Shown here piece after piece: positions 1 to 62,072 of a stretch of DNA of 62,072 nucleotides; position 1 is the stretch's first letter; each line of letters starts with the position of its first letter. Both the position numbers and the translations under genes were made by a program. The stretch lies in NCBI GenBank assembly GCA_964475285.1, contig CAYYWB010000002.1, positions 1 through 62,072 of the forward strand. Direction: 5' to 3'. The notes beneath the pieces were generated by a model. That model was not told where the DNA came from, did no database searches, and was given only the letters and a program-made list of their open reading frames with translations. The stretch is from an uncultured Bifidobacteriaceae bacterium (GTDB lineage Bacteria > Verrucomicrobiota > Verrucomicrobiia > Limisphaerales > UBA11358).

Positions 1-337
1 TGATGATGACCGACGGCTTCTTGCAAGTGCGCGGATTCAAGCCGAGCGTGCCCACACCGCGCGTCACCACGAGCCGGATGTAACCGTCGCGGAGTTTGTT
101 GGCGCGGCAGGTCTCGACGGTCGCCGCCATCAATTGGGCGTGTGACATCGGGAGTTCCAGCAGGATCGCCTTCGCGGAGTAAAACAGCCGGTCAATGTGT
201 TCCTTGAGCTTGAACACATGGCCATGATAAGCGCGGATGCCCTCAAACACGCCGTCGCCGTAAAGCAGTCCGTGGTCAAACACAGACACCTTTGCGTCGC
301 GCTCGCTGTAATATTTGCCGTCCATGAAAATTTTCAT
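1..337 (-). CDS. ilvE: branched-chain amino acid aminotransferase, N-terminal part (runs off the window start)
   Basis: Reverse translation from the ATG at 337 reads [51 protein letters not shown]..., a typical class IV aminotransferase N-terminus. It is absent from the ORF track because it has no stop in the window. Confidence 0.8.
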
Positions 338-429
338 CAGTTCGTCATACTATTGAAAAATACAGGGTGAAGCAAACGTGAATTTGCGTGACAGCGCACC
401 GCGGACGGATATACTGGTGCGTTCTTTGC

Positions 430-504
430 GACCCTATGGTCTAGCGGTTAGGACACCTCCCTTTCACGGAGGTAGCCCGGGTTCGATTCCCGGTAGGGTC
501 GCCA
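430..504 (+). tRNA. tRNA-Glu (anticodon UUC), CCA end encoded
   Basis: GACCCTA/TAGGGTC acceptor stem, GTCTAGCGGTTAGGAC D arm, CCTCC-CTTTCAC-GGAGG anticodon arm with TTC, GGTTCGATTCC T arm. Closely parallels E. coli tRNA-Glu. Confidence 0.9.
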
Positions 505-738
505 AACTTCCCGATGGGCAGAGCTTCGCTTTTGCGATTGCCGGAAACCGATAATGGGCAGGTGTATCCGATCTCCGCATCGTTATTTCGGATTCCAATT
601 CGCCGGTCACAGCCGCCGCGCGTCTTTGAAAGTCATGCGTGCGAAAGACTTTTCAACCCCCGGAGATTCCACTATGATGTCCAAAGTTTCCGGAAAAAAT
701 GGGGATCGTTGCGAGCAAACCAGCGGGCAAATGATTAC

Positions 739-1311
739 ATGACGAAAAGAAAAACGACAACCACGGGTTTTTCAAGAATCAGCGGGCACAATGGCAGGCC
801 ATCCACCACGCTTCCCACCGGCTCTCCGCTACTGTCCAGAGATTGTCTGCCCCACCCATTCCTCTGGTCAGCGTTGCTGGCCGGCCTGATGTTTGTCTGC
901 GGCTGTCAAACAAACACAACAAATCTGTTCACCGCTGCTGGTTCCGGCTGGCACATCCAGCAGGGCCAGGCGCTTTGGCGTCCGCAACACGGCCTGCCGG
1001 AATTCGGCGGCGACCTCGTGCTTGCCAGCGATGACGCCGGACGCTGCCTGATTCAATTCGACAAAACGCCGATGGCCATTCTTTTCGCGCAGACCACCTC
1101 GAACCGCTGGCTGATAAAATTTCCGCAACGGCAAATGAGTTTCAGCGGGCGCGGGCCGGGGCCGACGCGTTTTAGCTGGCTATATCTGCCGACGGCGCTG
1201 GCCGGAAAACCGCTGCCGAAACCGCTTCATTTTGAGCGCAAGCCGGACGGCGGCTGGCGGCTGGAAAATTCCAGCACGGGCGAAACCCTGGAGGGCTTTC
1301 TTTCGCCGTGA
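739..1311 (+). CDS. lipoprotein of unknown function, first gene of the cluster operon
   Basis: The internal ATG at 739 gives a signal peptide ending in the lipobox-like LMFVCGC. GTGA overlap with the next gene. Its position next to the MMPL exporter recalls DUF3261-type lipoproteins of aryl-polyene loci (inference only). Confidence 0.6.
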   Translation: MTKRKTTTTGFSRISGHNGRPSTTLPTGSPLLSRDCLPHPFLWSALLAGLMFVCGCQTNTTNLFTAAGSGWHIQQGQALWRPQHGLPEFGGDLVLASDDAGRCLIQFDKTPMAILFAQTTSNRWLIKFPQRQMSFSGRGPGPTRFSWLYLPTALAGKPLPKPLHFERKPDGGWRLENSSTGETLEGFLSP

Positions 1312-4300
1312 GTTCGTTCTTGAAACGCTGGTGGTGGGCGCTGCTCGCCGTGGCCGTCTGCCTCGGCCTCTGGCGGCTGCGCTTTGACGTGGACATCCTC
1401 GACCTGCTGCCGCCGGACGAGCCGACCGTTCAAGGCCTGAAACTTTACCAGCAGCATTTCACGAATGCCCGCGAACTCATTGTCACCCTCCGCGCGCCTG
1501 ATTCCGACACTGCCGAGAAATTGGCGGACGAGCTGGCGGCGCATTTGCGGCAGCAAACCAATCTCGTTGCCGAAGTGACGTGGCAGCCGCCGTGGATGGA
1601 ACGGCCGGATCAACTGGGCGAACTGCTCGGCTGGCTGTGGTTCAACCAGCCGCCCGGAGATTTTTCCGCGCTGACCAACCGGCTCGCTCCCGGTCAGCTC
1701 AAGCCGGTTCTGGACGAGACGCGCGAAATGCTCGCCACTTCGATGTCGCCGATGGACCTGGCGCGCCGTTCGTTCGACCCGTTCAATCTGCTGACGATGC
1801 CCGCGCTGACCAACATCAGCGGCATTTCCATGGATCAGGGCAACCAGATGTTCGCTTCCACCGATGGAAAATACCGGCTGCTTTACGTCCAATCCGCCGT
1901 GGATCTGACCAGTTACCGTTCGTGTGAAATCTGGTTAAAGGCGATTCACGCCGTCGTCGCTGATTTGCAAACCGGTTCATCAAAAGACGACTGGAAAAAT
2001 GTCGTCGTCCGCTACACTGGTCGGCCGGTTTTCGTGGAAGAAATCGCCACGAGCATGCAACGCGACATGAGCCATTCAGTGGGCGCGACCTCCATCATCA
2101 TCGCCCTGCTGTTCTGGCTGACGCACCGGCGCTGGCTGCCGATGTTGTGGTTGCTGGCGTTGCTGATGCTGATTTTGGGCGCGACGCTGGCGCTGGGCGG
2201 GCTGGTGCTGGGAACGATCAGTGTGGTGGCATTGGGTTTCGCCGCCGTGCTGCTGGGATTGGCGGTGGATTATGCCGTCGTCCATTATCAGGAAGCGCTG
2301 GCATATCCGCAAATGACCGTGCCGGAAATCCGCCGGGCGATTGCGCCGAGCATCTTGTGGGCGGGCATCACGACAATGAGCGCGTTCCTGGTTCTGAACC
2401 TCGGCGGCCTGCCCGGCCTCGGCCAGCTCGGCTCGCTCGTGGCCATCGGCATCGGCGTGTCGGCGCTGGTGATGGTGATGATTTATCTGCCACCGCTGTT
2501 TCCCGACCGCCGCAAACCGCGGCCGAACCAAACGCCGTTCCGCTGGCGGAATTATTTCTTCGCGCCGGAGGAGCCGCCGGTGGCTGAAATTTCATCCGTT
2601 GGAAAAACTTCTCAACACGCCGCGTTTTTGTTGACCGGTTTAATTTTTTTGAGCGCGTGCGCCGTGTTGTGCTTTCAACGGCCGGGACTGGATCGAAGTG
2701 GAAACGCCCTGCAACCGCAGCACGGCGAGGCGCAGACGACGCTGGATGAAATGACCGTCGAACTCGGCCTGCCGCCGCAACCGCTCTGGCTGATTGTTCC
2801 CGGACGCGACGAGGCCGAAGTTTTTCAAAGGCTCACCAAAGCCGAAGAGTTGCTGAATGGCGCAGTGACGAATCATCTCATCGGTCGTTACCTGCTGCCA
2901 GACACGCTTTGGCCGCGCGCCGAATTTCAGTCGGCCAACCGCGCGACTGCGGCGGTCTTGGGCGGAAAAGGTCCGCTGCTGCGCGAAGCCGCGCTGAATG
3001 CGGGCTTCAACACCAACGCGCTGGTGTTGACGGAGGAACTGGTGCGAACATGGTCGCGCGCCGGTGAAAGCAAGTCGGTAATCTGGCCGACCAATAACGT
3101 CAGCCAGTGGTTATTGAAACGATTCGTCGCGCGCACTTCGGACGAATGCCTGGTGATGGGTTTGATTTATCCCGCGACCAACAAAGTGAACGCGGCGGAG
3201 CTGACAGCCTTGTCAAAGAATCTCGCGCAAAATCACGCGCTGCTGTCCGGCTGGGAATTGCTCGGCAACGCGACCTTGAAACGTGTGCAGTCAAAAATGT
3301 GGCAGGTCGTGACGCCGATGGTCATGCTCGTGCTGCTCTCGCTCTGGTTCGCTTTTCGCCGGGCAACGGAAATTCTGCTCGGCGTGGCGGTGTTGTGTTT
3401 GAGCGGATTTTGTCTGCTGGCAATAATGGCGCTGGCCGGCTGGACCTGGAATTTGATGAACCTGATGGCGGTGCCGCTGATGCTCGGCACCGGCGTGGAT
3501 TACACGCTGTTCATCCAGCTCGCCTTCCGCCGGCACGGCGGCAATCTCGTTGCCGTCCGGCGTTCCGTCGGGCGGGCGCTGATGTTGTGCGGCGGCACGG
3601 CGGTGGCCGGATTTGGCTCGCTCGCTTTTTCCAGCAATCTGGGCATGGCCAGCCTCGGCAAGGTGTGCGCCGTGGGCATCGGTGCCAATATGCTGATTTC
3701 AGTTTTTCTCCTGCCCGCGTGGTGGCGGTTGTTAAGTCCAAAGTCCAAAGTCCAAAGTCTAGGGTCGGAAAGTGCCGGATCGAAAGGGAGCGGAACATCC
3801 GCCCGCGCAAAGCTGCCCGCATTTTATCGTGCCGGTTTGTGGCGGCTCGGCTTGACCGTCGTGCGGGTTTTGCCGGCGGGACTGGTGAAGGGATTTGCCA
3901 TGGTCATGGCCGAATTTTACTGGCTGTTTCAACGCCGCCGCCGCGAAGTGGTGGTGAGGAATTTCCTGCCCGTGTTTGCCGGTGACCGTGCGGCCGCGAC
4001 AAAAGCCGCCCGCACGGCACATCGAAAATTCGCCGCGAAGCTGGTGGATTTATGGCGCGTCGAATCCGGCGAGCCGGTGCGCAACTGGCTGACGGATCCA
4101 CGCGGGTTGGAGATCATCCACGCCGCCCGGCGACGCGGACACGGCACGCTGTTCATCACGCTGCATCTTGGCAATTGGGAGCATGGCGGACTATTGCTGA
4201 ATCAGCACGGCATCCGGCTGACGGTTCTGACGCAGGCCGAACCCGACGACGGCCTGACCGATATGCGCAAGGCGGCGCGGGCGCGCTACGGCGTGGACAC

Positions 4301-4685
4301 GCTGATCATCGGCGAGGACAGTTTTGCTTTTGTGGAAGTCATCAAACAACTTCAGGCCGGCGCGGATCTGGCGGTATCGCTGGATCGGCCGCCGGAGCGT
4401 GGCGGAGTGCCTGTGGAATTTTTCGGGCATCCGTTCGAGGCGTCGCTGGCGGCGGCGGAACTGGCCCGCGCGTCGGGCTGTGCGTTAATTGGCGTGACGA
4501 TCGTCCGCCGGCCCGATGGTTATGCCGTGAAAGTGCTGCCGGAGTTCACTTATGACCGCAAAGCTTTGGGCAGCCGCGAAGCCCGCAGGGAATTGACGCA
4601 ACAAATCCTGCGTGCATTCGAGCCGGAAATCCGCAAAAATATGGACCAATGGTATCAATTCACGCCGATATGGCCGCGCCAATAG
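1308..4685 (+). CDS. fusion protein: MMPL/RND-like predicted exporter (N-terminal ~800 aa) plus LpxL/HtrB-type lysophospholipid/lipid A acyltransferase (C-terminal ~300 aa)
   Basis: Two hydrophobic 5-6 helix bundles separated by large soluble regions, which is the MMPL architecture. The C-terminal part carries HLGNWE (the HxxxxD/E acyltransferase motif of LpxL-family enzymes). Confidence 0.85.
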   Translation: MSSFLKRWWWALLAVAVCLGLWRLRFDVDILDLLPPDEPTVQGLKLYQQHFTNARELIVTLRAPDSDTAEKLADELAAHLRQQTNLVAEVTWQPPWMERPDQLGELLGWLWFNQPPGDFSALTNRLAPGQLKPVLDETREMLATSMSPMDLARRSFDPFNLLTMPALTNISGISMDQGNQMFASTDGKYRLLYVQSAVDLTSYRSCEIWLKAIHAVVADLQTGSSKDDWKNVVVRYTGRPVFVEEIATSMQRDMSHSVGATSIIIALLFWLTHRRWLPMLWLLALLMLILGATLALGGLVLGTISVVALGFAAVLLGLAVDYAVVHYQEALAYPQMTVPEIRRAIAPSILWAGITTMSAFLVLNLGGLPGLGQLGSLVAIGIGVSALVMVMIYLPPLFPDRRKPRPNQTPFRWRNYFFAPEEPPVAEISSVGKTSQHAAFLLTGLIFLSACAVLCFQRPGLDRSGNALQPQHGEAQTTLDEMTVELGLPPQPLWLIVPGRDEAEVFQRLTKAEELLNGAVTNHLIGRYLLPDTLWPRAEFQSANRATAAVLGGKGPLLREAALNAGFNTNALVLTEELVRTWSRAGESKSVIWPTNNVSQWLLKRFVARTSDECLVMGLIYPATNKVNAAELTALSKNLAQNHALLSGWELLGNATLKRVQSKMWQVVTPMVMLVLLSLWFAFRRATEILLGVAVLCLSGFCLLAIMALAGWTWNLMNLMAVPLMLGTGVDYTLFIQLAFRRHGGNLVAVRRSVGRALMLCGGTAVAGFGSLAFSSNLGMASLGKVCAVGIGANMLISVFLLPAWWRLLSPKSKVQSLGSESAGSKGSGTSARAKLPAFYRAGLWRLGLTVVRVLPAGLVKGFAMVMAEFYWLFQRRRREVVVRNFLPVFAGDRAAATKAARTAHRKFAAKLVDLWRVESGEPVRNWLTDPRGLEIIHAARRRGHGTLFITLHLGNWEHGGLLLNQHGIRLTVLTQAEPDDGLTDMRKAARARYGVDTLIIGEDSFAFVEVIKQLQAGADLAVSLDRPPERGGVPVEFFGHPFEASLAAAELARASGCALIGVTIVRRPDGYAVKVLPEFTYDRKALGSREARRELTQQILRAFEPEIRKNMDQWYQFTPIWPRQ
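3734..3759 (+). repeat. tandem heptamer AAGTCCA x3.7 at the exporter/acyltransferase domain junction
   Basis: aagtcca aagtcca aagtcca aagtc read directly from the sequence. It encodes the linker SPKSKVQSL. Confidence 0.9.
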
Positions 4686-4695
4686 CATCTGTTCG

Positions 4696-4774
4696 TAATC
4701 TTAATCGTCCTCTTAATCTTAATCTCCGCACCACGACGAAAATGATTAGGATGAAGAGCATGATTATGATTAAG
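4696..4774 (+). promoter_or_regulatory. long imperfect hairpin spanning the candidate start codons of the LolA-like gene
   Basis: Left arm taatcttaatcgtcctcttaatcttaatc (4696-4724) pairs with right arm gattaggatgaagagcatgattatgattaag (4744-4774). The ATGs at 4742, 4751, 4760 and 4766 lie at or inside the right arm (4744-4774); 4742 overlaps its 5' edge. Confidence 0.5.
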
Positions 4775-5437
4775 AAAGCGTTGCTCGCTGCGGCTGCCTG
4801 TTGTCTGGCCGTCTCGGTTGCTTCCGCCGCCGATTACGACGCGCAGTTCAACCGCTGGTTTCAAGTGCAAACGAATTTGCAGAGTTGGTCCGCCGATTTC
4901 ACCCAGACCCGTTCGCTCAAGGTGCTGGCCCAGCCGCTGGTGTCCGCCGGCAAAGTCTGGGTGAAGCCGGGTGAATTCCGATGGGAACTCGGCCAGCCGG
5001 CGCAAACCATCGTGCTCCGCCGGCCGGATCAACTGCTCATCGTTTATCCGCAGCTCAAGCGGGCGGAGAAATATCCCCTCGACGGCGTTCCGTCCGGCCC
5101 GATGAAGGACGCGCTGGCGCTGCTGGACGCCAGCCTGCCCCGCGACCGGGCGACGATGGAGGCGCATTTTCGCCTGTTGTCGGCCGCGGAAACGAACTCG
5201 ATTCTGCAAATGACGCTCCAGCCCCGGAGCGATTCGGCCCGTAAATTGATCGGTGAAATAGTCATCGGTTTTCACACCAACGATTTCACCATCGCCGCCA
5301 CGGAAATGAAATTCGCCGACGGTTCCAGCCTGCGGAACGATTTCACCAACGTGATGCTGAACCAGCCGATGGATCCGAAATTGTTCGAGGTGGAATTGCC
5401 GCCGGACTGCACCGTGGTTGAACCGTTGAAGCCATGA
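4766..5437 (+). CDS. LolA-like outer-membrane lipoprotein carrier family protein (secreted)
   Basis: Signal peptide MIKKALLAAAACCLAVSVASA. The FTQTRSLKVLAQPLVSAGKVWVKPGEFRWE pattern is typical of LolA-fold proteins. The start could also be 4742, 4751 or 4760. Confidence 0.7.
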   Translation: MIKKALLAAAACCLAVSVASAADYDAQFNRWFQVQTNLQSWSADFTQTRSLKVLAQPLVSAGKVWVKPGEFRWELGQPAQTIVLRRPDQLLIVYPQLKRAEKYPLDGVPSGPMKDALALLDASLPRDRATMEAHFRLLSAAETNSILQMTLQPRSDSARKLIGEIVIGFHTNDFTIAATEMKFADGSSLRNDFTNVMLNQPMDPKLFEVELPPDCTVVEPLKP

Positions 5438-5880
5438 GCTCCTCGCCCGACATTCTGCTGCTAGTCATGCGCTCTCTGCCGCACGGCCCGGAATTTCGTT
5501 TCGTGGACCGGATGGTAAGCCTCACGCCCGGTGTGCAAGGCGTGGGTGAATACCGTGTGCGCGGTGACGAGTATTATTTGCGCGGGCATCTGCCGGGCGA
5601 ACCGATCTTTCCCGGCGTGCTGCTCGTGGAAGCCGGCGCGCAAGTGGCCGGAGTGGTGGCGCAGGAAGATCCGCTAAATCCATCCCTGCCACGGTTGAAA
5701 CTGACCGCGTTGCGTGCCGTCAAAATTCTCGGCTCGGCCAGGCCCGGCGAAACCCTGCGAATCGAAGCGGTCATCACCGGTCGGTTGGGTTCCTTGATTC
5801 AGGCGGAAGTTTCCGCGTTCATCGCGGGCACAAAAGTATTATCGGCGGAGCTCACCTTGAGCGGCACTGCGAAAATATGA
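5434..5880 (+). CDS. FabA/FabZ-like hotdog-fold 3-hydroxyacyl-ACP dehydratase
   Basis: GHLPGEPIFPGVLLVEAGAQ matches the FabZ catalytic His/Glu region. ATGA overlap with the upstream gene. Confidence 0.8.
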   Translation: MSSSPDILLLVMRSLPHGPEFRFVDRMVSLTPGVQGVGEYRVRGDEYYLRGHLPGEPIFPGVLLVEAGAQVAGVVAQEDPLNPSLPRLKLTALRAVKILGSARPGETLRIEAVITGRLGSLIQAEVSAFIAGTKVLSAELTLSGTAKI

Positions 5881-6272
5881 TGACGCATATTCAATTTGGA
5901 ACCCTCTTGGGCGTTTATTTGATTTTGGTCGTAATTAATGTCAAGATATCTGGCTTTTCCAAACAGAAAGATCATGCAGAGAAATATTTCATTGCGAAGT
6001 CAAAACAGTTTTTAGTCACCTACGCAACTTTCAACTTGGTAATGGTTTTGGTTTTCATCGTGGGATTCGTCGGAATGTTCGTTCTTTGGAGTTTCTCTCC
6101 GGCCCTGTTTTTTTTGGGTGTAGCGACAAAGAATTTGGATCCGTTGTTGGTTCCGCCCCGATTGCGTTCGGGCTGGAGCGAATTCTTAGGCAGCGTCGAA
6201 ATTTTTTTTGAAGGTGCGCTCTTCGTTGCCGTCTTTTTTGGCCCAGCTCGGCATTTGTTCTTCCAACCATGA
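5877..6272 (+). CDS. AT-rich small integral membrane protein, unknown function
   Basis: 131 aa with 3-4 hydrophobic helices. ATGA overlaps at both ends. Visibly AT-rich: 22/60 G+C in 5881-5940 versus 36/60 in 5461-5520. Confidence 0.5.
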   Translation: MMTHIQFGTLLGVYLILVVINVKISGFSKQKDHAEKYFIAKSKQFLVTYATFNLVMVLVFIVGFVGMFVLWSFSPALFFLGVATKNLDPLLVPPRLRSGWSEFLGSVEIFFEGALFVAVFFGPARHLFFQP

Positions 6273-7003
6273 CGGCGCCGACGGATCAACCCACGCGCAG
6301 CTTCCGATTCGAGCGCGACACCTTCGCGTTTCCGCATGAGTTGGTGTGGAAATACCATTTTGATCCGGTGACGGGGGCAATAACCACCTTCAAATCGGAT
6401 CCGCCTCCCACTTATTATCATCGTTGTTTCGTGATGACGCGTTCGACGCGGCAATTTTTTTATCACGCCCGTTTCGAACCGGAGCTGCCACCGGTGGATG
6501 ATCAAACTAATCGGAACCTCGTCCGCGCGATGGTCTCGCGCAATCCGCGCCGCGCGTGCGCGGAGCCGGAACGGCTCGTGATTCCCGGCTACGACGGGCT
6601 GCGTTCGTTCAGTCAGGCGCACGAATCGCTGCTCAAGGCGGAATTGGGCGGCCCGTGGCAATCTTATTTTCTGCGAAGCCACTGGCGCATGATTTTCCGG
6701 GTCTCCGGACGGTTTCAGGAAAAGATGGCGGAAAAATTGATACGGTCCCTCCAGCAGCGCGGCGTGTCGCTCGCGCATTTGTTCCGTTTTCCCCGCATCA
6801 CCATCAATCACGGAATCGTGCTGTATGGCTTCACCGAGTCGGAGCAAAATATTGAATTTGAAGCCTACGATCCGAACATTCCCGAACATCCGGTGAAACT
6901 GGTTTATGAAAAAAAGCGACGGGTGTTCACCTTCGCGCCCAACAGCTACTGGGGTGGCGGCGTGTTAAGCGTCACCGAAAATTTTTGCAACTGGCCGTAT
7001 TGA
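6269..7003 (+). CDS. hypothetical protein with a papain-fold (C39/BtrH-N-like) Cys-His-Asp signature
   Basis: Ordered HRCFVMTRS ... ITINHGIVLYGF ... EAYDPNIP resembles the Cys / H-x-V-V-L / DP arrangement of C39-like peptidases and acyltransferases. Judged by eye only. Confidence 0.5.
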   Translation: MTAPTDQPTRSFRFERDTFAFPHELVWKYHFDPVTGAITTFKSDPPPTYYHRCFVMTRSTRQFFYHARFEPELPPVDDQTNRNLVRAMVSRNPRRACAEPERLVIPGYDGLRSFSQAHESLLKAELGGPWQSYFLRSHWRMIFRVSGRFQEKMAEKLIRSLQQRGVSLAHLFRFPRITINHGIVLYGFTESEQNIEFEAYDPNIPEHPVKLVYEKKRRVFTFAPNSYWGGGVLSVTENFCNWPY

Positions 7004-7015
7004 TTGATAATTTAC

Positions 7016-7089
7016 GATTTATGATTTACGATTTGAAAAGATCCGCCAGGAGCGAGAGGCGCACAATCATCAATCGTAAATCATAAATC
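7016..7089. terminator. bidirectional terminator-like hairpin between convergent genes
   Basis: Perfect 18-bp stem gatttatgatttacgatt (7016-7033) / aatcgtaaatcataaatc (7072-7089) with a 38-nt loop. The arms are built from tandem heptamers and abut both stop codons. Confidence 0.55.
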
Positions 7090-7090
7090 A

Positions 7091-7447
7091 TCAATTTGTG
7101 CGGCGGCGCGGCTGCCAGAAGGCGACGCCAAAGAAAAATGTGCCACAGGCGTTGAGGCCCAAAATGTAGCCAATCTCGTAGCCACGGCCCACGTTGTTCG
7201 GCGCGTAAATCGGCAGATCATGCCCCGTCAACAATCCCGGCAGCGCGGCCGGCATGAGCGCGCCCTCCAGCAAACCTGTGTAGAATCCGGCGACGTAATC
7301 AGGCTTGTAATAGCGCGGCGCCGCCCAGCCCTGGGCGAAAATAAGCGCCAAACTGATCGCGGTCATGGCGATGAATTTAACGACAATCACCTTCGCCTTG
7401 GATGGACCGGCGGGAGTTGCGGCTTGCGTTTGAACAGGTTCGACCAT
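7091..7447 (-). CDS. small membrane protein, unknown function
   Basis: Hydrophobic C-terminal two thirds of the 7091..7789 ORF. Start chosen at MVEPVQT. The Arg-rich upstream extension looks non-coding. Confidence 0.35.
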   Translation of the reverse strand: MVEPVQTQAATPAGPSKAKVIVVKFIAMTAISLALIFAQGWAAPRYYKPDYVAGFYTGLLEGALMPAALPGLLTGHDLPIYAPNNVGRGYEIGYILGLNACGTFFFGVAFWQPRRRTN

Positions 7448-7680
7448 CCGGCAAAGGATGTTCCGGCGCCGGATGCCGGGCAAGAAGATAATGCCGCAAC
7501 CGTCTCCAAGCTTGACCTCGTTCCGGGCCGCTTCATAATTCCGCCGATGAATTTTGATGATGATCATCGCTTCCGCCCTGGCGCTGCGGCCGGATTCAAA
7601 TTCCAGCCGGTTTTTTCGCCGGCAGCGCGGTGTTTTGCGGTTGTCATCAATCATAACCCCGCCACCGAACCGAACCCGTA

Positions 7681-7956
7681 ATGACTCCCGAAACGGATCC
7701 CAAGATAATCGCCGCGAAACTCTGCGAGTTTGCGCGGACCAACTTCGTCGCCGAGGGAATGGAATTTGACGAGAACAGCCCGTTGTCACAGGCTGGCATA
7801 GATTCTTTCGCGCTGGTGGAACTGGTGCTCTTTTGCGAGCGCGTGCTGGGCGTCCGGGTGCCGGACTCGCACTTGACCGGCGCCAACCTGGCCTCGATGT
7901 CTTCGCTGGCCAACTGCATCGCCGGGCTGGCGCGCAACAGCCAGCCTTCGTCTTGA
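7681..7956 (+). CDS. acyl/peptidyl carrier protein
   Basis: 91 aa with LSQAGIDSFALVELV, a phosphopantetheine attachment-type DS(F/L) motif. Confidence 0.8.
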   Translation: MTPETDPKIIAAKLCEFARTNFVAEGMEFDENSPLSQAGIDSFALVELVLFCERVLGVRVPDSHLTGANLASMSSLANCIAGLARNSQPSS

Positions 7957-7974
7957 AAATTTCCGGCAGCGACT

Positions 7975-9309
7975 ATGCCCGACCTGCCCCGTCAAATCCG
8001 CCTGGCCCCCGGCGATTGCTTCATGCACGGCCAGGATCGCCGGATGCGGCAGGTGGGTTTGCCGGGCAATGTCTGCTGCGCCGTCATCAAACTGGGCGAA
8101 GGCTTCGACGTGGAACGGCTGCGCCGGCGCATCGCCGAATCGCCCGTCATGGACTGGCTGGCGCGAGTGCGAATCACGCGTCCAATCCCGCTGCCGCCCG
8201 CGCAATGGCGCACGACCGCCAATCCGAGACAAATTCTTTTCGAGCACGACGATCAAAATGGCGGCCCGGCTTCAATGGAAACGCTGCCGCCGGTGGTCGC
8301 GGCGCGCGAATTGCATGCCGCCCGCGAGCCGGGGCTGGCAATTGACGTGGTGCGCCACGCGGACGGAACCAGCCATTTGTTTCTTTCCTGGAACCACACG
8401 CTGCTGGACGCGCGCGGTCTGGATTTGCTGCTGAATCACTTGAGCGCCGGCAGCGCGGAGAAGAGCGGGGCCGCCGTTCAAAATTTGATCAGCCCCAAAC
8501 AACTTGGTTCGGGGTTGTCCGGCTGGTGGCCCAACGTGAAGAAGGCGCGCGGCTCCGTGAAATGGCTCAATGAATCCGGAGCCGAACCGCTCTTCAGCCT
8601 GCTGCCGCCGGGACCGCGCCCCACCTCGTGCCGCAATCTTCACCGGGCCGCCGCTTTCACCGGGGAAGAAACGGCGCGCATTGACGCCCGCTGCCAGCGG
8701 TTCAATCTGGGTTTCCGGCGCAGCCATTTTTACCTGGCGGCGGCCATTCGCGCCCTGCACAAAATCGCCGGGCAGCGCGGAAACAAGGACGGCGCTTATC
8801 TCGTTCCCGTGCCACACGACACCCGCCGGCACGGCGCAAACGGCCCGATTTTTTCCAATCATCTCTCGATTCTTTTCTACCGCATCGAACCGAAGCTGGC
8901 CGGCCGCTTCGGGGACATCCTCGGCGAGTTGAGCCGGCAGATGACCAACCAAATCCGCGACCGTTTTCCCGAATCCTGCATGGCGGCGCTGGACATGTTC
9001 AAACCGCTGCCGCTCGGTTGGTATGTGAATCATCTTGGCAAGCCAACCCGTGGGAAAATATGCACTTTTTGCCTTTCCGATTCCGGCGAAATCTGCTCCG
9101 GCATGACCGGCCTGTGGGGCGGGCAAATTCTCGACGCCACGCACCTGGTACCTTCCTGGCGGCCGCCCGGATTGACGCTGGTATTTATGCGGTTCGGACA
9201 GAGGCTCTCCGCGCAAATTTCCTGGGTGGATGACTGCTTGAGTCCGGCTGAAGCGGCCGGGTTCGAGCGCGACCTGCGCGCGGCCCTGTTGGAAGAGGAG
9301 ATTGCATGA
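7975..9309 (+). CDS. condensation-domain / WS-DGAT / PapA5-like acyltransferase
   Basis: SWNHTLLDARG matches the HxxxD catalytic motif of condensation-superfamily enzymes. 444 aa, a typical size. Confidence 0.6.
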   Translation: MPDLPRQIRLAPGDCFMHGQDRRMRQVGLPGNVCCAVIKLGEGFDVERLRRRIAESPVMDWLARVRITRPIPLPPAQWRTTANPRQILFEHDDQNGGPASMETLPPVVAARELHAAREPGLAIDVVRHADGTSHLFLSWNHTLLDARGLDLLLNHLSAGSAEKSGAAVQNLISPKQLGSGLSGWWPNVKKARGSVKWLNESGAEPLFSLLPPGPRPTSCRNLHRAAAFTGEETARIDARCQRFNLGFRRSHFYLAAAIRALHKIAGQRGNKDGAYLVPVPHDTRRHGANGPIFSNHLSILFYRIEPKLAGRFGDILGELSRQMTNQIRDRFPESCMAALDMFKPLPLGWYVNHLGKPTRGKICTFCLSDSGEICSGMTGLWGGQILDATHLVPSWRPPGLTLVFMRFGQRLSAQISWVDDCLSPAEAAGFERDLRAALLEEEIA

Positions 9310-10718
9310 AGCTGCTCCTGGCGGCGACAAACCGCGAGCGTTCACCGTATCCGGTCGCGCCGCTGGGCGCACTGTGCGTTGCCGCCGCCGCCAAGGCCGC
9401 CGGTCATGAGGTGAAGTTTTTGGATTTGGGAATGGCACCTGCGCCGCAAAGCGCGTTGCAACAGGCGCTGGAAGCGGATGAATTTCAAGCCGTGGCATTC
9501 GGGATCCGCAATCTCGACAACTGCTGGGCCTTCGCGCCGCGGTCGTATTTCAGCGACGTGCGGGAACTGGCGGGAATCGCGCGGCAACATTTCAAGGGGC
9601 CGTTGATTTTGGGCGGCAGCGGTTTTTCGGTCGCGCCGCACGGCTGGATGCGGCGGCTGGATGCCGATTATGGCGTCATTGGCGAAGGTGAACGGACGTT
9701 CCCGGAATTGCTGGCGCGGCTGGAAGCAGGACATTCGCCCGAAGGCATTGAAGGAGTCGTCACCGCCCGCAAAATAAATAATTCGCCCGCAGTCCTTCCC
9801 GCCAAGCCGGTCGAACGATTGGCTGAATTGCCGTTGCCCGCGCATGACCTGTGCGGTTATCGCGGCTATGTGAAACGCGGCGGATTTGTCAGCGTGCAAA
9901 CCAAGCGCGGCTGTCCGTTCAAGTGTTCCTACTGCATTTACCCGCATTTGGAGGGGCGACGCTACCGGCTCCGCCCGCCGGAATTGGTGGCCGAAGAAAT
10001 CGAGACGGTTGCCAGCCGGTCGAAACTGCGCGATTTCTTTTTCGTGGACAGCGTCTTCAACGATCCCCGGAAACACGCGCTGGCAATCTGCGCCGAACTT
10101 TCCCGCCGCAAGCTGCCCATCCGCTGGAACGCCTTTTGCAATCCAGTCGGTTTTGACGCGGAGCTGGCGCGGGCGATGGCGCAGGCCGGTTGCAGCGGCG
10201 TGGAATTCGGACTGGACGTTGCCACGCCGAAGATGCTGAAGGCGCTGGACAAACCATTCGGTCAGGAAGAAATCCGGATTGCGCTGCAAGCCGCACGCGA
10301 CGCCCGCCTGCCGTTCGCAATCTATCTGCTGTTTGCCGGCCCCGGCGAAACGTGGGCCGATGTCGAGGACACACAGGCTTTTCTGAACGACTGCGCGCCG
10401 GCCAACGCCGTGTTTGCCACCTACGGCCTTCGCATTTATGAAGGCACGCCGCTGGCCAGAACCGCCGTGAACGAAGGACAATTGTCGCCGGATCGCGACC
10501 TCTTCGAGCCGGCCTATTATCTTTCGCCCGCGCTGGCGGACGACATTGAGAACAAACTGGATCGCATCGCCCGGCGGCGCGTGGAATGGAGTTCGGCGGT
10601 GGACTGGCGCCGGCCGGTGACGCGCTGGGGACAAAAAGCGACAGTGCTGTTGAACGTGCGTCCGCAGTGGAAATACATGCGCGGCTACGGCATATTGATG
10701 CGACGGAAATCAAAGTGA
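9306..10718 (+). CDS. B12-binding-domain radical SAM enzyme
   Basis: CPFKCSYC (CxxxCxxC) about 190 aa after an N-terminal Rossmann-like segment (KLLLAATN...APLGALCVAAAAKAAGHEVKFLDL) typical of class B radical SAM proteins. ATGA overlap upstream. Confidence 0.85.
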   Translation: MKLLLAATNRERSPYPVAPLGALCVAAAAKAAGHEVKFLDLGMAPAPQSALQQALEADEFQAVAFGIRNLDNCWAFAPRSYFSDVRELAGIARQHFKGPLILGGSGFSVAPHGWMRRLDADYGVIGEGERTFPELLARLEAGHSPEGIEGVVTARKINNSPAVLPAKPVERLAELPLPAHDLCGYRGYVKRGGFVSVQTKRGCPFKCSYCIYPHLEGRRYRLRPPELVAEEIETVASRSKLRDFFFVDSVFNDPRKHALAICAELSRRKLPIRWNAFCNPVGFDAELARAMAQAGCSGVEFGLDVATPKMLKALDKPFGQEEIRIALQAARDARLPFAIYLLFAGPGETWADVEDTQAFLNDCAPANAVFATYGLRIYEGTPLARTAVNEGQLSPDRDLFEPAYYLSPALADDIENKLDRIARRRVEWSSAVDWRRPVTRWGQKATVLLNVRPQWKYMRGYGILMRRKSK

Positions 10719-11992
10719 ACAGCACTTCTCGAATCGGTTCCCCCTCCATTTCCTGCGACGTGCTGGTCATCGGCGGCGGCGCGGCAGGAGTGGCGGCAGC
10801 CACGGCAGCCGGGCGCGCCGGAGCAAAGGTGGTGTTGCTGGAACGCTACGGTTTTCTCGGCGGACTGGCCACCACAGCGCAAGTGGGAACGATTTGCGGT
10901 TTGTATCTTCGTGACACGACCGGCGCGCAAGCCACGCCAGTCGCCGGTGGGTTTGCGAATGAATTTGCCGCGCGCCTGCAAAAATCCGGCGGCACAAGAC
11001 CGCTCCGCGTGGATCAGGGCCTTTGGGTGCTGCCGTATTTCCCGCCGGACTTTTCCCGTGTGGCGGACGCGATTGTTGGCGAATCGGGAAATGTTCAATT
11101 GATTTTGCACGCCACCGTGGCGGAAGTGCGGGCTGAAAATTCACGAATAAATCTGGTTCGCGCCCTGGCCTGGAATGAGATGCTGGATTTTTCTCCGAAG
11201 GCCGTGGTGGATTGCACCGGCGAAGCAACCGCCGCCGCGATGGCCGGGGCAAACTCCGAAAATGGCGGAGCTGACCAGTCGCCCGCTCTGGTTTTTGTTT
11301 TGGAAAATGTGGATCCGGGCCTGGCCGAACGCGGTTTGCTTGAAGTCCGCCGGGAATTGCGCGTGGCCGTTCAAAGCGGCACTTTGCCCGCGCTCTGCGA
11401 AAGGTTGTCGCTGATTCCCGGCACCGGTGTGAATGGCCGGTTCGCTTTCAAATTCAGTTTGCTTCCAGCCAAACCGGACAGCGCGCTTTGGCGGCAGGTC
11501 ACGGATTGGGAACGCGAAGCCCGCGCGTTGATGGAACCGCTTGTCCGTTTCCTGACAAAAAAAGTTGCCGCGTTTCGGAACGCGCGACTGGATTCCATCG
11601 CGCCGCAGCTCGGCGTCCGCTCCGGCCGCCGCATTCTCGGTCGCGCCCGGCTGACCGATGAGGAAGTTTTGAAAGCGCAAAAATCACCAACCGGAATTGC
11701 GCGCGGCTGCTGGCCGATGGAGCGCTGGGGGAAAAATCCGCGTCCGGAAATGACATATTTCGCCGAGCGGGATTATTACGACATTCCGCTGGACTGCCTG
11801 CGCCCCGTGGAATTGGAAAATGTGTTCGTGGCCGGTCGTTGCCTTTCGGCGGAAACGGGCGCGATGACTTCCGCCCGGGTCATCGGCACCGCGCTGGCGA
11901 CCGGCTGGGCGGCGGGAACCGCAGCGGCATTTCAAGCTTCGGGCCGTTCGCTTGATGACGCCGCGGCGCTCATTCGGAAACAAATGATCTGA
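10715..11992 (+). CDS. FAD-dependent oxidoreductase
   Basis: CDVLVIGGGAAGVAAATAAGRAGAKVVLLE dinucleotide-binding motif. GTG start in a GTGA overlap with the radical SAM stop. Confidence 0.75.
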   Translation: MNSTSRIGSPSISCDVLVIGGGAAGVAAATAAGRAGAKVVLLERYGFLGGLATTAQVGTICGLYLRDTTGAQATPVAGGFANEFAARLQKSGGTRPLRVDQGLWVLPYFPPDFSRVADAIVGESGNVQLILHATVAEVRAENSRINLVRALAWNEMLDFSPKAVVDCTGEATAAAMAGANSENGGADQSPALVFVLENVDPGLAERGLLEVRRELRVAVQSGTLPALCERLSLIPGTGVNGRFAFKFSLLPAKPDSALWRQVTDWEREARALMEPLVRFLTKKVAAFRNARLDSIAPQLGVRSGRRILGRARLTDEEVLKAQKSPTGIARGCWPMERWGKNPRPEMTYFAERDYYDIPLDCLRPVELENVFVAGRCLSAETGAMTSARVIGTALATGWAAGTAAAFQASGRSLDDAAALIRKQMI

Positions 11993-12050
11993 TCAACATT
12001 CCGCAAAGCCGAACCTTGCCTCGCGCAAATCGGGAATTTAATCTTCGCGC

Positions 12051-13484
12051 ATGAACGTTTTCGACACGCTCGCCAAATCCGCCCGCCAATGGCCCGACCG
12101 CACCGCCATTATTGATGCCGGTGGCGCACTGGACTATCAATCGCTTTGGCGCGAAGTCGAGGCACTCCGCTTGCAGTTCCACCGGCTCGGCGTCAAGCCG
12201 GGACAAGGTGTCGGCATGCGAGCGCGAAACGGACGCGCGTTCGTCATCGGCGCGCTGGCGGCGCTCGGCTGCGGCGCGGTGATCATGCCGATTCATCACC
12301 AGATGAAGCCGGATGAACTGGCCGAAATGCTGGACAAAGCGCCGTTGTGCGCGATTCTCGACGACGGCAGCGGCGCGGCCCAGCCCGGCAAAACCATTGC
12401 CCTGGAAAATCCGGGCGGAAACGGTCTGCGTTTCACGCGACTGGACAATGCGCAATTGCCGCTCGCGCCGGGAATCAAAGACGCCGCGTTCGTGCGCTTT
12501 ACTTCCGGCACGACCGGCGCGGCCAAAGGCGTCCTCCTCACCCATCGCGACGTGTTGGAGCGGACGCGCGCCGCCAATGCCGGCCTGGGCCTGACCTGCG
12601 AGGACAAAATTTTGTGGGTGCTGCCGATGGCGTATCATTTTTACGTGTCCATCATCCTTTACCTGGAGGCGGGCGCAACCGTCATTGTCAGCGCCGATTA
12701 TCTGGCCGGCAGCCTTTTGGAAACCGCCGCGAAGCACGCGGCCACGTTTTTTTACATCACACCGATGCACGTACGCATGATGAACAGCGACCAGTCGGGA
12801 CGCGCATTGCCGCCGTCGCTCAAGCGCGTTATGTCCGTATCCGCCAAGCTGCATCCGCAGTCCGCGCTGGATTTTCTCGCGAAATACAAAGTGCCGGTGT
12901 CGCAGGGCTACGGCATCATCGAAGTCGGTTTGCCGATTCAAAATATCGCCGAAGCGGCTGAACATCCCGAAGCGATTGGCCGTCCCGTAGCCGGCTTTGA
13001 GGCGAAGATTGTGGACGACAAAATGCAGCCCGTCGCGGAAGGTGAAACCGGCCAGCTCGCCTTGCGCGGGCCGGGAATGTTTTCCGGCTACCTGAATCCG
13101 CCGCGCTCGCGCGCCGAAGTGCTGCACGACGGCTGGTTTCTGACCGGCGACCTCGCGCACCGCGACAGCGGCGGCCGCATCGTGCTGGACGGGCGGACTT
13201 CCTCCGTGATTCACGTCGCCGGCCACAAGGTTTTTCCGGAGGAAGTCGCCGCAGTGCTGGACCATCATCCGGCGGTGCTGCGTTCGCGCGTTTCCGCCCG
13301 CTTGCATCCGCAAATGGGCGAAGCCATCCACGCCGAAGTGCAATTGCGCCCCGGCCAGCTGGCCGCGAGCGAAGACATCATCGCCTTTTGCCGCAAACGG
13401 CTGTCGTCACAGAAAGTTCCGGCCACGCTGGAAATCGTCGCGGAAATAAAAACAACCACCAGCGGCAAAGTCCGCCACGGGTGA
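12051..13484 (+). CDS. AMP-dependent synthetase/ligase (adenylate-forming enzyme)
   Basis: FTSGTTGAAKGV (core A3), QGYGIIE, GWFLTGDLA and GRTSSVIHVAGHKV motifs. Confidence 0.85.
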   Translation: MNVFDTLAKSARQWPDRTAIIDAGGALDYQSLWREVEALRLQFHRLGVKPGQGVGMRARNGRAFVIGALAALGCGAVIMPIHHQMKPDELAEMLDKAPLCAILDDGSGAAQPGKTIALENPGGNGLRFTRLDNAQLPLAPGIKDAAFVRFTSGTTGAAKGVLLTHRDVLERTRAANAGLGLTCEDKILWVLPMAYHFYVSIILYLEAGATVIVSADYLAGSLLETAAKHAATFFYITPMHVRMMNSDQSGRALPPSLKRVMSVSAKLHPQSALDFLAKYKVPVSQGYGIIEVGLPIQNIAEAAEHPEAIGRPVAGFEAKIVDDKMQPVAEGETGQLALRGPGMFSGYLNPPRSRAEVLHDGWFLTGDLAHRDSGGRIVLDGRTSSVIHVAGHKVFPEEVAAVLDHHPAVLRSRVSARLHPQMGEAIHAEVQLRPGQLAASEDIIAFCRKRLSSQKVPATLEIVAEIKTTTSGKVRHG

Positions 13485-13490
13485 AAATTT

Positions 13491-13505
13491 TTGGTCAAAT
13501 CAAAA
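13491..13505 (+). repeat. left copy of the direct repeat flanking the R-M cassette
   Basis: TTGGTCAAATCAAAA here versus TTGGTCAAATAAAAC at 15480-15494. The first 10 nt are identical; 13/15 overall. Confidence 0.7.
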
Positions 13506-13520
13506 AATGGAGAAATTAAA

Positions 13521-14156
13521 ATGGTTGAAGTTCAAGCGCACGGCTTCAGTTTTGAGAAATGGGTTCGGGATCATTTCTTTTCAGGTTATCGGGGCACCTA
13601 TATGCAAAAGTGGGATGTCCCGCCTGAACGCAATGTTGACGCTTCAGTTCCCGAGAAATTTCACAAGCTGCCAGTCTCTATCAAGACGGCCAAACTCGGG
13701 AGCCCGATTGGTTTGGGTGACGTTCTCCGGCAGCGCCAGATAGATCATGATTTCTTAATGATCGTCAGATTTTGGGAGCAGCGCACTGCCACTGAAAAGT
13801 GGATTGTGGACATTGGGTGCGCCGCATTTAATTCGGCAGCATGGCAGAAACTTTGGGGCCAGCTAACGTTGGAGGAAATTTCCAGCATTGATAAAGTGGT
13901 GAAAAATCTGAATGAACATTATTCGATCGTCAGAGGCAAAGCACAGCAGTGGAAAACAAAACCGGGAGTCCAGACCAGCACACTTGTCATAAATCCAAAA
14001 ATTGATTCCAAGTCGCAGCGGCGCATTCAGTGTTCCCTGCCATATTCGACCTTCTGGAATTTTACCGGTCGGAATCCGACTCCGCAGGATTGCCCTGAGT
14101 TATGGACGCATGTTTTTCCCAATCCGATCAAATCGCCGGCGCGCACTTTCCATTAA
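13521..14156 (+). CDS. candidate type II restriction endonuclease (partner of the adjacent methyltransferase)
   Basis: AT-richer ORF (21/60 G+C in 13861-13920), convergent with and 28 bp from the MTase. Possible PD-(D/E)xK-like pattern E...D...SIK. No recognisable family otherwise. Confidence 0.45.
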   Translation: MVEVQAHGFSFEKWVRDHFFSGYRGTYMQKWDVPPERNVDASVPEKFHKLPVSIKTAKLGSPIGLGDVLRQRQIDHDFLMIVRFWEQRTATEKWIVDIGCAAFNSAAWQKLWGQLTLEEISSIDKVVKNLNEHYSIVRGKAQQWKTKPGVQTSTLVINPKIDSKSQRRIQCSLPYSTFWNFTGRNPTPQDCPELWTHVFPNPIKSPARTFH

Positions 14157-14184
14157 CCCCGCTGAAATTGCGGGCGAACTTCAT

Positions 14185-15453
14185 TCATCGAGGCGGGCGC
14201 TGAAGTGCCAGCTTTTTTGATTTGAGCAGACTGGAAGGAATTCTCAATTCAGCCAAGGATGATTTGGAAACGCTTAAAGCTCCCACGCCTTTGGCCAGCC
14301 GGCGAACTGCTGACCGGCCAGCTTCACTGTTGAACCATTCAACCAAGCCGGGATTGTCAATCTTGGCCAAGGGTGTCAGCACATGAATCCAGTCGTCGGC
14401 TTGAGCGGTCAAACCCGGCGGCACCAGCGCGGTTCGCCCGTAACAACCCGCACCGACTCGCACAAATAAAATCTCACCCGACCGAACCGCAGACTGTTCG
14501 CAAAACATTTCGCCTTCATTTGAAATATAGGCGCAATTGCGATCCAGCCGCAGTCCGCCTCCCGGCGCGAGATTTTTTGCGCGAATCAACAACACCCGCT
14601 CATCGCTGGGCTGTTCAAAAAATTCCCGCTTCTTCCCATACAAGGCATAGCCGGTTCTCAACCTGAAAATGTCTCCCAACCGGACGGTCTTAACATCCGT
14701 TGTTTGCAGTTCACCGCTTTGTGCTTCAGGCCGCCAATCTGCCACCTCGGTCAGCACCACTTTTTTCCAGCGCGGCTCCATCTTCTCCCATTCGCCAAGA
14801 CGCAGCGGTCTCAATTCGGTCAACCGCTTGCACTCCAGCAAGAGCGTGGCCTCGCGATAGGGATGGGGTGCAACCGGACGCTTTTGTGCGACAAGGATAT
14901 TTGTTTTCGCGGTTGTGCCATTAAAAATTCCCCGAGGCAGGCTGATGATGGCTTCCACCTGCGCCCGGCATAACAACCAGTCGCGCACATATTTGAAGGG
15001 TCGGTTGCCAAGTGGCCCGTCCGGCAGAATGATGGCAATGCGGCCATTTGTCTTGATGAGTTTCAGAAACAGCTCCAAAAACAAAACTTCAAGGCATTGC
15101 GATGCCCTGCCCGCGCCCAGATCAAAACCTTGCAACACTTCTGAACGTCTTTCGAGGCTGGTCTGTGCGCTGAAAGGCGGATTCCCAATTGCCAAATCAA
15201 ATGTTCCCCAGTATCCAACCAGACTGGTTAGTGCATCGCCTTGGGAAAAATGTATTGCTGGCACCAGGCATTTCGCGATGGCCGCATATTGTGGATCAAT
15301 TTCGCAGCCATGCAACTCAAGCGCGGTCGGAGCGATTCGCAAGAATGAACCATCACCGCAGCTAGGATCAATCACTCGCTGGCCGCTGTGAACACCGGCT
15401 ACTCGAAACATACAACCCGCGACCATTTCTGGCGTGAAGAATTGGCCAATCAT
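14185..15453 (-). CDS. N6-adenine DNA methyltransferase, gamma class (M.TaqI/Eco57I-like) with a C-terminal target-recognition domain
   Basis: FFTPEMVA, DPSCGDGSFL (motif I) and AIGNPPF (motif IV, NPPF). 422 aa, like M.TaqI-type enzymes. Confidence 0.85.
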   Translation of the reverse strand: MIGQFFTPEMVAGCMFRVAGVHSGQRVIDPSCGDGSFLRIAPTALELHGCEIDPQYAAIAKCLVPAIHFSQGDALTSLVGYWGTFDLAIGNPPFSAQTSLERRSEVLQGFDLGAGRASQCLEVLFLELFLKLIKTNGRIAIILPDGPLGNRPFKYVRDWLLCRAQVEAIISLPRGIFNGTTAKTNILVAQKRPVAPHPYREATLLLECKRLTELRPLRLGEWEKMEPRWKKVVLTEVADWRPEAQSGELQTTDVKTVRLGDIFRLRTGYALYGKKREFFEQPSDERVLLIRAKNLAPGGGLRLDRNCAYISNEGEMFCEQSAVRSGEILFVRVGAGCYGRTALVPPGLTAQADDWIHVLTPLAKIDNPGLVEWFNSEAGRSAVRRLAKGVGALSVSKSSLAELRIPSSLLKSKKLALQRPPR

Positions 15454-15479
15454 TTAGGAAATGTACCTGATTTTGTACC

Positions 15480-15494
15480 TTGGTCAAATAAAAC
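15480..15494 (+). repeat. right copy of the direct repeat flanking the R-M cassette
   Basis: TTGGTCAAATAAAAC; see the left copy at 13491-13505. Confidence 0.7.
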
Positions 15495-15561
15495 CACTTC
15501 TTTAAGATCGAAGAAGCTTTTGTCCCGGAGAACAAATTGCCCTGCGACGGGCAACTTTCTG

Positions 15562-16839
15562 CTAAACCGCCACGCTCTTTTTCGCTCGGTTTTCGAGAAA
15601 GTCGCGCCGCCACTTTGCGCGGGAAGGTTTGCCGGTTCCGTTGCTGCCGATGGATTCCACAAACCACCATTCGCGCGGCACCTGCCAGGCCGGCAGTTTC
15701 TGGAGCAGGAACTGTTTCAGCTCGTCCCTGGTGCTGGGCCGGTCCGCCGCGACGCACGCCACGATGAGGTCAATCCGGTCCGCGTTCCCGCTCGGCACGC
15801 CAAAGACGACGCATTCGGCGACGGCCTCGTGGTCGCGCAACGCCTGCTCGATGATGGTCGGCGACACTTTGCGCCCGGCCACGTTGATGTGGTCGTCGGT
15901 GCGGCCGCGCAGAAAAATTTCCCCGTCCTTGAGTTCGGCAAGATCGCAGGTGCGGAAAACTCCGCCGCCCAGCGCCGGCTCCGGCTCCGGCCAATAGGTT
16001 TCGCCCACCGCGCGGCCGCGCACCAGCAGCGCGCCGGTTTCGCCAATTTCCACCGACACGTTTTTCAGCGGACGGCCCACGGAGGATTCATTTTCGCGCG
16101 GCGTCAGGGTTGCGTCGTAGGCGATGCCGCCGCATTCGGTGGAACCGTAAAAATTGTGGATTTTCACGCCATGTTCCGCGAAGACGGCGCGCTCCAGCGA
16201 GAGCGGCAGCGGCGCGCCGGCGGAGATGGCCAGACGCACGTTGCTCAAAATCGCGCCGGCCTTGTGCCACGCGTGCCAGAGCGCCGGAACGCCCGCCACG
16301 GTAAGATTCCAGTCGGCGTGCGCCGCGCAACGCAACGCCTCCGGCAGCGGCGACGGCACGAGATACAGCGGAATGCCGTGCAACAGGAGCGGCAGCACGA
16401 GGCTGGAAAATCCGTAGGAATAAGCAGGTGAAATCACGCCGAGGTTCGGCCAGTCGGGACGCAGCCCCATCGTGGCCACGATGTTCTCCGCGTCGGCGGC
16501 CAATTGCTCCCCCGTGAACACGACGGCGCGCGGCACGCCCCGGCTGGCCGGCGTGATTTTGAGATGGCAGCAGGGCGGTCGCGGCGGAGAGACATCGAGA
16601 AGTTGATGATGCGCTTCGAGCGGACAGGCCACGATGCGTTCGCGCCACGCGCGCAAAACGGCGAAGATGAACCCGGGGGAATTGCCCTGGGGATAGGCAA
16701 TCACCGGAGTTTCCAGCAGGGGGTTTTCGGCTTCGTCGTTCAGTTGCGAAAATGTCCAGCATCGTCCGTCGCCCAAATCGCGCAGGGCAATTTCATTTCG
16801 TCTTTCCCGGACAACCTTCCGCCAGCGTTCGTAAAGCAT
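15562..16839 (-). CDS. AMP-dependent synthetase/ligase (short adenylating enzyme)
   Basis: FYGSTECGG, RTCDLAELKDGEIFLRGRTDDHINVAGRKV and the terminal GKPSRAKW are adenylate-forming superfamily motifs. Confidence 0.75.
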   Translation of the reverse strand: MLYERWRKVVRERRNEIALRDLGDGRCWTFSQLNDEAENPLLETPVIAYPQGNSPGFIFAVLRAWRERIVACPLEAHHQLLDVSPPRPPCCHLKITPASRGVPRAVVFTGEQLAADAENIVATMGLRPDWPNLGVISPAYSYGFSSLVLPLLLHGIPLYLVPSPLPEALRCAAHADWNLTVAGVPALWHAWHKAGAILSNVRLAISAGAPLPLSLERAVFAEHGVKIHNFYGSTECGGIAYDATLTPRENESSVGRPLKNVSVEIGETGALLVRGRAVGETYWPEPEPALGGGVFRTCDLAELKDGEIFLRGRTDDHINVAGRKVSPTIIEQALRDHEAVAECVVFGVPSGNADRIDLIVACVAADRPSTRDELKQFLLQKLPAWQVPREWWFVESIGSNGTGKPSRAKWRRDFLENRAKKSVAV

Positions 16840-16941
16840 CTGTTTTGCTTGTAATAAGCCAGCATTTGACGCAGTTGCAAGCCCGATTTCAATTTGAACC
16901 GCAAAATTTTGTTTTTGATGGCGCGGGGCATTTTCCCGGAA

Positions 16942-17997
16942 CTACCGCGTCCGCGCAAACATCAGCCGCCAAAGCCAGCCGGAGCACAGCAGGATCGCGC
17001 CCGGCCGGCCTGCAAGCGCGGGCGAAATCATCACCCATTGCAACAGCCGTGCCCAGGCCAGCCGCCGTGAAAAGGCCGCATCGCAACGCCGGGCGATTTG
17101 CCGCCGGGCTTGTGGCCAGTTCAATTTGCCTTCGCTGTAAGCGGCCAGCAGTTCGACGGCCATCTCCGCCGACTCGAAGGCCATGGACATACCGTTGCCG
17201 GTGACCGGCGGGGTCATCGTCAAGGCGTCGCCAATGCAACATTCTTTTTTTGCCGCCGCGCGCTGCGGTTTCAATTGCAACCCGGCCACGGAGCAAAACG
17301 AGTCCGATGCAAATTCCGCCGCGCCCAGCCGCTCGCGCAACAGCGAGCCGGTTTCGCCGCGCAGCCAGTCCTGCCTTGATTCCGGGCGGCGCGCTCCGTC
17401 GCGCGCGCGAAAAAGTCCGCACACATTCACTTCTCCGTCGTTGATACGATTGACGCCAATGTAACCGTCCGGAGAGAGGTGCATTTCCAAATCCGCTTCG
17501 AGATTCACGGAACTGGAGCGCGACACGTGCGCCTTCACGCCAAACCAGCGCGGATTTTTTTCCGCCGATTGAACGCGCCGCCCGGCGGCGTGAATCACTC
17601 CTTCCCGGTTTTCATCCGCGGTCCAGCGCGTGTTCACGAGCAATTCACCGCCGAGCTGTTGAAATGTTCCGGCCAGCAGCGCGTCCATCGCGTGGCGCGA
17701 CAGGCAAAGCGCAGGCGCGGCCAGTTGGCGGACGGGCGACCGGTTTGATCCACAAACGAACATGACCGTGCGGGCATGAACTGCACCGGCCTGCTCAAGG
17801 CGCGCAAGCAATCCGAGCCGTTCGAGGACAGCCTGCCCGTCTCCGCTGATGAATTCGCCGCAAACCCGGTGCCGCGGATAAATGCCCGCTTCAATAATTT
17901 TGACCGGCACATCGCGTTGTCGCAGGCCGATGCCCAGGGTCAATCCCGCCAGCCCGCCGCCAACAATTGTGATGGATTTGCCGGGCGGCATTTTCAA
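16942..17997 (-). CDS. FAD/NAD(P)-dependent oxidoreductase (geranylgeranyl-reductase/monooxygenase-like)
   Basis: SITIVGGGLAGLTLGIGL dinucleotide-binding motif. 4-nt overlap with the upstream methyltransferase gene. Confidence 0.7.
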   Translation of the reverse strand: MKMPPGKSITIVGGGLAGLTLGIGLRQRDVPVKIIEAGIYPRHRVCGEFISGDGQAVLERLGLLARLEQAGAVHARTVMFVCGSNRSPVRQLAAPALCLSRHAMDALLAGTFQQLGGELLVNTRWTADENREGVIHAAGRRVQSAEKNPRWFGVKAHVSRSSSVNLEADLEMHLSPDGYIGVNRINDGEVNVCGLFRARDGARRPESRQDWLRGETGSLLRERLGAAEFASDSFCSVAGLQLKPQRAAAKKECCIGDALTMTPPVTGNGMSMAFESAEMAVELLAAYSEGKLNWPQARRQIARRCDAAFSRRLAWARLLQWVMISPALAGRPGAILLCSGWLWRLMFARTR

Positions 17998-18689
17998 TCC
18001 ATCCGCCGCGCGATGAACAGGTGGCTGAACGGGTCAACGGGACGCTCGACCAGCTCCCAATTTTTTTTGTCCGGCCAGAGCGACGAAAGTTCGCTGCCGG
18101 CAAATCCGGCGCGGATGCTGATGGGACCATCGTGGCAGGTGACGGGACCGCAGCCGATCACCCACAGCAGGCGGCCGCAAAGCAGTGGCAGCCACGAGCG
18201 GCGCGGTTCGAGCGCGATGACCACGCGCGCGGATCGCGCCGCCAGCCGGAGCAGTTCGGCGAGCTGCTCCATTTGAAATTGGTGGAAAAACAAATTGCTG
18301 ACAATGGTTCCCGCCGGGTTTGGCGGCGACTGCCGCAGCCATTCGGAGGCTTCGGCGATTTCCGCGCGGACACGCCAGCCAAGGCGGTGGAATTGATCGC
18401 GCGTTTGTGGCTCAAGCGCGTCCAGCCGGTCCACGAGGGTCGCCTGCGCGCCCGGCCATTGTCCCTGCAAACGTCCGGCGACGCTCAACAGAAAATGTCC
18501 GTCACCCGCGCCCAGCTCGACAATCTGACGGGCGTCCTGATCCGGCAAATATGTTTGCAGCAGGCGGGTCATGATGCGCGGATGCCGCATCCAGGCATTG
18601 ATCCGGCGGAGGTCGCGGCGCGAGCGCAAGGCGGATTGATCCTGCGGCGGCAGGGTGTCGAGGAGTTCGGGAAGGACAATCCGTTTCAT
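17994..18689 (-). CDS. class I SAM-dependent methyltransferase
   Basis: VELGAGDGHF (motif I). Start taken at MKRIVLPELL, 13 nt after the type III PKS stop. Confidence 0.7.
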   Translation of the reverse strand: MKRIVLPELLDTLPPQDQSALRSRRDLRRINAWMRHPRIMTRLLQTYLPDQDARQIVELGAGDGHFLLSVAGRLQGQWPGAQATLVDRLDALEPQTRDQFHRLGWRVRAEIAEASEWLRQSPPNPAGTIVSNLFFHQFQMEQLAELLRLAARSARVVIALEPRRSWLPLLCGRLLWVIGCGPVTCHDGPISIRAGFAGSELSSLWPDKKNWELVERPVDPFSHLFIARRMD

Positions 18690-18702
18690 GGAGCGGGATA
18701 AA

Positions 18703-19758
18703 TTATTCCACGTCGAGCAGCGCGCCGTGGCAACTGAACCCGGCGCCGAATGCTGACATCCACCAGAGGCCGCCCGGCGCGCCGTCCGCCAGCGCCGCCT
18801 GCAGAACAAATAAAACCGAGGGGCTGCTCATGTTTCCGTATTCGCGCAACACGGCTTCGCTCCAGCGGACGTCGTGGCTGGACAATTGAAATTTTTCGCG
18901 CAGGGCCAGCAGCACGTCGCGCCCGCCAGGATGAAAAATCCAGCCGCTGATCTGCGGCCGCGCCACATTGCTTCGGGCGAGCATGTCGGCAAAAACCGTT
19001 CCGCAGTGTTGCGCGGCCAGCGCCGGCACTTCCGGCGTGAGAATGTTGCGGAGCATTCCGTTTTTCTGCTCGAACCGCAACTGGTCGCGGTCAGCCGGCT
19101 TCAGGAGCGAGCCGCCGCCCTTCCATTTGACGCGCCGCCCGCCATTCGCGGTGGCCGAAAGCACCGCCGCGCCCGCGCCGTCGCCGAACAGGCAGGCGCT
19201 GATCAAAACGCCCGCGTCGTCATCCAGATAAAACGCGGCGCTGCACACCTCGACGCAGATGGACAGGACGCGCCCGCAATTGCCAGAAGCCACCAGCGCC
19301 TGGGCCGTCTGCAAATTGGGAAGCGCCGCGCCGCAGCCCTGCCCCACCAAATCGAGCGCCAGCACGTCCGGCCGCAGTCCCAGCCGTTCGCCGGCATAAC
19401 TCGTCAGGCCGGGGCACAGGTAACCGGTGCAGGTGCTGATGAGGATGGCGTCAATTTCGCGCGGGCTGGTTTTGGAATCGGCAAGCGCGCGTTCCGCCGC
19501 CAGCGTGGCAAGCGCCGGCGCATTTTCAATGAACCGGGCATGAAGCGCATCTGGCGTGAGGTCGAAGGCGTGGTCCAGTTTGTCGAGCGCGAGGTGGCGC
19601 GTGGCGATGCCGTTTTCACCCGTCAGCACTTTTTTCAAAATGGTTTTCGAGCGGGCGTTCAACTCCCGGAACCGCGCGGAGGCTTTCAACGCCGTCCAAC
19701 ATTCCTGCTGGGTGTAACATTGCGGCGGCGTGGCCGTGCCGGTTCCGATGATGAACAT
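18703..19758 (-). CDS. type III polyketide synthase (chalcone/alkylresorcinol synthase family)
   Basis: 351 aa. Catalytic-triad contexts ISTCTGYLCPG (Cys), FHPGGRDVL (His) and YGNMSSPSV (Asn) match CHS-like enzymes. Confidence 0.8.
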   Translation of the reverse strand: MFIIGTGTATPPQCYTQQECWTALKASARFRELNARSKTILKKVLTGENGIATRHLALDKLDHAFDLTPDALHARFIENAPALATLAAERALADSKTSPREIDAILISTCTGYLCPGLTSYAGERLGLRPDVLALDLVGQGCGAALPNLQTAQALVASGNCGRVLSICVEVCSAAFYLDDDAGVLISACLFGDGAGAAVLSATANGGRRVKWKGGGSLLKPADRDQLRFEQKNGMLRNILTPEVPALAAQHCGTVFADMLARSNVARPQISGWIFHPGGRDVLLALREKFQLSSHDVRWSEAVLREYGNMSSPSVLFVLQAALADGAPGGLWWMSAFGAGFSCHGALLDVE

Positions 19759-19822
19759 TGGCGAAGTGTAACGCGGCGCGGGTGGACGCGCCAGAAAATG
19801 GGTGGATTTTCTGGAATCAATT

Positions 19823-21388
19823 TCATCGAACCGGCGTCAGCGGAGCAAGTTTGCGCGCGTCGAGATAGGCTGCGACGGCGGCCGCGCTGCCTTCCGGATT
19901 TGCCAGGGCGACGTGGCCGTCGGGGCGCAGGAGGTAAATGGCGTTGCGTTGCAGGCCGGCCCGGCTCATCCCGTGACGCCAGGGGAAAACGCGCAGCGGC
20001 AATTTCCTGTCGGCACACACCGCTTGGATTTCGGGCGAGGCGTCGCCATAAACGTGAATCTGCCAGTCCAGCGATGTCAGCGGCGTGAAATTATCCCCGA
20101 CCCCGTCCAGGGCTGGCTTCACCCACGGCAAACGGTCGCCGCCGTGAACCGCTCCGGCACGGCCTTCGCTCAAGCTGCTTTTGCGATAACTCACCGCCAC
20201 CTGCGAGATCACGCGGAACAGGAATTGCCGCACCGCCGCGATTTTCAAAACGCGCGGCAGAACGAACGGCACGAGATTCCTTCGGGCCCAGCGGTCAAAC
20301 GGTCTTTGACTCGTCACGCCGGTGAATACTTTGTCCGTGGTATCCACCAGTTTCCGCGCGAAGGCGATGCGTTCCGGTTCGTAACTGTCGAGGAGCGCGG
20401 CGTCCGCGCGCCCGCGCAGGACGGCGGCGAGTTTCCAGGCGAGGTTCACCGCATCGCCGACGCCGGTGTTCAGGCCCTGTCCGCCGACGGGCGTGTGGAT
20501 GTGTGCGGCGTCGCCCGCCAGAAAAATTCTTCCGCGACGGAATTGCGCGGCGACGCGGTGATGCACACGGTAGGTCGCAAACCAGTTCACGCGCTCGATG
20601 TTCATGCGCAGCATTTCGATGACGCCTTTGTTCACGTGCTTCCACTCCGCGACTCCGTTTTCGGCCTCGGCGCAGACGGTGCCAATGAGCCGCGCGCGGC
20701 CACCGGGCAGCGGAAAGACGGCCAGAAAATCCGTGGCGTCGAGCGCGACGAGCATTTCGCCATTCAGCGCCGGGCCGCTGGCGTTCACGTCGGCAACGTA
20801 AAAACGATGCGCGTAAGTGCCGCCGACGAAATCAATGTTCAGCAACTCCCGCACCAATGAACGGGCGCCGTCGCAACCAACAAGCCATGCGGCTTCGCAG
20901 GTTTCCGATGCGCCGCCAGGAAGTTTCAATTGCGCGGTGACGCGGCCGTTTTTTTCCTCAAAACCGGCAAGCTCTGTGCGGCGCTCCACATTCACGCCGA
21001 GGCCGGCGAGATGTTCCACCAGCAGTTGCTCGTGGACATCCTGGGAAATCACGAGCGCAAACGGAAACGGACAAATCTCACCGCCCATCTCCGTGAATGG
21101 AAGGCGCGCCATGTTGCGGCCGTCCACCCAAAGATTTGTGGCGGGCGCCTTGCGGCCGTGCGCGATGAGCGTGTCCGCGAAACCGATCTGGCGATAGAAT
21201 TCCAGCGTGCGCGCCTGCACGCCAATCGCGCGCGAGGTTGTTTCCGGCGCCGCCAGCCTGTCCACGATCCGGACGCGCACGCCCAGCCGTGCCAGCCACA
21301 CGGCCAGCACCAAGCCGCTCGGCCCCGCGCCAATGACGAGAACTTCAGCATCGCGAAATTTAGACGAGTTCATCGTTTCGCCCGCCAT
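19823..21388 (-). CDS. FAD-binding aromatic-ring monooxygenase (PheA/TfdB-type hydroxylase)
   Basis: VLVIGAGPSGLVLAVWLARLGVRVRIVD and GRIFLAGDAAHIHTPVGGQGLNTGVGDAVNLAWKL motifs. 521 aa with a C-terminal extension. Confidence 0.8.
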   Translation of the reverse strand: MAGETMNSSKFRDAEVLVIGAGPSGLVLAVWLARLGVRVRIVDRLAAPETTSRAIGVQARTLEFYRQIGFADTLIAHGRKAPATNLWVDGRNMARLPFTEMGGEICPFPFALVISQDVHEQLLVEHLAGLGVNVERRTELAGFEEKNGRVTAQLKLPGGASETCEAAWLVGCDGARSLVRELLNIDFVGGTYAHRFYVADVNASGPALNGEMLVALDATDFLAVFPLPGGRARLIGTVCAEAENGVAEWKHVNKGVIEMLRMNIERVNWFATYRVHHRVAAQFRRGRIFLAGDAAHIHTPVGGQGLNTGVGDAVNLAWKLAAVLRGRADAALLDSYEPERIAFARKLVDTTDKVFTGVTSQRPFDRWARRNLVPFVLPRVLKIAAVRQFLFRVISQVAVSYRKSSLSEGRAGAVHGGDRLPWVKPALDGVGDNFTPLTSLDWQIHVYGDASPEIQAVCADRKLPLRVFPWRHGMSRAGLQRNAIYLLRPDGHVALANPEGSAAAVAAYLDARKLAPLTPVR

Positions 21389-21405
21389 CCAAAAAGTTCC
21401 CCGCG

Positions 21406-22650
21406 TTAGCGGATCGCCAGCGTCGCCGGATTGGTGAGCCAGCCGGCGGGGCGCGACATGAATTCCAACATGCCGTGGCCGAAGCCCGATGTGATGGTCA
21501 CGCCGGAGGCCATGCGGCAGACTTTGTCGTTGAAGAACATATGCAGCGCGTCGGTGATTTTACCGGGGAATTTCCTCTTGAATTTCATCCCGCTTTGATA
21601 CATCGCAAAAATGCGACCGTCGTAAAAATACTGGATCAGCCCCATCCAGGCACGGAGAAGTTTGCGCATCTCGTGCGAGTAGGCTTCCAGGTTGTCCAGG
21701 TTTTCCGCAAGCATTTCCGCCGAGTGCAGCGCGAGATACACGCCCGGTGACAGCATGGGGTCCACAAAACCAAACGCGTCGCCGACCATCGCCCAGCCCG
21801 GTCCGTGGCCGCGCGAGGAGACCAGTTGGTAATTGGTGTAGGTGAAAACCCCGGTGAGGCGGCGACGGTTTGGGCCGGTGGCGGCGAGGACAGGATCGCG
21901 GGCGATGGCGGCTTCGAGCCGTTCTTCGGGCGTCTCCCCCAATTGCGCGGCGGCGTCCTTGTTGATCACCACGCCGACGGACATGCGGCTCGGCAACGGA
22001 ATGCGCCAGCTCCAGCCGTTGGCGAGTCGCCCGATCATGACCTGTCCGGGCGGCTGGTTGTCGGCGAAACCTTCAAAATGCGCGAAATGGGCCACGTCCT
22101 TGCGCGGGCCGACTTCCGCCGGAATTTCTAGGGCGTGCGCGAAGAAACGGCTGCGGCCCGTGGCATCCACCAGAAAATCCGGCTGCGCTCCTTTCAGCCA
22201 CGGCGCTTGTTCCAGCGTCTCCACCGCGAGCCGCACCCCGCCGCCGTCCGTGCGCTCGATTTTGGCGCGCGTCCGCGCGAAGCGCACGCCGAGTTCGTTG
22301 GCGCGGGCGTCGAACAGGCGGTCAAACTCCGGTCGCGGCGCATTGTAGGCGTAGGCTGGCATGCCCATGCTGGCGTTCGATTGAAAATCGAACTCCATTT
22401 TCTCATCCGCGTTCATGACGAACGTGACGCCGGGTTTCCTTTTGCAAATCGCAGCCGCCCGCTCCTCCAGGCCCAGTTTCCGCAACACGGGAACCACCGC
22501 CGGAATGAGCGACTCGCCGACGATCAACTCCGGCCGCCGCCCGTCGTCGAACACCGTCACGTCAATGCCCTTCATCGCCAGCAGCGACGCGAGCGTTGCG
22601 CCCGACGGTCCGCTGCCGATGATGCCAACTGTTTTGATGGTGGTATTAAT
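21406..22650 (-). CDS. flavin-dependent halogenase (tryptophan-halogenase-like family)
   Basis: GWSWRIPL (WxWxIP) and FVDPMLSPGV (FxxPxxSxG) signatures. The GIIGSGPSG FAD motif lies upstream of the first ATG, so a non-canonical start (ATT 22650 or ATC 22638) is implied. Confidence 0.7.
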   Translation of the reverse strand: MNTTIKTVGIIGSGPSGATLASLLAMKGIDVTVFDDGRRPELIVGESLIPAVVPVLRKLGLEERAAAICKRKPGVTFVMNADEKMEFDFQSNASMGMPAYAYNAPRPEFDRLFDARANELGVRFARTRAKIERTDGGGVRLAVETLEQAPWLKGAQPDFLVDATGRSRFFAHALEIPAEVGPRKDVAHFAHFEGFADNQPPGQVMIGRLANGWSWRIPLPSRMSVGVVINKDAAAQLGETPEERLEAAIARDPVLAATGPNRRRLTGVFTYTNYQLVSSRGHGPGWAMVGDAFGFVDPMLSPGVYLALHSAEMLAENLDNLEAYSHEMRKLLRAWMGLIQYFYDGRIFAMYQSGMKFKRKFPGKITDALHMFFNDKVCRMASGVTITSGFGHGMLEFMSRPAGWLTNPATLAIR

Positions 22651-22890
22651 AAATCGAAATTGGTTTTATGGCCTCGCCACGAACGCCGGATTGTTTGCCC
22701 GGCTTGCCCGTTTCGTCAACATAAAATCCTGCAATCTGGCGGATAAGCCGCGCTGGTTCAGTGGTCAAACACCGGCGCATTCACCGCTTGACTCAAAATC
22801 GCCGCAAAATAGAATTTGACCTGCTGGCAGGTTTAGTGGGAAATGGAGGCCAAAGACCGGTGAAATGAACAACAATTCCTGAACAACATT

Positions 22891-23898
22891 ATGAAAAAAT
22901 CCTGGTTCTGCATGCTGTTGACCGTGGCAACATTCGGCGCTATGTCCGTTTGCACGGCCGCGACAATTCTGTATCCCGTTGTCGTCAACGATCGCTGGGG
23001 ATTCATAAACAAATCCGGCGAGACCGTGATCAATCCGCAGTTTGACAAGGCCGATGTTTTTGCGGAAGGGCTTGCGCCGGTGAAAACGGGCAAGTGGGGC
23101 TATGTGGATTCTTCGGGGAAGATGGCAATCAATCCGCAGTTCGACAAGGCCGGTGGTTTCAGCGAAGGGCTGGCGGCGGTCAGGCTCGGCAGCGGCGGAC
23201 CCGCTCCCTTCGATCCCTTCGGTATTGCTGGCGGCGGCCGTTATGGCTACATCAATTCGGAAGGCAAATACGTCGTCAATCCGCAGTTCGACGACGCGGG
23301 AACTTTTTCCGACGGCCTGGCGCCAGTGAAAATGGGCAAATGGGGTTACATTGACAAATCCGGCAAGGTCCTCATCAATCCGCAATTCGACGAAGCGTAT
23401 TCGTTTTCCGACAATCTGGCGGTGATCAAATCCGGCGGCCATTTTGGCTACACCGACAAGGAAGGGAAGCTGGCCATCAATCCGCAGTTCGAACGGGCGC
23501 TGCCGTTTTCCGAAGGGCTTGCGGGAATCAGGACGGGCGGCAAATGGGGATTTGTTGACAAGACAGGCAAGGTCACCGTTAATCCGCAGTTCGACGAAGT
23601 GGGATCCTTTGTCAACGGGCAGGCGCCAGCCCGGCAGAAGCGCTGGGGTTACATTGACACCACCGGGAAATTTGTGATCAATCCGCAGTTTGACGAAGCC
23701 GCCGCGTTTTCAGAAGGACTGGCGGCGGTGCGCCAGTCGGGACACTGGGGATTCGTGAACCCAAGCGGCAAAATGGTGATCAACCCGCAGTTCGACGAAG
23801 CCGCGTCTTTTACCAACGCCTTGGCGCAGGTCAAGGTGGGCGGTCGAACCGGTTACATTGACGCCAGCGGAAAATATATTTGGAACCCCGCCAAGTGA
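22891..23898 (+). CDS. secreted WG-repeat (KWG-type beta-propeller-like) protein
   Basis: Signal peptide, then about 9 repeats of WGYIDxxGKxVINPQFDxAxxFSEGLAxV. Confidence 0.85.
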   Translation: MKKSWFCMLLTVATFGAMSVCTAATILYPVVVNDRWGFINKSGETVINPQFDKADVFAEGLAPVKTGKWGYVDSSGKMAINPQFDKAGGFSEGLAAVRLGSGGPAPFDPFGIAGGGRYGYINSEGKYVVNPQFDDAGTFSDGLAPVKMGKWGYIDKSGKVLINPQFDEAYSFSDNLAVIKSGGHFGYTDKEGKLAINPQFERALPFSEGLAGIRTGGKWGFVDKTGKVTVNPQFDEVGSFVNGQAPARQKRWGYIDTTGKFVINPQFDEAAAFSEGLAAVRQSGHWGFVNPSGKMVINPQFDEAASFTNALAQVKVGGRTGYIDASGKYIWNPAK

Positions 23899-23923
23899 GC
23901 GGGCGCGATATCCGCCACGTTTC

Positions 23924-24661
23924 CTAGCGGAGCATTTCCATGCGGGTTGCGGCAGGCAGGGATGACTGGACGGCTGAACTTGCCGGATGGAGCGACGCCG
24001 GCCGGCGGTCGAAATTCCGCCACCATCTCAACCAGCGCAACGAGTCGGCCACGGGATGAATGTGGCTGCCGCGACTCCCGCGAATGACACGGACCGGAAC
24101 GAACTCCACCCGCCGCCCCGCCAGCAGAAAGGCCATCAACATTTCGGATTCAACCTCGAAACGTTCCGTCTTGAGAGGCAGGGCCGCCCAGGTTCGCAGA
24201 TGAATGAGCCGGAACCCGGATTGGGTGTCGGGAAGCTGCCGCCCCGCGCGGCGCGAAAGTTTGCGGCTCATCCACCGGTTCACCTGCCGCCGCAGCCACG
24301 GCATGGCGCGCGCGTTATCCATGCGGTTGCCAATCACCAGCCGCGCACCGGTTTGTCCGGCGCACCGCAACAACGCCGGCAAATCCTCCGGCGCGTGCTG
24401 GCCGTCGCCGTCAAGCGTCACGGCCCATTCAAAGCCCTGCTCGAACAAGTGCGACAAGCCGGATCGGAGCGCCGCGCCTTTGCCGCGGTTTCGCTCATGG
24501 CGGATCACCGCCGCGCCGGCGCCTCTGGCCAGAAGCGCGGTCCCGTCCATCGAACCGTCATCCACGACCAGCACAAGGGAAACGTGCCGGCGCAGGGCCG
24601 AAACCAACGCGGCAATGCCGGCGCCTTCGTTGAGACAGGGAATGACCGCGGCGCATATCAT
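23924..24661 (-). CDS. family 2 glycosyltransferase
   Basis: AAVIPCLNEG, VVDDGSMDGT and TLDGDGQH (DxD) motifs. Start chosen at MICAAV. The upstream part of the 402-aa ORF is Arg/Ala-rich and looks non-coding. Confidence 0.8.
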   Translation of the reverse strand: MICAAVIPCLNEGAGIAALVSALRRHVSLVLVVDDGSMDGTALLARGAGAAVIRHERNRGKGAALRSGLSHLFEQGFEWAVTLDGDGQHAPEDLPALLRCAGQTGARLVIGNRMDNARAMPWLRRQVNRWMSRKLSRRAGRQLPDTQSGFRLIHLRTWAALPLKTERFEVESEMLMAFLLAGRRVEFVPVRVIRGSRGSHIHPVADSLRWLRWWRNFDRRPASLHPASSAVQSSLPAATRMEMLR

Positions 24662-24776
24662 GGGCGTTCTGTTTAGCTTCAATCGCGCCGGCAATCGAGA
24701 CAAAAAACCGGCGGCGGTTGCATTGTTTTCTTTCGCACGCATTTGATTGGGATATGATTGCCGCCGCCAAATTGTC

Positions 24777-26018
24777 ATGCTTTTTCCGACAACCTCATCG
24801 CCGCGAACGCCTGCCCGTGTCGTCGTCACCGGCGCTGGAATCATCACGGCCCTGGGCATCGGCTGGACACCAAACGCGGAAGGCTTCCGCGCCGGCCGCG
24901 CGGCGTTCCGCCCGGTGTCGCAATTTGATGTCAGCCGCCAGCGCGTAAAAACCGCGGCGGAAGTTGATTTGCCGTCAATTCTTCCGCCGACCCGGCTCGG
25001 CGCGCGTTCCATCGCCCGGCTTGACCGCGCCGGCGCGATGCTCGTGCTGGCCGCGCTCGAAGCGTGGCGGCAGGCCGGCTGGGAACCCGCTGAAAATCTG
25101 CCGCTTGTTTTGGGCACGACGGCAGGCGGCATGTTGCTCGGGGAAAGTTATTTTCGACAGGCGTTGCAACAACCGCTGCGACATTGCCAGCAGGCCACGC
25201 GGGCCGTTTATTATCAGCCGCAGGTCCAGGCGCGGATGGTTTGTGACGCGCTCGATTTCAGCGGGCCAATCACCATCATCTCGAACGCCTGCGCCTCCGG
25301 CGGCAATGCCATCGGCCATGCTTGGGATTTGATTCGTTTTGGCCAAGCCGAGCGCGTGGTCGCCGGCGGTTATGACGCGCTTGGCGAAATGGTTTTTTCT
25401 GGTTTTGATTCCTTGCAGGCGCTCTCGCCGACGGTCTGCCGTCCATTTGATGCGCGACGCGATGGTCTGGCGCTCGGTGAAGGCGCGGCGGTCGTCACGC
25501 TTGAAACCCTTGTGAGCGCGCGACGGCGCGGCGCTGAAATTCTGGGCGAAATCACCGGTTATGGCACGTCCATTGACCAGCACCATCTCACCCAGCCGCA
25601 TCCGCAGGGCGGCACCACGTTGATGGTCATGAAGCAGGCTTGCGCGAGCGCGGGCATCACGCCGGCCGAAATTGATTACATCAACGCCCACGGCACCGGC
25701 ACCGTGCTCAACGACGCTTCGGAAGCGTTCGCGATCAGCGAATGGGCGGGCCGCCGCGCCGCCACCCTGCCGGTCAGTTCCACGAAAGCCAGCGTCGGAC
25801 ATCTGCTCGGCGGCGCGGGCGCGGTCGAGGCGGTGGTTTGCCTCATGACTTTGCGCGAACAATGGCTGCCGCCGGAAATTGAATTTGAAACGCCCGATCC
25901 GGCCTGCAAATTTCCGATTGTCAACAAGCCGCAGGACGCGCGCGTGAACGCCGTGCTGTCCAACTCGTTTGGTTTTGGCGGCGTGAACGCGGCGTTGATT
26001 TTCAGGAGGTGGGCATGA
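24777..26018 (+). CDS. beta-ketoacyl-ACP synthase (KAS I/II-type, active Cys-His-His)
   Basis: ISNACASGGNAIG (Cys), INAHGTGT (His) and SVGHLLGGAG (His). Confidence 0.85.
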   Translation: MLFPTTSSPRTPARVVVTGAGIITALGIGWTPNAEGFRAGRAAFRPVSQFDVSRQRVKTAAEVDLPSILPPTRLGARSIARLDRAGAMLVLAALEAWRQAGWEPAENLPLVLGTTAGGMLLGESYFRQALQQPLRHCQQATRAVYYQPQVQARMVCDALDFSGPITIISNACASGGNAIGHAWDLIRFGQAERVVAGGYDALGEMVFSGFDSLQALSPTVCRPFDARRDGLALGEGAAVVTLETLVSARRRGAEILGEITGYGTSIDQHHLTQPHPQGGTTLMVMKQACASAGITPAEIDYINAHGTGTVLNDASEAFAISEWAGRRAATLPVSSTKASVGHLLGGAGAVEAVVCLMTLREQWLPPEIEFETPDPACKFPIVNKPQDARVNAVLSNSFGFGGVNAALIFRRWA

Positions 26019-27058
26019 GCCGGATTTTTGTCGCGGGAATTGGCGCGGTATCTCCCGCCGGCTGGAAAGTCGCGGCCTTGCGCGGCGCGCTGGACAAAGG
26101 CGAGCCGCTTCCGGTTCAAGCGCTGCCGCGGCCCGGCTGGGAAAAACCACTCCTGGCGCGGCTGGTGCCGAACCCGCCAGTGCGTCCGGAATTTTTGGCG
26201 CATCCACGGCTGCGACGAACCAGCCCAATCACGCACTACGCCGCATCAGCCGCGCTCGAAGCTGCGGCCGGCCTGCGCTCGAAGCCTGACGCGAATAATT
26301 TCCGGCTGGGCATCGTCGTCTGCCTGCAATCCGGCTGCGTGCAATACTCCTGCCGTTTTTACGACGAGACATTGAAGAATCCGGCCACGGCCAGTCCGTT
26401 GGTTTTCCCCGAAACGGTTTATGCCGCGCCAGCGAGCCATGTCGCCGCGCTGCTGGAAAATGTGGCGCTCGCTTATTCGCTAGTCGGCGATCCGTCCGCG
26501 TTTTTGCAAGGCGTCGCGCTCGGCGTCCAATGGCTGGAAGAAAATCGCGTGGATGCCTGTCTCGTCATCGGCGCGGAAGAAACCAACTGGATCACGGCGG
26601 ATGCGCTGTGGCATCTGGACCGGCGCGCCACCGTCACCGCCGGTGCCGGCGCTTTGTGCCTGTGCCGCGATCCAAAATTATCGGCCGGCATCGAACTGGC
26701 GGTCATCACCGACGCGCACACATTTTCCGCGCGGCAAAGTCGGACGCAAGCGGCGCAAGCCATGCGCCGCCAACTCGGCAAAAATTCCCCCGGTGAACTG
26801 CTTTGCGACGGCATCGGGGACAGCCCGCGAACCGGCGCGGCGGAACTTGCGGCGTGGCGCGATTGGGCCGGGCCGCGCGTCAGCCCGAAACGCATTTTGG
26901 GCGAAGGATTGATGGCCGCCGCCGCCTGGCAATGCGTGGCCGCGTGCGACGCGGTGGCCGGCGGAAAATTCGCCGCCGCCAATGCCAGCCTGGTTGGCTC
27001 CAATCAGCAGGCCATCGGCGCGCGATTCACGGCAGTGGCACAGGCATCTTGCCTGTGA
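26009..27058 (+). CDS. ketosynthase-like chain-length-factor type protein (no active-site Cys)
   Basis: KS-fold N-terminus IFVAGIGAVSPAG, but GDPSAF sits where ACASG would be. 10-nt overlap with the KS gene. Confidence 0.7.
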   Translation: MGMSRIFVAGIGAVSPAGWKVAALRGALDKGEPLPVQALPRPGWEKPLLARLVPNPPVRPEFLAHPRLRRTSPITHYAASAALEAAAGLRSKPDANNFRLGIVVCLQSGCVQYSCRFYDETLKNPATASPLVFPETVYAAPASHVAALLENVALAYSLVGDPSAFLQGVALGVQWLEENRVDACLVIGAEETNWITADALWHLDRRATVTAGAGALCLCRDPKLSAGIELAVITDAHTFSARQSRTQAAQAMRRQLGKNSPGELLCDGIGDSPRTGAAELAAWRDWAGPRVSPKRILGEGLMAAAAWQCVAACDAVAGGKFAAANASLVGSNQQAIGARFTAVAQASCL

Positions 27059-27107
27059 GTTTCTGTTGGAACAAACCCTGTGGGAATCACACAGGCAGGA
27101 TGCCTGC
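27039..27107 (+). repeat. two copies of a short hairpin motif (CACAGGCA-loop-TGCCTG) between the CLF and reductase genes
   Basis: cacaggcatcttgcctgtg (27039-27057, overlapping the CLF stop) and cacaggcaggatgcctgcg (27089-27107). Confidence 0.6.
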
Positions 27108-27154
27108 GCCACTATTTATTTGTCCGCCGCCGCAGTCAAGGGCAACATCCGGCC

Positions 27155-27886
27155 ATGAGCGAGCGTGTCATTTTGATCACCGGAGCCAATGGCGGTCTGG
27201 GCCGGGCCATCGCGCACAATTTTCTCCAAGAGTCACCCGCCACCATCGTCTGGCTCGGCGTTCGCTCCGGGCGTGAACACGCCGACAAACTCGCGCGGGA
27301 AAATCCCGACCGCTGTTTCTGCGTCACGTTGGATGTCACCGCGCCGGAATCCTGGCAGGCGGCAGTCAAAGAAATTTTGTCGCGGCACCAGCGCCTCGAC
27401 GTGCTGGTCAACAACGCCGGCGGCCACGAAGATGCGTTGCTCGCCACCATGCCGCCGGAATCCTGGCGGCGAATTCTGGCGGCAAATCTCGACGGCGTTT
27501 TCCACGGTTGTCAGGCTGTGTTGCCGACGATGATCAGCCAGCGCGGCGGACGAATTGTCAATGTGGCTTCATTAAGCGCGCTGCTCGCGCCGGCGGGACA
27601 GGCGAATTACGCGGCGGCCAAGGCCGGAGTGGTTGCGTTGACCCAATCGCTCGCGAAGGAAGTGGCCCGCATCGGCATCACGGTCAATGCCGTGTGTCCC
27701 GGTTTCGTGGAGACGGAAGCGCTGGCCAATCTGGCCGGAGAGGAACGAAAAGCAGCGCAAATGAAAATTCCCATGCGCCGGTTTGGCCGGCCCGAGGAAG
27801 TGGCGGCGGCGGTTCGTTTTCTGGCAAGCGCTGAAGCCAGTTACATCACCGGCTCGGTTCTCAAAGTTGACGGCGGGATTTTATAA
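27155..27886 (+). CDS. SDR-family 3-oxoacyl-ACP reductase (FabG-like)
   Basis: ILITGANGGLGRAIA (TGxxxGxG), NNAG, and the S...YAAAKAG (YxxxK) catalytic motif. Confidence 0.85.
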   Translation: MSERVILITGANGGLGRAIAHNFLQESPATIVWLGVRSGREHADKLARENPDRCFCVTLDVTAPESWQAAVKEILSRHQRLDVLVNNAGGHEDALLATMPPESWRRILAANLDGVFHGCQAVLPTMISQRGGRIVNVASLSALLAPAGQANYAAAKAGVVALTQSLAKEVARIGITVNAVCPGFVETEALANLAGEERKAAQMKIPMRRFGRPEEVAAAVRFLASAEASYITGSVLKVDGGIL

Positions 27887-27898
27887 GAGGCAATTTTA

Positions 27899-29473
27899 AT
27901 GGCTGCTGAAATGATGCCAGTCGAAGACCAGCCGCGCGGCACGCCGCCGTTGCCCGAACCTGCTCCCGGGCCTGCGCCCGGAAAAGTCATCATTATCGGT
28001 GCCGGCATCGCCGGTCTTTCGTGCGGCTGCTATCTCCAGATGAACGGCATCCAGACGGAAATTCTGGAGGCGAGCCTGCTGCCGGGTGGATTATGCACGG
28101 CATGGCACCGCGGGCCGTATGTTTTTGACGGCTGCCTCCGCTGGTTGATGGGAGCACATCCGCCATCGGCCTTCCACCAGGTCTGGATGGAACTGGGCGC
28201 GATCGCCGGGCGAAAAGTTTTTGTCCACGACGAAATACTCCGGATCGAAGGCGCCGGCGGCAAAACCCTCTCCGTGCCCGCCGACCTGGACAAACTCGCC
28301 CGCGAGTTCAAACGCATCGCGCCCGAAGACAGCGGCCTGATTGACAAGCTGGTGCGGGACGCGCGCCGCTGCGCGCCGCTGGAACCGCCGCTGGAAAACG
28401 CGGTGGAATTGATGACGCTTTTCGAGAAAATGAAACTGGGGCTGCGTTATCTGCCAATGGTGCCAGCCATTTTCCGCTATAAAAATGTCCCGATCACCGC
28501 CTATGTCTCCCGCTACAAAAATGAATTCTTGCGTGAGGCGCTGCAGCTCATCGTCGGCAGCGAAGACATGTCGGCATTGGTACTGGTGATGCTGCTGGCG
28601 TTCCGAACACGAAAAAACACCGGCTTCGTCGCCGGCGGCTCGTGGGATTTTGCGATGGCCATCGCGGACCGTTACACCCGGCTGGGCGGCACCGCGAGGT
28701 ATAAAACCAGGGTGACTTCGATAAAAGTTGAAAACAACCGGGCCGTGGGCGTGGAATGCGCCGATGGAACGGTCGTTCCCGCTTCAATTGTCGTCTCATG
28801 CGCGGACGGCTACACGACGATTTTCAAGATGCTGGACGGCCGTTTTGCAGACAAAAAAATCCGCGACCTCTACGAGAATTGCAAAACGTTTCCGGCCATC
28901 ATCCAGGTTTCGCTGGGCATCAGGACAATTTTTCCCGAAGCGCCGCACACGCTCAACCTGCCGCTGCCCCAACCGCTACGCGTGGACGACCAGACAAAAC
29001 ACGACCGTCTGGAAGTCGAAACCTTTGGTTCCGAGTCGGCGCTCTGCCCGGAAGGCACCACCGTCATGACGGTCAGGCTGCCGACCAGTTACGAATTCTG
29101 GACGGAATTAAAAAAGAACGACCCCGGCCGTTACCGCGCCGAAAAAGGCAGAGTCATCCGGGAAATCATCGCCATCCTTGAAAAACGGTTTCCCGGCCTG
29201 GCGCAGCACATCGAGCGTTCCGACATCGCGACGCCCGCCACGTTTGTGCGTTACACCGGCAACTGGCAGGGCAGCTACGAAGGCTGGCTGCCGACGCCGC
29301 GCATCCTGGGCCGCCGCATTTCCTGCACGCTGCCGGGGCTTAAAGATTTCTACATGGCCGGCCATTGGGTGGTCGCGGGCGGCGGCCTGCCGTCGGCGGC
29401 GATTTCCGGCCGGTATGTCGCGCAAATGATCTGCGCCCGGAGCGGAAGAGTTTTTGCGGCCACCAGACCGTAA
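27899..29473 (+). CDS. phytoene-desaturase-like (CrtI-family) FAD-dependent oxidoreductase
   Basis: KVIIIGAGIAGLSCGCYLQMNGIQTEILEA N-terminal FAD motif. 524 aa with the C-terminal GHWVVAGGGLPSA typical of amine-oxidase/CrtI-fold enzymes. Confidence 0.7.
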   Translation: MAAEMMPVEDQPRGTPPLPEPAPGPAPGKVIIIGAGIAGLSCGCYLQMNGIQTEILEASLLPGGLCTAWHRGPYVFDGCLRWLMGAHPPSAFHQVWMELGAIAGRKVFVHDEILRIEGAGGKTLSVPADLDKLAREFKRIAPEDSGLIDKLVRDARRCAPLEPPLENAVELMTLFEKMKLGLRYLPMVPAIFRYKNVPITAYVSRYKNEFLREALQLIVGSEDMSALVLVMLLAFRTRKNTGFVAGGSWDFAMAIADRYTRLGGTARYKTRVTSIKVENNRAVGVECADGTVVPASIVVSCADGYTTIFKMLDGRFADKKIRDLYENCKTFPAIIQVSLGIRTIFPEAPHTLNLPLPQPLRVDDQTKHDRLEVETFGSESALCPEGTTVMTVRLPTSYEFWTELKKNDPGRYRAEKGRVIREIIAILEKRFPGLAQHIERSDIATPATFVRYTGNWQGSYEGWLPTPRILGRRISCTLPGLKDFYMAGHWVVAGGGLPSAAISGRYVAQMICARSGRVFAATRP

Positions 29474-29486
29474 AATGGGGTTGACT

Positions 29487-31286
29487 TCAGTATGCCGCCG
29501 GACGCCCGCGGCCATTCGTGTAAAACTCGAACTCGAAGAGGAAATCCTTTTTCTCCGGACCTCGAATCCATGCCGCAATCCGATATTCCGTTTGTGGTTC
29601 CAGGACCAAATCGGGCGGACAGGCATAAATCCTTTCGCAGGCGCATTTGTCGGGAAACGAAATTGGATCAAGGAAAGTCAGATGCACTCCGTGCGTTTCC
29701 ACCGGATTGTGATTTCCCCGTTCGATTGACGCGCGGGCAAAATGCGGAATTTTTTCAATCGTCACCTCGAGCGGAGCCTCCATGCCCGGTTGAGCCAGTT
29801 GCGGCGACCAAATCCGCAGGAAAACATCACCCGCCGACAGCAATTTATAATCCCGGTCGAACGGGTCGCGCACGATTCCGGCCAGCGCCTGTTCCTTTTG
29901 AGTTACCCATTCGGCGCCATTTTCCTCCGCGCGATAATCGCGCATCCCCGGAAAGCCGTCAAACTGCCGGGCCGCCCGGTCGCTCGAAGTGTCGCGGGTC
30001 GGAGCAAAGTTGCTCAATACAATTCCGTCCGAATTGATGTCGTCCAGCGCGCCGTGAGTGCTGCCGTAGTTCTCAAGCCGGCTGCCTTCTTTGACCAGCC
30101 ATCCGGCATTGACATGCTGATTGTCCAGACTGATGAGAATGGTCGCGGGATTGAGAGTGATGCTCGTGAGGCCGCGGACAATTCGCTCCAGCGCCAGCGG
30201 ATAACGGTTGGTCATGGTCGCGACCATCCAGTCGTCGGACGTGGCAAAACCATCGGTGCCAAGCAGGTTCTTTTGCTGGAGCGCCGCAACCACCGGACGA
30301 TAATTGAGCGGGTCGCCTTCTTCGGTTGCATACCGGAAGGCGTTCTTCGCGGGATTCCATTCAATCATGGCCCGTTCGCCCTTCGAGTTCATGACCAGAA
30401 AGCGATTGGTCTGAAGCCGCGCCGCCAGCACGTCCACGCCTTCCAGATGCGCGATCTGCCGTGCGAGCCTTTCGGTTTCGGCGGGCGCATTGTGGATTTC
30501 AACCCAGTCCTCAATTCCGGCCGTCGGCAGGACAACGTCATTTGAATTCACAATGGACTGTGTGATTTTGTATCCGGCTTTTTCCAGAAAAGCTTGAATC
30601 TTGACGCGATGGCCGGCACCGGCGTGGTTGTGTCCGTGATCCGAGAGCATCAGGATTTGCAAATCGCGCCCCTCTTCCGTTTTGTAACGGGCGCGCAAAT
30701 CCTGAAGTTGTTTGTCCAGCAGGCAGAGCAGGGAAAAAATATCGCGGTCCAGATGCTGGGCATCGTCCGATGCGCGGAGGTAGGCATAGTAATCGGCGTT
30801 TGTGCTCCGCGTGTCCCAAAAGTTTTTGACCATGGCGTGCATTTCGTATTCGAATGTTTGGGCTGAATAAATGTAACCCATTGAACGGAGAAACCCGCTT
30901 TCCACCTGCCAGTCCATTTGCCGCTCGTGCTCCACGGTGGTGGTGACACCGTTGTGGGAAATGAGCGCATTTGCCGCGGCGCTGAAATAAGTGCGCTGAT
31001 AACCGGGCAGCGGGCGATTCCCAAAAATGTCGGTCCACGCGACGTCGCTGGTGGACGGAAACGTCGAGATCATGCGGCTGGCTGGAAAATATCCCTCGCT
31101 GGAACTGAAGGCCTGGCGATGCAACACACTTCCCCAAATGTTTGTGTAGGTGACGCCGGCTTGCAATGCCGTCATGTCACGGTAGGCGATTCCATCCAGC
31201 GCGATGACCAGCCGCCGGGGGAGCGCGACGCCAGTTGAAGGCAGGACCTGAAATGCCAGCAAAACGAGAAAGACAAACCGATTCAT
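29487..31286 (-). CDS. secreted alkaline-phosphatase-superfamily phosphodiesterase/nucleotide pyrophosphatase-like protein
   Basis: Signal peptide. LVIALDGIAYRD, FPSTSDVAW and MLSDHGHNH metal-ligand/nucleophile motifs. Confidence 0.65.
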   Translation of the reverse strand: MNRFVFLVLLAFQVLPSTGVALPRRLVIALDGIAYRDMTALQAGVTYTNIWGSVLHRQAFSSSEGYFPASRMISTFPSTSDVAWTDIFGNRPLPGYQRTYFSAAANALISHNGVTTTVEHERQMDWQVESGFLRSMGYIYSAQTFEYEMHAMVKNFWDTRSTNADYYAYLRASDDAQHLDRDIFSLLCLLDKQLQDLRARYKTEEGRDLQILMLSDHGHNHAGAGHRVKIQAFLEKAGYKITQSIVNSNDVVLPTAGIEDWVEIHNAPAETERLARQIAHLEGVDVLAARLQTNRFLVMNSKGERAMIEWNPAKNAFRYATEEGDPLNYRPVVAALQQKNLLGTDGFATSDDWMVATMTNRYPLALERIVRGLTSITLNPATILISLDNQHVNAGWLVKEGSRLENYGSTHGALDDINSDGIVLSNFAPTRDTSSDRAARQFDGFPGMRDYRAEENGAEWVTQKEQALAGIVRDPFDRDYKLLSAGDVFLRIWSPQLAQPGMEAPLEVTIEKIPHFARASIERGNHNPVETHGVHLTFLDPISFPDKCACERIYACPPDLVLEPQTEYRIAAWIRGPEKKDFLFEFEFYTNGRGRPAAY

Positions 31287-31364
31287 GCTTTTGTTCAGAC
31301 AAACCGGCCAAAGCCCGGATCAAAAAAACCTAGGCAAGCTTAACGGATCCGACCGGAAGTGTCG

Positions 31365-31392
31365 AAACCGAAAATCACAAACCGAAAATCAC
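31365..31392 (+). repeat. perfect tandem 14-mer (AAACCGAAAATCAC x2) in a divergent intergenic region
   Basis: Read directly from the sequence, between the phosphodiesterase start (31286, minus strand) and the 31481 gene. Confidence 0.9.
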
Positions 31393-31480
31393 AGCTTGTC
31401 AATGCATCCGGTAAAAACGAAGTGCTTGAACAAGCCAGCGCTGTCATTTAGCTTCACACACGCATTCAGCGCATTGCATA

Positions 31481-31861
31481 TTGATGAAACCAAGAGACAT
31501 ATTTGGCCTGGCGATCCGGCTTCTGGGCCTTTTTTTCCTCTATCTTGGCTTGAGAGCCGTGACACCGCTGCTCGACTTGGGCGCAATCGAGACGGCCGGC
31601 AGAAGCGACCTCATCAACGCGATTTTACCCATTGTCTTCAACCTCGCCGTCGCTTGGTGGCTGCTGGGCGGCGGACTGTTGATGCGACGGGCATATCCCG
31701 ATACGTCGAAAATTTCGGGCCATTCCCATCCGCAGGCGGAGCGGGCAATACCGGCGACCAGTTCAACGGAGTCGCAAGAATTGACAGGCATGGCCAGAGC
31801 CGAAAAAAAGCTCGCGTCGCTGGTGGAAAAACCGAAGAATGACCGCGCAACACAACCTTGA
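31481..31861 (+). CDS. small membrane protein, unknown function
   Basis: Two hydrophobic helices (LAIRLLGLFFLYLGL, ILPIVFNLAVAWWLLGGGLL) followed by a hydrophilic tail. Confidence 0.45.
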   Translation: MMKPRDIFGLAIRLLGLFFLYLGLRAVTPLLDLGAIETAGRSDLINAILPIVFNLAVAWWLLGGGLLMRRAYPDTSKISGHSHPQAERAIPATSSTESQELTGMARAEKKLASLVEKPKNDRATQP

Positions 31862-31883
31862 ACAGCCCCCGTCCAATTTTGTA

Positions 31884-32156
31884 ATGGATAACACAGCAGC
31901 GATCAAACAGGACATCAAGCGATTGATGGTCGAGAACCTCATGCTCCAAATCAGCGCCGACGAAATCGGCGACGACCAGCCGTTGTTCGGCCCCGGCAGC
32001 GTGGGTTTGGATTCAGTGGATGCCCTGCAACTGGTGGTGGCCCTGGACAAGACGTATGGACTCAAGATTGCCGATCCCGAAGTTGCGCGACAAGTCTTGC
32101 AAACAGTCAACACCATCGCCTCGGCAATTCAAGAACACCAGTCCCCGCCCAAATAA
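31884..32156 (+). CDS. acyl carrier protein
   Basis: 90 aa from MDNTAAIKQD with GLDSVDALQLV (DSx attachment motif). Confidence 0.8.
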   Translation: MDNTAAIKQDIKRLMVENLMLQISADEIGDDQPLFGPGSVGLDSVDALQLVVALDKTYGLKIADPEVARQVLQTVNTIASAIQEHQSPPK

Positions 32157-32226
32157 GCCTTCCGGTTGAGGATCTGCTTGAGCCGCGGCCGGCCTTTCAT
32201 GCTGGCGCCGGATTCGGCTCCGTCCA

Positions 32227-32442
32227 TCAGACCGGCCTGGGCTTCACAAGCAGCAACACGATCCCGATGACGAGAGCAACCGCTCCGACTGCCGGTGAAA
32301 TAAAATAGCTGACGGTGGTCTCAAAGTGCATTCCGAGGAATTCGACCGGCTCTCCCGGGGTCTTGAAGGTGATGCCAGAGTAAGCGAGCACCACAATGCC
32401 CAAGGCGATCAGAACGACCGCAACGATGTTTTTGGTGTTCAT
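32227..32442 (-). CDS. small two-helix membrane protein
   Basis: 71 aa, with hydrophobic N- and C-terminal helices. Downstream in the BON operon. Confidence 0.5.
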   Translation of the reverse strand: MNTKNIVAVVLIALGIVVLAYSGITFKTPGEPVEFLGMHFETTVSYFISPAVGAVALVIGIVLLLVKPRPV

Positions 32443-32469
32443 GTTGAATTTACAATTAAATTTCCACGG

Positions 32470-32619
32470 CTAAAGCGCCGGTTTCCTGCCGGAGATGATT
32501 CGAAGCAAAACCGCCAAAATGGCGAGGAAGAGCAGGATGTGAATCAAGTTGCCGGCGGTGCCGGTCACCATTCCCAACGCCCATAAAACAATCAGTATCA
32601 CCGCAATCGTGTATAACAT
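32470..32619 (-). CDS. lmo0937-family small membrane protein (49 aa, absent from the ORF track)
   Basis: Reverse translation gives MLYTIAVILIVLWALGMVTGTAGNLIHILLFLAILAVLLRIISGRKPAL, the characteristic pattern of this stress-associated family. Confidence 0.7.
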   Translation of the reverse strand: MLYTIAVILIVLWALGMVTGTAGNLIHILLFLAILAVLLRIISGRKPAL

Positions 32620-32684
32620 AAATTTTCTTTGGATTGGTTTGCTGGCCGGCGCGTTTTCGCGCCAGCCAACGATAAGTTGACGGT

Positions 32685-33467
32685 TTAGCTGGCCGCCACG
32701 GGCGCAGCGATGGTCATGTTGTTGATCACGCTGGTCACGCCGTTGATGTCGGTGGCGAGCTTGGTGACGAGGCTCTTTTCGGCATCGTTCTTGGCAATGC
32801 CGGTCAAGGTGACCACGCCATCCGTTGTCGTGACTCCGGTATGCAGGGCGCTGGTCGAGTGATGCGAGAACAACGACGACTTGACTTCAGCCGTGATGGA
32901 GGCGTCATCAATCTTGTCGCCGACGGTGGCGTCCGGCGTTGCCGGCGTCTTGGCAATCGTCATCTCGTTGTTGACCGATTTGACGTTGTCAATGTCCTTG
33001 GCGTATTCGGTGGTGAGTTCCTTTTGCGCCATGCTGCTCGCTTCACCCTGCAGGGTGACAACGCCGTCTTTCGTATAAACGGAAGTTCCAGTGGCACTCA
33101 CGTTGCGATGGAACAGGAGCGTTGTTTTCACTTTCGTGGTGATCCAGGTGTCTGAATGTTCAGCGGGTTGTTCACCGTTGATCACGAGTTCATTGTCCAC
33201 GCTCTTGACGTCGGGCAGGCTCGCCACGGTGTTTTCGGCCATGGATTTATGCGACGCATCGGCCACCGTGCCGGTCAGGGTGACGACGCCCTGGTTGGAC
33301 TCAACCTTGATTGAATCGTCCTTGAGGTAGGTTTTGAACGTGTAAGACTTCGCGGCGGATGACTCGATGCGGCCGTCCGTGTCGGCGGCGCGAAGGGATG
33401 TGCTGGTGACTAACAGGGCGCCCGTTGCCGCCAGGAGCGCGAGCGCGTAGGTTGTTTTCGTTTTCAT
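32685..33467 (-). CDS. secreted BON-domain protein (OsmY-like, three BON repeats)
   Basis: Signal peptide plus a repeated GVVTLTGxV...A...A....GV.SV.N.L pattern. Confidence 0.85.
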   Translation of the reverse strand: MKTKTTYALALLAATGALLVTSTSLRAADTDGRIESSAAKSYTFKTYLKDDSIKVESNQGVVTLTGTVADASHKSMAENTVASLPDVKSVDNELVINGEQPAEHSDTWITTKVKTTLLFHRNVSATGTSVYTKDGVVTLQGEASSMAQKELTTEYAKDIDNVKSVNNEMTIAKTPATPDATVGDKIDDASITAEVKSSLFSHHSTSALHTGVTTTDGVVTLTGIAKNDAEKSLVTKLATDINGVTSVINNMTIAAPVAAS

Positions 33468-33515
33468 TTTGTTTTTTCTTTTGGTTATTGGTTGTTGGTT
33501 TTTGACACTTGAAGC

Positions 33516-33557
33516 AAGCTAGGTGAGGAGCCGGTCCTTCGCCATGGGGTGTAACCC
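33516..33557 (-). promoter_or_regulatory. bipartite promoter-like motif P1
   Basis: Minus strand reads GGGTTACACCCCATGGCG-N18-TAGCTT, upstream of the BON operon. Confidence 0.6.
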
Positions 33558-33564
33558 TACCGGT

Positions 33565-34011
33565 TCAAGGCGCGATTTTGTCGCTCACCCACTGGCGCGC
33601 CGTATTGATGCCGTCCTTCGTCGCGTCGTAAGCTTTCGAGAACCCGGCTTTGACACTGTCCCAGGTGGACTCGGTGGCGTTTTTGGCGTCGTCCAGTTGT
33701 TTGTTCAACTGCGCCGCCTGGTCGCGCAATGCCTGAAGCTTGGGCTTGGCCCCGGCCTTGACTGCGTCGCTGGAGCTGTCAATCTTGGCGGAGAGCTGGT
33801 CCAAATCCTTGTTGAGCGCATCCAATTGGGCCTGCATGGCCGTGACGAATTCAGCCTTCTGCGCGAAGGTGTAATCCTTCATGTCCTGCGCGGCCTGCTT
33901 GGTTTCGGTTTGAACCTTCTCAATCTGTTGAGTCGTGCTTTGCTGCTTCCCGCATCCCACCGCAAAAGCGGCGATGGAAAGGACGGTGATGGCCCATGTT
34001 TTGTTTTTCAT
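33565..34011 (-). CDS. lipoprotein with a coiled-coil region
   Basis: MKNKTWAITVLSIAAFAVGCGKQ lipobox, followed by a Q/K/A-rich helical sequence. Confidence 0.7.
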   Translation of the reverse strand: MKNKTWAITVLSIAAFAVGCGKQQSTTQQIEKVQTETKQAAQDMKDYTFAQKAEFVTAMQAQLDALNKDLDQLSAKIDSSSDAVKAGAKPKLQALRDQAAQLNKQLDDAKNATESTWDSVKAGFSKAYDATKDGINTARQWVSDKIAP

Positions 34012-34085
34012 AATTGTGATTTCGGTTGATTTGTCTGGATGACGGATTGCGTCCCGCACCCAATTTTGGTTTCGTTGCAAATGTA

Positions 34086-34128
34086 ACGCTACGCCGTCCC
34101 GCGGCACCTTGCCATCAGGTGTAACCAG
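34086..34128 (-). promoter_or_regulatory. bipartite promoter-like motif P2
   Basis: Minus strand reads CTGGTTACACCTGATGGCA-N18-TAGCGT, upstream of the lipoprotein gene. Confidence 0.55.
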
Positions 34129-34325
34129 AATATGATTCGAGGCCCGGTCCAGCCGGGGACCGGTCAAACCGACGGGAATCGGGAACGGGCAGATCCAATT
34201 CACCCGCCGCGCGCTAAACTTAACGAACAACCCGGTCAAAACGACGAACAGCGCGAACATTTTAACGAACGACACATATTTGAATCGTGCCTCCCCACGC
34301 TGGCTGCCACTTGTTTAACGGGCTG

Positions 34326-35273
34326 TCAACCTTGCGGCACGGGGAGTTGTTCGAGGTTCGCGCCTTCACGCTGCTGGATGGTGGCTTCGACGCGCGGCAC
34401 ATACATTTGTGTTTCGGCTGGCAGATGTCCGGCGATGCCGTCGTAACTGTCCGTTTTGTAGCGGTCCAGAAGTTTCTGCACCCTGCCTTCACCGGCGTTG
34501 TAGGCCGCCAGGGCCAGCCGCCAGTCCTTGAAACGGTCGTGAAGATATTTCAGATACTGCGCGGACGCGGTCGCGCTTGGTTCCGGCTGATAACGCTGGT
34601 CGCGCGGCCACAGGGAAAGACCAAACCTTTTGGCCGTGTCCGGCATCAATTGAAACATTCCCGCCGCCCCCGCCGGACTCAAGGCGCGCCGGTCAAATCC
34701 CGATTCCACCTCCGCCACCCAGACCAGTTCCGGCGGAATCTTTTGCGCGGCGAAAACCGGCTTCAACTCCGGCACATATTCATTTGCCGATGCCGGCCAC
34801 GGACTGACGGAAACTTTTTTCACCCAAAGTTCGCGTTCCTTTTGCGGCGGAGGGTTGGGAACCGGCTGGGGCGGCTGGTTGGTTTCAACCGCCGGTGGCG
34901 GAATCGTGAGCCGGATTTCGTCCGCGACATCCAGATAAGCCATCCGCGCCTTGAGCCACGCGGCGAACGGCCGGGTTTCCTCGCGGTTTTCCAGCAACGG
35001 CAGAACGGCTTGGGCCGTCTGCCGCAACGCCGCCATGTCCACCACGTAGTCGCCTTGGAAGCGCTGCTGCGCGTCACGGAAAAATTGCCGCACCACGGGG
35101 TCGTCCACATCGGGAAGCGCGTTGAGAACGTTCGTGTCGAGATTGTCCCGCGCCCATTGTTGCGCGCCCTGGATGAGGTCCGGAAGTGTGACGGTGTCGT
35201 CCTGCGCCCGCGCCACCAGCAAGCCTGCCGGAAGCAACGCAAGAATGAACAGGGCGCGTTTCATGTTGGACAT
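34326..35273 (-). CDS. secreted lytic transglycosylase (SLT domain)
   Basis: VAEVESGFDRRALSPAGAAGMFQLMPDTA (catalytic E-S motif) and AAYNAGEGRV. Confidence 0.85.
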   Translation of the reverse strand: MSNMKRALFILALLPAGLLVARAQDDTVTLPDLIQGAQQWARDNLDTNVLNALPDVDDPVVRQFFRDAQQRFQGDYVVDMAALRQTAQAVLPLLENREETRPFAAWLKARMAYLDVADEIRLTIPPPAVETNQPPQPVPNPPPQKERELWVKKVSVSPWPASANEYVPELKPVFAAQKIPPELVWVAEVESGFDRRALSPAGAAGMFQLMPDTAKRFGLSLWPRDQRYQPEPSATASAQYLKYLHDRFKDWRLALAAYNAGEGRVQKLLDRYKTDSYDGIAGHLPAETQMYVPRVEATIQQREGANLEQLPVPQG

Positions 35274-35277
35274 CGAA

Positions 35278-35601
35278 TCAAGGCAGCCTCAATTTTTCGT
35301 CAACACCCGGCCTCCCCTGCGCGGTTTCGATCAACTCCCGGACGCGGCGCGCGTCCGCCTTCCGATGACCGTGGCTGGCCAGCGGGTCGGTGCCGCCGGT
35401 GGATTCAATCAAAATGTCCGACCAGATGATTCCCGTCTTGATGTGGACGGATGCAACCTTCGTGATGCTGATGCTGATCTCGTCGCGGCTGAACCACGAC
35501 CGTTTATGCCGGGTGACCGCCTTGTCCGTCACCTCGATAATCGTGGGGAACAGAAAATTGCCGCGCGTCAGCCGGCTCGCTTGAAATGTTTCCGAAGGCA
35601 T
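35278..35601 (-). CDS. bacterial PH-domain-like protein (tentative)
   Basis: The pattern FPTIIEVTDKAVTRHKRSWFSRDEISISITKVASVHIKTGIIWSDILIES resembles bPH-type domains. Start chosen at MPSETF. Confidence 0.45.
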   Translation of the reverse strand: MPSETFQASRLTRGNFLFPTIIEVTDKAVTRHKRSWFSRDEISISITKVASVHIKTGIIWSDILIESTGGTDPLASHGHRKADARRVRELIETAQGRPGVDEKLRLP

Positions 35602-35629
35602 GGCGGCGGTGGGCGTGTAAATCGGAGTT

Positions 35630-36094
35630 TCAGCCCTGTGCGGCTGGTTCAATTTTTGCCAGGAAACCATCTCCACCGCCAGCACGATTGTCTCCCGCGG
35701 GCGTGGCGACCGTGTTGCCCAGGCGGGACTCCAGCAGTTTCGTGACAATTTGACGGCATTCCTCGCGCCGCCGGTCCAACTTCACGCGAAAGGCCACGCC
35801 AAGTCCCGCAAAAGCCACGAGGCTGATCAACGATCCCAGACCCAGGGCATAAATAAGATTCACGATGGATTGCGGCGCGTTGTCGGGAAAGTTGACCACC
35901 AAAATCGTCCCATAGCCCAGGGCAGCCACCGCCATCACAGCCAACATGGCCATGAGCCAAGCCGCGCGCCACGCGCAGTGCGCGTCGCGCTGAATCCGAA
36001 CGATCTCATCCATCAGTTCCTGCCGCCGGGCGCTACCGTCGTAACGGATGCATTCCCTTAGAAACTCCGTGTGTTTTTTGTGGTCACTCATCAT
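35630..36094 (-). CDS. membrane protein, unknown function
   Basis: 154 aa with two central hydrophobic helices. First gene behind motif P3. Confidence 0.55.
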   Translation of the reverse strand: MMSDHKKHTEFLRECIRYDGSARRQELMDEIVRIQRDAHCAWRAAWLMAMLAVMAVAALGYGTILVVNFPDNAPQSIVNLIYALGLGSLISLVAFAGLGVAFRVKLDRRREECRQIVTKLLESRLGNTVATPAGDNRAGGGDGFLAKIEPAAQG

Positions 36095-36151
36095 CGCTCA
36101 AGTAGCAGCATCCATGCCACCGCTTACCGTTTTTCAACATCTGTGTCAACC

Positions 36152-36193
36152 ATGCTACGCCGCCGCCCGGCTTGCCGCCATGGGGTATAACCC
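36152..36193 (-). promoter_or_regulatory. bipartite promoter-like motif P3
   Basis: Minus strand reads GGGTTATACCCCATGGCG-N18-TAGCAT. Confidence 0.6.
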
Positions 36194-36310
36194 TACCGCG
36201 GGTCATTCATGGCCATCTCCAAAAAGCCCATTGATCCAACGGACAGGACCTGGATTTTAGAATGAAAAAGCGCCGGCAGACTTCCGCCGGCGCCGCGAGG
36301 GGAACAATGA

Positions 36311-36853
36311 TTAAAAGGCAAACCGCACACCGAGCCGGGCGAAGCCATAATACCTGGCTTCATCTGGCAGCACGCCGCGGGCGTCAACAAACACGCCCAC
36401 ATGCGGGGTGAAGCGGTATTCGATGCCCCCGCCAGCCTGGGCAAACCATTCTTTGAGCGCATCAAACTGGCGTCCGCCGCCGCCAAAGACGTAGGGGGCG
36501 AATCCACTCTGGCCCAGCGGGAGGCGCAGGGTCAAATTGGCCGAGGCGTTGTCTATGAAGGTTCCCGTCGTGTTTTCAGAATAGGCCTCGGCGCTGATGC
36601 CGATGTTTTGGGTGAAGAAATAATTGATCCCCGCTCCGGCGCCCAGACGGGTGTTGTGCCGGATCCTCGCATTGGAAGGATGATCAATGGTGTATTTCCC
36701 TATGGAAGCGGTCCCGAACCCGTCCAGTGACAATTCATTGGCCCGGAAAAGGTCTTCCTGAACGGTCTGGTTGTTGACTGTGGTGTCCTGGCCCAAGACT
36801 GACGTTGCGGCCAGCATCAGGATTGTTCCGCCGATGGTTAATTTGTTTTTCAT
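36311..36853 (-). CDS. outer-membrane beta-barrel protein (OmpW/OmpA-beta-barrel-like)
   Basis: Signal peptide MKNKLTIGGTILMLAATSVLGQD, alternating beta-strand pattern, and a C-terminal ...GVRFAF aromatic terminus. Confidence 0.75.
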   Translation of the reverse strand: MKNKLTIGGTILMLAATSVLGQDTTVNNQTVQEDLFRANELSLDGFGTASIGKYTIDHPSNARIRHNTRLGAGAGINYFFTQNIGISAEAYSENTTGTFIDNASANLTLRLPLGQSGFAPYVFGGGGRQFDALKEWFAQAGGGIEYRFTPHVGVFVDARGVLPDEARYYGFARLGVRFAF

Positions 36854-36890
36854 GCAATTATTTTGTGTTTTTGTTTTTAACATTGGCGGC

Positions 36891-36932
36891 ACATTACAGC
36901 CTTGGCTGGATTGCATCCATGGGGTGTAACCC
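36891..36932 (-). promoter_or_regulatory. bipartite promoter-like motif P4
   Basis: Minus strand reads GGGTTACACCCCATGGAT-N18-TAATGT, upstream of the OM barrel gene. Confidence 0.6.
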
Positions 36933-37007
36933 TACCGCGCATCTCGGATGGTGTTCCCGGAATAATTTGTCCTCCCGCTGCGGACAAATGAGCCGGCCTG
37001 CGTCCAT

Positions 37008-37051
37008 GGGGTGTTCACCCCATATACAAGTTGAATCAATTATCCGATATT
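37008..37051 (+). promoter_or_regulatory. bipartite promoter-like motif P5 (near-palindromic box 1)
   Basis: GGGGTGTTCACCCCATATAC-N18-GATATT. On the other strand the box reads GGGGTGAACACCCCATGGACG. It lies in the divergent region before the kinase operon. Confidence 0.5.
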
Positions 37052-37122
37052 TGCATTGGATTCCAGGGATGCTGTTGAGAAATCAACGTCCCGGAGAGTT
37101 CCGCCGAAGCCAGCATGACAAC

Positions 37123-37821
37123 ATGAAACAAAAATTAACCGGGTTGTCCCAACGATATGTCACGACGTTGCGCAAACACCTGAAGGCGGGGCCGCGCGCC
37201 AGTCTGCAACCGGCGTTGGGACTGGGATGCCGGGCGGTCGCTCTCGGTCTGGAGACGCTGGATCTGGCCCGGATTCACGAGCGGGCCGTCACGACGCTGG
37301 AACTATCCAGCCTCAAAAATGGGTTCCTCAAGCGGGCGGAGATTTTTTTTTCCGAGGCCATCATTCCGATTGTCGAGACGCACCGCGCCGCGCGGCAAAG
37401 CAAGATTCAACTGAACCAGTTGAACGAGGCGCTGGGCCGGCGCACGGCGGAACTGGCCGTCACCCACCGCCAGTTGAAACGCGGCATCCTCCGGCGCAAG
37501 AGCGTGGAAGCCGCCCTCAAAAAAAGCGGCGAACATTACACCAAACTGTTGAAGGATTCCCTGCAACTTCAGGAAGGATTGCGGCAACTGACGCATCAGG
37601 TTCTCGCGGGGCAGGAGGATGAACGCAGGAAGATCAGCCGTGAACTTCAGAATGAAATCGCGCAGACATTGCTGGGCATCAATGTCCGGCTGTTGACGTT
37701 GAAGCAGGAGGCGCGGACCAACACCAAGGGTCTCAAGAATGAAATCGCCAGCACGCAGCGGCTCGTGCTAAAATCGGCCAAGTCCGTGCGGCGGGTCGCC
37801 CGTGAATATAGAAACGCATGA
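37123..37821 (+). CDS. kinase-like protein with sensor and DHp (HisKA_3-like) regions but no phospho-acceptor His and no ATPase domain
   Basis: Paralogous to the next gene over its whole length. The H-box reads EDERRKISRELQNEIAQTL (Q where the paralog has H). It ends right after the DHp helices. ATGA overlap downstream. Alternative start at 37069. Confidence 0.7.
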   Translation: MKQKLTGLSQRYVTTLRKHLKAGPRASLQPALGLGCRAVALGLETLDLARIHERAVTTLELSSLKNGFLKRAEIFFSEAIIPIVETHRAARQSKIQLNQLNEALGRRTAELAVTHRQLKRGILRRKSVEAALKKSGEHYTKLLKDSLQLQEGLRQLTHQVLAGQEDERRKISRELQNEIAQTLLGINVRLLTLKQEARTNTKGLKNEIASTQRLVLKSAKSVRRVAREYRNA

Positions 37822-38990
37822 AACGCGAACTTTTCAATTTGTCACGACGCTATCAGGAAGCGTTGCGGGCGCACTTGAAACAGGGCCGCTCGGCCAGCCC
37901 GGAATCGGCGCGCGGCGTGGGCAGCAAGGCCCTGGCCGCCGGGCTGGAGACGCTGGATCTGGCCAAGCTCCACGAGCAAACCCTTGTCACGGAAGTGTTG
38001 CCGGGCTGCCCGGCCGGCAAACGCGCCGCGCTCATCAAACAGGCGGGGGCTTTCTTTGCCGTGGCCATCGCTCCCATCCTGAAAACGCATCACAGCGCGC
38101 AGGAGGCCGAAGTCCACCTTAAAAAATTCATCGAAGCGTTGAGCCAGCGCACGGTGGAACTGGCCGCCTCGAACCTGGAGTTGAAACAGGAAATCCTCCA
38201 GCGCAAAACGGCGGAGGAGGCGCTCAAAAAAAGCGAGCGCCATTACTCGCAGTTGCTGAAACAGTCGGACAGCCTGCAGGAGCAGTTGCGGCGGCTGTCC
38301 CGCCAGATTCTTTCGGCGCAGGAGGATGAGCGGAGAAACATCAGCCGCGAATTGCATGATGTCATCGCCCAGACCCTGACCGGCATCAACGTCCGGTTGT
38401 CGGCCCTGGCCAAGGAGGCGGCCATCAACACCAAGGGTCTTGACCGCAACATCGCCCGCACGCAGCGGCTGGTGGAAAAATCGGTGGAAATCGTGCATCA
38501 GTTTGCCCGCGAATTGCGCCCGGCGGTGCTGGACGATCTGGGGTTGATCCCCGCACTACATTCGTTCGTGAAAATATTTTCCAAGCGGACGCGCATCCTC
38601 GTTCACTTGAAGGCCTTTGCGGAAGTGGAACAACTGCCCATCGCCAAGCGAACGGTGCTCTTTCGCGTCGCGCAGGAGGCGCTCACCAATGTCGCCCGCC
38701 ATGCGCAGGCCAGCCGGGTGGAGGTGAGCATCCAGAAATTGCCGGATTCCATTTGCATGAAAATAACCGACGACGGCAAATCGTTCCAGGTGGACCGTGT
38801 GTTGCACGGGAAAGGCAGCAAACGCCTGGGCCTGCTCGGCATGAGGGAACGGCTGGAAATGGTCGGGGGTCATTTTGGCGTCGAGTCCGTTCAAGGCAAA
38901 GGCACCACCGTCATTGCCCAACTTCCGATCGGCAAAGCCGCGCGGGGGGGGGAGGAACCGCTGATGGCGTCCGTTGACACCAAGCCTTGA
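37818..38990 (+). CDS. cytoplasmic HisKA_3-type sensor histidine kinase (NarX/DegS class)
   Basis: EDERRNISRELHDVIAQTL H-box, then HATPase_c motifs EALTNVARHA, ITDDGKSF and GLLGMRERLEMVGG. Confidence 0.85.
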   Translation: MKRELFNLSRRYQEALRAHLKQGRSASPESARGVGSKALAAGLETLDLAKLHEQTLVTEVLPGCPAGKRAALIKQAGAFFAVAIAPILKTHHSAQEAEVHLKKFIEALSQRTVELAASNLELKQEILQRKTAEEALKKSERHYSQLLKQSDSLQEQLRRLSRQILSAQEDERRNISRELHDVIAQTLTGINVRLSALAKEAAINTKGLDRNIARTQRLVEKSVEIVHQFARELRPAVLDDLGLIPALHSFVKIFSKRTRILVHLKAFAEVEQLPIAKRTVLFRVAQEALTNVARHAQASRVEVSIQKLPDSICMKITDDGKSFQVDRVLHGKGSKRLGLLGMRERLEMVGGHFGVESVQGKGTTVIAQLPIGKAARGGEEPLMASVDTKP

Positions 38991-38996
38991 ATTTTT

Positions 38997-39503
38997 ATGA
39001 AACGCATTTTCATTTTGCTGGCGCTGTTCGCCGTCGCTTGGGGCGATGCCCACGCCGCCCCGGCTCCAACCAACTCTGACGCGGCCGGTCGTGTTCTCAT
39101 GATTGATTCCAGTTCCATGCCGGTTGGCGCGGGCAATGCCACGCTGATCATCGGTCCGCTCCAGCGCACGAACGGCATTTACACGGGCGATTACAAGCTC
39201 AAGGTGTTTCCCTGGTTCTTAAAAAACGAAAAGGGGCGGCTGGCCATCGTCGTTTCGGACGAGTCGCTGGCCGAGGCCGGCCGGGGCAAGGTCGTGACGA
39301 TCGCCGGGACCGCCACCACCAGCGGCAAAAGCGGCCGGACCCGGGCCGTCGCAGCCATCGCCACGCCGGTCAACGGAGATCGCGGAACGCTCAAGCTGTG
39401 GTTCACGGCGGGAACCCGGGAAATGACCTTCGAGCCGGCCTACCACTTTGCCGGAAATGAGAAGGCGCTGGTCCTGGCGCGGGCGGCTGAAATCAAACCT
39501 TGA
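38997..39503 (+). CDS. secreted protein of unknown function inside the two-component operon
   Basis: Signal peptide MKRIFILLALFAVAWGDAHA. Flanked by identical 20-bp gene junctions. Confidence 0.6.
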   Translation: MKRIFILLALFAVAWGDAHAAPAPTNSDAAGRVLMIDSSSMPVGAGNATLIIGPLQRTNGIYTGDYKLKVFPWFLKNEKGRLAIVVSDESLAEAGRGKVVTIAGTATTSGKSGRTRAVAAIATPVNGDRGTLKLWFTAGTREMTFEPAYHFAGNEKALVLARAAEIKP

Positions 39504-39509
39504 ATTTTT

Positions 39510-40187
39510 ATGAAACGAATCACTGTTCTGCTGGCGGAAGACCATACCTTTGTGCGCGAGGGATTTCGCAAGATGCTCGAAATGGAAGACGACCTCGAAG
39601 TGGCCGGCGAGGCGCAGGACGGGCGACAGGCGGTCGCGCTGGCCAAAAAACTTCAACCCAACGTGGTGTTGATGGACATCGCCATGCCGTTGCTCAATGG
39701 TCTGCAAGCCACCCGGCAGATTCTCAAAGCCAACCCGGCCGTCAAAGTGCTCATGCTTTCCGCGCACAGCGACGACGCGTATGTCCAAAACGCGACCGAG
39801 TCCGGCGCGGTGGGATTTCTGCTCAAACAAACCTCCGCCCACGACGTGTGCCGGGCCATCCGGGAAGTCCAGAAGGGAAGGACATTTTTCAGCCCCTCCA
39901 TTTCCCGGCGTCAGGACCGCATCCATCCGCTGTCGCCCGACCGCGATGGGGGGTTCACGAAGAAAGCCGCCCCGTTGACGTCGCGCGAGATGGAAGTGCT
40001 CCAACTGATTGCCGAAGGCAAGGCCAACAAGGAAACCGCGTCGGAACTCGGCATCGGCATCAAGACCGTCGAGAAGCATCGCGAGCATGTCATGCAGAAG
40101 CTGGACATCCACGACACCGCCGGACTCACCCGTTACGCCATCAGCGCGGGCATCATCGAGAGCAGCGTCCAGTTGACCATCGTCTAG
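39510..40187 (+). CDS. NarL/FixJ-family response regulator (REC plus LuxR-type HTH)
   Basis: VLLAEDH...VVLMDIAMPLLNG...KVLMLSAH receiver motifs, and LTSREMEVLQLIAEGKANKETASELGIGIKTVEKHR HTH. Confidence 0.9.
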   Translation: MKRITVLLAEDHTFVREGFRKMLEMEDDLEVAGEAQDGRQAVALAKKLQPNVVLMDIAMPLLNGLQATRQILKANPAVKVLMLSAHSDDAYVQNATESGAVGFLLKQTSAHDVCRAIREVQKGRTFFSPSISRRQDRIHPLSPDRDGGFTKKAAPLTSREMEVLQLIAEGKANKETASELGIGIKTVEKHREHVMQKLDIHDTAGLTRYAISAGIIESSVQLTIV

Positions 40188-40234
40188 GAATGACGAATGA
40201 CGAAGCTCTAATGACCAAGGAACAACCAAACCCC

Positions 40235-40302
40235 AATGACCAAATAATTTCCAGCGTCCGAACGGGCGTTCGCGATTCGATCTTCGGAATTATTTAGTCA
40301 TT
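40235..40302 (+). terminator. terminator-like hairpin after the response regulator gene
   Basis: aatgaccaaataatttcc pairs with ggaattatttagtcatt (16 bp, one mismatch, one bulge). The loop holds an inner cgaacgggcgttcg hairpin. Confidence 0.45.
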
Positions 40303-40360
40303 ACGATTTAGGGTTTGGGGATTTATTTCGGTTTCGTGGTTTTCCTCACCAACAGAACAA

Positions 40361-40654
40361 ATGAAAATGAGTCGAGAAAGCCTCTCCTTCTGGATGACCC
40401 TGGCGGGCACCATTTGCTGGGGTGTCTGCTTTTGGTGGATGCGCCGGCTTTCCATCAAACAGAACGCCCTGCTGGACCATCTTCGCGAGCAGGGCAAACG
40501 CATCGAGAAGCTGTCCAAAATCGAGCATGACCTCATCAAGGAAGTGCATCCCCAGGTCAACGAGATCAAGGAAGGGATGGACGAGATGATCGCGGTGGTG
40601 AAGGAAAATGTGGAAAACAATCCGCCACCCGCATCCAAAAAGAAGGCGCATTAG
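40361..40654 (+). CDS. single-pass membrane protein with a coiled coil
   Basis: 97 aa, with a WMTLAGTICWGVCFWWM helix followed by a charged helical region. Confidence 0.5.
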   Translation: MKMSRESLSFWMTLAGTICWGVCFWWMRRLSIKQNALLDHLREQGKRIEKLSKIEHDLIKEVHPQVNEIKEGMDEMIAVVKENVENNPPPASKKKAH

Positions 40655-40743
40655 TCTGCACAAAGGGAGCATTCTGCAAATCTGTTAATCCCGTTGGAAC
40701 AACCCGCCTCCGGCGCGGTTTCAACGAAAGGCGAAAGGCTTCT

Positions 40744-40784
40744 GGTTACACCCCATGGCGGCGGCGCGTTCTCCGGATTACTCT
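40744..40784 (+). promoter_or_regulatory. bipartite promoter-like motif P6
   Basis: GGTTACACCCCATGGCG-N18-TACTCT. The ATG at 40791 lies 6 nt after the hexamer. Confidence 0.65.
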
Positions 40785-40790
40785 CATACC

Positions 40791-41285
40791 ATGATTAACA
40801 AAAAACATTACTTCAAAACAAACATTACCAACAAGGCCGGGGTCGTGCTGGGCGCCGTGCTGCTGGCGGCGCTGACCGAAAGCGCGGGTTACGCCGGCGG
40901 GGCGACCGTCGGGATAGACCTGACACCGATCGTGGTGGTGGCTCCTCCCGTGGCAGTGGCAGCTCCGGCGGTTGTGGCGCCGGTGGTCGTGGTGCAAGAC
41001 AACTACGTTTATTACCCCAGCTACGGCATCTATTACAACAGCGACCGGCGCCAATACGCCTATCTGGAAAATGGCGCGTGGGTTACGGCATCGGCACCGC
41101 AGGGCGTCTCGGTTGACGTGCTGCTGGCTTCGCCGTCAGTGAACATGGACTGGCATGATTCCCCGGAAAAACATCACGCGGACATACTCAAGCGGTATCC
41201 GAAGGATTGGAAGTCTTCCGATGAGCATCATGACCAGAAAGATGAGCGGAAGCCGGGTCCTCCGGAAGGCGACAAGAAACATTGA
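40791..41285 (+). CDS. secreted/membrane-anchored protein, unknown function (paralog of 44896)
   Basis: MINKKHYFKTNITNKAGVVLGAVLLAALT signal/anchor, a Val/Pro/Ala-rich stretch, and an acidic/His-rich tail. Confidence 0.6.
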   Translation: MINKKHYFKTNITNKAGVVLGAVLLAALTESAGYAGGATVGIDLTPIVVVAPPVAVAAPAVVAPVVVVQDNYVYYPSYGIYYNSDRRQYAYLENGAWVTASAPQGVSVDVLLASPSVNMDWHDSPEKHHADILKRYPKDWKSSDEHHDQKDERKPGPPEGDKKH

Positions 41286-41342
41286 TGTCACACGGAAACA
41301 ATGATGGCGATTGAATTGCCACTTCAAAAGGAAAGACAAACC

Positions 41343-41447
41343 ATGCATCTATTATTCACGCCGGTTTTGGGCAGTGCGATCTATATTGGCGGAGGCGGGC
41401 TTGGTCTCGTTCTCCTCATCGTCGTTCTGATCCTGATATTCCGTTAA
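41343..41447 (+). CDS. possible 34-aa hydrophobic peptide
   Basis: MHLLFTPVLGSAIYIGGGGLGLVLLIVVLILIFR. The GGLGLVL..IVLILL tail resembles small stress membrane peptides. Unverified. Confidence 0.25.
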   Translation: MHLLFTPVLGSAIYIGGGGLGLVLLIVVLILIFR

Positions 41448-41560
41448 GCACTGAACCATCGGGCTGTTGTTGCGCCGGGACCCTCGGCAGGCGGCGCGAC
41501 AGGGCGCTCTAAAATCACGATTTTCACCATATAAACTAAAATGCAACAACCAGGAAACAC

Positions 41561-42085
41561 ATGAAAACCGGACTCACACTTTTCGCCATCGGCAGTTCAC
41601 TGGCGCTGACTGCGACGGTATCGTTGGCACAAAACGCGATCGCCAACACCAATTCGCTCCCGCTCGTTCAAACGGTGAAATACCAAGACGCGGTGGAACA
41701 TGACCAGTCTTTGGGCGAGCAATCCCTCCTGCCACCCGGTCTCAAGGAAAAGCTGCGGCTCACCGACGAGCAAAGAGTTGAGTTGAAGCCGGCCGAGGAC
41801 GATTTTGCCAACACATGCGGGGAATACCAGATTGCCAACCAACCCCGGATTGATGCCGCTCAAGATGCGATTCGCCGGGCACGCGAATCCAAGGACACGG
41901 CACTAATTCAGTCCGCTCGCCAGCAGTTGCAACAGGTCTGGGCGGGTCTCCAGCCATACCGGGACACAGCCATCGTTCATATCAAACCGCTGCTGACGCC
42001 GGATCAAATCACGATTTTGGAGGATCCAAATAACCAATGGCGCGAAAATCATGGCGCTGAAGCAAACGATCCGTCTGCGAATTGA
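41561..42085 (+). CDS. periplasmic LTXXQ-motif protein (CpxP/Spy-like)
   Basis: Signal peptide plus LTDEQRVELKP and LTPDQITIL motifs. Confidence 0.7.
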   Translation: MKTGLTLFAIGSSLALTATVSLAQNAIANTNSLPLVQTVKYQDAVEHDQSLGEQSLLPPGLKEKLRLTDEQRVELKPAEDDFANTCGEYQIANQPRIDAAQDAIRRARESKDTALIQSARQQLQQVWAGLQPYRDTAIVHIKPLLTPDQITILEDPNNQWRENHGAEANDPSAN

Positions 42086-42136
42086 ACCGGCCCCGCGAGA
42101 AGCGACCAAACCAAAATCAACAAACCGGGAAGAATT

Positions 42137-42454
42137 ATGAATAACAACAATGTGCGGACACTGCTGTCGCTGACGATCATGAGTTTGATCATCGTTTTGA
42201 AGGTTTCGGGTCAATCTGACAGGCTGGAACCGCCGACGATGCTGACGATACAAGTCGCCTCGTCAGAACCTGTGATGAAGGAAGCCGCGCCCATGGTGGC
42301 TGAACCTGAACTGATCCGGCCTGTCGTGCCCACCAATGCAGTGCCGGTCCACCCCGTTGTGCCCACCAATGCAGTGCCGGTTCAGCCTGTTGTGCCGGTT
42401 CAACCCGTGCCAAACGGCACGCAAATATTCCCGGCCATGCTTGGCGCCAGGTGA
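42137..42454 (+). CDS. small secreted protein with a Pro/Val repeat
   Basis: Signal/anchor, then PVVPTNAVPVHPVVPTNAVPVQPVVPVQPVP. Confidence 0.5.
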   Translation: MNNNNVRTLLSLTIMSLIIVLKVSGQSDRLEPPTMLTIQVASSEPVMKEAAPMVAEPELIRPVVPTNAVPVHPVVPTNAVPVQPVVPVQPVPNGTQIFPAMLGAR

Positions 42455-42462
42455 ATTCACAC

Positions 42463-42507
42463 GGGTAAAACACCCCATATTCCTTTCGGGGAACATCTCC
42501 ATATATC
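42463..42507 (+). promoter_or_regulatory. bipartite promoter-like motif P7
   Basis: GGGTAAAACACCCCATATTC-N18/19-ATATAT/TATATC, upstream of a small ORF and the Wzm/Wzt genes. Confidence 0.5.
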
Positions 42508-42519
42508 AACTGCATTGAT

Positions 42520-42684
42520 ATGATTAAATCGTTGCTACTGACCACCGCCGTAGCCACAGCCCATGATGGCGGGCGTCCGCCCGCTGGTGCGGGGGTGGTC
42601 TTCTTCGAGCGTGAGGGCCGATTGTTCCTCATAGCGGGACGGCATATCGTGGGCGACAACCCGGGCAACCACTTTCCCACTTGA
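42520..42684 (+). CDS. possible 54-aa protein (absent from the ORF track)
   Basis: MIKSLLLTTAVATAHDGGRPPAG... begins 13 nt after the P7 hexamer. No family recognised. Confidence 0.25.
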   Translation: MIKSLLLTTAVATAHDGGRPPAGAGVVFFEREGRLFLIAGRHIVGDNPGNHFPT

Positions 42685-42691
42685 TTCCCGC

Positions 42692-43543
42692 TTGAACGCC
42701 GAACTCCTCATCGAGCCCGGACGCGCCGAAAAGAATTACTGGCGCGACCTGTGGTGCTACCGCGAGCTGTTCTATTTTCTCGCCTGGCGCGACATTCTTG
42801 TGCGCTACAAGCAAACGGTGATCGGTATCGCCTGGGCCGTCATCCAGCCTCTTCTGACGACAGTGGTGTTCACCCTGGTTTTCAACCGCGTCGCCAAATT
42901 GCCGGCACCGGACGGCGTGCCGTATTTCCTGCTGGTGATGGCGGCGCAACTGCCCTGGCAGTTCTTTTCCACCTCCTTGAGCGCCTCCAGCAACAGCCTC
43001 ATCGGCAATGCCAACCTGATTTCCAAGGTATATTTCCCGCGCCTCATTGTTCCCGCCGGCTCGGTTATCACCAGCTTCGTGGATTTTCTCATCACGGCAG
43101 GCCTGCTGGCAGCAATGATGCTCTGGTTTCAATTTCTACCGGACTGGAGGCTGCTGGCGCTGCCGCTCTTTGTGGCGCTGGCCTTCGGCGCGGCCTTTGG
43201 CGCGGGACTCTGGCTGTGCGCGTTGAACGTAAAATACCGCGACTTCCGTTACGTCATCCCCTTCATCGTGCAGTTTGGTTTCTTTCTTTCTCCGGTCGGC
43301 TACAGCAGCGACCGCGTTCCGGCAATCTGGACCTGGCACGGCTTCGACATCCCGGCGCGGTTGCTTTACTCGTTTAATCCGATGGTCGGCGTCATTGACG
43401 GATTCCGCTGGGCGCTGCTGCGCGGCCAGACCGACCTATGGTGGCCGGGCATTCAACTGTCCATCGTTCTGACCGCGGCGCTCTGTTTGAGCGGCATCTG
43501 GTATTTTCGCAGGATGGAAAAAACGTTTGCGGACGTCATATAA
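42692..43543 (+). CDS. ABC-2 type polysaccharide/O-antigen export permease (Wzm/TagG-like)
   Basis: TTG start. YRELFYFLAWRDILVRYKQTVIGIAWAVIQP is the canonical ABC-2 N-terminal motif. Six hydrophobic helices. Confidence 0.85.
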   Translation: MNAELLIEPGRAEKNYWRDLWCYRELFYFLAWRDILVRYKQTVIGIAWAVIQPLLTTVVFTLVFNRVAKLPAPDGVPYFLLVMAAQLPWQFFSTSLSASSNSLIGNANLISKVYFPRLIVPAGSVITSFVDFLITAGLLAAMMLWFQFLPDWRLLALPLFVALAFGAAFGAGLWLCALNVKYRDFRYVIPFIVQFGFFLSPVGYSSDRVPAIWTWHGFDIPARLLYSFNPMVGVIDGFRWALLRGQTDLWWPGIQLSIVLTAALCLSGIWYFRRMEKTFADVI

Positions 43544-43545
43544 CC

Positions 43546-44829
43546 ATGAGCGACACGATCATAACTGTTTCCAATCTTGGAAAAAAATATCGCATCCGGC
43601 ATCAAGCCGGCCGGCAGTGCTACACCGCGCTTCGCGACGTGCTCGCCAGCAAGATCAAAGGCTTGTTCCAAAGTCGGGAATCGGAAATCGGAGATCGGAA
43701 ATCAGTGGAAGACTTTTGGGCGCTCAATGATGTTTCCTTTGAAGTCGGAAGGGGCGAAGTGGTGGGCATCATCGGGCGAAACGGGGCGGGCAAAAGCACT
43801 CTGCTGAAAATCTTGAGCCGGATCACCGAGCCGACCGGGGGCCGTGTCCGCATCCGGGGCCGTGTCGCGAGTCTGCTGGAAGTGGGAACGGGATTCCATC
43901 CGGAACTGACCGGGCGTGAAAACATCTTCCTGAACGGCGCAATCCTGGGGATGCGCCGGGTGGAAATCAGAAGGAAGTTTGACGAAATTGTGGCGTTTGC
44001 GGAGGTGGATCAATTTTTGGATACGCCGGTGAAACGTTACAGCAGCGGCATGTATATGCGGCTGGCGTTTGCGGTGGCTGCGCACCTGGAACCGGAAATC
44101 CTGATTGTGGACGAAGTTCTGGCCGTTGGTGACATGGAATTTCAAAAAAAATGCCTCGGCAAAATGCAGGACGTTTCAACAAAGGAGGGACGAACCGTTC
44201 TTTTTGTCAGCCATAACATGGCCGCCATCAGCCGCCTGTGCCAGACCGCCGTGCTGTTGGATAAAGGCGCCATCGCGGCGCGAGGCAATACAGGTTCCGT
44301 TGTGGCGGCGTATTTTCAATCCAATGCCGGCGATAACGCGCAATTCATTCCCGATCCGGCCAAAGCCCCTGTCGGCAATGACACCGCTTCTTTGATCGCC
44401 CTGTCCGTCAAGGGGGCGGACGGCGGCACGGGGCCAACGTTCGTCAGCAGCGCCGCCCTTAAAGTTGAAATCACCTACCGCGTCTTGAAACCGGTGCGGG
44501 TCCTGCACGTTGGCTTTGACTTGCACGGCGCGGATGGCACGATCGCGTTCAATGCCATTGACATGGATGCGGCGGAAGGCGGGGCAGACGAGCGCTCGCA
44601 TCGCCCCGGCGTTTATATGAGCGTTTGTGCAATTCCCGGGGGGTTGCTCAATCGCGGGCGGTATTCCATCACTGTTGGTTCGGACACACCCTCGGGAGTG
44701 AATTTTTACTGCGAAAATGCAGTCTATTTTTACATCGTGCCGGCTGATGGTCGCGACGCACACAGCGAAAATCGCCCCGGACTCGTATGCCCGCGCTTGT
44801 CTTGGAAAATCCGCCAGGTGTCGCTCTAA
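43546..44829 (+). CDS. polysaccharide export ABC transporter ATP-binding protein (Wzt/TagH-like) with a C-terminal substrate-binding-type domain
   Basis: Walker A GRNGAGKST, signature YSSGMYMRLAF, Walker B ILIVDEVL, and an extra ~180 aa C-terminal domain. Confidence 0.85.
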   Translation: MSDTIITVSNLGKKYRIRHQAGRQCYTALRDVLASKIKGLFQSRESEIGDRKSVEDFWALNDVSFEVGRGEVVGIIGRNGAGKSTLLKILSRITEPTGGRVRIRGRVASLLEVGTGFHPELTGRENIFLNGAILGMRRVEIRRKFDEIVAFAEVDQFLDTPVKRYSSGMYMRLAFAVAAHLEPEILIVDEVLAVGDMEFQKKCLGKMQDVSTKEGRTVLFVSHNMAAISRLCQTAVLLDKGAIAARGNTGSVVAAYFQSNAGDNAQFIPDPAKAPVGNDTASLIALSVKGADGGTGPTFVSSAALKVEITYRVLKPVRVLHVGFDLHGADGTIAFNAIDMDAAEGGADERSHRPGVYMSVCAIPGGLLNRGRYSITVGSDTPSGVNFYCENAVYFYIVPADGRDAHSENRPGLVCPRLSWKIRQVSL

Positions 44830-44846
44830 AAGACACCTTGTGCTTC

Positions 44847-44888
44847 GGGTTTCACCTGATGGCGATGTCACGTTCTCCCGATTATTCT
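44847..44888 (+). promoter_or_regulatory. bipartite promoter-like motif P8
   Basis: GGGTTTCACCTGATGGCG-N18-TATTCT. The TTG start at 44896 lies 7 nt after the hexamer. Confidence 0.6.
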
Positions 44889-44895
44889 CATCCTG

Positions 44896-45276
44896 TTGCA
44901 AATCAAAAAAAATTTCTCTGGAATCAGCAAGGTTGGATCCGCATTGGGTGCCGTGCTTCTGGCGGCGCTGACCACCGGCGTGAGTTCCGCTGATGGGCAT
45001 GGCATCGGGATGACTCTGACACCTCCCAGAGTGGTGGCGCAGGACGACTACGTTCAATATCGCATTTACTTTCTTTTCCTCGTCCTGGGAATCTGCCTGT
45101 TGGCTTCCGGTTTTGTCATGCTGAAGCATCTGCCGGATCACCAGAGGCGGGCCGGGTCGGTCGGGATTCAGCGCAGCGAATCGCAGCCCTCCTTCAAGAC
45201 CCGACGGCGAACTGCCATCGGATTGCTGGCTGGCGGAGTCTTGTTCGTTGCCGGTTGGGGCCTCCATGGATTTTGA
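44896..45276 (+). CDS. membrane protein, diverged paralog of 40791..41285
   Basis: Shares the N-terminus (..GSALGAVLLAALT.., LTPP.VVAQDDYVQY) and the promoter region with the 40791 gene. The rest differs. Confidence 0.5.
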   Translation: MQIKKNFSGISKVGSALGAVLLAALTTGVSSADGHGIGMTLTPPRVVAQDDYVQYRIYFLFLVLGICLLASGFVMLKHLPDHQRRAGSVGIQRSESQPSFKTRRRTAIGLLAGGVLFVAGWGLHGF

Positions 45277-45360
45277 AACGCCTCCCAGCTCCACAACAAT
45301 GAATCATCAAAGCCGCGGCAGATTGTGGCTGATAAAATTTTAACCGCGAAAACCAGGAAT

Positions 45361-46191
45361 ATGAATTGTTCAAACGAATCGAATCAACCAAAGAATTTTC
45401 CATCTTCCAGCGCGGATGGGAGCCTGCCGTGGAAGAGGATGCTGGACGCCGTTCTCATCCTTCCGGCCCTGCCATTTCTAATCCCGCTGGCGCTATTGAT
45501 ATCCCTCCTGATCCGGTGTGTTTCCACGGGGCCGATTTTGTTCAGGCAGGAACGTATTGGTTACATGGGCCGGCGTTTCACGTGTTATAAATTTCGGACC
45601 ATGTTTGTAAATACCAGCGCGACCACGCATCAGGGGCACCAGCATCAATTGATGATTTCGAACATTCCCATGCAAAAGATGGATGCCAATGGGGATCCGC
45701 GCATCATTCCCTTTGGTGTGTTGCTCCGGGCGTCCGGTTTGGACGAACTGCCCCAGTTGATCAACGTGCTGCGGGGCGAAATGAGCCTGGTGGGGCCGCG
45801 CCCCTGCCTGCCCTACGAATACGATCAATATCTGCCGTGGCAGAAAGAAAGGTTTCAGACCGTGCCGGGTTTGACCGGGCTCTGGCAGGTCAGCGGAAAG
45901 AACAAGACCACCTTTGTGGAAATGATTCAATTGGACATCAGGTATGCGAAAAATAAAACCCTGTGGCTGGATTTAAAAATCATCCTGCTGACGGCTCCGG
46001 TCTTGATCCTGCAACTGTTGGAAACGAGACGGGTCAGGAAATCATCTCCCCGGACGATTCATCCGAAGGCCGGTTACTTCAATGAAGTGGCGACGCCGTA
46101 TTCGTTTGCCCGGGTGCCTCTCGCCGGGTTGGTTCAGGCCAGGAATGGCGGAAATGTCCGGATGGAGAAGGAGTCGAAATTGAATTTATAA
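45361..46191 (+). CDS. polyprenyl-phosphate sugar-phosphate transferase (bacterial sugar transferase family, priming enzyme)
   Basis: PRIIPFGVLLRASGLDELPQLINVLRGEMSLVGPRP is the family signature. The start may be GTG 45325. Confidence 0.85.
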   Translation: MNCSNESNQPKNFPSSSADGSLPWKRMLDAVLILPALPFLIPLALLISLLIRCVSTGPILFRQERIGYMGRRFTCYKFRTMFVNTSATTHQGHQHQLMISNIPMQKMDANGDPRIIPFGVLLRASGLDELPQLINVLRGEMSLVGPRPCLPYEYDQYLPWQKERFQTVPGLTGLWQVSGKNKTTFVEMIQLDIRYAKNKTLWLDLKIILLTAPVLILQLLETRRVRKSSPRTIHPKAGYFNEVATPYSFARVPLAGLVQARNGGNVRMEKESKLNL

Positions 46192-46300
46192 CATGTCTAA
46201 ACGAATCAAATTCGGAGTGGTGTGATGCGGGTATCCTGGGAATTTGAGGAGATGATTGATATTGCCAGGAAACGGGGGCGGCGCTGATGGCGACAAAACC

Positions 46301-46335
46301 GGGAATGCCCTTTCCGTGAGGACAAGGGCATTCCC
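46301..46335. terminator. hairpin between convergent genes
   Basis: Perfect 11-bp stem gggaatgccct/agggcattccc with a 13-nt loop. Confidence 0.55.
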
Positions 46336-46363
46336 GCCCACTCCCTGGCGAAAATTGAAAACG

Positions 46364-46588
46364 TCAGCAACCCATTCGAGGCAACGCAAGATGCGTTGTC
46401 CCGATGTCGGATGGGAGATTGAAAACGAGGTCAAGTTCCCGTCCCGCGCTTTTTGCCAGATCGAAAGCCGCCCGGACAGCCTTCGGAAGATCTGGCTCCG
46501 AGACCGCCATCTGCAGGGTCAACGTTTTGACCGGCGCGCCCTTCCTTAAGGCGGCATCAGGTTCATTCAATTGCTTTTTTGTTTTCAT
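46364..46588 (-). CDS. hypothetical 74-aa protein
   Basis: This ORF lies downstream of the reverse reading of palindromic site P9. No family recognised. Confidence 0.3.
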   Translation of the reverse strand: MKTKKQLNEPDAALRKGAPVKTLTLQMAVSEPDLPKAVRAAFDLAKSAGRELDLVFNLPSDIGTTHLALPRMGC

Positions 46589-46661
46589 GGCATCCGGGTT
46601 TTCCGCTGTTTAACTGTTTTATGTGCAATCAGTAAAATTGTTACAAAACACGTTTCTTTTG

Positions 46662-46685
46662 CATATGGGGTGAACACCTTATATG
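46662..46685. promoter_or_regulatory. palindromic variant of box 1 (P9)
   Basis: CATATGGGGTGAACACCTTATATG is readable on both strands. It lies in a divergent intergenic region. Confidence 0.45.
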
Positions 46686-46783
46686 AAGGGAAGGTTGCCG
46701 GGGATGGATTTCCGGCAGTTGCCGCGCGCCCGCCGGCGGTCATCGCGCGGTAATCCGGATGCCGGCGTCATCAAATCTGGCAT

Positions 46784-46827
46784 AGGTAATACACCTTATG
46801 GCACCCGGCGTTAATTCCGGCTAAACT
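46784..46827 (+). promoter_or_regulatory. bipartite promoter-like motif P10
   Basis: AGGTAATACACCTTATGGCA-N18-TAAACT, preceded by AAATCTGGCAT. The ATG at 46836 lies 8 nt after the hexamer. Confidence 0.6.
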
Positions 46828-46835
46828 TGTGCATT

Positions 46836-47780
46836 ATGAAAGGACATATAACGTCGCAAGCCGGGAAGCCACGCGGCACACTGTTGCAATACTCGGCGAA
46901 TTCCATGCATCGCGTTCTCGTGGTGGAGGACGAACCGGACATCCGCCGTCTCAATGCTGAAGTGCTGGAGAGTTCCGGCTATCAGGTGGAAACCGCCGAT
47001 AATGGCGCCTCCGGCTGGAGCGCGCTCAAGGCCAGGCGCTACGACGTCCTGATCACCGACAACAATATGCCAAGGGTAACGGGTCTGGAGCTGATCAAGA
47101 AGGTGCGTTCCGAAGAGATGCCGCTCTCGGTCATTCTGGCGTCGGGAACGGTGCCGACGGAGGAGTTGAAGCAGTCTCCGTGGATGAAACTTGATGCGGT
47201 GCTGATCAAGCCCTACACAACCGAGGCGATATTGGACGCGGTGAAAAAGGTCCTGCGCAAAGCCGGTGGCCGGCAAATAATTGGAAGTTTTGATTTGCGG
47301 AAAAATGAAATCCCACCAGCCAGGGAGGCAGCCAGCGCAGCGCCCCAAAGCCGGACGAGTCCGCCCCGCCGCATTCTCGTGGTGGATGATGAACCGGACA
47401 TCCGCCGTCTCAATGCTGAAGTGCTGCAAAATTCCGGCTATCACGTTGACACTGCCGAGGACGGCAAGGCAGGCTGGGAGGCGCTCCATGCCACCCGCCA
47501 CTCTCCCGAAAGCTACGCCTTGCTGATTACCGACCACGACATGCCGGGATTGTCCGGCCTGGCCCTGATCAGGAAGGTGCGTGCCGCCCGCATGGCGCTG
47601 CCGGTTATCATTGCCACTGGAACATTTCCGACGGAGGATTTGATGACCCGGTATCCCTGGCTCCAACCCGTGGCCACGCTGGCCAAGCCCTACTCGGTCC
47701 AGCAGTTGTTGGGAACGGTGGAAACCGTTCTGCGCACAACCGACGGTGCCGGCGGGCAGACTGCGCCGCCGCCAAGCTGA
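46836..47780 (+). CDS. tandem double-receiver (REC-REC) response regulator without an output domain
   Basis: Two copies of the pattern ILVV(E/D)DEPDIRRLNAEVL...ITD(N/H)(N/D)MP...VI(L/I)A(S/T)GT. Confidence 0.85.
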   Translation: MKGHITSQAGKPRGTLLQYSANSMHRVLVVEDEPDIRRLNAEVLESSGYQVETADNGASGWSALKARRYDVLITDNNMPRVTGLELIKKVRSEEMPLSVILASGTVPTEELKQSPWMKLDAVLIKPYTTEAILDAVKKVLRKAGGRQIIGSFDLRKNEIPPAREAASAAPQSRTSPPRRILVVDDEPDIRRLNAEVLQNSGYHVDTAEDGKAGWEALHATRHSPESYALLITDHDMPGLSGLALIRKVRAARMALPVIIATGTFPTEDLMTRYPWLQPVATLAKPYSVQQLLGTVETVLRTTDGAGGQTAPPPS

Positions 47781-47879
47781 CTGTCAACGCTCACGATCGA
47801 ATGTTTGGAACGATTCATTCCGTGCAAATTCAGCGCGCGTCCGGGAATCAAAACGCAATGCCAATGGAACAACTCTGAA

Positions 47880-48164
47880 ATGAAAATTAAAAACATAAAC
47901 GGAAACCCGGACAACGCATCCGCTGGCGGCTCCTGGATGGAACATTGGGAGAAGTTGAGCGGCCAAAAAACCACCTTTTGCCTGGCCGTTGGGTGCGTCG
48001 GAAAAGATCTGGCCGGGGCGCACGTCCAGAAGGCCGACGCGCGGGATGACAATTGGTATATTTACCCACTTTGCATTTCCCATAACGAAAGAGCGAAGGA
48101 ATTGGAAGTGTCCGATGCCTACAAACTGGTGCCGGTGAACATGGCGGAATCGCGCGAAAAGTGA
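47880..48164 (+). CDS. small Cys/His-rich protein of unknown function
   Basis: 94 aa. The FCLAVGCVGKDLAGAHV...WYIYPLCISHN pattern suggests a zinc or His-Me-finger-like site. Somewhat AT-richer than its neighbours. Confidence 0.5.
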   Translation: MKIKNINGNPDNASAGGSWMEHWEKLSGQKTTFCLAVGCVGKDLAGAHVQKADARDDNWYIYPLCISHNERAKELEVSDAYKLVPVNMAESREK

Positions 48165-48210
48165 AGCCGCAGCCACGCCAGGACGGCAAAGCGGGCCGGA
48201 AATCCGGCAT

Positions 48211-48254
48211 GGGTAAAACACCGCATAGCGCCACGGAACATGCCGGCTTACTTT
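48211..48254 (+). promoter_or_regulatory. bipartite promoter-like motif P11
   Basis: GGGTAAAACACCGCATAGCG-N18-TACTTT, preceded by AAATCCGGCAT. The ATG at 48262 lies 7 nt after the hexamer. Confidence 0.6.
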
Positions 48255-48261
48255 TTGTGAA

Positions 48262-48774
48262 ATGAGGAAACATGAGATTTTGAAAGAAGGCGAAGCTGTC
48301 AGCGCGTCACTCCAATGCCGGACGAACGCGCCCCGCCGCATTCTCGTGGTGGAGGACGAACCGGACATCCGCCTGATCAACGCCGTCGTGCTGCATCGCG
48401 CCGGCTACCATGTTGACACCGCCGAGGACGGCAGGGCGGGATGGCACACCTTGAGTCACGCCCCGGACAGCTATGCGCTCCTGATTACCGACCACAATAT
48501 GCCGGGATTGACGGGTCTGGCCCTCGTCAAAAAGCTGCGTGAGGCGCGCATGATCCTGCCGGTCATCATGGCCACGGGAGCACTGCCAGAGGAGGACTTG
48601 TTCGACCTGTATCCCTGGCTCCAACCCGCCGTTGCGCTGCTCAAGCCATATTCCGTCGGGCAGTTGCTGGGGACGGTGGAAAAAGTCCTGCGCGCGGCTG
48701 TCATTCCCGACGAGGAATTTGCGCCGCCGCCCAACTGGCAGGGCCAGCCAATACCGGATGGTTTGCAGCCATGA
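48262..48774 (+). CDS. single-domain response regulator (REC only), paralog of the second REC of 46836..47780
   Basis: RRILVVEDEPDIRLINAVVL...LLITDHNMPGLTG...PVIMATGALPEEDL. Confidence 0.85.
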   Translation: MRKHEILKEGEAVSASLQCRTNAPRRILVVEDEPDIRLINAVVLHRAGYHVDTAEDGRAGWHTLSHAPDSYALLITDHNMPGLTGLALVKKLREARMILPVIMATGALPEEDLFDLYPWLQPAVALLKPYSVGQLLGTVEKVLRAAVIPDEEFAPPPNWQGQPIPDGLQP

Positions 48775-48859
48775 TGATTCCAGTCCCCGCTCCAGCGTCC
48801 GGTCAAGGTTCCTCCGGCTTGGATGCTGGTGCGGGGCTGGATTCATTAAATTCACGTTA

Positions 48860-48901
48860 GGGTAACACCCCATGGCGTCCGTTTGCGCTCCGGCTTAAGC
48901 T
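48860..48901 (+). promoter_or_regulatory. bipartite promoter-like motif P12
   Basis: GGGTAACACCCCATGGCG-N18-TAAGCT, upstream of the small membrane protein gene and the PAS kinase operon. Confidence 0.6.
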
Positions 48902-48945
48902 TCAGGCATGATTCATAAAACACTCAGCCCAATGGGAGCCAATAT

Positions 48946-49143
48946 ATGCCACTGATATCCGTCATCGTCACCCTGATTGTCGTCGGCGTGCTGCTCTGGC
49001 TGGTCAACACCTACATCCCGATGGACGGGAAGATCAAAAAAATCCTCAACGCGGTCGTGGTGATTTGCGTCGTCATGTGGCTGTTGTTTGCCTTCGGCAT
49101 CATCAATCACGCGGGCGACATCCACATCACACAGGCCCGATGA
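48946..49143 (+). CDS. small two-helix membrane protein (Thivi_2564-like family, tentative)
   Basis: MPLISVIVTLIVVGVLLWLVNTYIPMDGKIKKILNAVVVICVVMWLL pattern. Confidence 0.6.
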   Translation: MPLISVIVTLIVVGVLLWLVNTYIPMDGKIKKILNAVVVICVVMWLLFAFGIINHAGDIHITQAR

Positions 49144-49234
49144 CCGGCCAATGCCCGACAAGTGACATTGTCGCGTTCTGCTCCTGTTTGCGGAAGGTGT
49201 GCATGGGCCTTGGCAACAGGGGCGAACTCCCTCA

Positions 49235-50404
49235 ATGAACAAAACTTCCCGCTTAAACAAATATATGAACCCTCCAAAGATAATCCTGGATCGCACCAAA
49301 GAAAAACACCGTTCGGCGGATTACGCGTTGAAGGTTTCCGAACAGCGCTATCGCCGGCTGTTTGAAACCGCGCAGGACGGAATCCTGATTCTCAATGCGG
49401 ACAACGGGCAGATTGATGATGTCAATCCGTTCCTGACGGACATGCTGGGCTATTCCCGCAAGCAGTTGCTGGGAAACAAACTCTGGGAGATAGGCCCTTT
49501 CAAGGATGTCGAGGCGTCCAAGGCGGAGTTCAGGCAGTTGCAGCGTGAAGCCTATGTCCGCTACGAAGACCTGCCGCTGGAAACCCGGGACGGCCGGGCC
49601 ATCAATGTGGAATTTGTCAGCAACATCTACCACGTCAACGGCGACCGGGTGGTGCAATGCAACATCCGCGACATCACGAAACGCCGCCGCGCGGAGGAAA
49701 AACTCAAGGAATACAGCCGCAAGCTTCGGGAGGTTTCCCGCCGGCTGGTGGAGGCGCAGGAGACCGAACGCCGGAACATCGCGCGCGAACTCCACGATGA
49801 AATCGGCCAGGCGCTCACGGTCATTCAATTGAATTTGCAGGCGATGTTGCAATCGCCCGGCACGAAAGTTTTGTCGCCGCGCCTGAAGGAGAGCCTTGAG
49901 GTGGTTGACCGTGTGCTGGAACAGGTGCATGACATTTCGCTGAATTTGCGCCCGTTGATTCTTGATGATCTGGGATTGGAACCGGCCTTGCGCTGGTTCA
50001 CCAACCGGCAGGCGACGCTCGTCGGGCTTCGGGCGGGATTTAATGCCGACCTGTTGAAGCGAAGGCTGAATTCGGTGATTGAAACCGAGTGTTTCCGCGT
50101 GGCACAGGAAGCCTTGACGAACGTGGTGCGCCATGCCCGGGCGAAAACCGTGACCGTGGAATTGCGCAAGGAAGCCGGCCAGCTCCACTTGCGCGTGCGT
50201 GACGACGGAGTTGGATTTGATGTGGGTGCCGTCCGGGAACGGGCCATGCACGGCGCCAGTCTGGGTCTGTTAAGCATGGAAGAGCGGGCGGCGCTGGCCG
50301 GCGGCGGGCTGGAATTCAGGTCCGCTCCGAATAAGGGCACCGAAGTTCATGCCTGGTTTCCGTTGAAATGGAAGACGCCGCCTTCGGAACCCAAAAAACC
50401 GTGA
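49235..50404 (+). CDS. PAS-domain HisKA_3-type sensor histidine kinase
   Basis: PAS ([17 protein letters not shown]...), H-box ETERRNIARELHDEIGQAL, and HATPase motifs EALTNVVRHA, VRDDGVGF and GLLSMEERAALAGG. The start is uncertain (GTG 49199, ATG 49235 or 49265). Confidence 0.85.
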   Translation: MNKTSRLNKYMNPPKIILDRTKEKHRSADYALKVSEQRYRRLFETAQDGILILNADNGQIDDVNPFLTDMLGYSRKQLLGNKLWEIGPFKDVEASKAEFRQLQREAYVRYEDLPLETRDGRAINVEFVSNIYHVNGDRVVQCNIRDITKRRRAEEKLKEYSRKLREVSRRLVEAQETERRNIARELHDEIGQALTVIQLNLQAMLQSPGTKVLSPRLKESLEVVDRVLEQVHDISLNLRPLILDDLGLEPALRWFTNRQATLVGLRAGFNADLLKRRLNSVIETECFRVAQEALTNVVRHARAKTVTVELRKEAGQLHLRVRDDGVGFDVGAVRERAMHGASLGLLSMEERAALAGGGLEFRSAPNKGTEVHAWFPLKWKTPPSEPKKP

Positions 50405-51081
50405 ACCAATCCGCCAAGAAAATTAACGTCATTCTCGCGGATGACCACACGCTGGTGCGCGCGGGCATTCGCGCCCTGCTGGAAAGGTTGCCGGGAGTGA
50501 AAGTGACCGGCGAGGCCGGCGACGGCCGCGAAGTTCTGAATCTGGTCAAGGCGCAACGCCCGGATGTGGTTTTGATGGACATCGCCATGCCCGGTCTGAA
50601 CGGCCTGGAAGCGGCGGAGCGGATGGCGCGGGATTATCCGAAAGTCCGGATCATCATGCTCTCCATGCACAACAACGAGGAGTATGTCTTGCGCGCCATC
50701 AAGTCGGGCGCTTCCGGCTACCTGCTCAAGAAGGCGGCGACGGCCGAACTGGAAACGGCCCTGCACCGGGTGGTTGACGGGGAAGTTTATCTAAGCAAGG
50801 AAATCTCCATGCAGCTTCATCGGGAGTTCCCATTGCAGGGAATCGCCGCCCGGAAAGGCCCGTTCGAACAATTGACGGGACGGCAGCGCGAAGTCCTTCA
50901 GCTCATCGCCGAAGGCCAGAACACCAAGCAAATCGGCGAGACCTTGAAAGTCAGCCCCAAGACCGTCGAATACCACCGCATGAAATTGATGAATTGCCTG
51001 AATGTGCATGACATACCGGGTCTGGTGCGCTTCGCCTTGCGGGTCGGTTTGATTCCGGAGGAAAAGCTCGCCGCAAACTAG
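50401..51081 (+). CDS. NarL/FixJ-family response regulator
   Basis: GTG start in a GTGA overlap with the kinase stop. INVILADDH...VVLMDIAMPGLNG receiver, and LTGRQREVLQLIAEGQNTKQIGETLKVSPKTVEYHR HTH. Confidence 0.9.
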   Translation: MNQSAKKINVILADDHTLVRAGIRALLERLPGVKVTGEAGDGREVLNLVKAQRPDVVLMDIAMPGLNGLEAAERMARDYPKVRIIMLSMHNNEEYVLRAIKSGASGYLLKKAATAELETALHRVVDGEVYLSKEISMQLHREFPLQGIAARKGPFEQLTGRQREVLQLIAEGQNTKQIGETLKVSPKTVEYHRMKLMNCLNVHDIPGLVRFALRVGLIPEEKLAAN

Positions 51082-51291
51082 AGGCTCGCGAAATATTCCG
51101 CTAGTCGGCATGGCGCTTGCATGGCTTCTGTCGTCCGGCCATGGCCGGCGAGTGAAGAGAAAGCCGTGTGCCGGACAGCAACTGCCTCCATGTTCGGATT
51201 CTTTGCCGGATCGGCACGACAAACTGTGTTTTCCCGGCAAACTTTATTTTGAGTTTCTTCATTTTCTTCTCACGGGTGGAATTCTTTCGGG

Positions 51292-51825
51292 TCAACCTTG
51301 CGTGCGATAAAAGCGGTGAGGGTAACTCGCCGCGTTCGTGTCGGTAAAATTCATTGAGCCGCCGGCCCCCAGCGTCACGGTGCCGATGATTGTCCATGTC
51401 TTGAAATCCTGCGTCGCCTGGATTTGATACGTGTGGCCGATCAAGCCCGACACCGTCAGAACAAACTGTTTCGCGGAGGCCGTATGAATCCGGACGGTTT
51501 GAACCCCCGGCACGAAACTGACCTGGTTTGAGACAGGACTTTCCTGTCCGCCCGCAGCGACGGCGGTGACGGCGAAGTAATAGGTGTCACCGCTCGCCAG
51601 GCCTGAAACAGTATTCGTCGTCACGTTTCCAACCAAGACGCTGTTCGTATAATTTCCGCTCGCCGGACCATAATAAACGCGGTAGCCGGTGACGTTGGAG
51701 CTGGAGCTGGGTTGCCATGCCAGGGTCACGCTGTATGAGCTTGGAAGAGTCGCGCCGAGAACCGGCATGGGATTGTGGAGCAGGACAAGCAACAAGATTC
51801 CAGCCAGAACCCTTGTCTGTCCCAT
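51292..51825 (-). CDS. secreted fibronectin type III domain protein
   Basis: Signal peptide MGQTRVLAGILLLVLL, and an FN3 pattern YSVTLAWQPSSSSNVTGYRVYYG...DTYYFAVTAV. The start could be 51897. Confidence 0.65.
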   Translation of the reverse strand: MGQTRVLAGILLLVLLHNPMPVLGATLPSSYSVTLAWQPSSSSNVTGYRVYYGPASGNYTNSVLVGNVTTNTVSGLASGDTYYFAVTAVAAGGQESPVSNQVSFVPGVQTVRIHTASAKQFVLTVSGLIGHTYQIQATQDFKTWTIIGTVTLGAGGSMNFTDTNAASYPHRFYRTQG

Positions 51826-52010
51826 GATTCGCGAAGGCCGGCCGAAAATCCCGCTGGCGCGCTTCGCCTTTTGTTCGAGGATGATTCTCATAACCATCCT
51901 TACCTCCCGCCGGGCGCAGCCGCGACTAGGGTGTTCCTTGCCGCCACTGGGAAAATCCTTGCCGCCGGATTGGACGCGTGTGACCGGGGCTGGACTCGCC
52001 AATGCGGCAT

Positions 52011-52055
52011 GGGTAAAATACCGGATGGCGGACGCGCCGTGCGCGGGTGTAATTT
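52011..52055 (+). promoter_or_regulatory. bipartite promoter-like motif P13
   Basis: GGGTAAAATACCGGATGGCG-N19-TAATTT, preceded by CAATGCGGCAT. The ATG at 52062 lies 6 nt after the hexamer. Confidence 0.55.
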
Positions 52056-52061
52056 GCGGCC

Positions 52062-52328
52062 ATGAAATCCACCGTTTTGTCTCGAAATAATAATTCAGCC
52101 CGCATCCAACCGTCCGTGCCGGCTGCATCATCCAACCAACACCCGACCGCCGCCGATCCATCGCGGGCCGGGGTCGCCAGAAGCGCATGCACCGTCCAGC
52201 TTGCGCAGGGCGCGTCGTCTGTTTCCATGAAGCTGATCACGGAACGGTCCGGCATCACCGCGCCGGTGTTCCGGGAAATCCGCGATGAGCGTTACGAATC
52301 CTACGCTCACGGCGGATTGAACGATTGA
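52062..52328 (+). CDS. hypothetical 88-aa protein
   Basis: Supported mainly by its position directly behind P13, the same geometry as other genes in the island. No family recognised. Confidence 0.35.
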   Translation: MKSTVLSRNNNSARIQPSVPAASSNQHPTAADPSRAGVARSACTVQLAQGASSVSMKLITERSGITAPVFREIRDERYESYAHGGLND

Positions 52329-52403
52329 CCGGGCAGGTTGCGGTGTCCGCGCCGGAAGTCGTCGTGCGGCAGCCCGCGCGCCGGAATCATCCAAATCCGG
52401 CAT

Positions 52404-52423
52404 TAGTAGAACACCCCATGGCG
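52404..52423 (+). promoter_or_regulatory. box 1 of the motif, site P14
   Basis: TAGTAGAACACCCCATGGCG preceded by AAATCCGGCAT. The downstream hexamer is unclear (CATGAT at N19). About 100 nt before the hybrid kinase start. Confidence 0.45.
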
Positions 52424-52526
52424 GCCATGCATTATTTCTGCGCATGATTGCGCCATAACTTCCCAAAGGCTGTAGGTTTTCGCGGACCAAACCTTGCGGG
52501 GAAAATGAAATGGCGGTGACAGCATC

Positions 52527-55241
52527 ATGAACAGTGAAAATGAAAACGGGAACGCGACTGGCAACGGGGCGCAAATTGAGCAGGCGCTCCGTGCCTCCGA
52601 ACTGCGTTACCGGCGGCTGTTTGAAACGGCACAGGACGGCATCCTGATTCTGGATGCGGACACCGGGCGCGTGAATGATGTCAACCCGTTCCTGACCAAA
52701 CTGCTGGGGTTTTCGCGTGACGAGGTGATCGGCAAAACCGTCGGCGGGTTGAGTCCGTTCAAGGACGTCGTGTCCAACAAGGCCATGTTGAAGCGGCTGC
52801 AAAAGGACGGGTATGTCCGCTACGAAGACCTGCCGCTGGAAACGAGGGATGGCCACCACGTTGACGTGGAGTTTGTCAGCAACGTGTATCAAGCCGGCGA
52901 CAAAATGGTAATCCAATGCAACATCCGCGACATCACGGAGCGCAAGCGGGCGGAAGAGGCGTTGCACTCTTCACAACAGATGCTCGGAGAAATCATCAAT
53001 TCCCTGCCCGCGCGGGTGTTCTGGAAGGACAAGAATCTCATTTTTCTCGGCTGTAATGAGGCGTTCGCGCGCGATGCGGGATTTGCCGGGCCGAAGGACG
53101 TCATCGGCAAGGATGATTACCGGATGGGATGGAGCAAGCAGGCGGAAAAGTATCGCAGCGATGACCGTCAGGTCGTAGAGAACGGATGTTCCAAGCTGCT
53201 CATTGAAGAAGCCCAGACGACCCCCGAAGGGAAGAACATCACGCTGCTTACAAGCAAAATACCCCTGCGCGATGCCAAGGGGGAGATCATCGGCATGCTC
53301 GGAACGTATCTGGACATCACCCCGCGCAAGCGGGCGGAAGAGGCGCTGCGACAGAGCCGGGAGGAATTCAAGAATTTGTTCGACAATGCCCCCGTTGGGT
53401 TTCACGAGGTGGACGCCGAAGGACGCCTGATCCGCATCAACAACACCGAACTGACAATGCTGGGATACTCCGCCGAAGAATTGCCGGGGCAGTTTGTCTG
53501 GAAACTTTCCGCAGATGAAGAACCGTCCCGCCGGGCCGTGCTGGCGAAATTGGGCGGGGAACCGCCGCCATCGCAAGGTTACGAGCGGAAATTCCGCAGG
53601 AAAGACGGCTCCGCCATTCCGGTGTTGGTTAATGACCGGTTACTGAAACGGGAAGATGGCGCCATCATCGGCATTCACTCGACAATTCAAGACATCACCG
53701 GGCGCAAGGAGATGGAAGCATCCCGCGACCGGCTGGCCATGGCCGTGGAGCAGGCCGCCGAGACCGTCGTGATTACCGATACCAACGGCACAATCCTTTA
53801 TGCCAACCCGGCATTTGAAACAACTTCCGGCTACACCCGCGCGGAAGCCCTCGGCCAGAATCCCCGCGTGTTCAAGAGCGGAAGGCAGGATGATGAATTT
53901 TACCGCCGGATGTGGGAGGTTCTCGGACGCGGGGAAACATGGTCCGGCCATTTTATCAACCGGCGCAAGGATGGCGTGTTTTACGAGGAGGAAGCCACCA
54001 TCTCGCCCATACGGGACACCGCCGGCAAGGTTGTCAATTATGTGGCTGTGAAACACGACGTGACGCGGGAAGTGCAACTCGAGGCGCAATTCCGCCAGTC
54101 CCAAAAGATGGATGCCATCGGCAAGCTGGCTGGCGGCGTGGCGCATGACTTCAACAACATCCTGGCTATCATCCAAATGCAGGCCGATCTGCTGAAGACC
54201 GAGGATGGGATCACCCCGGCGCAATTGGAGACCGCCATGGAGATTGGCAAGGCCGTCCAGCGCGCGAGCGCACTCACCCGCCAGTTGCTGCTGTTCAGCC
54301 GGAAACAGATGCTGCAATTGCGCGATCTGGATTTGAACGAATCCATCAACGAGATGACCAAAATGCTGCGGCGCACCCTCGGCGAAAACATCAAGTTGCA
54401 GTTCAAATTCATGATGCAAGACCTGTTCACCCACGCCGACGCGGGGATGATTGATCAAGTGCTGATGAACCTCGCGGTGAACGCCCGCGACGCCATGCCC
54501 AATGGCGGCCAGCTCATCATTGAAACTTCCGCCGTGGAACTGGATAAGGCCGCGGCGGCACAAATTCCCCATGCCCGTCCCGGCTCATTTGTGTGTTTGA
54601 GCGTGCGCGACACCGGCTGCGGCATCCCGCCTGAAAATTTCCAAAGAATTTTTGAGCCGTTCTTCACCACCAAGGACGTCGGCAAAGGCACCGGCCTCGG
54701 CCTGGCCACCGTTTTCGGCATCGTTCAGTTGCATCAAGGCTGGATCGGATTCCATAGCCAGAGCGGTTGCGGAACGACCTTCCGCATTTATCTTCCGCAA
54801 CTGGCCGGAATGACCGGAAAAAAACCAGAGCAACACGCGCTGGCTGCCGTTCGCGGCGGTGTTGAAACAATTCTGCTCGTTGAAGATGATGCGGCCCTGC
54901 GCGCTTCCGTGCGCAAAATCCTTTCTCAACTCGGCTATTGCGTGCTTGAGGCTGTCAACGGCATCGAGGCGCTGAAAATCTGGGAACAGTATCGCGACGG
55001 AATCCATTTGCTACTCACCGATGTGGTCATGCCCGGCGGAATGTCGGGGATAGATTTGGGCGAACGGCTTTTGAAGGAGAATCCGAAATTGAAGGTGATC
55101 TACAACAGCGGTTACAGCGCGGAAGTTGCCGGAAAGGATTTTCCATTGAAGGAAGGTGTCAACTTTCTCATCAAGCCATTTCAGACGCAAGCGCTCGCGC
55201 AAACCGTGCGGCAGATGCTGGATGCGGGAAATGTGTCATGA
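52527..55241 (+). CDS. multi-PAS hybrid sensor histidine kinase (PAS x4-5, HisKA, HATPase_c, REC)
   Basis: Repeated PAS cores, H-box [14 protein letters not shown], HATPase [10 protein letters not shown] and GTGLGLATV, and a C-terminal receiver ILLVEDD...[14 protein letters not shown]. Confidence 0.9.
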
Positions 55242-55387
55242 CAAACAAAAGACTTTGCAATCCTTGATGAGAACCCCAAAACCCATTCCAAGGCGGCGCG
55301 TGACTTCCGCGCCGGCCGGCCGTTCCCGCGATTGACATTTACAGCATCCGGGTCTAATTCAATTTTATCGAACTGCTTGAATACATT

Positions 55388-56014
55388 TTGCTGGCGGCCA
55401 GCTCGCTCTTCGTGATTGTGGATCCGCTGGCCGTTGTGCCGGCGTTTCTGGCCATGACGCCGGACGACACGGCGAAACAGCGCATCCGCACGGCGCGGCT
55501 GGCGTGTTGCGTGACGGCGGGCGTTCTCCTGTCGTTTTCCGTGGCCGGCCAACTGGTCTTCAAGGTCATGGGCATCACGATGCCGGCGTTTCAAATCGCG
55601 GCGAGCATCCTGCTGCTGATGGTGGCGCTGGACATGGTGCGCGCCCAGCGCTCGCGCGTGCAGGAGACCCACGAGGAGAGAATGGCCGGCACCGAAAAAA
55701 TGGACATTGCCGTCACGCCGCTGGCGATGCCGATGCTCGCCGGGCCGGGCGCGATTTCCACCGTGGTCCTGCTCCAGAATGAAGCGAAGGACATCCCGCA
55801 GCGCATCGCGCTTTACGGCTGCATCGTGGCGGTGTCGCTGGTGAGCTACCTGATTTTGAGAATCTCCGCGCGTGGCGCGCGCTGGTTGAGTCCGATCATG
55901 ATGAGCATCGCCATCCGCATCATGGGGTTGCTGCTGGCGGCCGTGGCGATTCAATTCATGCTTAATGCCATCAAGGCGTTCCGGCTGGATTTGCTTGGGC
56001 TGCCGCCAGGCTGA
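55388..56014 (+). CDS. MarC-family (UPF0056) integral membrane protein
   Basis: TTG start. FVIVDPLAVVPAFLAMT and six hydrophobic segments, typical of MarC/NAAT-type proteins. Confidence 0.75.
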   Translation: MLAASSLFVIVDPLAVVPAFLAMTPDDTAKQRIRTARLACCVTAGVLLSFSVAGQLVFKVMGITMPAFQIAASILLLMVALDMVRAQRSRVQETHEERMAGTEKMDIAVTPLAMPMLAGPGAISTVVLLQNEAKDIPQRIALYGCIVAVSLVSYLILRISARGARWLSPIMMSIAIRIMGLLLAAVAIQFMLNAIKAFRLDLLGLPPG

Positions 56015-56062
56015 AACTCGTTTGGCAAAGCTTGTTTCCGACAACCCCTTGAATTTTTCATC

Positions 56063-56104
56063 GGGTTACACCCCATAGCGAAGTCCACGCCCATCGCGTA
56101 ACGT
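56063..56104 (+). promoter_or_regulatory. bipartite promoter-like motif P15
   Basis: GGGTTACACCCCATAGCG-N18-TAACGT. The ATG at 56113 lies 8 nt after the hexamer. Confidence 0.6.
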
Positions 56105-56112
56105 CACAGTAT

Positions 56113-56301
56113 ATGAAAAATATTCTATTGATAATCGCCTTTGCCAGCCTGCTCTCCACCACCGGATGCCTTGTTTCGGATGGCGGGCGAGGCGAGCACG
56201 CGAGATATGAACATCATGACGCAGTCATTGTCGGCCCTCCGGTGGTTGAAGTGCGCGCCCCGGAACTTGACGTGCGCCCGCCGGAAGTCATCGTGCGGTA
56301 G
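56113..56301 (+). CDS. small lipoprotein
   Basis: MKNILLIIAFASLLSTTGC lipobox-like signal; 62 aa. Confidence 0.55.
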   Translation: MKNILLIIAFASLLSTTGCLVSDGGRGEHARYEHHDAVIVGPPVVEVRAPELDVRPPEVIVR

Positions 56302-56431
56302 CCGGGGCTTGCCCCGTGGAATAGCAACCTCTGCGGCGCACCACCAAGCCAACGGACGAGAATTCCACCAGGCGCGCCCCACGACATGAGGCGGTTACTC
56401 CACGGGGCAAAGAATTCATCGGGTCCGAGAT

Positions 56432-56476
56432 GGGGTGAACACCGTATGGCAGTTATGCGTTCCGCCGGCTTATATT
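56432..56476 (+). promoter_or_regulatory. bipartite promoter-like motif P16
   Basis: GGGGTGAACACCGTATGGCA-N19-TATATT. The ATG at 56484 lies 7 nt after the hexamer. Confidence 0.6.
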
Positions 56477-56483
56477 TCAGGTC

Positions 56484-56669
56484 ATGAAAATGAATTGCCG
56501 GAAGAAGTCCCCGACGCTGGGCGAGTTCATCGCCGCCGCGCACGATGCCTGGGGTTCGCGCTGGGCCGGCGGATTGGTGTGGCTCGCCGCCAATGCGCGC
56601 CTGGTTGCGTTTCAGAGGCCGCAACGTTTTGCGTCTTCCGGACGGAATCCCAATCACCTCCCGTTTTGA
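56484..56669 (+). CDS. hypothetical 61-aa protein
   Basis: Positioned directly behind P16. It ends 13 nt before the TTG start of the MlaA-fusion gene. Confidence 0.4.
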   Translation: MKMNCRKKSPTLGEFIAAAHDAWGSRWAGGLVWLAANARLVAFQRPQRFASSGRNPNHLPF

Positions 56670-56682
56670 AAGAACAACCGGC

Positions 56683-58746
56683 TTGAAAATCCAGCCCGGC
56701 CATGTCATCCGAAAATCGGCGCTGGTGGTTCTTGCCGCGCTGTCGTTGTGCCATTCGCCATTTGCCCGCGGGCGGGAGTCTGCCATCAGCTCCACAAATC
56801 ACGAATCACAAATCACGAATCACGCATCGCTGATTGTTCTTCCCAAATCCGTTCCCGACCCCATCGAACCGTTCAACCGCGCGATGTGGGGCTTCAATGT
56901 GGGGCTGATGACCGACGTGATCAAACCGACGGGCCGGGCTTACCGGTTCGTCGTCGCAAAACCGATCCGGACCGGAATCGGGAATTTTGGCCGGAACCTC
57001 ACCTATCCGGGACGGGCGATCAACAACCTGCTTCAGGAAAAATGGAGCGGAGCGCGCGATGAATCCTGGCGGTTCGTTTGCAACACAACGGTCGGCGTGG
57101 CCGGGTTCTGGGACGTGGCGACAAAGTGGAAGATTCCGAAATCGGACGCGGATTTTGGACAGACGTTCGGCCAATGGGGCTGGAGGCCGCATTTCTTTTT
57201 GATGCTGCCGATCTACGGGCCGAGCAACGATCGGGACACCGTCGGCCTGGCTGCCGACACGGCGGCCAATCCGCTGCTTTACATCGCCCCCTACAAATTC
57301 GTCGCGGGCAATCCGCTCACATATCTCGGCCCTTACAGTTATCTCAATTACGGGATCATGTATAACAATCTCTCCGACAGCGTGGATGGTTATGTGCGGT
57401 TCAGCCAGGCCGAGATGGATCCGTATTCCGAGATTCAATACGCCTGGACTTTTGAGCGGGCGAACCGTGTGGCGAACTTCCAGGTGAAGGGAAAACAGGA
57501 TCCGGCTTCGCTGGAGACCCTCGAATCCGTCTTCTTCACCTACAAAGACCCTGAATTCCCCGGCCGCGGCAAGACCCGGTCGGTTTTGATTCCGGCGACG
57601 GGCGGGAAATTGAAATTTACATTCTGGTTGCAGCCGGGACAGGCGAACGTGGTCTATATCATTCCCGGCCTGGGCGGTCATCGGCTGGCCGAAGCCTCAC
57701 TGGCGCTGGCCGAGCTGGTCTACAAAAATGGCTTCTCCGCCGTGCTGGTCAGCAGCCCGTTCAACTTCGAGTTCATGGAAAGCGCCTCGACTACGGCGTT
57801 GCCGGCGTATCTGCCGGTGGATGGCCGCGACATGGACGTGGCGCTCACGGAAATTGATCGTCGCTTGAACAAATTGTATCCGGACCGGCTCGGCAACAAG
57901 GCGTTGATGGGCTATTCGATGGGCGCATTTCAATCCTTGTTCGTCGCGGCCACCGGCCCGACAAACCGGTATTGCGTCGTGACGAAGGAGCGGGTGCTGC
58001 GCTTTCCCAAAGGAAAACAGGGTGTGAAAGAAGTGAGAATCGCGCCCGTCACGAATCAGGTGCCGTTGATTCATTTTGACCGCTACGTCGCCATCAGCCC
58101 TCCGGTCCGGTTGATGCAGGGAGTGAACAAGCTGGACGAATTTTTCAATGCGCCCCTGGGCTGGCCAGCCACCAACCGGACTGACGACATCGAAAACACA
58201 TTTCTCAAGGTGGCCGCCTTGAGCCAGGGCACGCTCACGCCGCAAACCTCGCTGCCATTCAGCGCCATCGAATCCAAGTTTCTCATCGGCCTCACCTTCC
58301 GGCTCACGCTGCGGGACATTATTTACAGCAGCCAGCAAAGAAATAATCAGGGCGTCCTGCATCACCCGATCTCGAATTGGCGGCGCGACCCGGTGTATCA
58401 GGAAATCCTCCAGTATTCCTACCAGGATTATTTTGATAAATTCGCAATCCCGTATTATTCGGCCCGTGGCCTTGCCGCCCCGGCGGAAACGCTGGAAAAA
58501 GCCGGCGATTTGCGGACGTATGACGCCAGCCTGCGCGCCAACCCGGACATCCGCGTCATCTGCAATCAAAACGATTTTCTGCTGACAACCGACGATCTGG
58601 CCTGGCTCCACGCCACGTTCGGCCCGGACAAATTGACCGTCTTCCCGCAAGGCGGTCATTTGGGAAACCTTTCCAATCCGGCGGTGCAAAGGGCCATCCT
58701 CGCGGCGCTCACGCCGATGAGGCCGCCCGAACCCAAATCGAATTGA
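56683..58746 (+). CDS. fusion of an MlaA/VacJ-like lipoprotein domain with a C-terminal alpha/beta-hydrolase domain
   Basis: N-terminus: DPIEPFNRAMWGFNVGL...TTVGVAGFWDVA...FGQWGW...LPIYGPSNDRD (VacJ signature). C-terminus: GYSMGAF (GxSxG) with later D and H candidates. TTG start at 56683 gives the signal peptide MKIQPGHVIRKSALVVLAALSLC. Confidence 0.75.
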   Translation: MKIQPGHVIRKSALVVLAALSLCHSPFARGRESAISSTNHESQITNHASLIVLPKSVPDPIEPFNRAMWGFNVGLMTDVIKPTGRAYRFVVAKPIRTGIGNFGRNLTYPGRAINNLLQEKWSGARDESWRFVCNTTVGVAGFWDVATKWKIPKSDADFGQTFGQWGWRPHFFLMLPIYGPSNDRDTVGLAADTAANPLLYIAPYKFVAGNPLTYLGPYSYLNYGIMYNNLSDSVDGYVRFSQAEMDPYSEIQYAWTFERANRVANFQVKGKQDPASLETLESVFFTYKDPEFPGRGKTRSVLIPATGGKLKFTFWLQPGQANVVYIIPGLGGHRLAEASLALAELVYKNGFSAVLVSSPFNFEFMESASTTALPAYLPVDGRDMDVALTEIDRRLNKLYPDRLGNKALMGYSMGAFQSLFVAATGPTNRYCVVTKERVLRFPKGKQGVKEVRIAPVTNQVPLIHFDRYVAISPPVRLMQGVNKLDEFFNAPLGWPATNRTDDIENTFLKVAALSQGTLTPQTSLPFSAIESKFLIGLTFRLTLRDIIYSSQQRNNQGVLHHPISNWRRDPVYQEILQYSYQDYFDKFAIPYYSARGLAAPAETLEKAGDLRTYDASLRANPDIRVICNQNDFLLTTDDLAWLHATFGPDKLTVFPQGGHLGNLSNPAVQRAILAALTPMRPPEPKSN

Positions 58747-58766
58747 GCCGATGAAGAAGTTCCACC

Positions 58767-59537
58767 ATGAAATCTGAAGCTCCAGCGATCATCAGTCCGG
58801 CAATTCCAGTTGCCAGCGCGGGGCGCCGCATGGTTAAAGAACGCAATATTCCACTGGCCGCCAAGCTGGCCGCCACCGTTTTTCTCGCCGTCCTCGTTCC
58901 GGTTTATTTGCACACTTATGGGCCAACCAATTTTTTATGGTTCTGCGACGCCGCACTCCTGCTAACGGTGGCCGGGATGTGGCTGGAAAGTCCGCTGCTC
59001 ATCAGCATGTGCGCCGTGGGCATTTTGCTGCCGCAATGCCTCTGGCTCGCGGACTTCGGCATCAATCTTCTTGGGTTTCACTTTCTGAACCTGACCAGCT
59101 ATATGTTCGATCCGCATCTCCCGCTGTTCACGCGCGGGCTTTCGCTTTTTCATGGCTGGCTGCCGTTGCTGCTCGTCTGGCTCCTGTTCCGTCTGGGTTA
59201 TGACAAACGCGCCTTGCCCGCCTGGACTGTTCTTGCCGCGGCGTTGGGTTTCGTCTGCTACTTTTTCACTCCGCCCGCCGGCGCACATCTGGCAAATGCC
59301 AACGTCCCCATCAACATCAATTACCTTTACGGTTTCAACGACCAGCAGCCGCAACACTGGGTCAACCAAAACCTGTATGTCATCCTGTGGCTTGGCGTGT
59401 TGTGGCTCGTCGCCTTTCTCCCCACGCACCTGGTCTTGCGCAAAATCTTTGCCGCGTCACCGCAGGCGGCCGGACGGAAAACCACGATTCGGTTTCTGAA
59501 TTGCTCCCTGCCGGCCAGCCAGGACTGGATCCACTAA
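58767..59537 (+). CDS. polytopic membrane protein, unknown function
   Basis: 256 aa with 6-7 hydrophobic helices. Confidence 0.6.
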   Translation: MKSEAPAIISPAIPVASAGRRMVKERNIPLAAKLAATVFLAVLVPVYLHTYGPTNFLWFCDAALLLTVAGMWLESPLLISMCAVGILLPQCLWLADFGINLLGFHFLNLTSYMFDPHLPLFTRGLSLFHGWLPLLLVWLLFRLGYDKRALPAWTVLAAALGFVCYFFTPPAGAHLANANVPININYLYGFNDQQPQHWVNQNLYVILWLGVLWLVAFLPTHLVLRKIFAASPQAAGRKTTIRFLNCSLPASQDWIH

Positions 59538-59579
59538 TCCCGAAAATCGAAGTTGAAAGGACTCACGCGGGCATATTCC

Positions 59580-59728
59580 GGGGAGCGCACGCGTCGCGCG
59601 TGTGGTTTTCGGCGTCGCGCCGAAAACCCCGATTCGCAAACTTTTTCCCGCTGGAAATTCCCGGAACAGTGCGCGACATCAGTTCGGGCGCGACGCCCGA
59701 ACTTGCACGCGAGACGCGTGCGCTCCCC
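59580..59728. repeat. structured intergenic element: 23-bp terminal inverted repeats enclosing two GC-rich hairpins (MITE/REP-like)
   Basis: ggggagcgcacgcgtcgcgcgtg (59580-59602) versus cacgcgagacgcgtgcgctcccc (59706-59728). Inner hairpins at 59604-59628 (11-bp stem) and 59682-59702 (9-bp stem). Confidence 0.6.
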
Positions 59729-59763
59729 CATTTCCATTTCGGAGTCCGGGCTATCCTTTGGTA

Positions 59764-59805
59764 GGGTAACACCCCATGGCTCCGGGAGGATTTCGGACGC
59801 ATGAT
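59764..59805 (+). promoter_or_regulatory. bipartite promoter-like motif P17
   Basis: GGGTAACACCCCATGGCT-N18-CATGAT, upstream of the CBM48-like and yqjDEK-like genes. Confidence 0.5.
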
Positions 59806-59816
59806 GACGAAGTGAA

Positions 59817-60320
59817 ATGAACGCTTTTCAACTGAACAAAAATCAACCGTCCCTTGAATCCCCAACCATGAAACACAACCACAACCACGACAACGCCCAC
59901 AGCGCCGGCCCTCAACTCGTGCCTGTCCGCTTTGAATTCACCCATCCAACCGCCAAAACCGTTTGCCTGGCGGGAACCTTCAACCACTGGCAGCCCGAAG
60001 CCAAGACGCTGCATGCCACCGGTGCCGGCATCTGGTGGAAGGAAACGGCGCTGGCTCCCGGCACCTACGAATACTGCCTCGTGGTGGACGGCCAGTGGAT
60101 GCCCGATCCTCTGGCCAGGGAATCCGTGGCCAATCCGTTCGGCGGCAGAAACTCGATTTTGACGGTGGCCAGTTCGCCGGAAGTCGCGCATCGGGCCGAC
60201 GCCGCGAATCTGCCGCTCCAAAACGACCGTTTTAGTGACGCCATCGCCGGGGATCATATCGTCGCCGGAGAAAATTTACCGTTGAAAAACATCAACAAAC
60301 CAAAGAACAAAAAAACATGA
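59817..60320 (+). CDS. glycogen-binding (AMPK-beta/CBM48-like) domain protein
   Basis: VRFEFTHPTAKTVCLAGTFNHWQPE...LAPGTYEYCLVVDGQWMPDP matches the AMPK1_CBM pattern. Confidence 0.7.
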   Translation: MNAFQLNKNQPSLESPTMKHNHNHDNAHSAGPQLVPVRFEFTHPTAKTVCLAGTFNHWQPEAKTLHATGAGIWWKETALAPGTYEYCLVVDGQWMPDPLARESVANPFGGRNSILTVASSPEVAHRADAANLPLQNDRFSDAIAGDHIVAGENLPLKNINKPKNKKT

Positions 60321-60622
60321 ACAAAGAAACACAAGCAGTCACCAATGACATCGGACAACTGGCCGAAGACGCCCGCGCGTTGATGGCCGCCACCGCCGAC
60401 GTGGCCGGTGAAAAAGTCGGGGAAGCCCGCAAGCGGCTCGCCGCCGCGCTGGAACGCGCCAAGGAAATCGCGGGCAATGTCCGCGACAAGGCGGTCGCCG
60501 GCGCCAAAGCGGCCGACGAAGCCGTGCATGAACATCCCTACAAAGCCATCGCCATCGGCGTTGGCGTCGGGGCGATTCTCGGCTTTCTTCTCGCGCGCCG
60601 GTGCGCCCGCAACTGCGATTGA
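60317..60622 (+). CDS. DUF883 (ElaB/YqjD-like) membrane-anchored stress protein
   Basis: Helical Ala/Lys/Glu-rich N-terminus and C-terminal anchor HPYKAIAIGVGVGAILGFLLARR. ATGA overlap upstream. Confidence 0.75.
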   Translation: MNKETQAVTNDIGQLAEDARALMAATADVAGEKVGEARKRLAAALERAKEIAGNVRDKAVAGAKAADEAVHEHPYKAIAIGVGVGAILGFLLARRCARNCD

Positions 60623-60629
60623 TCACGCC

Positions 60630-61019
60630 ATGGAAGAATCCACCGTCAGCCTGGGGCAACTGGGCGCGACCTCGAAAACGTTAGCGCGCCGGCTGCTGAC
60701 AATCGGGGAAAACCGGCTTGAACTGTTGACGGTGGAAGTGCAGGAGGAACGCGAGCGTCTCCTGCACGCTTTTCTTCTGGCCCTCGGTGTGGCGGCGTTT
60801 GGTCTGCTTGCCGGCTTGACGCTCACGGCAGCCATCGTGGTTTTGTTGTGGGCATGGTCGTCCGTGGCCGCGCTTCTGATATTGACCGCCCTTTACGGAG
60901 CGGCGGGGATTTGTCTTTGGCGGCGGCTCACCGGACTGCTGCGTGACTGGCAGACGCTTTCCGCCTCATTGGATCAGCTCCGAAAGGACCGCGAATGTCT
61001 GGAAAAAATCTTCGCCTGA
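60630..61019 (+). CDS. YqjE-like (phage-holin-family/DUF1469-like) membrane protein
   Basis: LLTIGENRLELLTVEVQEERERLL, then two hydrophobic helices. Same order as in the E. coli yqjD-yqjE-yqjK operon. Confidence 0.6.
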   Translation: MEESTVSLGQLGATSKTLARRLLTIGENRLELLTVEVQEERERLLHAFLLALGVAAFGLLAGLTLTAAIVVLLWAWSSVAALLILTALYGAAGICLWRRLTGLLRDWQTLSASLDQLRKDRECLEKIFA

Positions 61020-61327
61020 ATTCGCTCGAATCGCGCAAGCAATTGTTGATCGCGGAAAGCGAACTCAACCGCGCACAGCTCGTTCAAGAATGGCAGGTGA
61101 TGCGCGCTGAAGTTCACTCGCTCACCAGCCAGGCCAGAAGCATCAGTTCCATTGCGTCGGCGGTCGCAATGCTGGTCGCCGGACTGTCATCCCTGCGTCA
61201 CAAAAAATCCGCGCCCGCTGCCGAAAAACCTTCATGGTGGCGGACCATTCTGAAGGACGCGGGACTTGTCAGCTCCTTCTGGTCGGAATTCCGTTCGCAG
61301 GGTCGCGAGCGAAAAAGCAATAAATAG
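60995..61327 (+). CDS. YqjK-like protein
   Basis: LESRKQLLIAESELNRAQLVQEW... followed by one hydrophobic helix, in the third position of the yqjDEK-like operon. Confidence 0.5.
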   Translation: MSGKNLRLNSLESRKQLLIAESELNRAQLVQEWQVMRAEVHSLTSQARSISSIASAVAMLVAGLSSLRHKKSAPAAEKPSWWRTILKDAGLVSSFWSEFRSQGRERKSNK

Positions 61328-61396
61328 TCGGCTGTGCGGCGGACACGCGTTGCCCTCGCTGAAAATTGGCTTTGCCGCCGGTTTCGTCCTCCTCGT

Positions 61397-61441
61397 CGTC
61401 CTCGGTCTCGTAATCGAACATTTTTATCGAGGGCGAGGACG
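61397..61441 (+). terminator. imperfect hairpin built from short CGTCCT-type repeats
   Basis: cgtcctcggtctcg pairs with cgagggcgaggacg (12 of 14 bp) around a 17-nt loop. No T-tract. Confidence 0.35.
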
Positions 61442-61472
61442 AGAACGAAAGACGAGGATGATTTGGCAGGTA

Positions 61473-61514
61473 GGGTTTCACCCCATGTCGCATGCGTTCG
61501 AAATAGCCTAGGCT
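61473..61514 (+). promoter_or_regulatory. bipartite promoter-like motif P18
   Basis: GGGTTTCACCCCATGTCG-N18-TAGGCT, upstream of the GT4 gene. Confidence 0.55.
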
Positions 61515-61535
61515 TGCGCCGACTAATTACATTTC

Positions 61536-62072
61536 ATGCCGCCCGCCTCTGCCATCCGCAAGGTCGCGTTTCTCGGCGATTATCTGCCAAGGAAATGCGG
61601 CATTGCCACGTTCACCACCGATTTGCGCTGCGCGGTGGCCGCCCAGTTTCCGGCGATGCAATGTCTCGTCGTGCCGGTCAATGACATCGCGGGCGGATAC
61701 GATTATCCGGCGGAGGTGCGGTTTGAGATTGCGGAGCAGGATTTGCCGTCGTATCTGCGCGCGGCGGATTTTTTGAACATCACGGACGTGGACGTGGTTT
61801 GCGTGGAGCACGAGTTTGGGATTTACGGCGGGCCGGCGGGCAGCCATCTGCTGGCGCTGCTGCGCGAACTGCAAATGCCGATCGTCAGCACGCTGCACAC
61901 GGTGTTGCGCGAGCCGAATGCGGAGCAACGGCGCGTGATGCGCGAGTTGGTCCGCCTCTCGACCCGCTTGGTGGTGATGAGCGAACGTGGCCGGGAATTT
62001 CTGCGCGACATTTATCACGCGCCGGAGAACAAGATTGATCTCATCCCGCACGGCATTCCCGACATGCCGTTC
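61536..62072 (+). CDS. family 4 glycosyltransferase, N-terminal part (runs off the window end)
   Basis: Open frame from ATG 61536: MPPASAIRKVAFLGDYLPRKCGIATFTTDL...VVCVEHEFGIYGG...IVSTLHTVL, a typical GT4 (GT-B) N-domain. Absent from the ORF track because it has no stop in the window. Confidence 0.7.
   Translation, partial: MPPASAIRKVAFLGDYLPRKCGIATFTTDLRCAVAAQFPAMQCLVVPVNDIAGGYDYPAEVRFEIAEQDLPSYLRAADFLNITDVDVVCVEHEFGIYGGPAGSHLLALLRELQMPIVSTLHTVLREPNAEQRRVMRELVRLSTRLVVMSERGREFLRDIYHAPENKIDLIPHGIPDMPF

Follow-up and report, generated by a model that had tools for sequence, protein, structure and literature searches.

A type III polyketide synthase cassette nested in a ladderane-like/aryl-polyene-like gene cluster of a Limisphaerales bacterium

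The left part of the window, by which we mean the whole analysed stretch of 62,072 nucleotides from an uncultured peat-soil Limisphaerales (Verrucomicrobiota) bacterium, carries putative acyl-chain assembly and export genes together with a type III polyketide synthase (T3PKS). Do these form one hybrid, or two gene sets that happen to be neighbours? A sequence-only reading had proposed a hybrid of an aryl-polyene/flexirubin-type half and a phenolic-lipid operon. The hybrid is real and facultative. As had been claimed, genes of the two sets lie interleaved on the DNA, and a synteny check found this interleaving of backbone and cassette in many related contigs. A mosaic architecture is very probable: gene content and synteny point to an orphan 'ladderane-like'/aryl-polyene-like type II backbone, with a three-gene cassette inserted into its halogenase-to-adenylase operon.

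Backbone genes and their relatives

Pfam and NCBIfam searches largely upheld the gene content read from the sequence, and many 4-bp start/stop overlaps between ORFs support the claim of translationally coupled operons. The cluster (plus strand unless stated) is bounded on the left by a tRNA-Glu(TTC) gene at 430..504 (Rfam 68 bits; ARAGORN), missed in the earlier reading. It begins with a small lipoprotein-like protein (835..1311) that has a lipobox-like ...MFVCGC and no match in Pfam or NCBIfam; conservation of the ORF 514-1311 is limited to its C-terminal ~155 aa (residues ~108-265 are 58-86% conserved by tblastn in L006, L007, L011, L013 and L020), and its stop codon overlaps the start of the next gene. 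That gene (1308..4685) does encode an MMPL/RND (HpnN-like) transporter with an LpxL/lysophospholipid-type acyltransferase fused to its C-terminal end (PF03176, 95 bits; PF03279, Lip_A_acyltrans, 78 bits; HpnN, 170 bits, under cutoff). The LolA-like periplasmic carrier (4649..5437; PF03548, 52 bits) and FabZ/FabA-like dehydratase (5434..5880; PF07977, 59.5 bits) were likewise confirmed, the L005 orthologue of the latter having a precomputed ApeI-like match. A lineage-specific hydrophobic ORF of 131 aa (5877..6272; low GC3 of 0.52; 4-bp overlap at each side) has no homologue in any fetched locus. The protein at 6269..7003, with invariant Cys53, His138, His181 and Asp201 in the alignment, had been assigned a papain fold, which we could not confirm: its AF2 model has pLDDT 58, a structure search gave no fold match, its relatives carry DUF8321/DUF8322, and all 1384 homologues are named 'hypothetical'. 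A conserved small membrane protein (~125 aa; 7091..~7470, minus strand), previously overlooked, recurs at the same position in over 20 related loci, where tblastn finds it at 45-80% identity.

Both predicted acyl carrier proteins were found, ACP1 at 7681..7956 and ACP2 at 31839..32156, the right boundary (PF00550, 26 and 32 bits); a 51% identical ACP2 orthologue adjoins FabG in L007. The 'condensation-like' acyltransferase (7975..9309) has no sequence match in Pfam, NCBIfam or PDB, and its assignment as a free-standing condensation-fold (CAT superfamily) enzyme was borne out by its NHTLLDARG motif and its fold (AF2 pLDDT 69, pTM 0.72; best Foldseek matches to NRPS C domains, E ~1e-15, TM 0.55-0.65). 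None of its 367 homologues has a functional name or Pfam domain, and only two carry an organism label, in both cases Verrucomicrobia. The B12-binding radical SAM enzyme of 'lipid biosynthesis/ladderane' type (rSAM, 9306..10718), also correctly read, belongs to a family with 1038 cluster representatives (50% identity) at E<=1e-30. It is followed by an FAD-dependent oxidoreductase (10667..11992, the start of ~10667 being adopted from the L001 gene call; FAD_oxidored, PF12831, 275 bits) and adenylating enzyme 1 (AMP1, 12051..13484), a FadD-like acyl-CoA/ACP ligase (PF00501, 210 bits). The rSAM is kept at 67-85% identity in 26 species-level loci, all except one labelled Limisphaerales, Verrucomicrobiota or Verrucomicrobiae, or without a label, and the block from the lipoprotein through MMPL/AT, LolA, FabZ, DUF8321, ACP, condensation-like enzyme, rSAM and FAD oxidoreductase to AMP1 is conserved among them.

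A type II restriction-modification pair, missed in the earlier reading, is an insertion that splits the cluster and lies outside the pathway. It spans 13491..15453 with GC3 of 0.52-0.55, comprising a type II REase-like gene (13491..14156; PADLOC REase_II, 33 bits) and a minus-strand N6-adenine MTase (14185..15453; PADLOC MTase_II, 174.5 bits), and is missing in most relatives and found in L045. Further right, between halogenase and GT2, stands a WG-repeat protein (22891..23898; PF14903, 341 bits; 59-76% identity in relatives), another gene that had gone unnoticed.

The polyprenyl-phosphate-sugar-synthase-like GT2 glycosyltransferase (23924..24742; PF00535, 76 bits; AglJ/PpgS-like profiles, 95-100 bits, under cutoff), earlier placed on the plus strand, is in fact encoded on the minus strand and diverges from the ketosynthase (KS) gene. 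The FabF-like KS (24777..26018; PF00109/PF02801) has an intact Cys-His-His triad; its partner, a chain-length-factor-like protein (CLF, 26015..27058), is not only Cys-less, as had been noted, but by pairwise alignment has lost the whole triad (Cys to Phe/Leu, His to Asp, His to Glu). With a KS of 342 bits against a fabF cutoff of 494 and an inactive partner beside it, the KS/CLF/FabG/ACP genes are distinct from housekeeping fatty acid synthesis. The FabG-like ketoreductase (27155..27886; adh_short_C2, 206 bits; TIGR01830, 257 bits against a cutoff of 298) and the CrtI/amine-oxidase-family, 'phytoene-desaturase-like' flavoprotein (27899..29473; PF01593, 58 bits; crtI_fam, 115 bits against 238) are as predicted. 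Beyond them lies a minus-strand gene for a phosphodiesterase/alkaline-phosphatase-superfamily protein (29487..31286; PF01663, weak at 21.5 bits; 57-67% identity in L007, L012, L014, L019, L041 and L095), absent from the earlier account. The plus strand thus has one adenylase and one non-CrtI flavoprotein, not the two and three once counted, and the whole window has two and five; antisense shadow ORFs may have inflated the earlier counts.

Profile scores and gene order suggest that the backbone is better placed with orphan 'ladderane-like' FAS-II/PKS clusters than with the canonical aryl-polyene/flexirubin loci to which its assembly half had been assigned. Its gene set matches the SAM/PCL/OX/GT/PD synteny described by Rattray et al. 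(PMC2649909), and its rSAM comes near the TIGR04072 cutoff (344.8 against 360 bits). The KS is nearer FabF (1j3n, 273 bits) than ApeO (170 bits), and both flexirubin profiles fall under cutoff (LolA2_flexi, 62 against 125 bits for the LolA-like carrier; FlxB, 213 against 340). The second-best solved relative of the KS is 9s5h_B (256 bits), and the sole solved-structure match of the CLF is 9s5h_C (E 0.003), so that the two match different chains, B and C, of one heteromeric KS entry. Only the export and anchoring genes are aryl-polyene-like.

The minus-strand operon and its cassette

The minus-strand gene content stood in full, the methyltransferase on weak matches. The flavin-dependent halogenase (21406..22638; PF04820) has WxWxIP, and its GxGxxG motif sits 5' of the first canonical start codon, in the upstream frame; its best solved relatives are 8zop (142 bits), then CndH, CmlS, Bmp2 and PltA. 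The aromatic-ring hydroxylase, a class A flavoprotein of 521 aa (19823..21388; PF01494, 275 bits; PRK06184, 328 bits), is an accessory that was found in no locus without the cassette and in only part of those with it (present in L003, L034, L038, L040 and L042; missing from L041, L050 and L095). The cassette itself consists of the T3PKS (18703..19758; Chal_sti_synt_N/C and FAE1 domains), a SAM methyltransferase (17994..18695; Methyltransf_23/25 at ~22 bits, below cutoff; PRK06202, 40 bits) and a small FAD monooxygenase (16942..17997; PF01494, 36 bits). The T3PKS retains its Cys-His-Asn triad when aligned to PKS18, which with PKS11 is its best solved relative (both taking long-chain acyl starters; distant, ~100 bits), and its homologues bear the JGI label 'alkylresorcinol/alkylpyrone synthase'. 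The methyltransferase is syntenic with the T3PKS everywhere, and the monooxygenase accompanies it in stand-alone loci.

Adenylating enzyme 2 (15562..16839), short at 425 aa (PF00501, PF13193), is always directly downstream of the cassette; this same-strand arrangement is found in the window, with spacings from a 4-bp overlap up to 102 bp, and in ~15 other loci. Among solved structures, adenylase 2 comes closest to a fatty-acyl-CoA synthase and feruloyl-CoA synthetase, then to benzoate-CoA ligase and DhbE (~63-75 bits). The sequence-only reading had counted halogenase and adenylase in the T3PKS operon. However, adenylase 2 occurs without a T3PKS in L009, L011, L012, L014 and L019, and in L009 and L011 only 128 bp separate it from the halogenase. 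Because the two are adjacent in sibling species that lack the cassette, both are backbone genes.

The cassette also exists alone. In 13 stand-alone loci the T3PKS is accompanied by the methyltransferase and/or flavoprotein (all three in 11), and the other 25 cluster proteins are absent at E<=1e-3, the one exception being a partial FabG-like match where L065 ends. In four of the 13, flanks of 6 kb or more are available at both sides. In neighbour-joining trees, both without support values, the 31 T3PKSs from hybrid contexts form one clade with all stand-alone T3PKSs outside, while on the AMP1 tree the T3PKS-positive L030 and L005 branch away from the main T3PKS-positive clade, which includes the T3PKS-negative L029. 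The cassette is carried by 2 of 17 assessable species representatives. Its patchy distribution on the AMP1 tree implies that it is dispensable and was lost or transferred more than once. Had the halves been conserved independently and never co-occurred, the proposed hybrid would have been in doubt; they are independently conserved, and they do co-occur, in one sub-lineage only.

Proposed product and coupling

We suggest that the backbone makes an acyl chain, ACP-bound and probably unsaturated, whose building and modification would involve KS, CLF, FabG-like ketoreductase, FabZ-like dehydratase, two ACPs, two adenylating enzymes, the B12-radical-SAM enzyme, the PF12831 and CrtI-like flavoproteins, condensation-fold acyltransferase, halogenase and GT2. 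A glycolipid or phospholipid would anchor the chain, and delivery to the outer membrane would be by the lipoprotein, the MMPL-LpxL-type acyltransferase fusion and the LolA-like carrier. A phenolic-lipid function of the cassette is likely, judging by its homologies: as in srsABC/hidABC-type operons, the T3PKS would add three malonyl-CoA to a long acyl thioester by condensation, giving an alkylresorcinol or alkylpyrone-type phenolic lipid, then O-methylated, hydroxylated and maybe halogenated. No ammonia-lyase, chorismatase or DarA/DarB-type gene was found among the selected window ORFs scanned with Pfam, in keeping with the earlier claim that local aromatic-starter genes are lacking.

Coupling is the least certain part of the explanation. 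The likeliest option, to which arsABCD and the cylindrocyclophane pathway offer analogies, is that the cluster's own ACP- or CoA-bound chain supplies the T3PKS starter, but our confidence in it is low and well below even. The cassette would in that case be an optional branch or off-loading module, yielding the cluster lipid in a resorcinol- or quinol-headed form. Backbone and cassette being merely co-expressed is another option; stand-alone cassettes evidently use the general acyl pool, so coupling to the cluster chain is not required. The sequence-only reading had the condensation-like enzyme ester-link the T3PKS phenol to the ACP-bound chain. Such a flexirubin-like ester is possible, but the enzyme is found in every cluster variant, with or without T3PKS, and is therefore not dedicated to resorcinol esterification. 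As a whole, a mosaic ladderane-like/aryl-polyene-like backbone with a nested phenolic-lipid cassette is our best explanation, held tentatively and at somewhat less than even confidence.

Comparison with known systems

The combination had been thought to lack a characterised precedent. Uncharacterised regions of antiSMASH-level 'T3PKS-arylpolyene' type had, however, been listed before in Bacteroidota (PMC6139392, PMC8513620). Both building blocks, backbone and cassette, are of known kinds. Alkylresorcinols are made by hidABC and by the planctomycetal mtr-fdo-t3pks operon (PMC10896814), and the cassette has the same gene composition as these.

Gene content of the window

ORFs were listed, GC content by codon position was checked, and plausible genes were scanned against Pfam and NCBIfam; the gene inventory of the earlier sequence-only reading proved mostly right. 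The plus-strand series opens with a short lipoprotein-like ORF, followed by an MMPL transporter fused to a Lip_A_acyltrans domain (1308-4685; PF03176, PF03279), a LolA-like protein (PF03548), a FabZ/FabA-like dehydratase with FAS-II model matches (FabZ, 74 bits), a DUF8321/DUF8322-type protein (6269-7003; the domains are known from its relatives, and the local libraries gave no match), an acyl carrier protein (ACP1, 7681-7956), a 444-aa condensation-fold protein with no family match by sequence (7975-9309), a B12-binding radical SAM enzyme (rSAM), and a PF12831 flavoprotein (an FAD oxidoreductase) that precedes the AMP-binding enzyme ending this first block (adenylase 1, 12051-13484). Past an interruption, a second plus-strand block encodes a ketosynthase (KS), its partner (CLF), a FabG-like reductase and a CrtI/amine-oxidase-like flavoprotein, and ACP2 lies at 31839-32156 on the same strand. 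Between 22.6 and 15.6 kb, in descending order, the minus strand carries a flavin-dependent halogenase, an aromatic-ring hydroxylase of 521 aa, a type III polyketide synthase (T3PKS, 18703-19758), a methyltransferase (17994-18695), a small FAD monooxygenase (16942-17997) and a short adenylase (adenylase 2, 15562-16839), with spacings that range from a 4-bp overlap up to 102 bp. The GT2 protein (PF00535), previously put on the plus strand, is on the minus strand and divergent from the KS. Where two adenylases and three flavoproteins had been counted, the plus strand has a single adenylase and, the CrtI-like protein aside, a single flavoprotein. Not mentioned before were a WG-repeat protein, a phosphodiesterase-superfamily protein and, at the left edge, a tRNA-Glu. 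The absence of ammonia-lyase, XanB2 and DarA/DarB genes was upheld, in that no TAL/ammonia-lyase, XanB2-type chorismatase, chorismate lyase or DarA/DarB was present among the selected ORFs scanned with Pfam across the 62-kb window; such genes may lie elsewhere in the genome.

The catalytic motifs of both synthases are intact. The KS retains its Cys-His-His triad (ACASG, HGTGT and GHLLG), and its neighbor has Phe/Leu, Asp and Glu at the aligned positions; because these residues are replaced, the neighbor is a catalytically dead partner and was correctly called a Cys-less CLF. In the T3PKS, which contains the Chal_sti_synt domains, GQGCGAAL, FHPGG and YGNMSS align to C175, H313 and N346 of PKS18. 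Its nearest solved relatives are PKS18 and PKS11, both long-chain-acyl enzymes, at only about 100 bits; its homologues carry the source name "alkylresorcinol/alkylpyrone synthase", and an identical protein was found on JGI and ENA metagenome contigs. Family matches of the neighboring methyltransferase were all below threshold.

Sequence comparison of the condensation-like protein with the PDB returned only noise. The fold came instead from structure comparison, and the earlier description is supported by an AlphaFold2 model (pLDDT 69, pTM 0.72) that matches NRPS condensation domains at E ~1e-15. The predicted condensation-fold protein has NHTLLDARG where HHxxxDG is expected, and none of its 367 homologues has a functional name or a Pfam domain; the two that carry an organism label are Verrucomicrobia. 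The papain fold proposed for the 6269-7003 protein was not confirmed: its AlphaFold2 model has a pLDDT of 58, no PDB entry matched by sequence, and every Foldseek match had E >0.03 and a TM score of about 0.2. Cys53, His138, His181 and Asp201 are invariant in its alignment, which is suggestive only.

The halogenase contains WxWxIP, and its best solved match is PDB 8zop. Its FAD-binding GxGxxG motif (IKTVGIIGSGPSGATLA; window 22576-22650, minus strand) is in frame and lies 5' of the first ATG, GTG or TTG of ORF 21406-22575. There is no canonical start between the preceding stop and this motif, and ATC-AAA-AC is conserved at the upstream site in L003 and L005, two of the related loci that we fetched. 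Since the motif lies upstream of the canonical starts and the ATC-AAA-AC is conserved, the halogenase likely uses a non-canonical ATC or ATT start, and the 389-aa public gene calls are likely truncated at the N terminus.

Several smaller features surround these genes. The tRNA-Glu(TTC) (430-504) lies directly upstream of the first gene of the cluster, and the first ~107 codons of ORF 514-1311 are unconserved in relatives and probably not translated. A 131-aa hydrophobic ORF (5877-6272; GC3 0.52) overlaps the FabZ-like and DUF8321 genes on either side by 4 bp; no homologue of it was found in the 111 fetched loci, and the FabZ-like and DUF8321 genes of relatives are 18-50 bp apart. Between the DUF8321 and ACP1 genes, the minus strand encodes a membrane protein of about 125 aa without a family match (7091-~7470), which occupies the same position at 45-80% identity in more than 20 related loci. 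Three ORFs were rejected as genes: 7220-7681 (no family match, no homologue in related loci, and antisense to this conserved small membrane gene), 31285-31842 (no family match and no homologue in related loci) and 22765-23442 (no family match, overlapping the WG-repeat gene). The WG-repeat protein (22891-23898; PF14903, eight repeats) sits between the halogenase and the GT2 gene and is 59-76% identical in halogenase-containing variants. A convergent type II restriction-modification pair (13491-15453), inserted between the two adenylase genes, encodes a 221-aa REase-like protein and a 422-aa N6-adenine MTase (REase_II 33 bits and MTase_II 174.5 bits in PADLOC); its GC3 is low, and of the relatives only the metagenome locus L045 has the insertion, at 83-84% identity.

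An Rfam search of the window, covering riboswitches such as a cobalamin riboswitch near the rSAM gene, returned only the tRNA. Our promoter and terminator scan of 13.3-25 kb gave 20 terminator-like sites against 18.5 expected, which is the chance level, and one weak promoter-like site upstream of the halogenase that we do not count as evidence. The 32-62 kb region encodes BON, SLT, two-component, ABC-2/Wzt, sugar-transferase, MarC and MlaA-domain proteins. Within it, signalling genes are densely packed at 36805-55241: three HisKA_3 kinases, a LuxR-type response regulator, two more receiver proteins and a 904-aa multi-PAS hybrid kinase, with an ABC-2/Wzt exporter pair and a sugar transferase interspersed among them. 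A 733-aa protein with an MlaA (VacJ) lipoprotein domain is encoded at 56545-58746, 24 kb from the cluster, to which its link is hypothetical; for anammox bacteria, Rattray et al. (2009, PMC2649909) noted a VacJ-like gene within one of the lipid clusters.

The backbone and its relatives

A scan of species-representative genomes with the rSAM as single-protein query, the reach of which is Limisphaerales only, yielded 26 loci with rSAM identities of 67-85%. With a single exception, their titles name Limisphaerales, Verrucomicrobiota or Verrucomicrobiae or carry no label. Peat, bog and palsa samples are the source of many, SPRUCE and Stordalen being examples of peat sites with related metagenome-assembled genomes, and all related sequences used here are metagenomes or metagenome-assembled genomes. 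The 28 window proteins were compared with the related loci by tblastn, with present/absent thresholds of 40-55% identity plus coverage filters. One series is kept throughout the 26 loci, namely lipoprotein, MMPL/acyltransferase, LolA, FabZ, DUF8321, (small membrane protein), ACP, condensation-like protein, rSAM, FAD oxidoreductase and adenylase 1, while GT2, KS, CLF, FabG, the CrtI-like and phosphodiesterase-like proteins and adenylase 2 are retained yet shuffled among related loci. In several T3PKS-less relatives there is an additional radical SAM gene, a distant paralogue with a product 28-31% identical to the window rSAM; it has no counterpart in the window. It falls within the variable DUF8321-ACP1 stretch in L007 (7142-7969), L016 (7189-8088), L017 (6923-7750) and L019 (6522-7433), and about 4.5 kb upstream of ACP1 in L012 (839-1618).

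We place this backbone with the orphan ladderane-like clusters, on the strength of sequence matches and shared gene content. The best model for the rSAM is TIGR04072 (rSAM_ladder_B12, "lipid biosynthesis B12-binding/radical SAM protein"), at 344.8 bits against a cutoff of 360, with the next model, BzaD, at 172. Among solved structures, the KS scores 273 bits against Thermus thermophilus FabF, 256 against 9s5h chain B and 170 against ApeO (6qsp_A), and the sole match of the CLF at E<=0.01 is 9s5h chain C. The 9s5h entry is a heteromeric pair of FabF-like chains, of which the KS of the window matches one and the CLF the other; it may be the anammox amxFabF2/amxFabFmut heterodimer of bioRxiv 10.64898/2026.05.19.726425. 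A FabF-like KS beside a FabF homologue without the Cys-His-His triad is itself a ladderane-type feature, and the rest of the ladderane-type gene set, matched to its published description, is all in the window: a phytoene-desaturase-like flavoprotein, an oxidoreductase, a CoA-ligase-like enzyme, a glycosyltransferase, an ACP and FabZ.

These matches, together with the cutoffs missed by the flexirubin and FAS-II models, are why we assign the backbone to the ladderane-like group; it fails canonical aryl-polyene/flexirubin membership. The aryl-polyene/flexirubin half of the sequence-only reading thus stands for the export and anchoring genes, since MMPL, LolA-like, LpxL/LPLAT-type acyltransferase and GT2 are present, but not for the rest: the KS is nearer FabF and 9s5h than ApeO, the KS and CLF scores do not place the pair with ApeO/ApeC, and the flexirubin-specific NCBIfam models score well below cutoff (LolA2_flexi, 61.6 against 125 bits; FlxB, 213 against 340). 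Assignment of the KS, CLF, FabG and ACP genes to housekeeping fatty-acid synthesis, which that reading had named as a possible refutation, is not what we found. All FAS-II equivalog cutoffs are missed (fabF, 342 against 494; FabG TIGR01830, 257 against 298; FabZ, 74 against 113), and the KS partner is catalytically dead.

Distribution and history of the T3PKS cassette

The locus is a mosaic, and its T3PKS part is optional. Seventeen of the 26 species loci have at least 5 kb downstream of adenylase 1 and were therefore assessable; the T3PKS is present in two of them (L020 and L030). In the T3PKS-less L009 and L011 only 128 bp separate the halogenase from its neighbor, adenylase 2, and L007 has no halogenase, adenylase 2 or T3PKS. 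Halogenase and minus-strand adenylase had been counted with the T3PKS module, which these loci contradict, and the condensation-like enzyme, proposed as a linker to the resorcinol, is present at similar conservation in every T3PKS-less variant. Judging from this distribution, all three are backbone genes older than the cassette. The halogenase must then have a substrate in the T3PKS-less species, and the condensation-fold enzyme an acceptor other than a resorcinol.

A metagenome scan with the T3PKS gave 526 confirmed relatives, and we analyzed the context of the best 80. Among these 80, the copies at 74-100% identity with enough flank are embedded in the cluster, in the order T3PKS, methyltransferase, flavoprotein and adenylase 2, and are flanked on the opposite side by the halogenase, WG-repeat, GT2 and KS genes; the trio of T3PKS, methyltransferase and FAD oxidoreductase is conserved in the hybrid loci that extend far enough, and wherever enough downstream sequence is available (about 15 loci) adenylase 2 directly follows the cassette. 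Elsewhere the cassette is independent: also among the best 80, 13 copies at 64-75% T3PKS identity stand alone with the methyltransferase and/or the flavoprotein (all three genes in 11 of them). None of the other 25 cluster proteins was found at E<=1e-3 in these 13 loci, at least 6 kb of flank being available on both sides in four of them, save for a partial FabG-like match at the edge of one (L065). The two halves are thus conserved independently, as stand-alone cassettes and as T3PKS-less backbones, as the sequence-only reading had allowed; they also co-occur in relatives, so the hybrid is real and the further proviso, that they might never do so, does not hold.

In a simple neighbor-joining tree without support values, the 31 cluster-embedded T3PKSs form one clade, reaching down to about 74% identity, and the stand-alone copies all fall outside it. 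An adenylase-1 tree of the same simple kind puts most T3PKS-positive loci in one clade, with L030 and L005 apart and the T3PKS-negative L029 inside, and on this pattern we rejected a single gain of the cassette without loss. The placement of L030 and L005 differs between the two trees, which hints at transfer of the cassette, or recombination between cluster variants, within Limisphaerales. Our reading of these sequences is that a self-contained three-gene operon would have been captured once into the halogenase-to-adenylase operon of the backbone and was later retained, lost or moved among siblings. The only genes that co-vary with the T3PKS are the methyltransferase, the FAD monooxygenase and sometimes the aromatic hydroxylase, an extra gene in some loci, the window included; no co-varying acyltransferase or ligase was seen among the loci compared. 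On the nanopore-derived L005 contig (2605-4745), the GT2 and aromatic hydroxylase genes are each broken into short ORFs, the likely cause being assembly frameshifts and not pseudogenes.

Candidate products and comparison with known systems

Family knowledge suggests how such a pathway could run. The KS/CLF, ketoreductase, dehydratase, rSAM and two desaturase-like/oxidoreductase flavoproteins would build and modify an ACP-bound chain, and the adenylases would load a starter or reactivate an acid. The condensation-fold enzyme and the LpxL-type domain may transfer acyl groups, GT2 and the phosphodiesterase-like protein may build or trim a head group, and MMPL, LolA and the lipoprotein would take the product to the outer membrane. 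The cassette would act like srsABC, hidABC or the planctomycetal operon, which yields alkylresorcinols and derivatives (PMC10896814), and make alkylresorcinols and their methylated or hydroxylated derivatives. By analogy with arsABCD, the cylindrocyclophane pathway and Steely, the T3PKS might take its starter from the cluster's own acyl thioester, a real if somewhat improbable option. We suggest, as a tentative reading held with less than even confidence, that in a clade of peatland Verrucomicrobia the inserted T3PKS is chemically integrated with the ladderane-like pathway: it would cap the cluster's own modified or unsaturated chain (possibly aryl-primed and halogenated) with a resorcinol or quinol, or its resorcinol would be esterified to the chain. 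Either route would give a novel class of phenolic lipid or pigment in the outer membrane, convergent with flexirubins and cyst alkylresorcinols. Coupling of the two chemistries is the least certain part of this mechanism; beyond the couplings weighed here, the remaining probability goes to other arrangements.

A chemically independent cassette is an alternative that we consider as probable as starter supply by the cluster. Co-located and co-transcribed with the backbone, it would make methylated or hydroxylated alkylresorcinols or alkylquinones from the general fatty-acyl pool, in the manner of its stand-alone relatives, and share only regulation and perhaps export. Near the stand-alone relatives there is no FAS, ACP or ligase gene of their own, neither an acyltransferase nor a ligase co-varies with the cassette, and the cassette is patchy among species (two of 17 assessable representatives). 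However, all 31 T3PKSs from cluster contexts fall in one clade, the constant position next to adenylase 2 in about 15 loci suggests selection for linkage, and in arsABCD and the cylindrocyclophane pathway a T3PKS clustered with FAS/PKS, ACP and ligase genes is functionally coupled to them. We consider less probable, and on the whole unlikely, the flexirubin-like ester originally proposed, in which a tailored T3PKS resorcinol would be joined to an ACP-bound (aryl)polyene acid by the condensation-fold enzyme or the LpxL-type acyltransferase and exported by MMPL/LolA. Flexirubin clusters do pair an aryl-polyene-like system with resorcinol genes; in the window, export and anchoring genes of aryl-polyene-like type are present, the condensation-fold protein with its NHxxxD motif adjoins an ACP gene, and DarA/DarB, TAL and XanB2 are absent among the scanned ORFs. 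Against this, the condensation-fold enzyme and the acyltransferase are similarly conserved in every T3PKS-less variant, so their native acceptor is not a resorcinol; the halogenase and adenylase 2 also occur without a T3PKS, the LolA2_flexi and FlxB cutoffs are missed, and a KS closer to FabF and 9s5h than to ApeO does not indicate an aryl-polyene chain. With the proposed linking elements being backbone genes, and no acyltransferase co-varying, such an ester is possible but unsupported.

In all hybrid loci that extend far enough, adenylase 2 is the next gene downstream of the cassette. This position would also fit an aryl-acid-CoA ligase supplying the T3PKS, in the way that 4CL supplies CHS/STS, to give a stilbene, chalcone or aryl-pyrone, and feruloyl-CoA synthetase, benzoate-CoA ligase and DhbE are among its best solved relatives. 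Those matches are weak (~63-75 bits) and mixed with fatty-acyl ligases, a fatty-acyl-CoA synthase being on top. Moreover, adenylase 2 is older than the cassette and found in T3PKS-less loci, no ligase accompanies the stand-alone cassettes, and the nearest solved T3PKSs use long-chain acyl starters, all of which makes this arrangement very improbable. Least probable of all, and hardly to be expected, is that the region encodes housekeeping fatty-acid synthesis or a true ladderane pathway with the T3PKS genes as mere neighbors. The KS, FabG and FabZ-like proteins do match FAS-II models and the rSAM comes near TIGR04072, but every equivalog cutoff is missed, the KS has its dead partner, and ladderanes are confined to anammox Planctomycetota, none being associated with look-alike clusters in other phyla (PMC2649909; PMC9902471).

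Both parts of the locus are of known kinds, the backbone uncharacterised and the cassette well studied, and we regard it as a credible, widespread orphan biosynthetic gene cluster whose evolutionary history is clear; it adds no new category, and its product chemistry is a prediction. For Aequorivita and Sphingobacterium, lists of antiSMASH-level regions include "T3PKS-arylpolyene" entries that were not followed up (PMC6139392, PMC8513620), and in the literature searched, which was not exhaustive, we saw neither this Limisphaerales cluster family nor the nesting of a T3PKS cassette in a cluster of ladderane-like type described. Ladderane-like and aryl-polyene-like clusters have repeatedly been flagged in Verrucomicrobiota, Desulfobacterota and other phyla, with a product known only from anammox bacteria; here a variant common in peat and bog metagenomes has an optional phenolic-lipid cassette nested in one of its backbone operons, and it is a possible handle on the products of such clusters. 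If the cassette uses the backbone chain, a chromophore and a possible Cl/Br isotope signature would make backbone chemistry far easier to detect by LC-MS, and the UV-active, halogen-tagged product would be the first tractable chemical read-out of ladderane-like clusters outside anammox bacteria. If the cassette is independent, the locus is a natural example of a mobile three-gene alkylresorcinol operon captured by the operon of another pathway and kept or lost among siblings. In addition, two unannotated protein families, the free-standing condensation-fold enzyme and the DUF8321/8322 protein, are tied to lipid assembly.

Rattray et al. (2009, PMC2649909) reported anammox FAS-like clusters that are syntenic with clusters of Desulfotalea, Geobacter and Pelobacter, their genes including radical SAM, phenylacetyl-CoA-ligase-like, oxidoreductase, glycosyltransferase and phytoene-dehydrogenase-like ones. 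Ladderane lipids have been linked to anammox Planctomycetota only, with none associated with the look-alikes of other phyla (PMC2649909; PMC9902471), and surveys give the antiSMASH "ladderane" label in Verrucomicrobiota and other phyla, and "arylpolyene" calls in Verrucomicrobiota, where their function is unknown (PMC8692599; PMC9902471). The window resembles ladderane-type clusters in its near-TIGR04072 rSAM, its FabF-like KS with a triad-less partner, its dedicated ACP and FabZ-like dehydratase and, going by published gene descriptions, its phytoene-desaturase-like flavoprotein, FAD oxidoreductase, CoA-ligase-like enzyme and GT2; as for the look-alikes, the only products known for the type are those of anammox bacteria. 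Unlike ladderane-type clusters, it adds the MMPL-acyltransferase fusion, LolA, lipoprotein, condensation-fold enzyme, DUF8321/8322 protein, halogenase and T3PKS cassette, and its rSAM is 15 bits short of the family cutoff.

With the ape, xanthomonadin and flexirubin clusters the window shares the export and anchoring logic of MMPL, LolA-like, LpxL/lysophospholipid-type acyltransferase and GT2, as well as KS/CLF, KR, DH, discrete ACPs and an adenylating enzyme; a halogenase is found also in xanthomonadin and chlorinated flexirubin clusters, and an embedded resorcinol module in flexirubin clusters. It differs from the ape type in a KS nearer FabF/9s5h than ApeO, in a CLF similar to solved 9s5h_C alone, and in having an rSAM, a PF12831 flavoprotein, a CrtI-like enzyme and a condensation-fold enzyme, which ape clusters lack. 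Conversely, the ape/flexirubin thioesterase, second ApeP-type DH, TAL, chorismate-derived starter gene and DarA/DarB are absent among its scanned ORFs, and its proteins fall below the flexirubin-specific NCBIfam cutoffs.

Like arsABCD (Azotobacter cyst lipids), the cylindrocyclophane pathway and Dictyostelium Steely, the window clusters a FAS/PKS system, carriers and acyl-activating enzymes with a T3PKS, which in those systems caps the chain with a resorcinol and in the window would do so, and the cylindrocyclophane pathway (CylI with the halogenase CylC) includes halogenation too. Those systems are type I FAS/PKS or fusions with experimentally proven coupling, whereas the window is type II and its coupling is one that we infer; its halogenase, unlike CylC, is flavin-dependent. 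By gene content, the trio is that of srsABC (Streptomyces griseus), hidABC (Cyanobium, hierridins), the planctomycetal mtr-fdo-t3pks operon (PMC10896814) and the mycobacterial polyketide-quinone operon, and the gene order T3PKS-MT-flavoprotein is that of srsABC. The methyltransferase, with its sub-threshold family matches, sets the window apart from srsABC and hidABC. As with srsABC-type operons, the cassette is free-standing in other metagenomic genomes; unlike srsABC and hidABC, the trio of the window is nested in the operon of another pathway, beside a halogenase, an extra aromatic hydroxylase and an adenylase.

Follow-up and report, generated by a model that had tools for sequence, protein, structure and literature searches.

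A type III polyketide synthase trio between a halogenase and a short ligase in a predicted aryl-polyene/ladderane-type cluster of Limisphaerales

The window, a stretch of 62,072 nt, carries six intact, co-oriented open reading frames on the minus strand at 15562..22650, in the order flavin-dependent halogenase (Hal), aromatic hydroxylase (Hyd), type III polyketide synthase (PKS), SAM methyltransferase (MT), second flavoprotein (Flavo2) and short adenylate-forming enzyme (Lig). The six genes, their limits and all six family assignments had been proposed in an earlier, sequence-only reading, and the open reading frames together with Pfam and motif evidence confirm them. From the coordinates, the intergenic gaps from Hal to Lig are 17, 64, 13, -4 and 102 nt; the last four agree with that reading, whereas the first had been given as 18 nt. 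With the ATG at which every 349-aa orthologue begins taken as the Flavo2 start, the fourth gap (MT/Flavo2) is +2 instead. With intact reading frames, short gaps and a shared strand, the genes probably form a single transcription unit. A sigma-70-like promoter match (TTGACG-18-AACAAT, 9 of 12 positions) is located on the minus strand at 22690..22719, approximately 40 nt upstream of the Hal start codon, but it is a consensus match only, and such matches are no more numerous at the locus than in shuffles. Independent metagenome contigs have the six genes in this order as well, complete in L001 and L086 and truncated in L002, L087 and L095, so that the arrangement is not an assembly artefact.

Hal (21406..22650, minus strand, 414 aa; Pfam Trp_halogenase, 76 bits) starts with an ATT codon at 22650, exactly at the methionine of 414-aa orthologues beginning MRSSIQTVGIIGSGPSG. 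Upstream of the GxGxxG motif, as far back as the preceding stop, there is no ATG, GTG or TTG, and the ATT start is clade-wide. The best PDB matches are flavin-dependent halogenases of the phenol/pyrrole type, led by FasV (8zop, 142 bits) and followed by CndH (94 bits), CmlS, Bmp2 and PltA; Hal has their common fold, all signature motifs and the catalytic lysine, but is a short form that lacks the long C-terminal extension found in CmlS and CndH. The motifs are GSGPSG, W213-x-W215-x-I217-P218 and F295xxP298xxS301xG303, with E46 within GESL and K72. GxGxxG, WxWxIP, FxxPxxSxG, K72 and E46 are invariant in 10 relatives, so that both the two halogenase motifs reported earlier and the catalytic Lys/Glu on which the assignment had been made to depend are present. 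K72 aligns with what we take to be the catalytic lysine of CndH (K76) and CmlS (K71). Judging from related fasamycin/formicamycin halogenases, FasV presumably halogenates phenolic aromatic polyketides and, as it is the nearest solved relative of Hal, a resorcinol substrate is chemically plausible. On a Ralstonia megaplasmid, a genuine aryl-polyene (APE) cluster is followed 2 kb downstream, on the same strand, by a 31%-identical Hal homologue. Hyd (19823..21388, minus strand, 521 aa) is a class A aromatic-ring hydroxylase (FAD_binding_3, 275 bits) that matches PgaE (174 bits), Rox and phenol hydroxylases in the PDB.

The next three genes form a PKS-MT-flavoprotein trio. The PKS (18703..19758, minus strand, 351 aa; Pfam Chal_sti_synt_N/C and FAE1_CUT1_RppA) has a Cys-His-Asn triad at C110 (STCTG), H276 (FHPGG) and N309 (YGNMSS), invariant in 9 relatives. 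Type III PKSs account for every one of its 60 best PDB matches (PKS18 at 103 bits, Pks11 at 99.5 bits) and FabH for none, which bears out the CHS-like assignment in the sequence-only reading over a KAS III grouping. The top NCBIfam model is DpgA (157 bits, under its cut-off of 425), relatives carry the JGI label ‘alkylresorcinol/alkylpyrone synthase’, and identity to any PKS of known product is only approximately 30%; hence, the term ‘alkylresorcinol’ rests on architecture and automatic labels. MT (17994..18689, minus strand, 231 aa), in the HidA position, has a VELGAGDG motif and weak Methyltransf_23/25 and PRK06202 matches. Flavo2 (16942..17991 or 17997, minus strand, 349–351 aa; FAD_binding_3), in the HidB position, is presumed to be a ring hydroxylase; its AF2 model (pLDDT 76) resembles flavin monooxygenase/halogenase folds at a TM of about 0.7, and its sequence contains neither the WxWxIP motif nor the catalytic lysine.

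The trio resembles SrsABC of Streptomyces griseus in its logic, with a type III PKS, a methyltransferase and a flavoprotein hydroxylase that work on a ring of the resorcinol or phloroglucinol type. Trios of this kind that make methylated alkylresorcinols are documented in hierridin hidABC and planctomycetal operons (PMC6836626, PMC8086630, PMC10896814), in line with the link to alkylresorcinol methyl ethers drawn earlier, and planctomycetal PKSs from such operons produce C15/C17 alkylresorcinols (PMC10896814). As in hidABC (Cyanobium) and the planctomycetal mtr-fdo-t3pks, a type III PKS, a small SAM methyltransferase and an FAD oxidoreductase are adjacent, and the order PKS>MT>FAD equals the hidC>hidA>hidB variant (PMC8086630). 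The relationship is distant, with 30% (PKS), 23% (MT) and 26% (FAD) identity to the Paludisphaera operon, compared with 48–55% mutual identity between cyanobacterial and planctomycetal members (PMC10896814). MT and the flavoprotein are homologous to members of the planctomycetal MT-FAD-PKS operon at 1e-6 and 2e-13, respectively. The nearest non-verrucomicrobial PKS relative (57% identical) is on a Caballeronia plasmid in the order PKS-MT-FAD-ACP-KS; the methyltransferase of that operon is 37% identical to MT, and its FAD oxidoreductase is 26% identical to Flavo2. The hid-like architecture leads us to expect a methylated, ring-oxygenated long-chain alkylresorcinol, and the product is most likely a methylated alkylresorcinol-type phenolic lipid. 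Unlike the hid and planctomycetal operons, the trio here is placed between a halogenase and a ligase within a larger lipid cluster.

A genome scan centred on the PKS picked up relatives in 552 stretches, and in at least 52 of the best 80 loci, which were inspected, the trio has neither Hal nor Lig beside it. The trio is thus normally a stand-alone operon in most Limisphaerales genomes, which indicates that the PKS needs neither enzyme. In a neighbour-joining tree (computed, as was the Hal tree, without support values), all PKSs from within the cluster group together in a single clade that is nested within the stand-alone ones, which suggests one capture event.

Lig (15562..16839, minus strand, 425 aa; AMP-binding and AMP-binding_C) is short in that it matches only positions 174–384 of the AMP-binding (N-terminal domain) profile, but it keeps the ANL core motifs YGSTE, TCD, GRxDDxxxxxG and GK, with TTPA(T/S)TGVPR as a family variant of the P-loop. 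Convergent with it is a full-length acyl/aryl-AMP ligase (12051..13484, plus strand, 477 aa; AMP-binding, 210 bits; P-loop TSGTTGAAK), which is 76–92% conserved in relatives. In this strain, a type II restriction-modification pair is inserted between the two ligase genes. Both ligases match a mixture of aryl- and acyl-activating enzymes in the PDB, and at 20% identity to ApeH (E about 1e-3) neither is demonstrably an ApeH orthologue.

The six-gene interval is the central arm of a cluster of approximately 31 kb (about 1308..32156), which we compared by BLASTP with the Ape proteins of E. coli CFT073. On its left, all on the plus strand, are an MMPL/RND-type exporter fused to a lipid-A-type acyltransferase (1308..4685, 1125 aa; Pfam MMPL and Lip_A_acyltrans; ApeM, 1e-10), a fusion conserved in relatives; a LolA-like carrier (4649..5437; Pfam LolA; NCBIfam LolA2_flexi at 61.6 bits, below threshold; ApeL, 3e-4); a FabA/FabZ-type dehydratase (5434..5880; Pfam FabA), whose orthologue in L179 also matches Pfam ApeI-like; and an acyl carrier protein (ACP; 7681..7956, 91 aa; PP-binding) that is 83–93% conserved in relatives. 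These are followed by a conserved 444-aa protein (7975..9309) with an invariant WNHTxLDARG (HxxxD) motif in the alignment, no Pfam, NCBIfam or PDB match and an unusable AF2 single-sequence model (pLDDT 38); a B12-binding radical SAM protein of the ‘ladderane-type lipid’ family (9306..10718; TIGR04072, 344.8 bits), a match absent from some relative clusters such as L005, L115 and L116; and a FAD_oxidored (PF12831) flavoprotein (10667..11992, 275 bits). To the right of Hal, and divergent from it, is a WG-repeat protein (22891..23898, plus strand; Pfam WG_beta_rep, 8 repeats) that is kept beside Hal in relatives. Next are a GT2 glycosyltransferase with an ApeJ-like N-terminal domain (23924..24742, minus strand; Pfam Glycos_transf_2; ApeJ, 3e-25) and, on the plus strand, a 413-aa ketosynthase (KS; ketoacyl-synt N and C; ApeR, 4e-62; ApeO, 5e-54) and a degenerate KS-like or chain-length-factor (CLF)-like protein (347 aa; weak KS_N), together at 24777..27058; a FabG-type ketoreductase (KR; 27155..27886; adh_short/KR; ApeQ, 6e-40); a CrtI-family (phytoene-desaturase-like) amine oxidase (27899..29473; Pfam Amino_oxidase; NCBIfam crtI_fam at 115 bits, below threshold); and a second ACP (31839..32156, 105 aa; PP-binding) that is 39% identical to E. 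coli ApeE (6e-13).

By its gene content, this is a predicted APE- or ‘ladderane’-type envelope-lipid/pigment cluster, conserved in Limisphaerales. With E. coli apeA-R and the xanthomonadin, arcuflavin and flexirubin clusters it shares a KS and CLF-like pair, KR, dehydratase, two ACPs, an adenylating enzyme, GT2, a lipid acyltransferase, an MMPL/RND exporter and a LolA-like carrier (PMC8253772, PMC3949708). The glycosyltransferase, LolA, acyltransferase and exporter genes are conserved hallmarks of the xanthomonadin, flexirubin and arcuflavin clusters (PMC3949708), and all four are found here by Pfam. Beyond the APE set are the B12 radical SAM, the PF12831 flavoprotein, the CrtI-like oxidase, the second ligase, the WG-repeat protein and the 444-aa protein, whereas a thioesterase, the methyltransferase ApeB and DUF3261 had no homologue in BLASTP of the cluster. 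No aromatic-acid supply gene of the XanB2, UbiC or TAL type was recognised, the resorcinol would be supplied by the type III PKS trio and not by DarA/DarB, and the host belongs to the Verrucomicrobiota, unlike those of the named APE systems. The radical SAM (just under the curated TIGR04072 cut-off of 360 bits), the phytoene-desaturase-like oxidase, divergent FabF paralogues and ACPs also recall the ‘ladderane-type’ FASII clusters of Kuenenia and Desulfotalea, descriptions of which mention neither a halogenase nor a type III PKS (PMC2649909).

A Hal-centred metagenome scan gave 68 informative loci, with 12 further loci too short to classify. The gene next after Hal is Lig in 29, Hyd in 15, the PKS in 9, and another gene or none in 15 of these loci, and the PKS trio occupies the slot in 12 overall. 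Relatives with an 80–91% identical Hal carry Hal-Hyd-Lig and have no PKS there; in L083 (Hal 91% identical) and L084/L085 (81%) these three genes are contiguous and the cluster is otherwise syntenic. In some other loci Hyd, an optional cassette within the larger cluster, is upstream of Hal on the opposite strand. The slot is hence variable, being empty or holding Hyd, the PKS-MT-Flavo2 trio or, as here, both, and PKS-containing slots are scattered over the Hal tree. Given the Hal-Lig adjacency without a PKS in 29 of 68 loci, Hal and Lig are most likely core enzymes and regular parts of the larger membrane-lipid/pigment cluster of soil Verrucomicrobia (Limisphaerales, Verrucomicrobiota). The six genes are a mosaic in which a three-gene type III PKS (phenolic-lipid) module is set between Hal and the short Lig, and the self-contained six-gene pathway proposed earlier is not supported by these adjacency counts and the stand-alone trios.

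The reading that we favour, to which we give about an even chance, is a Hal/Lig core of an APE-type cluster with a captured trio in the variable slot that feeds in a phenolic lipid. The core machinery (KS/CLF-like, KR, dehydratase, CrtI-like oxidase and radical SAM) would build a polyunsaturated acyl chain on the ACPs from an acid activated by either of the two ligases; the only ground for inferring an ‘aryl’ starter is that the cluster has a halogenase and a hydroxylase. Hal, with Hyd where present, would decorate the electron-rich aromatic ring of the aryl head group, comparable to the brominated xanthomonadins; arcuflavin clusters contain ArcA, an annotated halogenase (PMC3949708). The product would be joined to an envelope anchor by GT2 and the acyltransferase and then exported through the MMPL and LolA-like proteins. 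The trio would supply a long-chain alkylresorcinol-type phenolic lipid, with MT as O-methylating and Flavo2 as ring-oxygenating enzyme.

The sequence-only reading had the six genes form one pathway to a halogenated, hydroxylated and methylated alkylresorcinol or alkylquinone, in which Lig activates a fatty-acyl starter for the PKS and the ring is then tailored by MT, Flavo2, Hyd and Hal. On such a model the surrounding lipid genes would be a separate neighbour. Tight spacing on one strand agrees with this, as does the presumed phenolic-polyketide role of FasV. Two arrangements also fit a direct Hal/Lig-PKS partnership and count against the favoured reading: GT2-Hal-PKS-MT-Flavo2 units without nearby KS genes or the rest of the big cluster (L007, L162), and PKS-MT-Flavo2 followed directly by Lig without Hal (L003–L005). 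Precedents include FAAL with a type III PKS in Myxococcus (Ftp) and the DIF-1 pathway of Dictyostelium, in which a Steely PKS, the flavin-dependent halogenase ChlA and the methyltransferase DmtA cooperate; the likeness is one of logic, and these genes are eukaryotic and not known to be clustered. [quoted passage not shown] However, Hal and Lig are adjacent without a PKS in so many loci, with APE-type embedding wherever the flanks are long enough, a 91%-identical Hal occupies a slot without a PKS, and the majority of trios adjoin neither gene. An adenylase feeding the PKS and a halogenase tailoring its product are thus possible but no longer the simplest explanation, and we consider the single pathway unlikely.

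More improbable, in our view, is that the KS, CLF-like, KR and dehydratase enzymes make an unusual (polyunsaturated, possibly methylated) acyl-ACP as PKS starter, the PKS closing the resorcinol ring last, Hal, Hyd, MT and Flavo2 tailoring it, and a stand-alone trio acting in trans for trio-less clusters. This would explain a core halogenase in a cluster without recognisable aromatic-acid supply, and the Caballeronia gene order fits. ArsB/C with ArsA/D are type III PKSs with acyl-carrier starters. CylI of cylindrocyclophane biosynthesis likewise takes an acyl-ACP/acyl-carrier starter (PMC8086630). However, most genomes have a stand-alone trio with no adjoining ACP or KS, and APE-type clusters elsewhere are ring-first, with ApeH loading 4-hydroxybenzoate (PMC8253772). 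Least probable of all is a trio merely inserted in a permissive intergenic slot, making its usual phenolic lipid independently. Even though the slot is evolutionarily labile, a restriction-modification pair has likewise been inserted nearby and the trio works alone in most genomes, the embedded trio is kept across Hal divergence (67–93% identity), with constant orientation and position inside the Hal-to-Lig unit and well-conserved sequences that would be unexpected of a neutral passenger.

For the favoured reading of an APE-type core with a captured trio, the location of the trio inside the Hal-to-Lig operon suggests that the phenolic lipid goes into the cluster’s own product as a building block. 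In flexirubin and arcuflavin the polyene is coupled to a resorcinol (PMC3949708), and the phenolic lipid may be an ester partner like their dialkylresorcinol. If the trio lipid is joined to the cluster product in this way, its resorcinol ring would be a second possible substrate of Hal.

Six minus-strand open reading frames fill 15562..22650 and are transcribed in the order Hal, Hyd, PKS, MT, Flavo2 and Lig425. A sequence-only reading had taken them for one pathway to a halogenated, hydroxylated and methylated type III polyketide, and Pfam and NCBIfam both agree with each of its six family calls: a flavin-dependent halogenase (Hal, 21406..22650), a class A aromatic hydroxylase (Hyd, 19823..21388), a type III polyketide synthase (PKS, 18703..19758), a small SAM methyltransferase (MT, 17994..18689), a second flavoprotein (Flavo2, 16942..17991 or 17997) and a short adenylate-forming enzyme of 425 aa (Lig425, 15562..16839), all on the (-) strand. 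The intergenic gaps are 17, 64, 13, -4 (or +2) and 102 nt; the first had been read as 18, one too many, and 64, 13 and 102 were right. The -4 overlap between MT and Flavo2, as originally read, needs a TTG start, and the orthologues are all called from an ATG six bases downstream. A sigma-70-like match lies ~40 nt upstream of Hal, and a terminator scan gave signal counts not above those of shuffled controls. The identical six-gene order is also present on independent metagenome contigs.

The halogenase carries the motifs GSGPSG (GxGxxG), WSWRIP (WxWxIP) and FVDPMLSPG (FxxPxxSxG), all invariant in the relatives aligned, as is K72, which aligns with K76 of CndH and K71 of CmlS, residues that we take to be the catalytic lysines. 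The loss of a catalytic residue, which would have spoken against a halogenase, is thus not seen. Among solved structures FasV is the closest (8zop, 142 bits), ahead of CndH, CmlS, Bmp2 and PltA, and in the PDB comparison halogenases score 73-142 bits versus 28 bits for the look-alike monooxygenase QhpG (7ctq). Among NCBIfam models QhpG reaches 109 bits, less than half its cut-off of 240, and CmlS 98 bits; a QhpG/LodB-type monooxygenase is ruled out by the motifs and the PDB ranking. The neighbouring Hyd resembles PgaE, Rox and phenol hydroxylases in the PDB.

The Hal start codon is ATT (22648..22650, (-) strand), at the position where orthologues have ATG. The same ATT stands at the Hal start in 31 sequences (the window and 30 related loci, such as L084-L086, L088-L093, L098, L099 and L104), and in 21 of them the stretch from the preceding stop to the FAD-binding motif contains no ATG, GTG or TTG. 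Hence, judged from these sequences, ATT is a clade-conserved Hal start codon, and it is probably regulatory. Gene callers begin the protein at the first ATG (22575), but the resulting 389-aa product lacks the FAD-binding motif GxGxxG, and the orthologues begin 25 codons further upstream, so we rejected it. ATT-start Hal proteins are likewise shortened to 389 aa in related loci, with a spurious 84-aa ORF called on the other strand (L001 6940-7194). Two further settings of the gene were seen among relatives. In four loci (L177-L180, e.g. L177 5650..9646) Hal is immediately preceded by two genes of opposite orientation, one for the aromatic hydroxylase and one for a catalase-family protein of 318 aa. 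Elsewhere an orphan homologue with 76% identity (L171 10001..11239) has TonB-dependent receptors and an ECF sigma factor as neighbours and belongs to no lipid cluster.

The polyketide synthase has its Cys-His-Asn triad in type III contexts (C110 in STCTG, H276 in FHPGG and N309 in YGNMSS), invariant in nine relatives. All of its best 60 PDB matches are type III PKSs, with PKS18 and Pks11 on top and FabH in none, and the nearest curated NCBIfam model is DpgA, at 157 bits and well under its cut-off, versus 98 bits for FabH. These rankings rule out a KAS III enzyme and bear out the CHS-like assignment of the sequence-only reading. Identity is about 25-30% to solved PKSs and 25-32% to PKSs of known product. 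Outside Verrucomicrobia the nearest relatives are on Caballeronia and Burkholderia plasmids (55-57%), the next reaching at most 32%. Clustering of the PKS relatives at 50% left 322 representatives at E<=1e-30, which carry automatic names only.

PKS, MT and Flavo2 are adjacent, separated by 13 and -4 (or +2) nt, and PKS-MT-FAD is one of two described arrangements of hierridin-like clusters (PMC8086630). In such systems pentadecylresorcinol is methylated by HidA (PMC6836626), and planctomycetal PKSs of the same operon kind make C15/C17 alkylresorcinols (PMC10896814). [quoted passage not shown] Members of the Hid family share ~48-55% identity, whereas the window trio falls below this when compared with the planctomycetal MT-FAD-PKS operon of a Paludisphaera plasmid (PKS 29.8%, MT 23%, FAD 26%) and so does not cluster with the family by sequence. 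With homologous but distant partners in a shared arrangement, the gene comparison makes the trio hierridin-like in architecture, not a close member of the Hid family; its chemistry is probably hierridin-like too. The closest non-verrucomicrobial PKS relative, on the betaproteobacterial plasmid pSBC2-3 of Caballeronia (L168 12001..16708), belongs to a PKS-MT-FAD-ACP-KS operon beside an integrase gene, with identities to the window of 57% for PKS, 37% for MT and 26% for FAD.

Flavo2 has the motifs PRxxVCGE and GDAxxxxxPxTGxG in common with the FAD oxidoreductases of other PKS trios. It is not a second halogenase, as WxWxIP and the catalytic Lys are both missing. We also considered a reductase of the geranylgeranyl-reductase type, in keeping with the PRxxVCGE motif and with 'menaquinone reductase' labels on such proteins, but a fold search with the AlphaFold model (pLDDT 76) favoured flavin-dependent aromatic monooxygenase and halogenase folds, which the predicted structure matches.

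The six genes are part of one larger conserved locus, ~1308..32156, that takes in genes on both sides of them. Its left arm (+) encodes an MMPL-acyltransferase fusion, a LolA-like protein, a FabA/Z dehydratase, a conserved 244-aa protein, an ACP, a conserved 444-aa protein, a B12 radical SAM enzyme, a PF12831 flavoprotein and a full-length AMP ligase of 477 aa (AMP477, 12051..13484), and its right side a WG-repeat protein, a GT2, a KS, a degenerate KS-like protein, a ketoreductase, a CrtI-like oxidase, a 599-aa protein and a second ACP. Pfam, BLASTP to the E. coli Ape proteins and the ApeI-like Pfam domain on the orthologous dehydratase of a related locus together place in this one locus a KS and a CLF-like protein, KR, dehydratase, ACPs, adenylating enzyme, GT2, acyltransferase, RND/MMPL exporter and LolA-like carrier, which by annotation is the gene set of aryl-polyene-type clusters. 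Against the ape cluster of E. coli CFT073, BLASTP gave GT2-ApeJ at 3e-25, KS-ApeR at 4e-62, KR-ApeQ at 6e-40, the 105-aa ACP-ApeE at 6e-13, MMPL-ApeM at 1e-10 and LolA-like-ApeL at 3e-4. Glycosyltransferase, LolA, acyltransferase and exporter are conserved in xanthomonadin, flexirubin and arcuflavin clusters (PMC3949708), and all four occur here. The exporter (MMPL/RND) and a lipid-A-type (LpxL/PIM) acyltransferase are fused in one 1125-aa protein (1308..4685, (+) strand), whereas in E. coli the ApeM and ApeD functions are on separate genes.

Lig425 and AMP477 are each ~20% identical to ApeH (E ~1e-3), and their PDB matches mix aryl and acyl enzymes; Lig425 keeps the ANL core motifs, with a family-specific variant of the P-loop, TTPA(T/S)TGVPR. 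The radical SAM enzyme (9306..10718, (+) strand) scores 344.8 bits against the 'ladderane-type lipid' family TIGR04072 (cut-off 360), and the oxidase (27899..29473, (+) strand) is of the CrtI family; on account of these two, the cluster also resembles the FASII clusters of Kuenenia and Desulfotalea (PMC2649909). In several orthologous clusters with sufficient flank (e.g. L005, L115 and L116) tblastn found no match for the radical SAM enzyme. General profile scans placed a DarA or DarB label on none of the scanned proteins of 514..34275.

Directly after the first ACP, the 444-aa protein (7975..9309, (+) strand) has an invariant WNHTxLDARG (HxxxD), with predicted strands before it and a helix after. 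Pfam and PDB searches returned no match for it, and its single-sequence AlphaFold model (pLDDT 38) was unusable. It is possibly an acyltransferase of the condensation-domain or wax-ester-synthase kind, and could in that case make an ester bond. When plasmids were searched for annotated relatives, the hits for Lig425, for the Variovorax Hal homologue and for this protein yielded nothing useful, and those for the PKS and the Ralstonia Hal homologue were informative. The two convergent ligase genes are separated by an inserted type II restriction-modification pair (13491..14156, (+) strand, REase_II 8e-9; 14185..15453, (-) strand, an N6 adenine MTase, MTase_II 8e-52), found only in this strain and L001 among the related loci examined, with a lower local G+C of 0.55. 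At the cluster's left edge, upstream of a 265-aa ORF without a family match, lies a tRNA-Glu (UUC) gene (430..504, (+) strand); no other RNA gene was found in the window.

Comparison with relatives changed our view of which enzymes belong together. Scanning one genome per species around the PKS gave relatives in 552 stretches, nearly all from Limisphaerales/Pedosphaera MAGs and all uncultured. In the best 80 loci the conserved unit is PKS-MT-Flavo2, and at least 52 of these have sufficient flank and neither Hal nor Lig425 adjacent. A metagenome scan centred on Hal placed the halogenase within the large cluster wherever the flanks were long enough to tell. Of 68 informative loci, Hal is followed by Lig425 in 29, by Hyd in 15, by PKS in nine and by another gene or none in 15; after Hyd, the next gene is Lig in six of the 15 and PKS in three. 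Relatives with 80-91% identity in Hal have Hal-Hyd-Lig without a PKS in clusters that are otherwise syntenic. In a neighbour-joining tree the cluster-embedded PKSs all fall in one clade, nested among stand-alone PKSs, and in the Hal tree the PKS-containing slots between Hal and Lig425 are scattered, both trees being without support values. From these patterns, the simplest history would be that the trio entered the slot once and that loss or exchange of cassettes then happened repeatedly.

Since Hal and Lig425 are neighbouring core genes whether a PKS is present or not, we place first the explanation that both serve the large cluster. Lig425 would activate an acid for that cluster and Hal would halogenate the aromatic head group of its product; the trio would make a methylated alkylresorcinol, co-expressed in this lineage and possibly joined to the cluster product, as in flexirubin or arcuflavin. 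We consider the chances of this account evenly balanced. Halogenases do occur near such genes elsewhere: ArcA is annotated as one in arcuflavin clusters, xanthomonadins are brominated (PMC3949708), and on a Ralstonia megaplasmid a Hal homologue (31% identity) lies downstream of a bona fide ape cluster, at a distance of 2 kb. The self-contained six-gene pathway of the sequence-only reading comes second and seems unlikely to us, given the same core neighbours; in its favour are small GT2-Hal-PKS-MT-Flavo2 units (L007, L162) and PKS-MT-Flavo2-Lig units (L003-L005). By the same ranking it is distinctly improbable that the ring comes last, with the PKS closing a resorcinol on the cluster's acyl-ACP, and more improbable still that the trio is a passenger, biochemically unlinked to the cluster.

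Returning to the preferred account, in which Hal and Lig425 serve the large cluster, the type III PKS trio may act as a functional substitute for the DarA/DarB dialkylresorcinol genes of flexirubin and arcuflavin. A wider proposal, which we regard as rather doubtful, is that soil and peat Limisphaerales make halogenated flexirubin-like envelope pigments in which a methoxylated alkylresorcinol from a type III PKS replaces the DarAB dialkylresorcinol, and that the Hal family is the kind that ring-halogenates monoalkylresorcinols of the hierridin C type. Hierridin C is a known ring-halogenated bacterial monoalkylresorcinol for which the enzyme responsible is not known (PMC6836626).

Each part of the locus is of a known kind. 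What we did not find described in the literature is their combination: a trio between Hal and the ligase of an APE (aryl-polyene)/'ladderane'-type cluster, in a slot for variable cassettes, in a widespread uncultured verrucomicrobial host. Surveys of Verrucomicrobia only list aryl-polyene, T3PKS and ladderane clusters (PMC8692599, PMC9865893), and our literature search found no pigment or lipid chemistry for this abundant uncultured lineage.

In Gram-negative bacteria, type III PKS trios and aryl-polyene clusters rank with the commonest biosynthetic loci, with products and roles largely unknown beyond a few models. Here the two are physically merged in one operon, together with a flavin-dependent halogenase. 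For genome mining the locus is a caution that tightly packed, co-oriented genes can be a core pathway plus captured cassettes. It also offers a defined set of genes with which to test how ring-halogenated monoalkylresorcinols, hierridin C among them, can arise, and makes one candidate solution for the halogenation of hierridin C testable without establishing it. In addition, it allows a test of whether flexirubin-like polyene-resorcinol hybrids occur outside Bacteroidota and Proteobacteria.

Follow-up and report, generated by a model that had tools for sequence, protein, structure and literature searches.

The window analyzed here is a stretch of 62,072 nucleotides from a contig assigned to the Verrucomicrobiota. 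Its right-hand part, from 33.5 to 61.5 kb, carries 18 copies of the box (GGTA)GGGTWACACCCCATGGCG, or 20 if both palindromic copies are counted on both strands. The original prediction had placed at least 18 copies of a bipartite promoter-like motif in this 28-kb region, all intergenic and, except for one palindromic box readable on either strand, directed toward the next downstream gene, and none in the intergenic DNA of the first 32 kb. With a position weight matrix (PWM) derived from these sites, 18 were recovered, all between 33,516 and 61,514; these two limits are the positions of the first and last -10 hexamers. Real sites scored 12.9-28 in 17 of 18 cases, and the weak site at 42465 scored 9.9. 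The PWM scan of the 0-32 kb part returned zero box sites, and the top score there (10.1) fell inside a gene. When GGGTWACACCCCATGGCG was searched with up to three mismatches, 10 matches were obtained, vs 0.08 expected from shuffled sequence. Gene starts were taken from our own ORF scoring; on that map 18 of the 18 boxes were intergenic, in a region with an intergenic share of only 17.8% (P about 3e-14), provided that for site 34110-34127 the lipoprotein start is 34011, the start favored by the signal peptide and by the orthologues. All 18 were oriented toward the next gene on their own strand. Eleven sites (P about 1e-18) have a strict TAnnnT hexamer exactly 18 nt past the box, and two further ones have the weaker hexamers GATATT and AACAAT at the same distance. 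At 19 nt TAnnnT was found in two sites (52013 and 56434), and CATGAT lies at 18 nt in site 59764 and at 19 nt in site 52406. The placement, orientation and hexamer spacing claimed originally were thus recovered. The 4-nt upstream extension GGTA, the division into two conserved site classes, and the putatively leaderless start codons that place the transcription start had been overlooked.

Both classes have the promoter-proximal half-site ACCCCAT in common. Class A is asymmetric, GGTAGGGT(T/A)AC-ACCCCATGGCG, and class B is the 7-4-7 palindrome ATGGGGT-N4-ACCCCAT. On the minus strand, predicted class A promoters are located at 33516-33561 (box 33540-33557 plus GGTA, -10 TAGCTT at 33516-33521), upstream of a BON/OsmY gene (32685-33467); at 34086-34131 (box 34110-34127, -10 TAGCGT), upstream of an sll1863-type stress lipoprotein gene (33565-34011); at 36152-36197 (box 36176-36193, -10 TAGCAT), upstream of a membrane protein gene (35630-36094) followed by bPH and SLT genes; and at 36891-36936 (box 36915-36932, -10 TAATGT), upstream of an outer membrane (OM) beta-barrel gene (36311-36853). 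The plus strand then carries a palindromic class B variant at 37002-37051 (box ATGGGGTGTTCACCCCATATAC, -10 GATATT), the putative promoter and autoregulation site of an RsbU_N/HisKA_3-NarL operon. Further class A promoters on this strand lie at 40739-40784 (box 40743-40760, -10 TACTCT), with the ATG of gene 40791-41285 6 nt past the hexamer and a predicted leaderless mRNA, and at 44843-44888 (box 44847-44864, -10 TATTCT), ahead of gene 44896-45276, which is paralogous to the 40791 gene. Between them, 42461-42506 (+) is the least certain of all sites: its box (42465-42482) is weak and class B-like, and its -10 (ATATAT) is poor.

A palindromic class B site at 46637-46686 (box 46661-46686, -10 AACAAT on the minus strand) precedes the small ORF 46364-46588. 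On the plus strand, class B promoters at 46782-46827 (box 46786-46803, -10 TAAACT) and 48209-48254 (box 48213-48230, -10 TACTTT) precede a REC-REC gene (46836-47780) and a REC-only gene (48262-48774), with predicted leaderless ATGs at 46836 and 48262. The class A promoter at 48856-48901 (+; box 48860-48877, -10 TAAGCT) would drive the operon 48946-51081, which encodes a Thivi_2564 peptide, a PAS-HisKA_3 kinase and the NarL regulator RR2. Also on the plus strand are a class B promoter at 52009-52055 (box 52013-52030, -10 TAATTT at 19 nt; predicted leaderless ATG at 52062, 88-aa ORF); a box at 52406-52423 (site 52402-52448, CATGAT at 19 nt), upstream of a PAS hybrid histidine kinase gene (52527-55241); a class A promoter at 56059-56104 (box 56063-56080, -10 TAACGT; predicted leaderless ATG at 56113) for a small His-rich lipoprotein, MKNILLIIAFASLLSTTGC; and a class B promoter at 56430-56476 (box 56434-56451, -10 TATATT at 19 nt; predicted leaderless ATG at 56484), upstream of a small ORF and then of an MlaA-fusion gene (56683-58746). 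The class A box 59764-59781 (+; site 59760-59805, CATGAT at 18 nt) lies upstream of CBM48, DUF883 and holin-X-like (yqjDE-like) genes (59868-61019), and the class A promoter at 61469-61514 (+; box 61473-61490, -10 TAGGCT) upstream of a GT4 glycosyltransferase gene that starts at 61536. Pfam and NCBIfam bore out the gene list proposed earlier (BON, DUF5670, the OM barrel, a weak LTXXQ match, DUF883 with holin-X, the MlaA fusion), as well as the two HisKA_3/NarL operons, the REC proteins, the hybrid kinase and the GT4 enzyme downstream of boxes.

The original prediction was also that the motif wires together a 28-kb island. The 18 sites are there, but the motif is not specific to this region. 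When 185,579 species genomes were scanned for the exact pattern, at least 120 stretches matched; among the 120 matches listed, 89 were labeled Verrucomicrobiota, and most of the remaining listed ones came from Lentisphaerae, Kiritimatiellae, a planctomycete and a GC-rich lineage labeled Acidobacteriota. The genomes with the motif include Akkermansia and Methylacidiphilum. In other genomes, where 8-21 kb were viewed around each site, boxes were scattered over many contigs. Verrucomicrobiota, Lentisphaerae, Kiritimatiellae, the planctomycete and the GC-rich lineage share the box, the -10 and the gene families found after it. The families that recur after the box are BON/OsmY, the sll1863-type lipoprotein, CsbD, PRC-barrel, DUF883, Thivi_2564, DUF5670, a small lipoprotein, Mn-catalase and REC proteins, and the Akkermansia muciniphila orthologue of the His-rich lipoprotein (ATG 56113) is likewise preceded by the box. 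All 13 BON orthologues (the window and 12 loci; 53-77% amino-acid identity) have a box upstream; in 12 of them the upstream DNA is alike only in the class A box and the -10, and in the remaining locus, L058, the sole box is a weaker variant that lies farther from the gene. By sequence comparison, the boxes mark the putative promoters of a stress-protection gene set that is conserved across Verrucomicrobia and their relatives.

The layout is fixed: a box of ∼22 bp (conserved block about 20-22 bp) at about -53 to -31, a non-conserved gap of 18-19 nt, and a housekeeping-type -10, TAnnnT. In 206 ACCCCAT occurrences not chosen by the search pattern, A was present at +30 in 51% and T at +34 in 51%, vs a background of 21%, so that the -10 signal is independent of the pattern. 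In 126 pattern-selected sites from other genomes, an ATG was found 6, 7 and 8 nt past the hexamer in 17, 14 and 7 cases (about 30%; background ∼2.6 per offset, P = 1.5e-16). In the window, six ATG and one TTG start codons lie 6-8 nt past the hexamer. All compared orthologues of the 40791 gene start at the equivalent ATG, and five of them keep the same offset. This peak implies that transcription would start 6-8 nt past the hexamer, very often at the A of the start codon, and that many of the mRNAs would be leaderless. In A. muciniphila ∼10% of transcription starts are leaderless (PMC4782308). The view of box plus hexamer as the promoter of a stress, envelope and signaling regulon is supported, and we hold it very probable that the sites are bona fide co-regulated promoters.

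The two classes precede different genes, and the class of a site is kept among orthologues. Effector genes have 54 class A vs 4 class B sites, and REC-type genes 8 vs 25 (Fisher P = 1.2e-11); orthologues of the REC-only gene 48262-48774 have 17 class B vs 7 class A sites. Near-perfect 7-4-7 palindromes account for 45 class B sites. Class A sites are more than degenerate palindromes: their left part, GGTAGGGT, shows conservation of its own and sits 1 nt nearer the right arm. A single homodimer is not an obvious explanation for this. The promoters of the regulators' own operons gave no basis for pairing RR1 with class B and RR2 with class A; those of RR1 operons are mixed in type.

No DNA-binding proteins other than RR1 and RR2 are encoded in the window, and the original prediction considered both NarL regulators as binders. 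A NarL/LuxR-type protein is still the best candidate, but only the 39510-40187 system is consistently box-linked elsewhere; the RR2 system (50368-51081) rarely is. The candidate master-regulator operon (37123-40187, +) encodes a DHp-only HisKA_3 protein (37123-37821), a HisKA_3 kinase (37818-38990), a secreted 168-aa protein and the NarL-type regulator RR1 (39510-40187), and both HisKA_3 proteins have an RsbU_N-like N-terminus. This operon was present in 10-12 of the 120 listed motif-chosen loci, against an expectation of ∼0.2 if a single-copy gene is sampled in 8-kb pieces. Conversely, 33 of 33 contigs of at least 8 kb with an RR1 orthologue hold 1-10 boxes each, with 191 boxes in 589 kb vs 1 in the reversed-sequence control. 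Of 20 orthologous RR1 operons, 15 have a box ahead of their first gene, at a distance of ∼95-154 nt (mostly ∼105-114 nt), and nine of them have ..ACCCCATA(T/G)-N18-(G/A)ATnnT on the operon strand. The RR1 recognition helix, IKTVEKHR, and the box are both unchanged all the way from Verrucomicrobiota to the GC-66% lineage; RR2 departs from RR1 at this helix. In the GC-66% lineage an RsbU_N-HisKA_3 kinase and a NarL regulator are again found among boxes.

Of the two readings offered originally, a sigma-70-type polymerase with a class II activator fits better, and an alternative sigma factor fits worse. A dimeric activator, rather than a sigma factor, probably reads the box, in view of its dyad (center at about -43 to -44.5), the -10 of housekeeping type and the absence of a linked sigma factor. 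That this activator is RR1 we regard as an even call, with at most a slight lean in its favor. Taken together, we somewhat favor the view that these are activator-dependent promoters of a conserved general-stress and envelope regulon, with RR1 as the likely activator.

Another transcription factor, encoded elsewhere in the genome, could bind the box, so that the RR1 and RR2 systems would be targets and not masters. BON genes and other effectors are box-linked about as often as the RR1 operon, hence linkage cannot tell a regulator from a mere target; the asymmetric left arm of class A suggests a second specificity, and the view around each site was limited to stretches of 8-21 kb. However, no other DNA-binding family is recurrently found near boxes in ∼1.4 Mb of motif- and RR1-centered DNA, and two-component proteins are present in 38 of the 120 listed motif-first loci. 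The RR1 helix-turn-helix is invariant in exactly those lineages that have the invariant box, and a conserved box precedes the RR1 operon itself, a typical trait of two-component systems that autoregulate. We consider a factor encoded elsewhere unlikely.

Less probable still, and doubtful in our view, is that the box is the extended -35 of a dedicated alternative sigma factor (as for sigma-B, sigma-S or EcfG), with TAnnnT as its -10. The fixed spacing and a gene set resembling a general stress regulon would suit it. In the GC-66% Acidobacteriota-labeled lineage, a group-2-like sigma factor of 385-390 aa (regions 1.2-4) is encoded directly after a class A box in five loci, the pattern expected for an autoregulated stress sigma, and it could help to read box promoters there. 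ECF sigma genes adjoin boxes in L058 and L063. The conserved block is, however, ∼20-22 bp long and a 7-4-7 palindrome in 45 sites, while one sigma region 4 reads ∼6 bp without dyad symmetry, and the -10 is the housekeeping one. In the box-linked sigma factor, the residues that contact DNA resemble those of RpoD (region 2.4 FSTYAFWWIKQ, region 4.2 SRERVRQ) and presumably predict a TTGACA-type -35 and not the box. No sigma gene was found in the annotated window, and in the 589 kb around Verrucomicrobial RR1 orthologues group 1-3 sigma genes are absent and ECF sigma factors are represented by a single fragment. Among the 120 listed motif-first loci, a box-linked group-1-3-type sigma was present in three Acidobacteriota-labeled loci only; one further sigma gene, in L031, has no box upstream.

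A repressor that occludes the -35 region, with induction by derepression, is very improbable: the box does cover the -35 region, a frequent repressor target, and palindromic operators are typical of repressors, but the promoters themselves lack a TTGACA-like -35 (ATGGCG, which belongs to the conserved box, stands at the appropriate distance) and should be weak without an activator, and the strict box/-10 phasing in hundreds of sites across phyla is required by class II activation and not by simple occlusion. That the numerous near-identical short intergenic copies are a non-regulatory repeat (REP/MITE-like, or assembly redundancy) or an RNA element is hardly credible, since their flanks are unrelated and conservation is limited to box and hexamer, their orientation always follows the downstream gene, the start codon often lies 30-32 nt past the box (which places the box upstream of the transcript), Rfam has no family matching the copies, and the box is kept upstream of orthologous genes in different phyla.

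In the activator model, a dimeric helix-turn-helix protein would bind the box with the dyad center near -43 to -44.5, adjoining or overlapping the poor -35 (ATGGCG), and would recruit RNA polymerase with a sigma-70-type sigma factor by class II activation. The activator would most likely be phosphorylated RR1, a NarL/FixJ-type response regulator that would receive its signal from the two RsbU_N-like HisKA_3 proteins of the upstream genes; RR1 would autoregulate its operon via the variant box 37002-37027. Class A sites would drive effector genes, and class B sites the REC-only and other signaling genes, which could act as feedback or connector modules. RR2 would belong to the regulon; it may provide a second, lineage-specific input, or else pair with RR1 as a heterodimer on the asymmetric sites of class A.

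Among known systems, Salmonella SsrB, of the NarL family, recognizes an 18-bp 7-4-7 palindrome whose distal half-site may be degenerate, provided that the orientation of one heptamer relative to the gene is preserved (PMC2837388). Similarly, class B is 7-4-7 here, and class A is intact in the promoter-proximal heptamer only; as with SsrA-SsrB, sites also occur before the regulator's own operon, and the site is defined by footprint-like conservation between species (PMC2837388). The half-sites differ (ACCCCAT vs mCCyTA), and SsrB controls a horizontally acquired virulence island of one genus, whereas the box is cross-phylum and precedes stress genes. SsrB largely counteracts H-NS silencing; the box region has no sign of such counter-silencing. 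Mycobacterial DosR/DevR, a NarL-type regulator with the kinases DosS and DosT and an autoregulated operon, controls a few dozen stress and dormancy proteins via a conserved motif (PMC10034137). A NarL-type regulator with two kinases, putative autoregulation and stress genes behind a conserved motif are shared; motif, gene content and taxon differ, as do the sensors (heme-GAF in DosS/DosT vs RsbU_N-like and PAS here). Dev boxes are 20-bp palindromes, of which the one nearest the promoter overlaps the -35. In PDB matches of RR1, VraR ranked with E = 2e-43 over the full length, and DevR was mid-ranking (E = 6e-22); by its sequence, RR1 is not a DosR orthologue. VraSR/LiaSR, the closest solved homologues, likewise have a HisKA_3 kinase partner, autoregulation and envelope-related targets. 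They are Firmicutes systems with membrane-embedded sensors, small regulons and binding sites unlike the box. LuxR/TraR-type class II activators bind as GerE-type helix-turn-helix dimers to a ∼20-bp dyad at about -42.5 to -44.5, replacing a poor -35, and the predicted dyad centers here are similar (about -43 for class A and -44.5 for class B); unlike RR1, these proteins sense acyl-homoserine lactones, are without a receiver domain and have species-specific regulons. EcfG is class-restricted with a regulon defined by a promoter motif (PMC3892343, PMC7083833). Unlike the sigma-B, sigma-S and EcfG responses, the promoters described here combine an activator-type dyad with a housekeeping -10 instead of a sigma-specific -35/-10 pair, and no sigma/anti-sigma module is linked in Verrucomicrobiota (589 kb of RR1-orthologue surroundings). 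The box regulon may be a so far undescribed general stress response of the phylum; as in those responses, CsbD, OsmY/BON, DUF883 (YqjD/ElaB), Mn-catalase, small membrane peptides and signaling proteins stand behind one promoter signature.

We searched the window for the promoter-like box with the 18-mer GGGTWACACCCCATGGCG, which gave 10 matches with three or fewer mismatches against 0.08 expected from dinucleotide-preserving shuffles. A position weight matrix built from the clear copies recovered 18 sites (20 when both strands of two fully palindromic sites are counted), all within 33,516-61,514; the best score in the first 32 kb was 10.1 and lay inside a gene, in keeping with the original prediction of no copies in the intergenic DNA of this half. 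The sites were then compared with a gene map obtained by codon-usage scoring of ORFs and refined with signal peptides and orthologues. All 18 boxes were intergenic, although only 17.8% of the region is intergenic (P about 3e-14), and all 18 pointed toward the next gene on their own strand, so that the predicted set of 18 copies aimed at downstream genes was borne out. A strict TAnnnT hexamer began exactly 18 nt after the box at 11 sites (P about 1e-18); two sites had weaker hexamers at 18 nt, two had TAnnnT at 19 nt, and CATGAT was seen once at 18 nt and once at 19 nt, the same counts as had been reported before. A search of 33-62 kb with the Rfam models revealed no match to any RNA family, and the tRNA-Glu (anticodon TTC) at 430-504 was the only Rfam or ARAGORN match in the window.

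The gene content first read from the sequence agreed with Pfam and NCBIfam. The island encodes BON, DUF5670 and DUF3185 proteins, an sll1863-type lipoprotein, an SLT transglycosylase, an outer-membrane barrel, two HisKA_3/NarL operons, proteins with a receiver domain only (REC-only), a PAS hybrid kinase, MarC, an MlaA fusion, a CBM48, DUF883 and holin-X trio, and a GT4. The exact-protein look-up of the MlaA fusion gave no match, and its predicted start codon is probably wrong. This gene set is of the general stress and envelope response type, and the genes behind the box would be expected to be co-induced by stress. The region at 874-32156 is a lipid or aryl-polyene/flexirubin-like biosynthetic cluster, with an MMPL-lipid A acyltransferase fusion, LolA-like and FabA-like proteins, two ACPs, a B12-radical SAM enzyme, KS and KS-III/type III PKS-like enzymes, a KR, a halogenase-like flavoprotein, two AMP-ligases and an amine oxidase. 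We looked in this cluster for a stress box, a transcription factor and a sigma factor, and none was found. An N6-DNA-methylase-like ORF at 14185-15138, with a partial Pfam model match, lies in a low-GC dip (0.55) within the cluster and may be the remnant of a restriction-modification gene.

One genome per species, from 185,579 species, was scanned with the pattern GGTWACACCCCATGG-N20-TANNNT. The scan yielded at least 120 stretches, against a chance estimate of ∼35 in the whole collection under uniform base composition. By record title, 89 of the 120 matches listed were Verrucomicrobiota, and they spanned Limisphaerales/subdivision 3, Opitutales, Verrucomicrobiales (including Prosthecobacter and Luteolibacter), Akkermansiaceae (including A. 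muciniphila), Methylacidiphilum and Chthoniobacterales. The matches listed also included 5 Lentisphaerae or Victivallales, 2 Kiritimatiellae, 2 of the "PVC group", 1 Sedimentisphaerales, 7 labelled Acidobacteriota, 4 unclassified records, and 1 Shewanella that is probably a chance match. Nine of the 120 (L023, L028, L035, L039, L040, L045, L076, L077 and L107) were contigs of metagenome-assembled genomes (MAGs) titled Bifidobacteriaceae, Bifidobacterium, Klebsiella or Saccharimonadales. Since seven of these nine encode orthologues of the Verrucomicrobial proteins of the window, with 55-92% identity (no match was recorded for L040 and L076), such contigs are probably mis-binned or mislabelled. 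Contigs from peat metagenomes also match the window, and the best protein identities place it in a Limisphaerales-like verrucomicrobium.

In several MAGs the sites lay on different contigs, hence the regulon of these genomes is a dispersed one. The view of the motif as a feature of a 28-kb island was therefore abandoned, because the box is conserved across phyla and scattered. The families found directly downstream of the box elsewhere include those of the window, namely BON/OsmY, the sll1863-type lipoprotein, the MINKKH protein, the Thivi_2564 peptide, DUF5670, a small His-rich lipoprotein, DUF883 and the REC proteins, together with CsbD, PRC-barrel, DUF748, ice-binding-like, Mn-catalase and phosphoketolase families. 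The box was present upstream of 13 of 13 BON orthologues (53-77% amino-acid identity), and in 12 of the 13 the asymmetric form of the box (class A, see below) and the hexamer were the only common sequence in the upstream DNA. In A. muciniphila and Methylacidiphilum the box precedes lipoprotein and PRC-barrel orthologues.

Alignment of the sites revealed a 4-nt extension, GGTA, upstream of the box, and two classes of box. Class A is GGTAGGGT(T/A)AC-ACCCCATGGCG, and its gap to the hexamer was 18 nt in 195 of the 229 sites having TAnnnT at 17-20 nt. Class B is a 7-4-7 palindrome, ATGGGGT-N4-ACCCCAT(G/A)GC, with an inverted repeat of ∼7-bp half-sites in 45 sites and a gap of 19 nt (44 sites), 18 nt (36 sites) or 17 nt (12 sites). 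The promoter-proximal half-site is common to both classes and is the only one that class A retains; the distal part of class A resembles the palindromic arm moved 1 nt inward, yet it has its own conserved GGTA. The class was conserved by orthologue and differed with the type of gene: 54 class A and 4 class B sites preceded effector genes, versus 8 and 25, respectively, upstream of REC-only regulators and the small ORF before the MlaA fusion (Fisher's exact test, P = 1.2e-11).

The hexamer had to be checked separately on the bare heptamer, because TAnnnT was part of the pattern used for the genome scan. Among 206 occurrences of ACCCCAT outside this selection, A was found at +30 in 51% and T at +34 in 51%, against a background of 21%. 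Judged by these base frequencies, the hexamer is a real -10 element. In the window, start codons that open the downstream ORF were observed 6-8 nt after the hexamer in seven cases, six of them ATG (40791, 46836, 48262, 52062, 56113 and 56484) and one TTG (44896); one of the ATG codons opens a textbook lipoprotein signal peptide, MKNILLIIAFASLLSTTGC. With 126 sites from other genomes, ATG occurred at offsets of 6, 7 and 8 nt in 17, 14 and 7 sites (38 of 126; background ∼2.6 per offset; P = 1.5e-16), and all five orthologues of the 40791 gene begin at the ATG in this position. The ATG peak suggests that transcription starts where a sigma-70-type -10 predicts it, and implies that many box-driven mRNAs would be leaderless. 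Leaderless starts account for about 10% of those measured in the verrucomicrobium Akkermansia muciniphila (PMC4782308).

The gene at 44896-45276, with TTG instead of ATG at the leaderless position, is a paralogue of the 40791 gene. The C-terminal half of its product is aberrant and hydrophobic, and it may be a decaying duplicate. A hairpin with a conserved 8-bp stem, ATGGCGA-N5-TTGCCAC, was observed at 41304-41322 (within 41301-41447), followed by an A-rich tail and by an unannotated ORF (41343-41447) for a hydrophobic peptide of 34 amino acids, MHLLFTPVLGSAIYIGGGGLGLVLLIVVLILIFR. The hairpin and peptide pair was found in at least 14 other loci, where the hairpin, at the mRNA 5′ end, directly follows a class A box with its -10, and compensatory changes were seen at 5 of its 8 pairs. 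It could be a mRNA-stabilising or regulatory 5′ stem-loop, or an operator.

With the last T of the hexamer set as -7, and the start placed by the leaderless ATG peak, the right arm of the box covers approximately -41 to -35 (class A) or -42 to -36 (class B), and the dyad centers near -43 and -44.5, respectively. The -35 position is occupied by ATGGCG, which matches TTGACA poorly. The geometry expected for a class II activator is thus present at the predicted start, i.e., a center near -41.5 to -45, adjoining a weak -35, in strict phasing to the -10. A conserved block of 20-22 bp, with a near-perfect inverted repeat in dozens of sites, argues for a dimeric transcription factor rather than for a single sigma region 4, and the housekeeping-type -10 together with the box geometry points to class II activation. 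On these sequence features, the box would be bound by a dimeric activator. The half-site resembles at 5 of 7 positions what we take to be the NarL heptamer, TACYYMT, and we treat this as a lead only.

RR1 (39510-40187) and RR2 (50368-51081), two response regulators of the NarL/FixJ type with Response_reg and GerE domains, were the only DNA-binding proteins in the window when all of the about 70 predicted ORFs were scanned, and no hidden DNA-binding protein was found among the unannotated ORFs of the island (86-aa and 168-aa proteins, and small ORFs). RR1 aligned over its full length to VraR, DesR and NarL. Each regulator is in an operon with a kinase that carries HisKA_3 and HATPase_c domains (37818-38990 and 49265-50404), and the HisKA_3 kinase-regulator pairing was kept in 33-39 of 80 orthologous loci, many of them truncated contigs. 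Besides RR1, the RR1 operon encodes a DHp-only HisKA_3 protein and a full HisKA_3 kinase, which share an RsbU_N-like N-terminus. Its first gene (37123-37821) codes for a 232-aa protein in which the RsbU_N-like N-terminus is joined to a HisKA_3 dimerisation/phosphoacceptor domain without the ATPase domain. Next comes the full kinase, whose N-terminal domain is the same, and the pair was kept in most orthologous loci; the first product may modulate a kinase or act as a heterodimer partner.

The box and RR1 were linked in both directions. The RR1 operon, at 50% identity or more, was present in 10-12 of the 120 motif-first loci listed (those found by the box pattern), in several orders and in the GC-rich lineage labelled Acidobacteriota; ∼0.2 such loci were expected by chance for a single-copy gene, 8-kb pieces and a genome of ∼5 Mb. 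Two-component proteins formed the largest protein cluster, with 38 of the 120 motif-first loci listed. In the regulator-first sample, 80 metagenome contigs with RR1 orthologues 74-90% identical, all 33 contigs of at least 8 kb carried boxes (1-10 each), and 191 boxes were counted in their 589 kb versus 1 in reversed-sequence controls. In 15 of the 20 operons with enough upstream DNA, a box lay about 95-154 nt (mostly 105-114 nt) before the first gene of the RR1 operon.

Nine of those 15 operons had a promoter variant, ..ACCCCATA(T/G)-N18-(G/A)ATnnT on the operon strand, and the site upstream of the RR1 operon in the window (37002-37051) is the same variant. The box of this variant (window 37002-37051; operon promoters of L128-L201) ends in ATAC and not in GGCG, with a -10 that is typically GATnTT or AATnnT, and may set a different activation threshold for autoregulation. 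An assignment of class B to RR1 and class A to RR2, based on the promoters of their own operons, was rejected, as the RR1-operon promoters are of mixed or variant type.

The recognition helix of RR1, IKTVEKHR, does not vary among orthologues of several Verrucomicrobial orders and of the GC-66% lineage, and the box is invariant over the same lineages. RR2 has PKTVEYHRM at this position; together with its PAS kinase it was rarely linked to boxes beyond close relatives, and the two look like a lineage-specific member of the regulon, the part of RR2 in it being a putative one. The original prediction had named both NarL-type regulators as plausible binders. RR1 is favored by its reciprocal linkage to the box, and RR2 is not. 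From the motif-first linkage, the regulator-first linkage and the invariance of the recognition helix, we infer that the activator is most likely RR1.

Two other readers of the box had to be weighed against RR1. The evidence comes from loci and contigs rather than from whole genomes, which leaves room for a different transcription factor, unlinked to the box; we consider this rather improbable. The second is an alternative sigma factor of the sigma-B, sigma-S or EcfG type, which had been predicted as one of two possible readers, the other being sigma-70 with a class II activator. In its favor, a class A box precedes a sigma factor of 386-390 aa with regions 1.2-4 in three Acidobacteriota-labelled loci among the 120 motif-first loci listed, and in two long GC-66% contigs the sigma factor lies amid boxes (7 and 9 per 21 kb). 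This group-2-like sigma factor, which has many homologues, was found in the GC-66% lineage (385-390 aa, behind a class A box) in L063 (4402-5661), L116 (6522-7770), L015 (2-952), L205 (9921-11158) and L206 (9936-11077). On the two long contigs its neighbors include DUF5670, PRC, YtxH and M48 genes, and it adjoins a gene for an RsbU_N-HisKA_3 protein and a gene for a GerE-type regulator, the full pair in L205 and an apparently fragmented one in L206. A stress sigma factor thus appears to belong to the regulon in the GC-rich lineage, where its role is a presumed one. Genes for ECF sigma factors adjoin boxes in L058 and L063.

Nevertheless, we do not think that the box-linked sigma factor, or another alternative sigma, reads the box. 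Its contact residues in regions 2.4 and 4.2 are, by what we take to be the RpoD pattern, RpoD-like, the box (20-22 bp) greatly exceeds the length of a -35 element and is dyad-symmetric in class B, and the -10, TAnnnT, is not distinct from the housekeeping one. No sigma gene was found in the window when all called genes were scanned, and the 589 kb of RR1-centered Verrucomicrobial DNA contained no group 1-3 sigma gene and only one ECF fragment; a phmmer search with RpoE over about 1.4 Mb detected only three ECF genes. The sigma gene of L031 was rejected as the Verrucomicrobial counterpart of the box-linked one, being RpoD-like and without a box upstream. Of the two predicted readers, sigma-70 with a class II activator fits the dyad, the -10 and the geometry better than an alternative sigma does. 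A repressor is also unlikely to be the reader, because the box promoters have no -35 of their own. Three further candidates were discarded: an EcfG-like GGAAC-N16-17-CGTT promoter (CGTT follows GGTWAC by 17 nt in only 3 sites of the window, and the region is unconserved elsewhere), a sigma-54 -24/-12 promoter (no conserved GC 10 nt past GG), and a repeat element (the flanks are unrelated and all sites are oriented to genes).

With RR1 as the favored reader, we propose, as a possible but tentative model, an undescribed general stress response in Verrucomicrobiota, Lentisphaerae, Kiritimatiellae, some Planctomycetota and the Acidobacteriota-labelled lineage, with a two-component master switch and a two-tier circuit. 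The switch would consist of RsbU_N-type HisKA_3 kinases and one NarL-type regulator, with no dedicated sigma factor. Asymmetric sites would drive the effectors, and the 7-4-7 palindromes would drive REC-only proteins, whose presumed role is in feedback; perhaps each site form would have its own dimer form of the regulator(s) as reader. Much of the output would consist of leaderless mRNAs.

Soil, peat, freshwater and the gut (Akkermansia) harbor abundant Verrucomicrobiota and PVC relatives of these, and to our knowledge almost nothing is known about their gene regulation. A full-text literature search with the motif sequence matched only unrelated primers, and searches on Verrucomicrobia sigma factors, stress, regulons and NarL, and on Akkermansia two-component systems, returned no description of the motif or of a general stress response. 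A phylum-spanning stress regulon with two conserved site architectures, frequent leaderless transcripts and, apparently, a two-component activator in control would be new. If the model is correct, i) a single 20-bp signature would predict the stress regulon in hundreds of uncultured genomes, ii) a testable master regulator is named, iii) inducible promoter parts would become available for Akkermansia and related chassis, and iv) start-codon annotation would improve, since the mRNAs of many regulon genes seem to lack a leader. The model would also mean that in a phylum-wide general stress response a two-component activator can take the place of an alternative sigma factor.

In its mode of action the box system appears to resemble class II regulons with a LuxR/NarL-type activator, such as those of SsrB and DosR. 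SsrB, a member of the NarL family, uses an 18-bp 7-4-7 palindrome, as does the class B box here; its distal heptamer may degenerate provided that the orientation of one heptamer relative to the gene is maintained, and SsrB sites also occur upstream of its own operon (PMC2837388). DosR is a NarL-type regulator with two kinases that is autoregulated and induces about 50 stress genes (PMC10034137). The output of the box regulon resembles that of the sigma-B, sigma-S or EcfG general stress regulons. Since the motif, the sensors and the taxa differ, the box system is not a member of the SsrB, DosR, sigma-B, sigma-S or EcfG systems.
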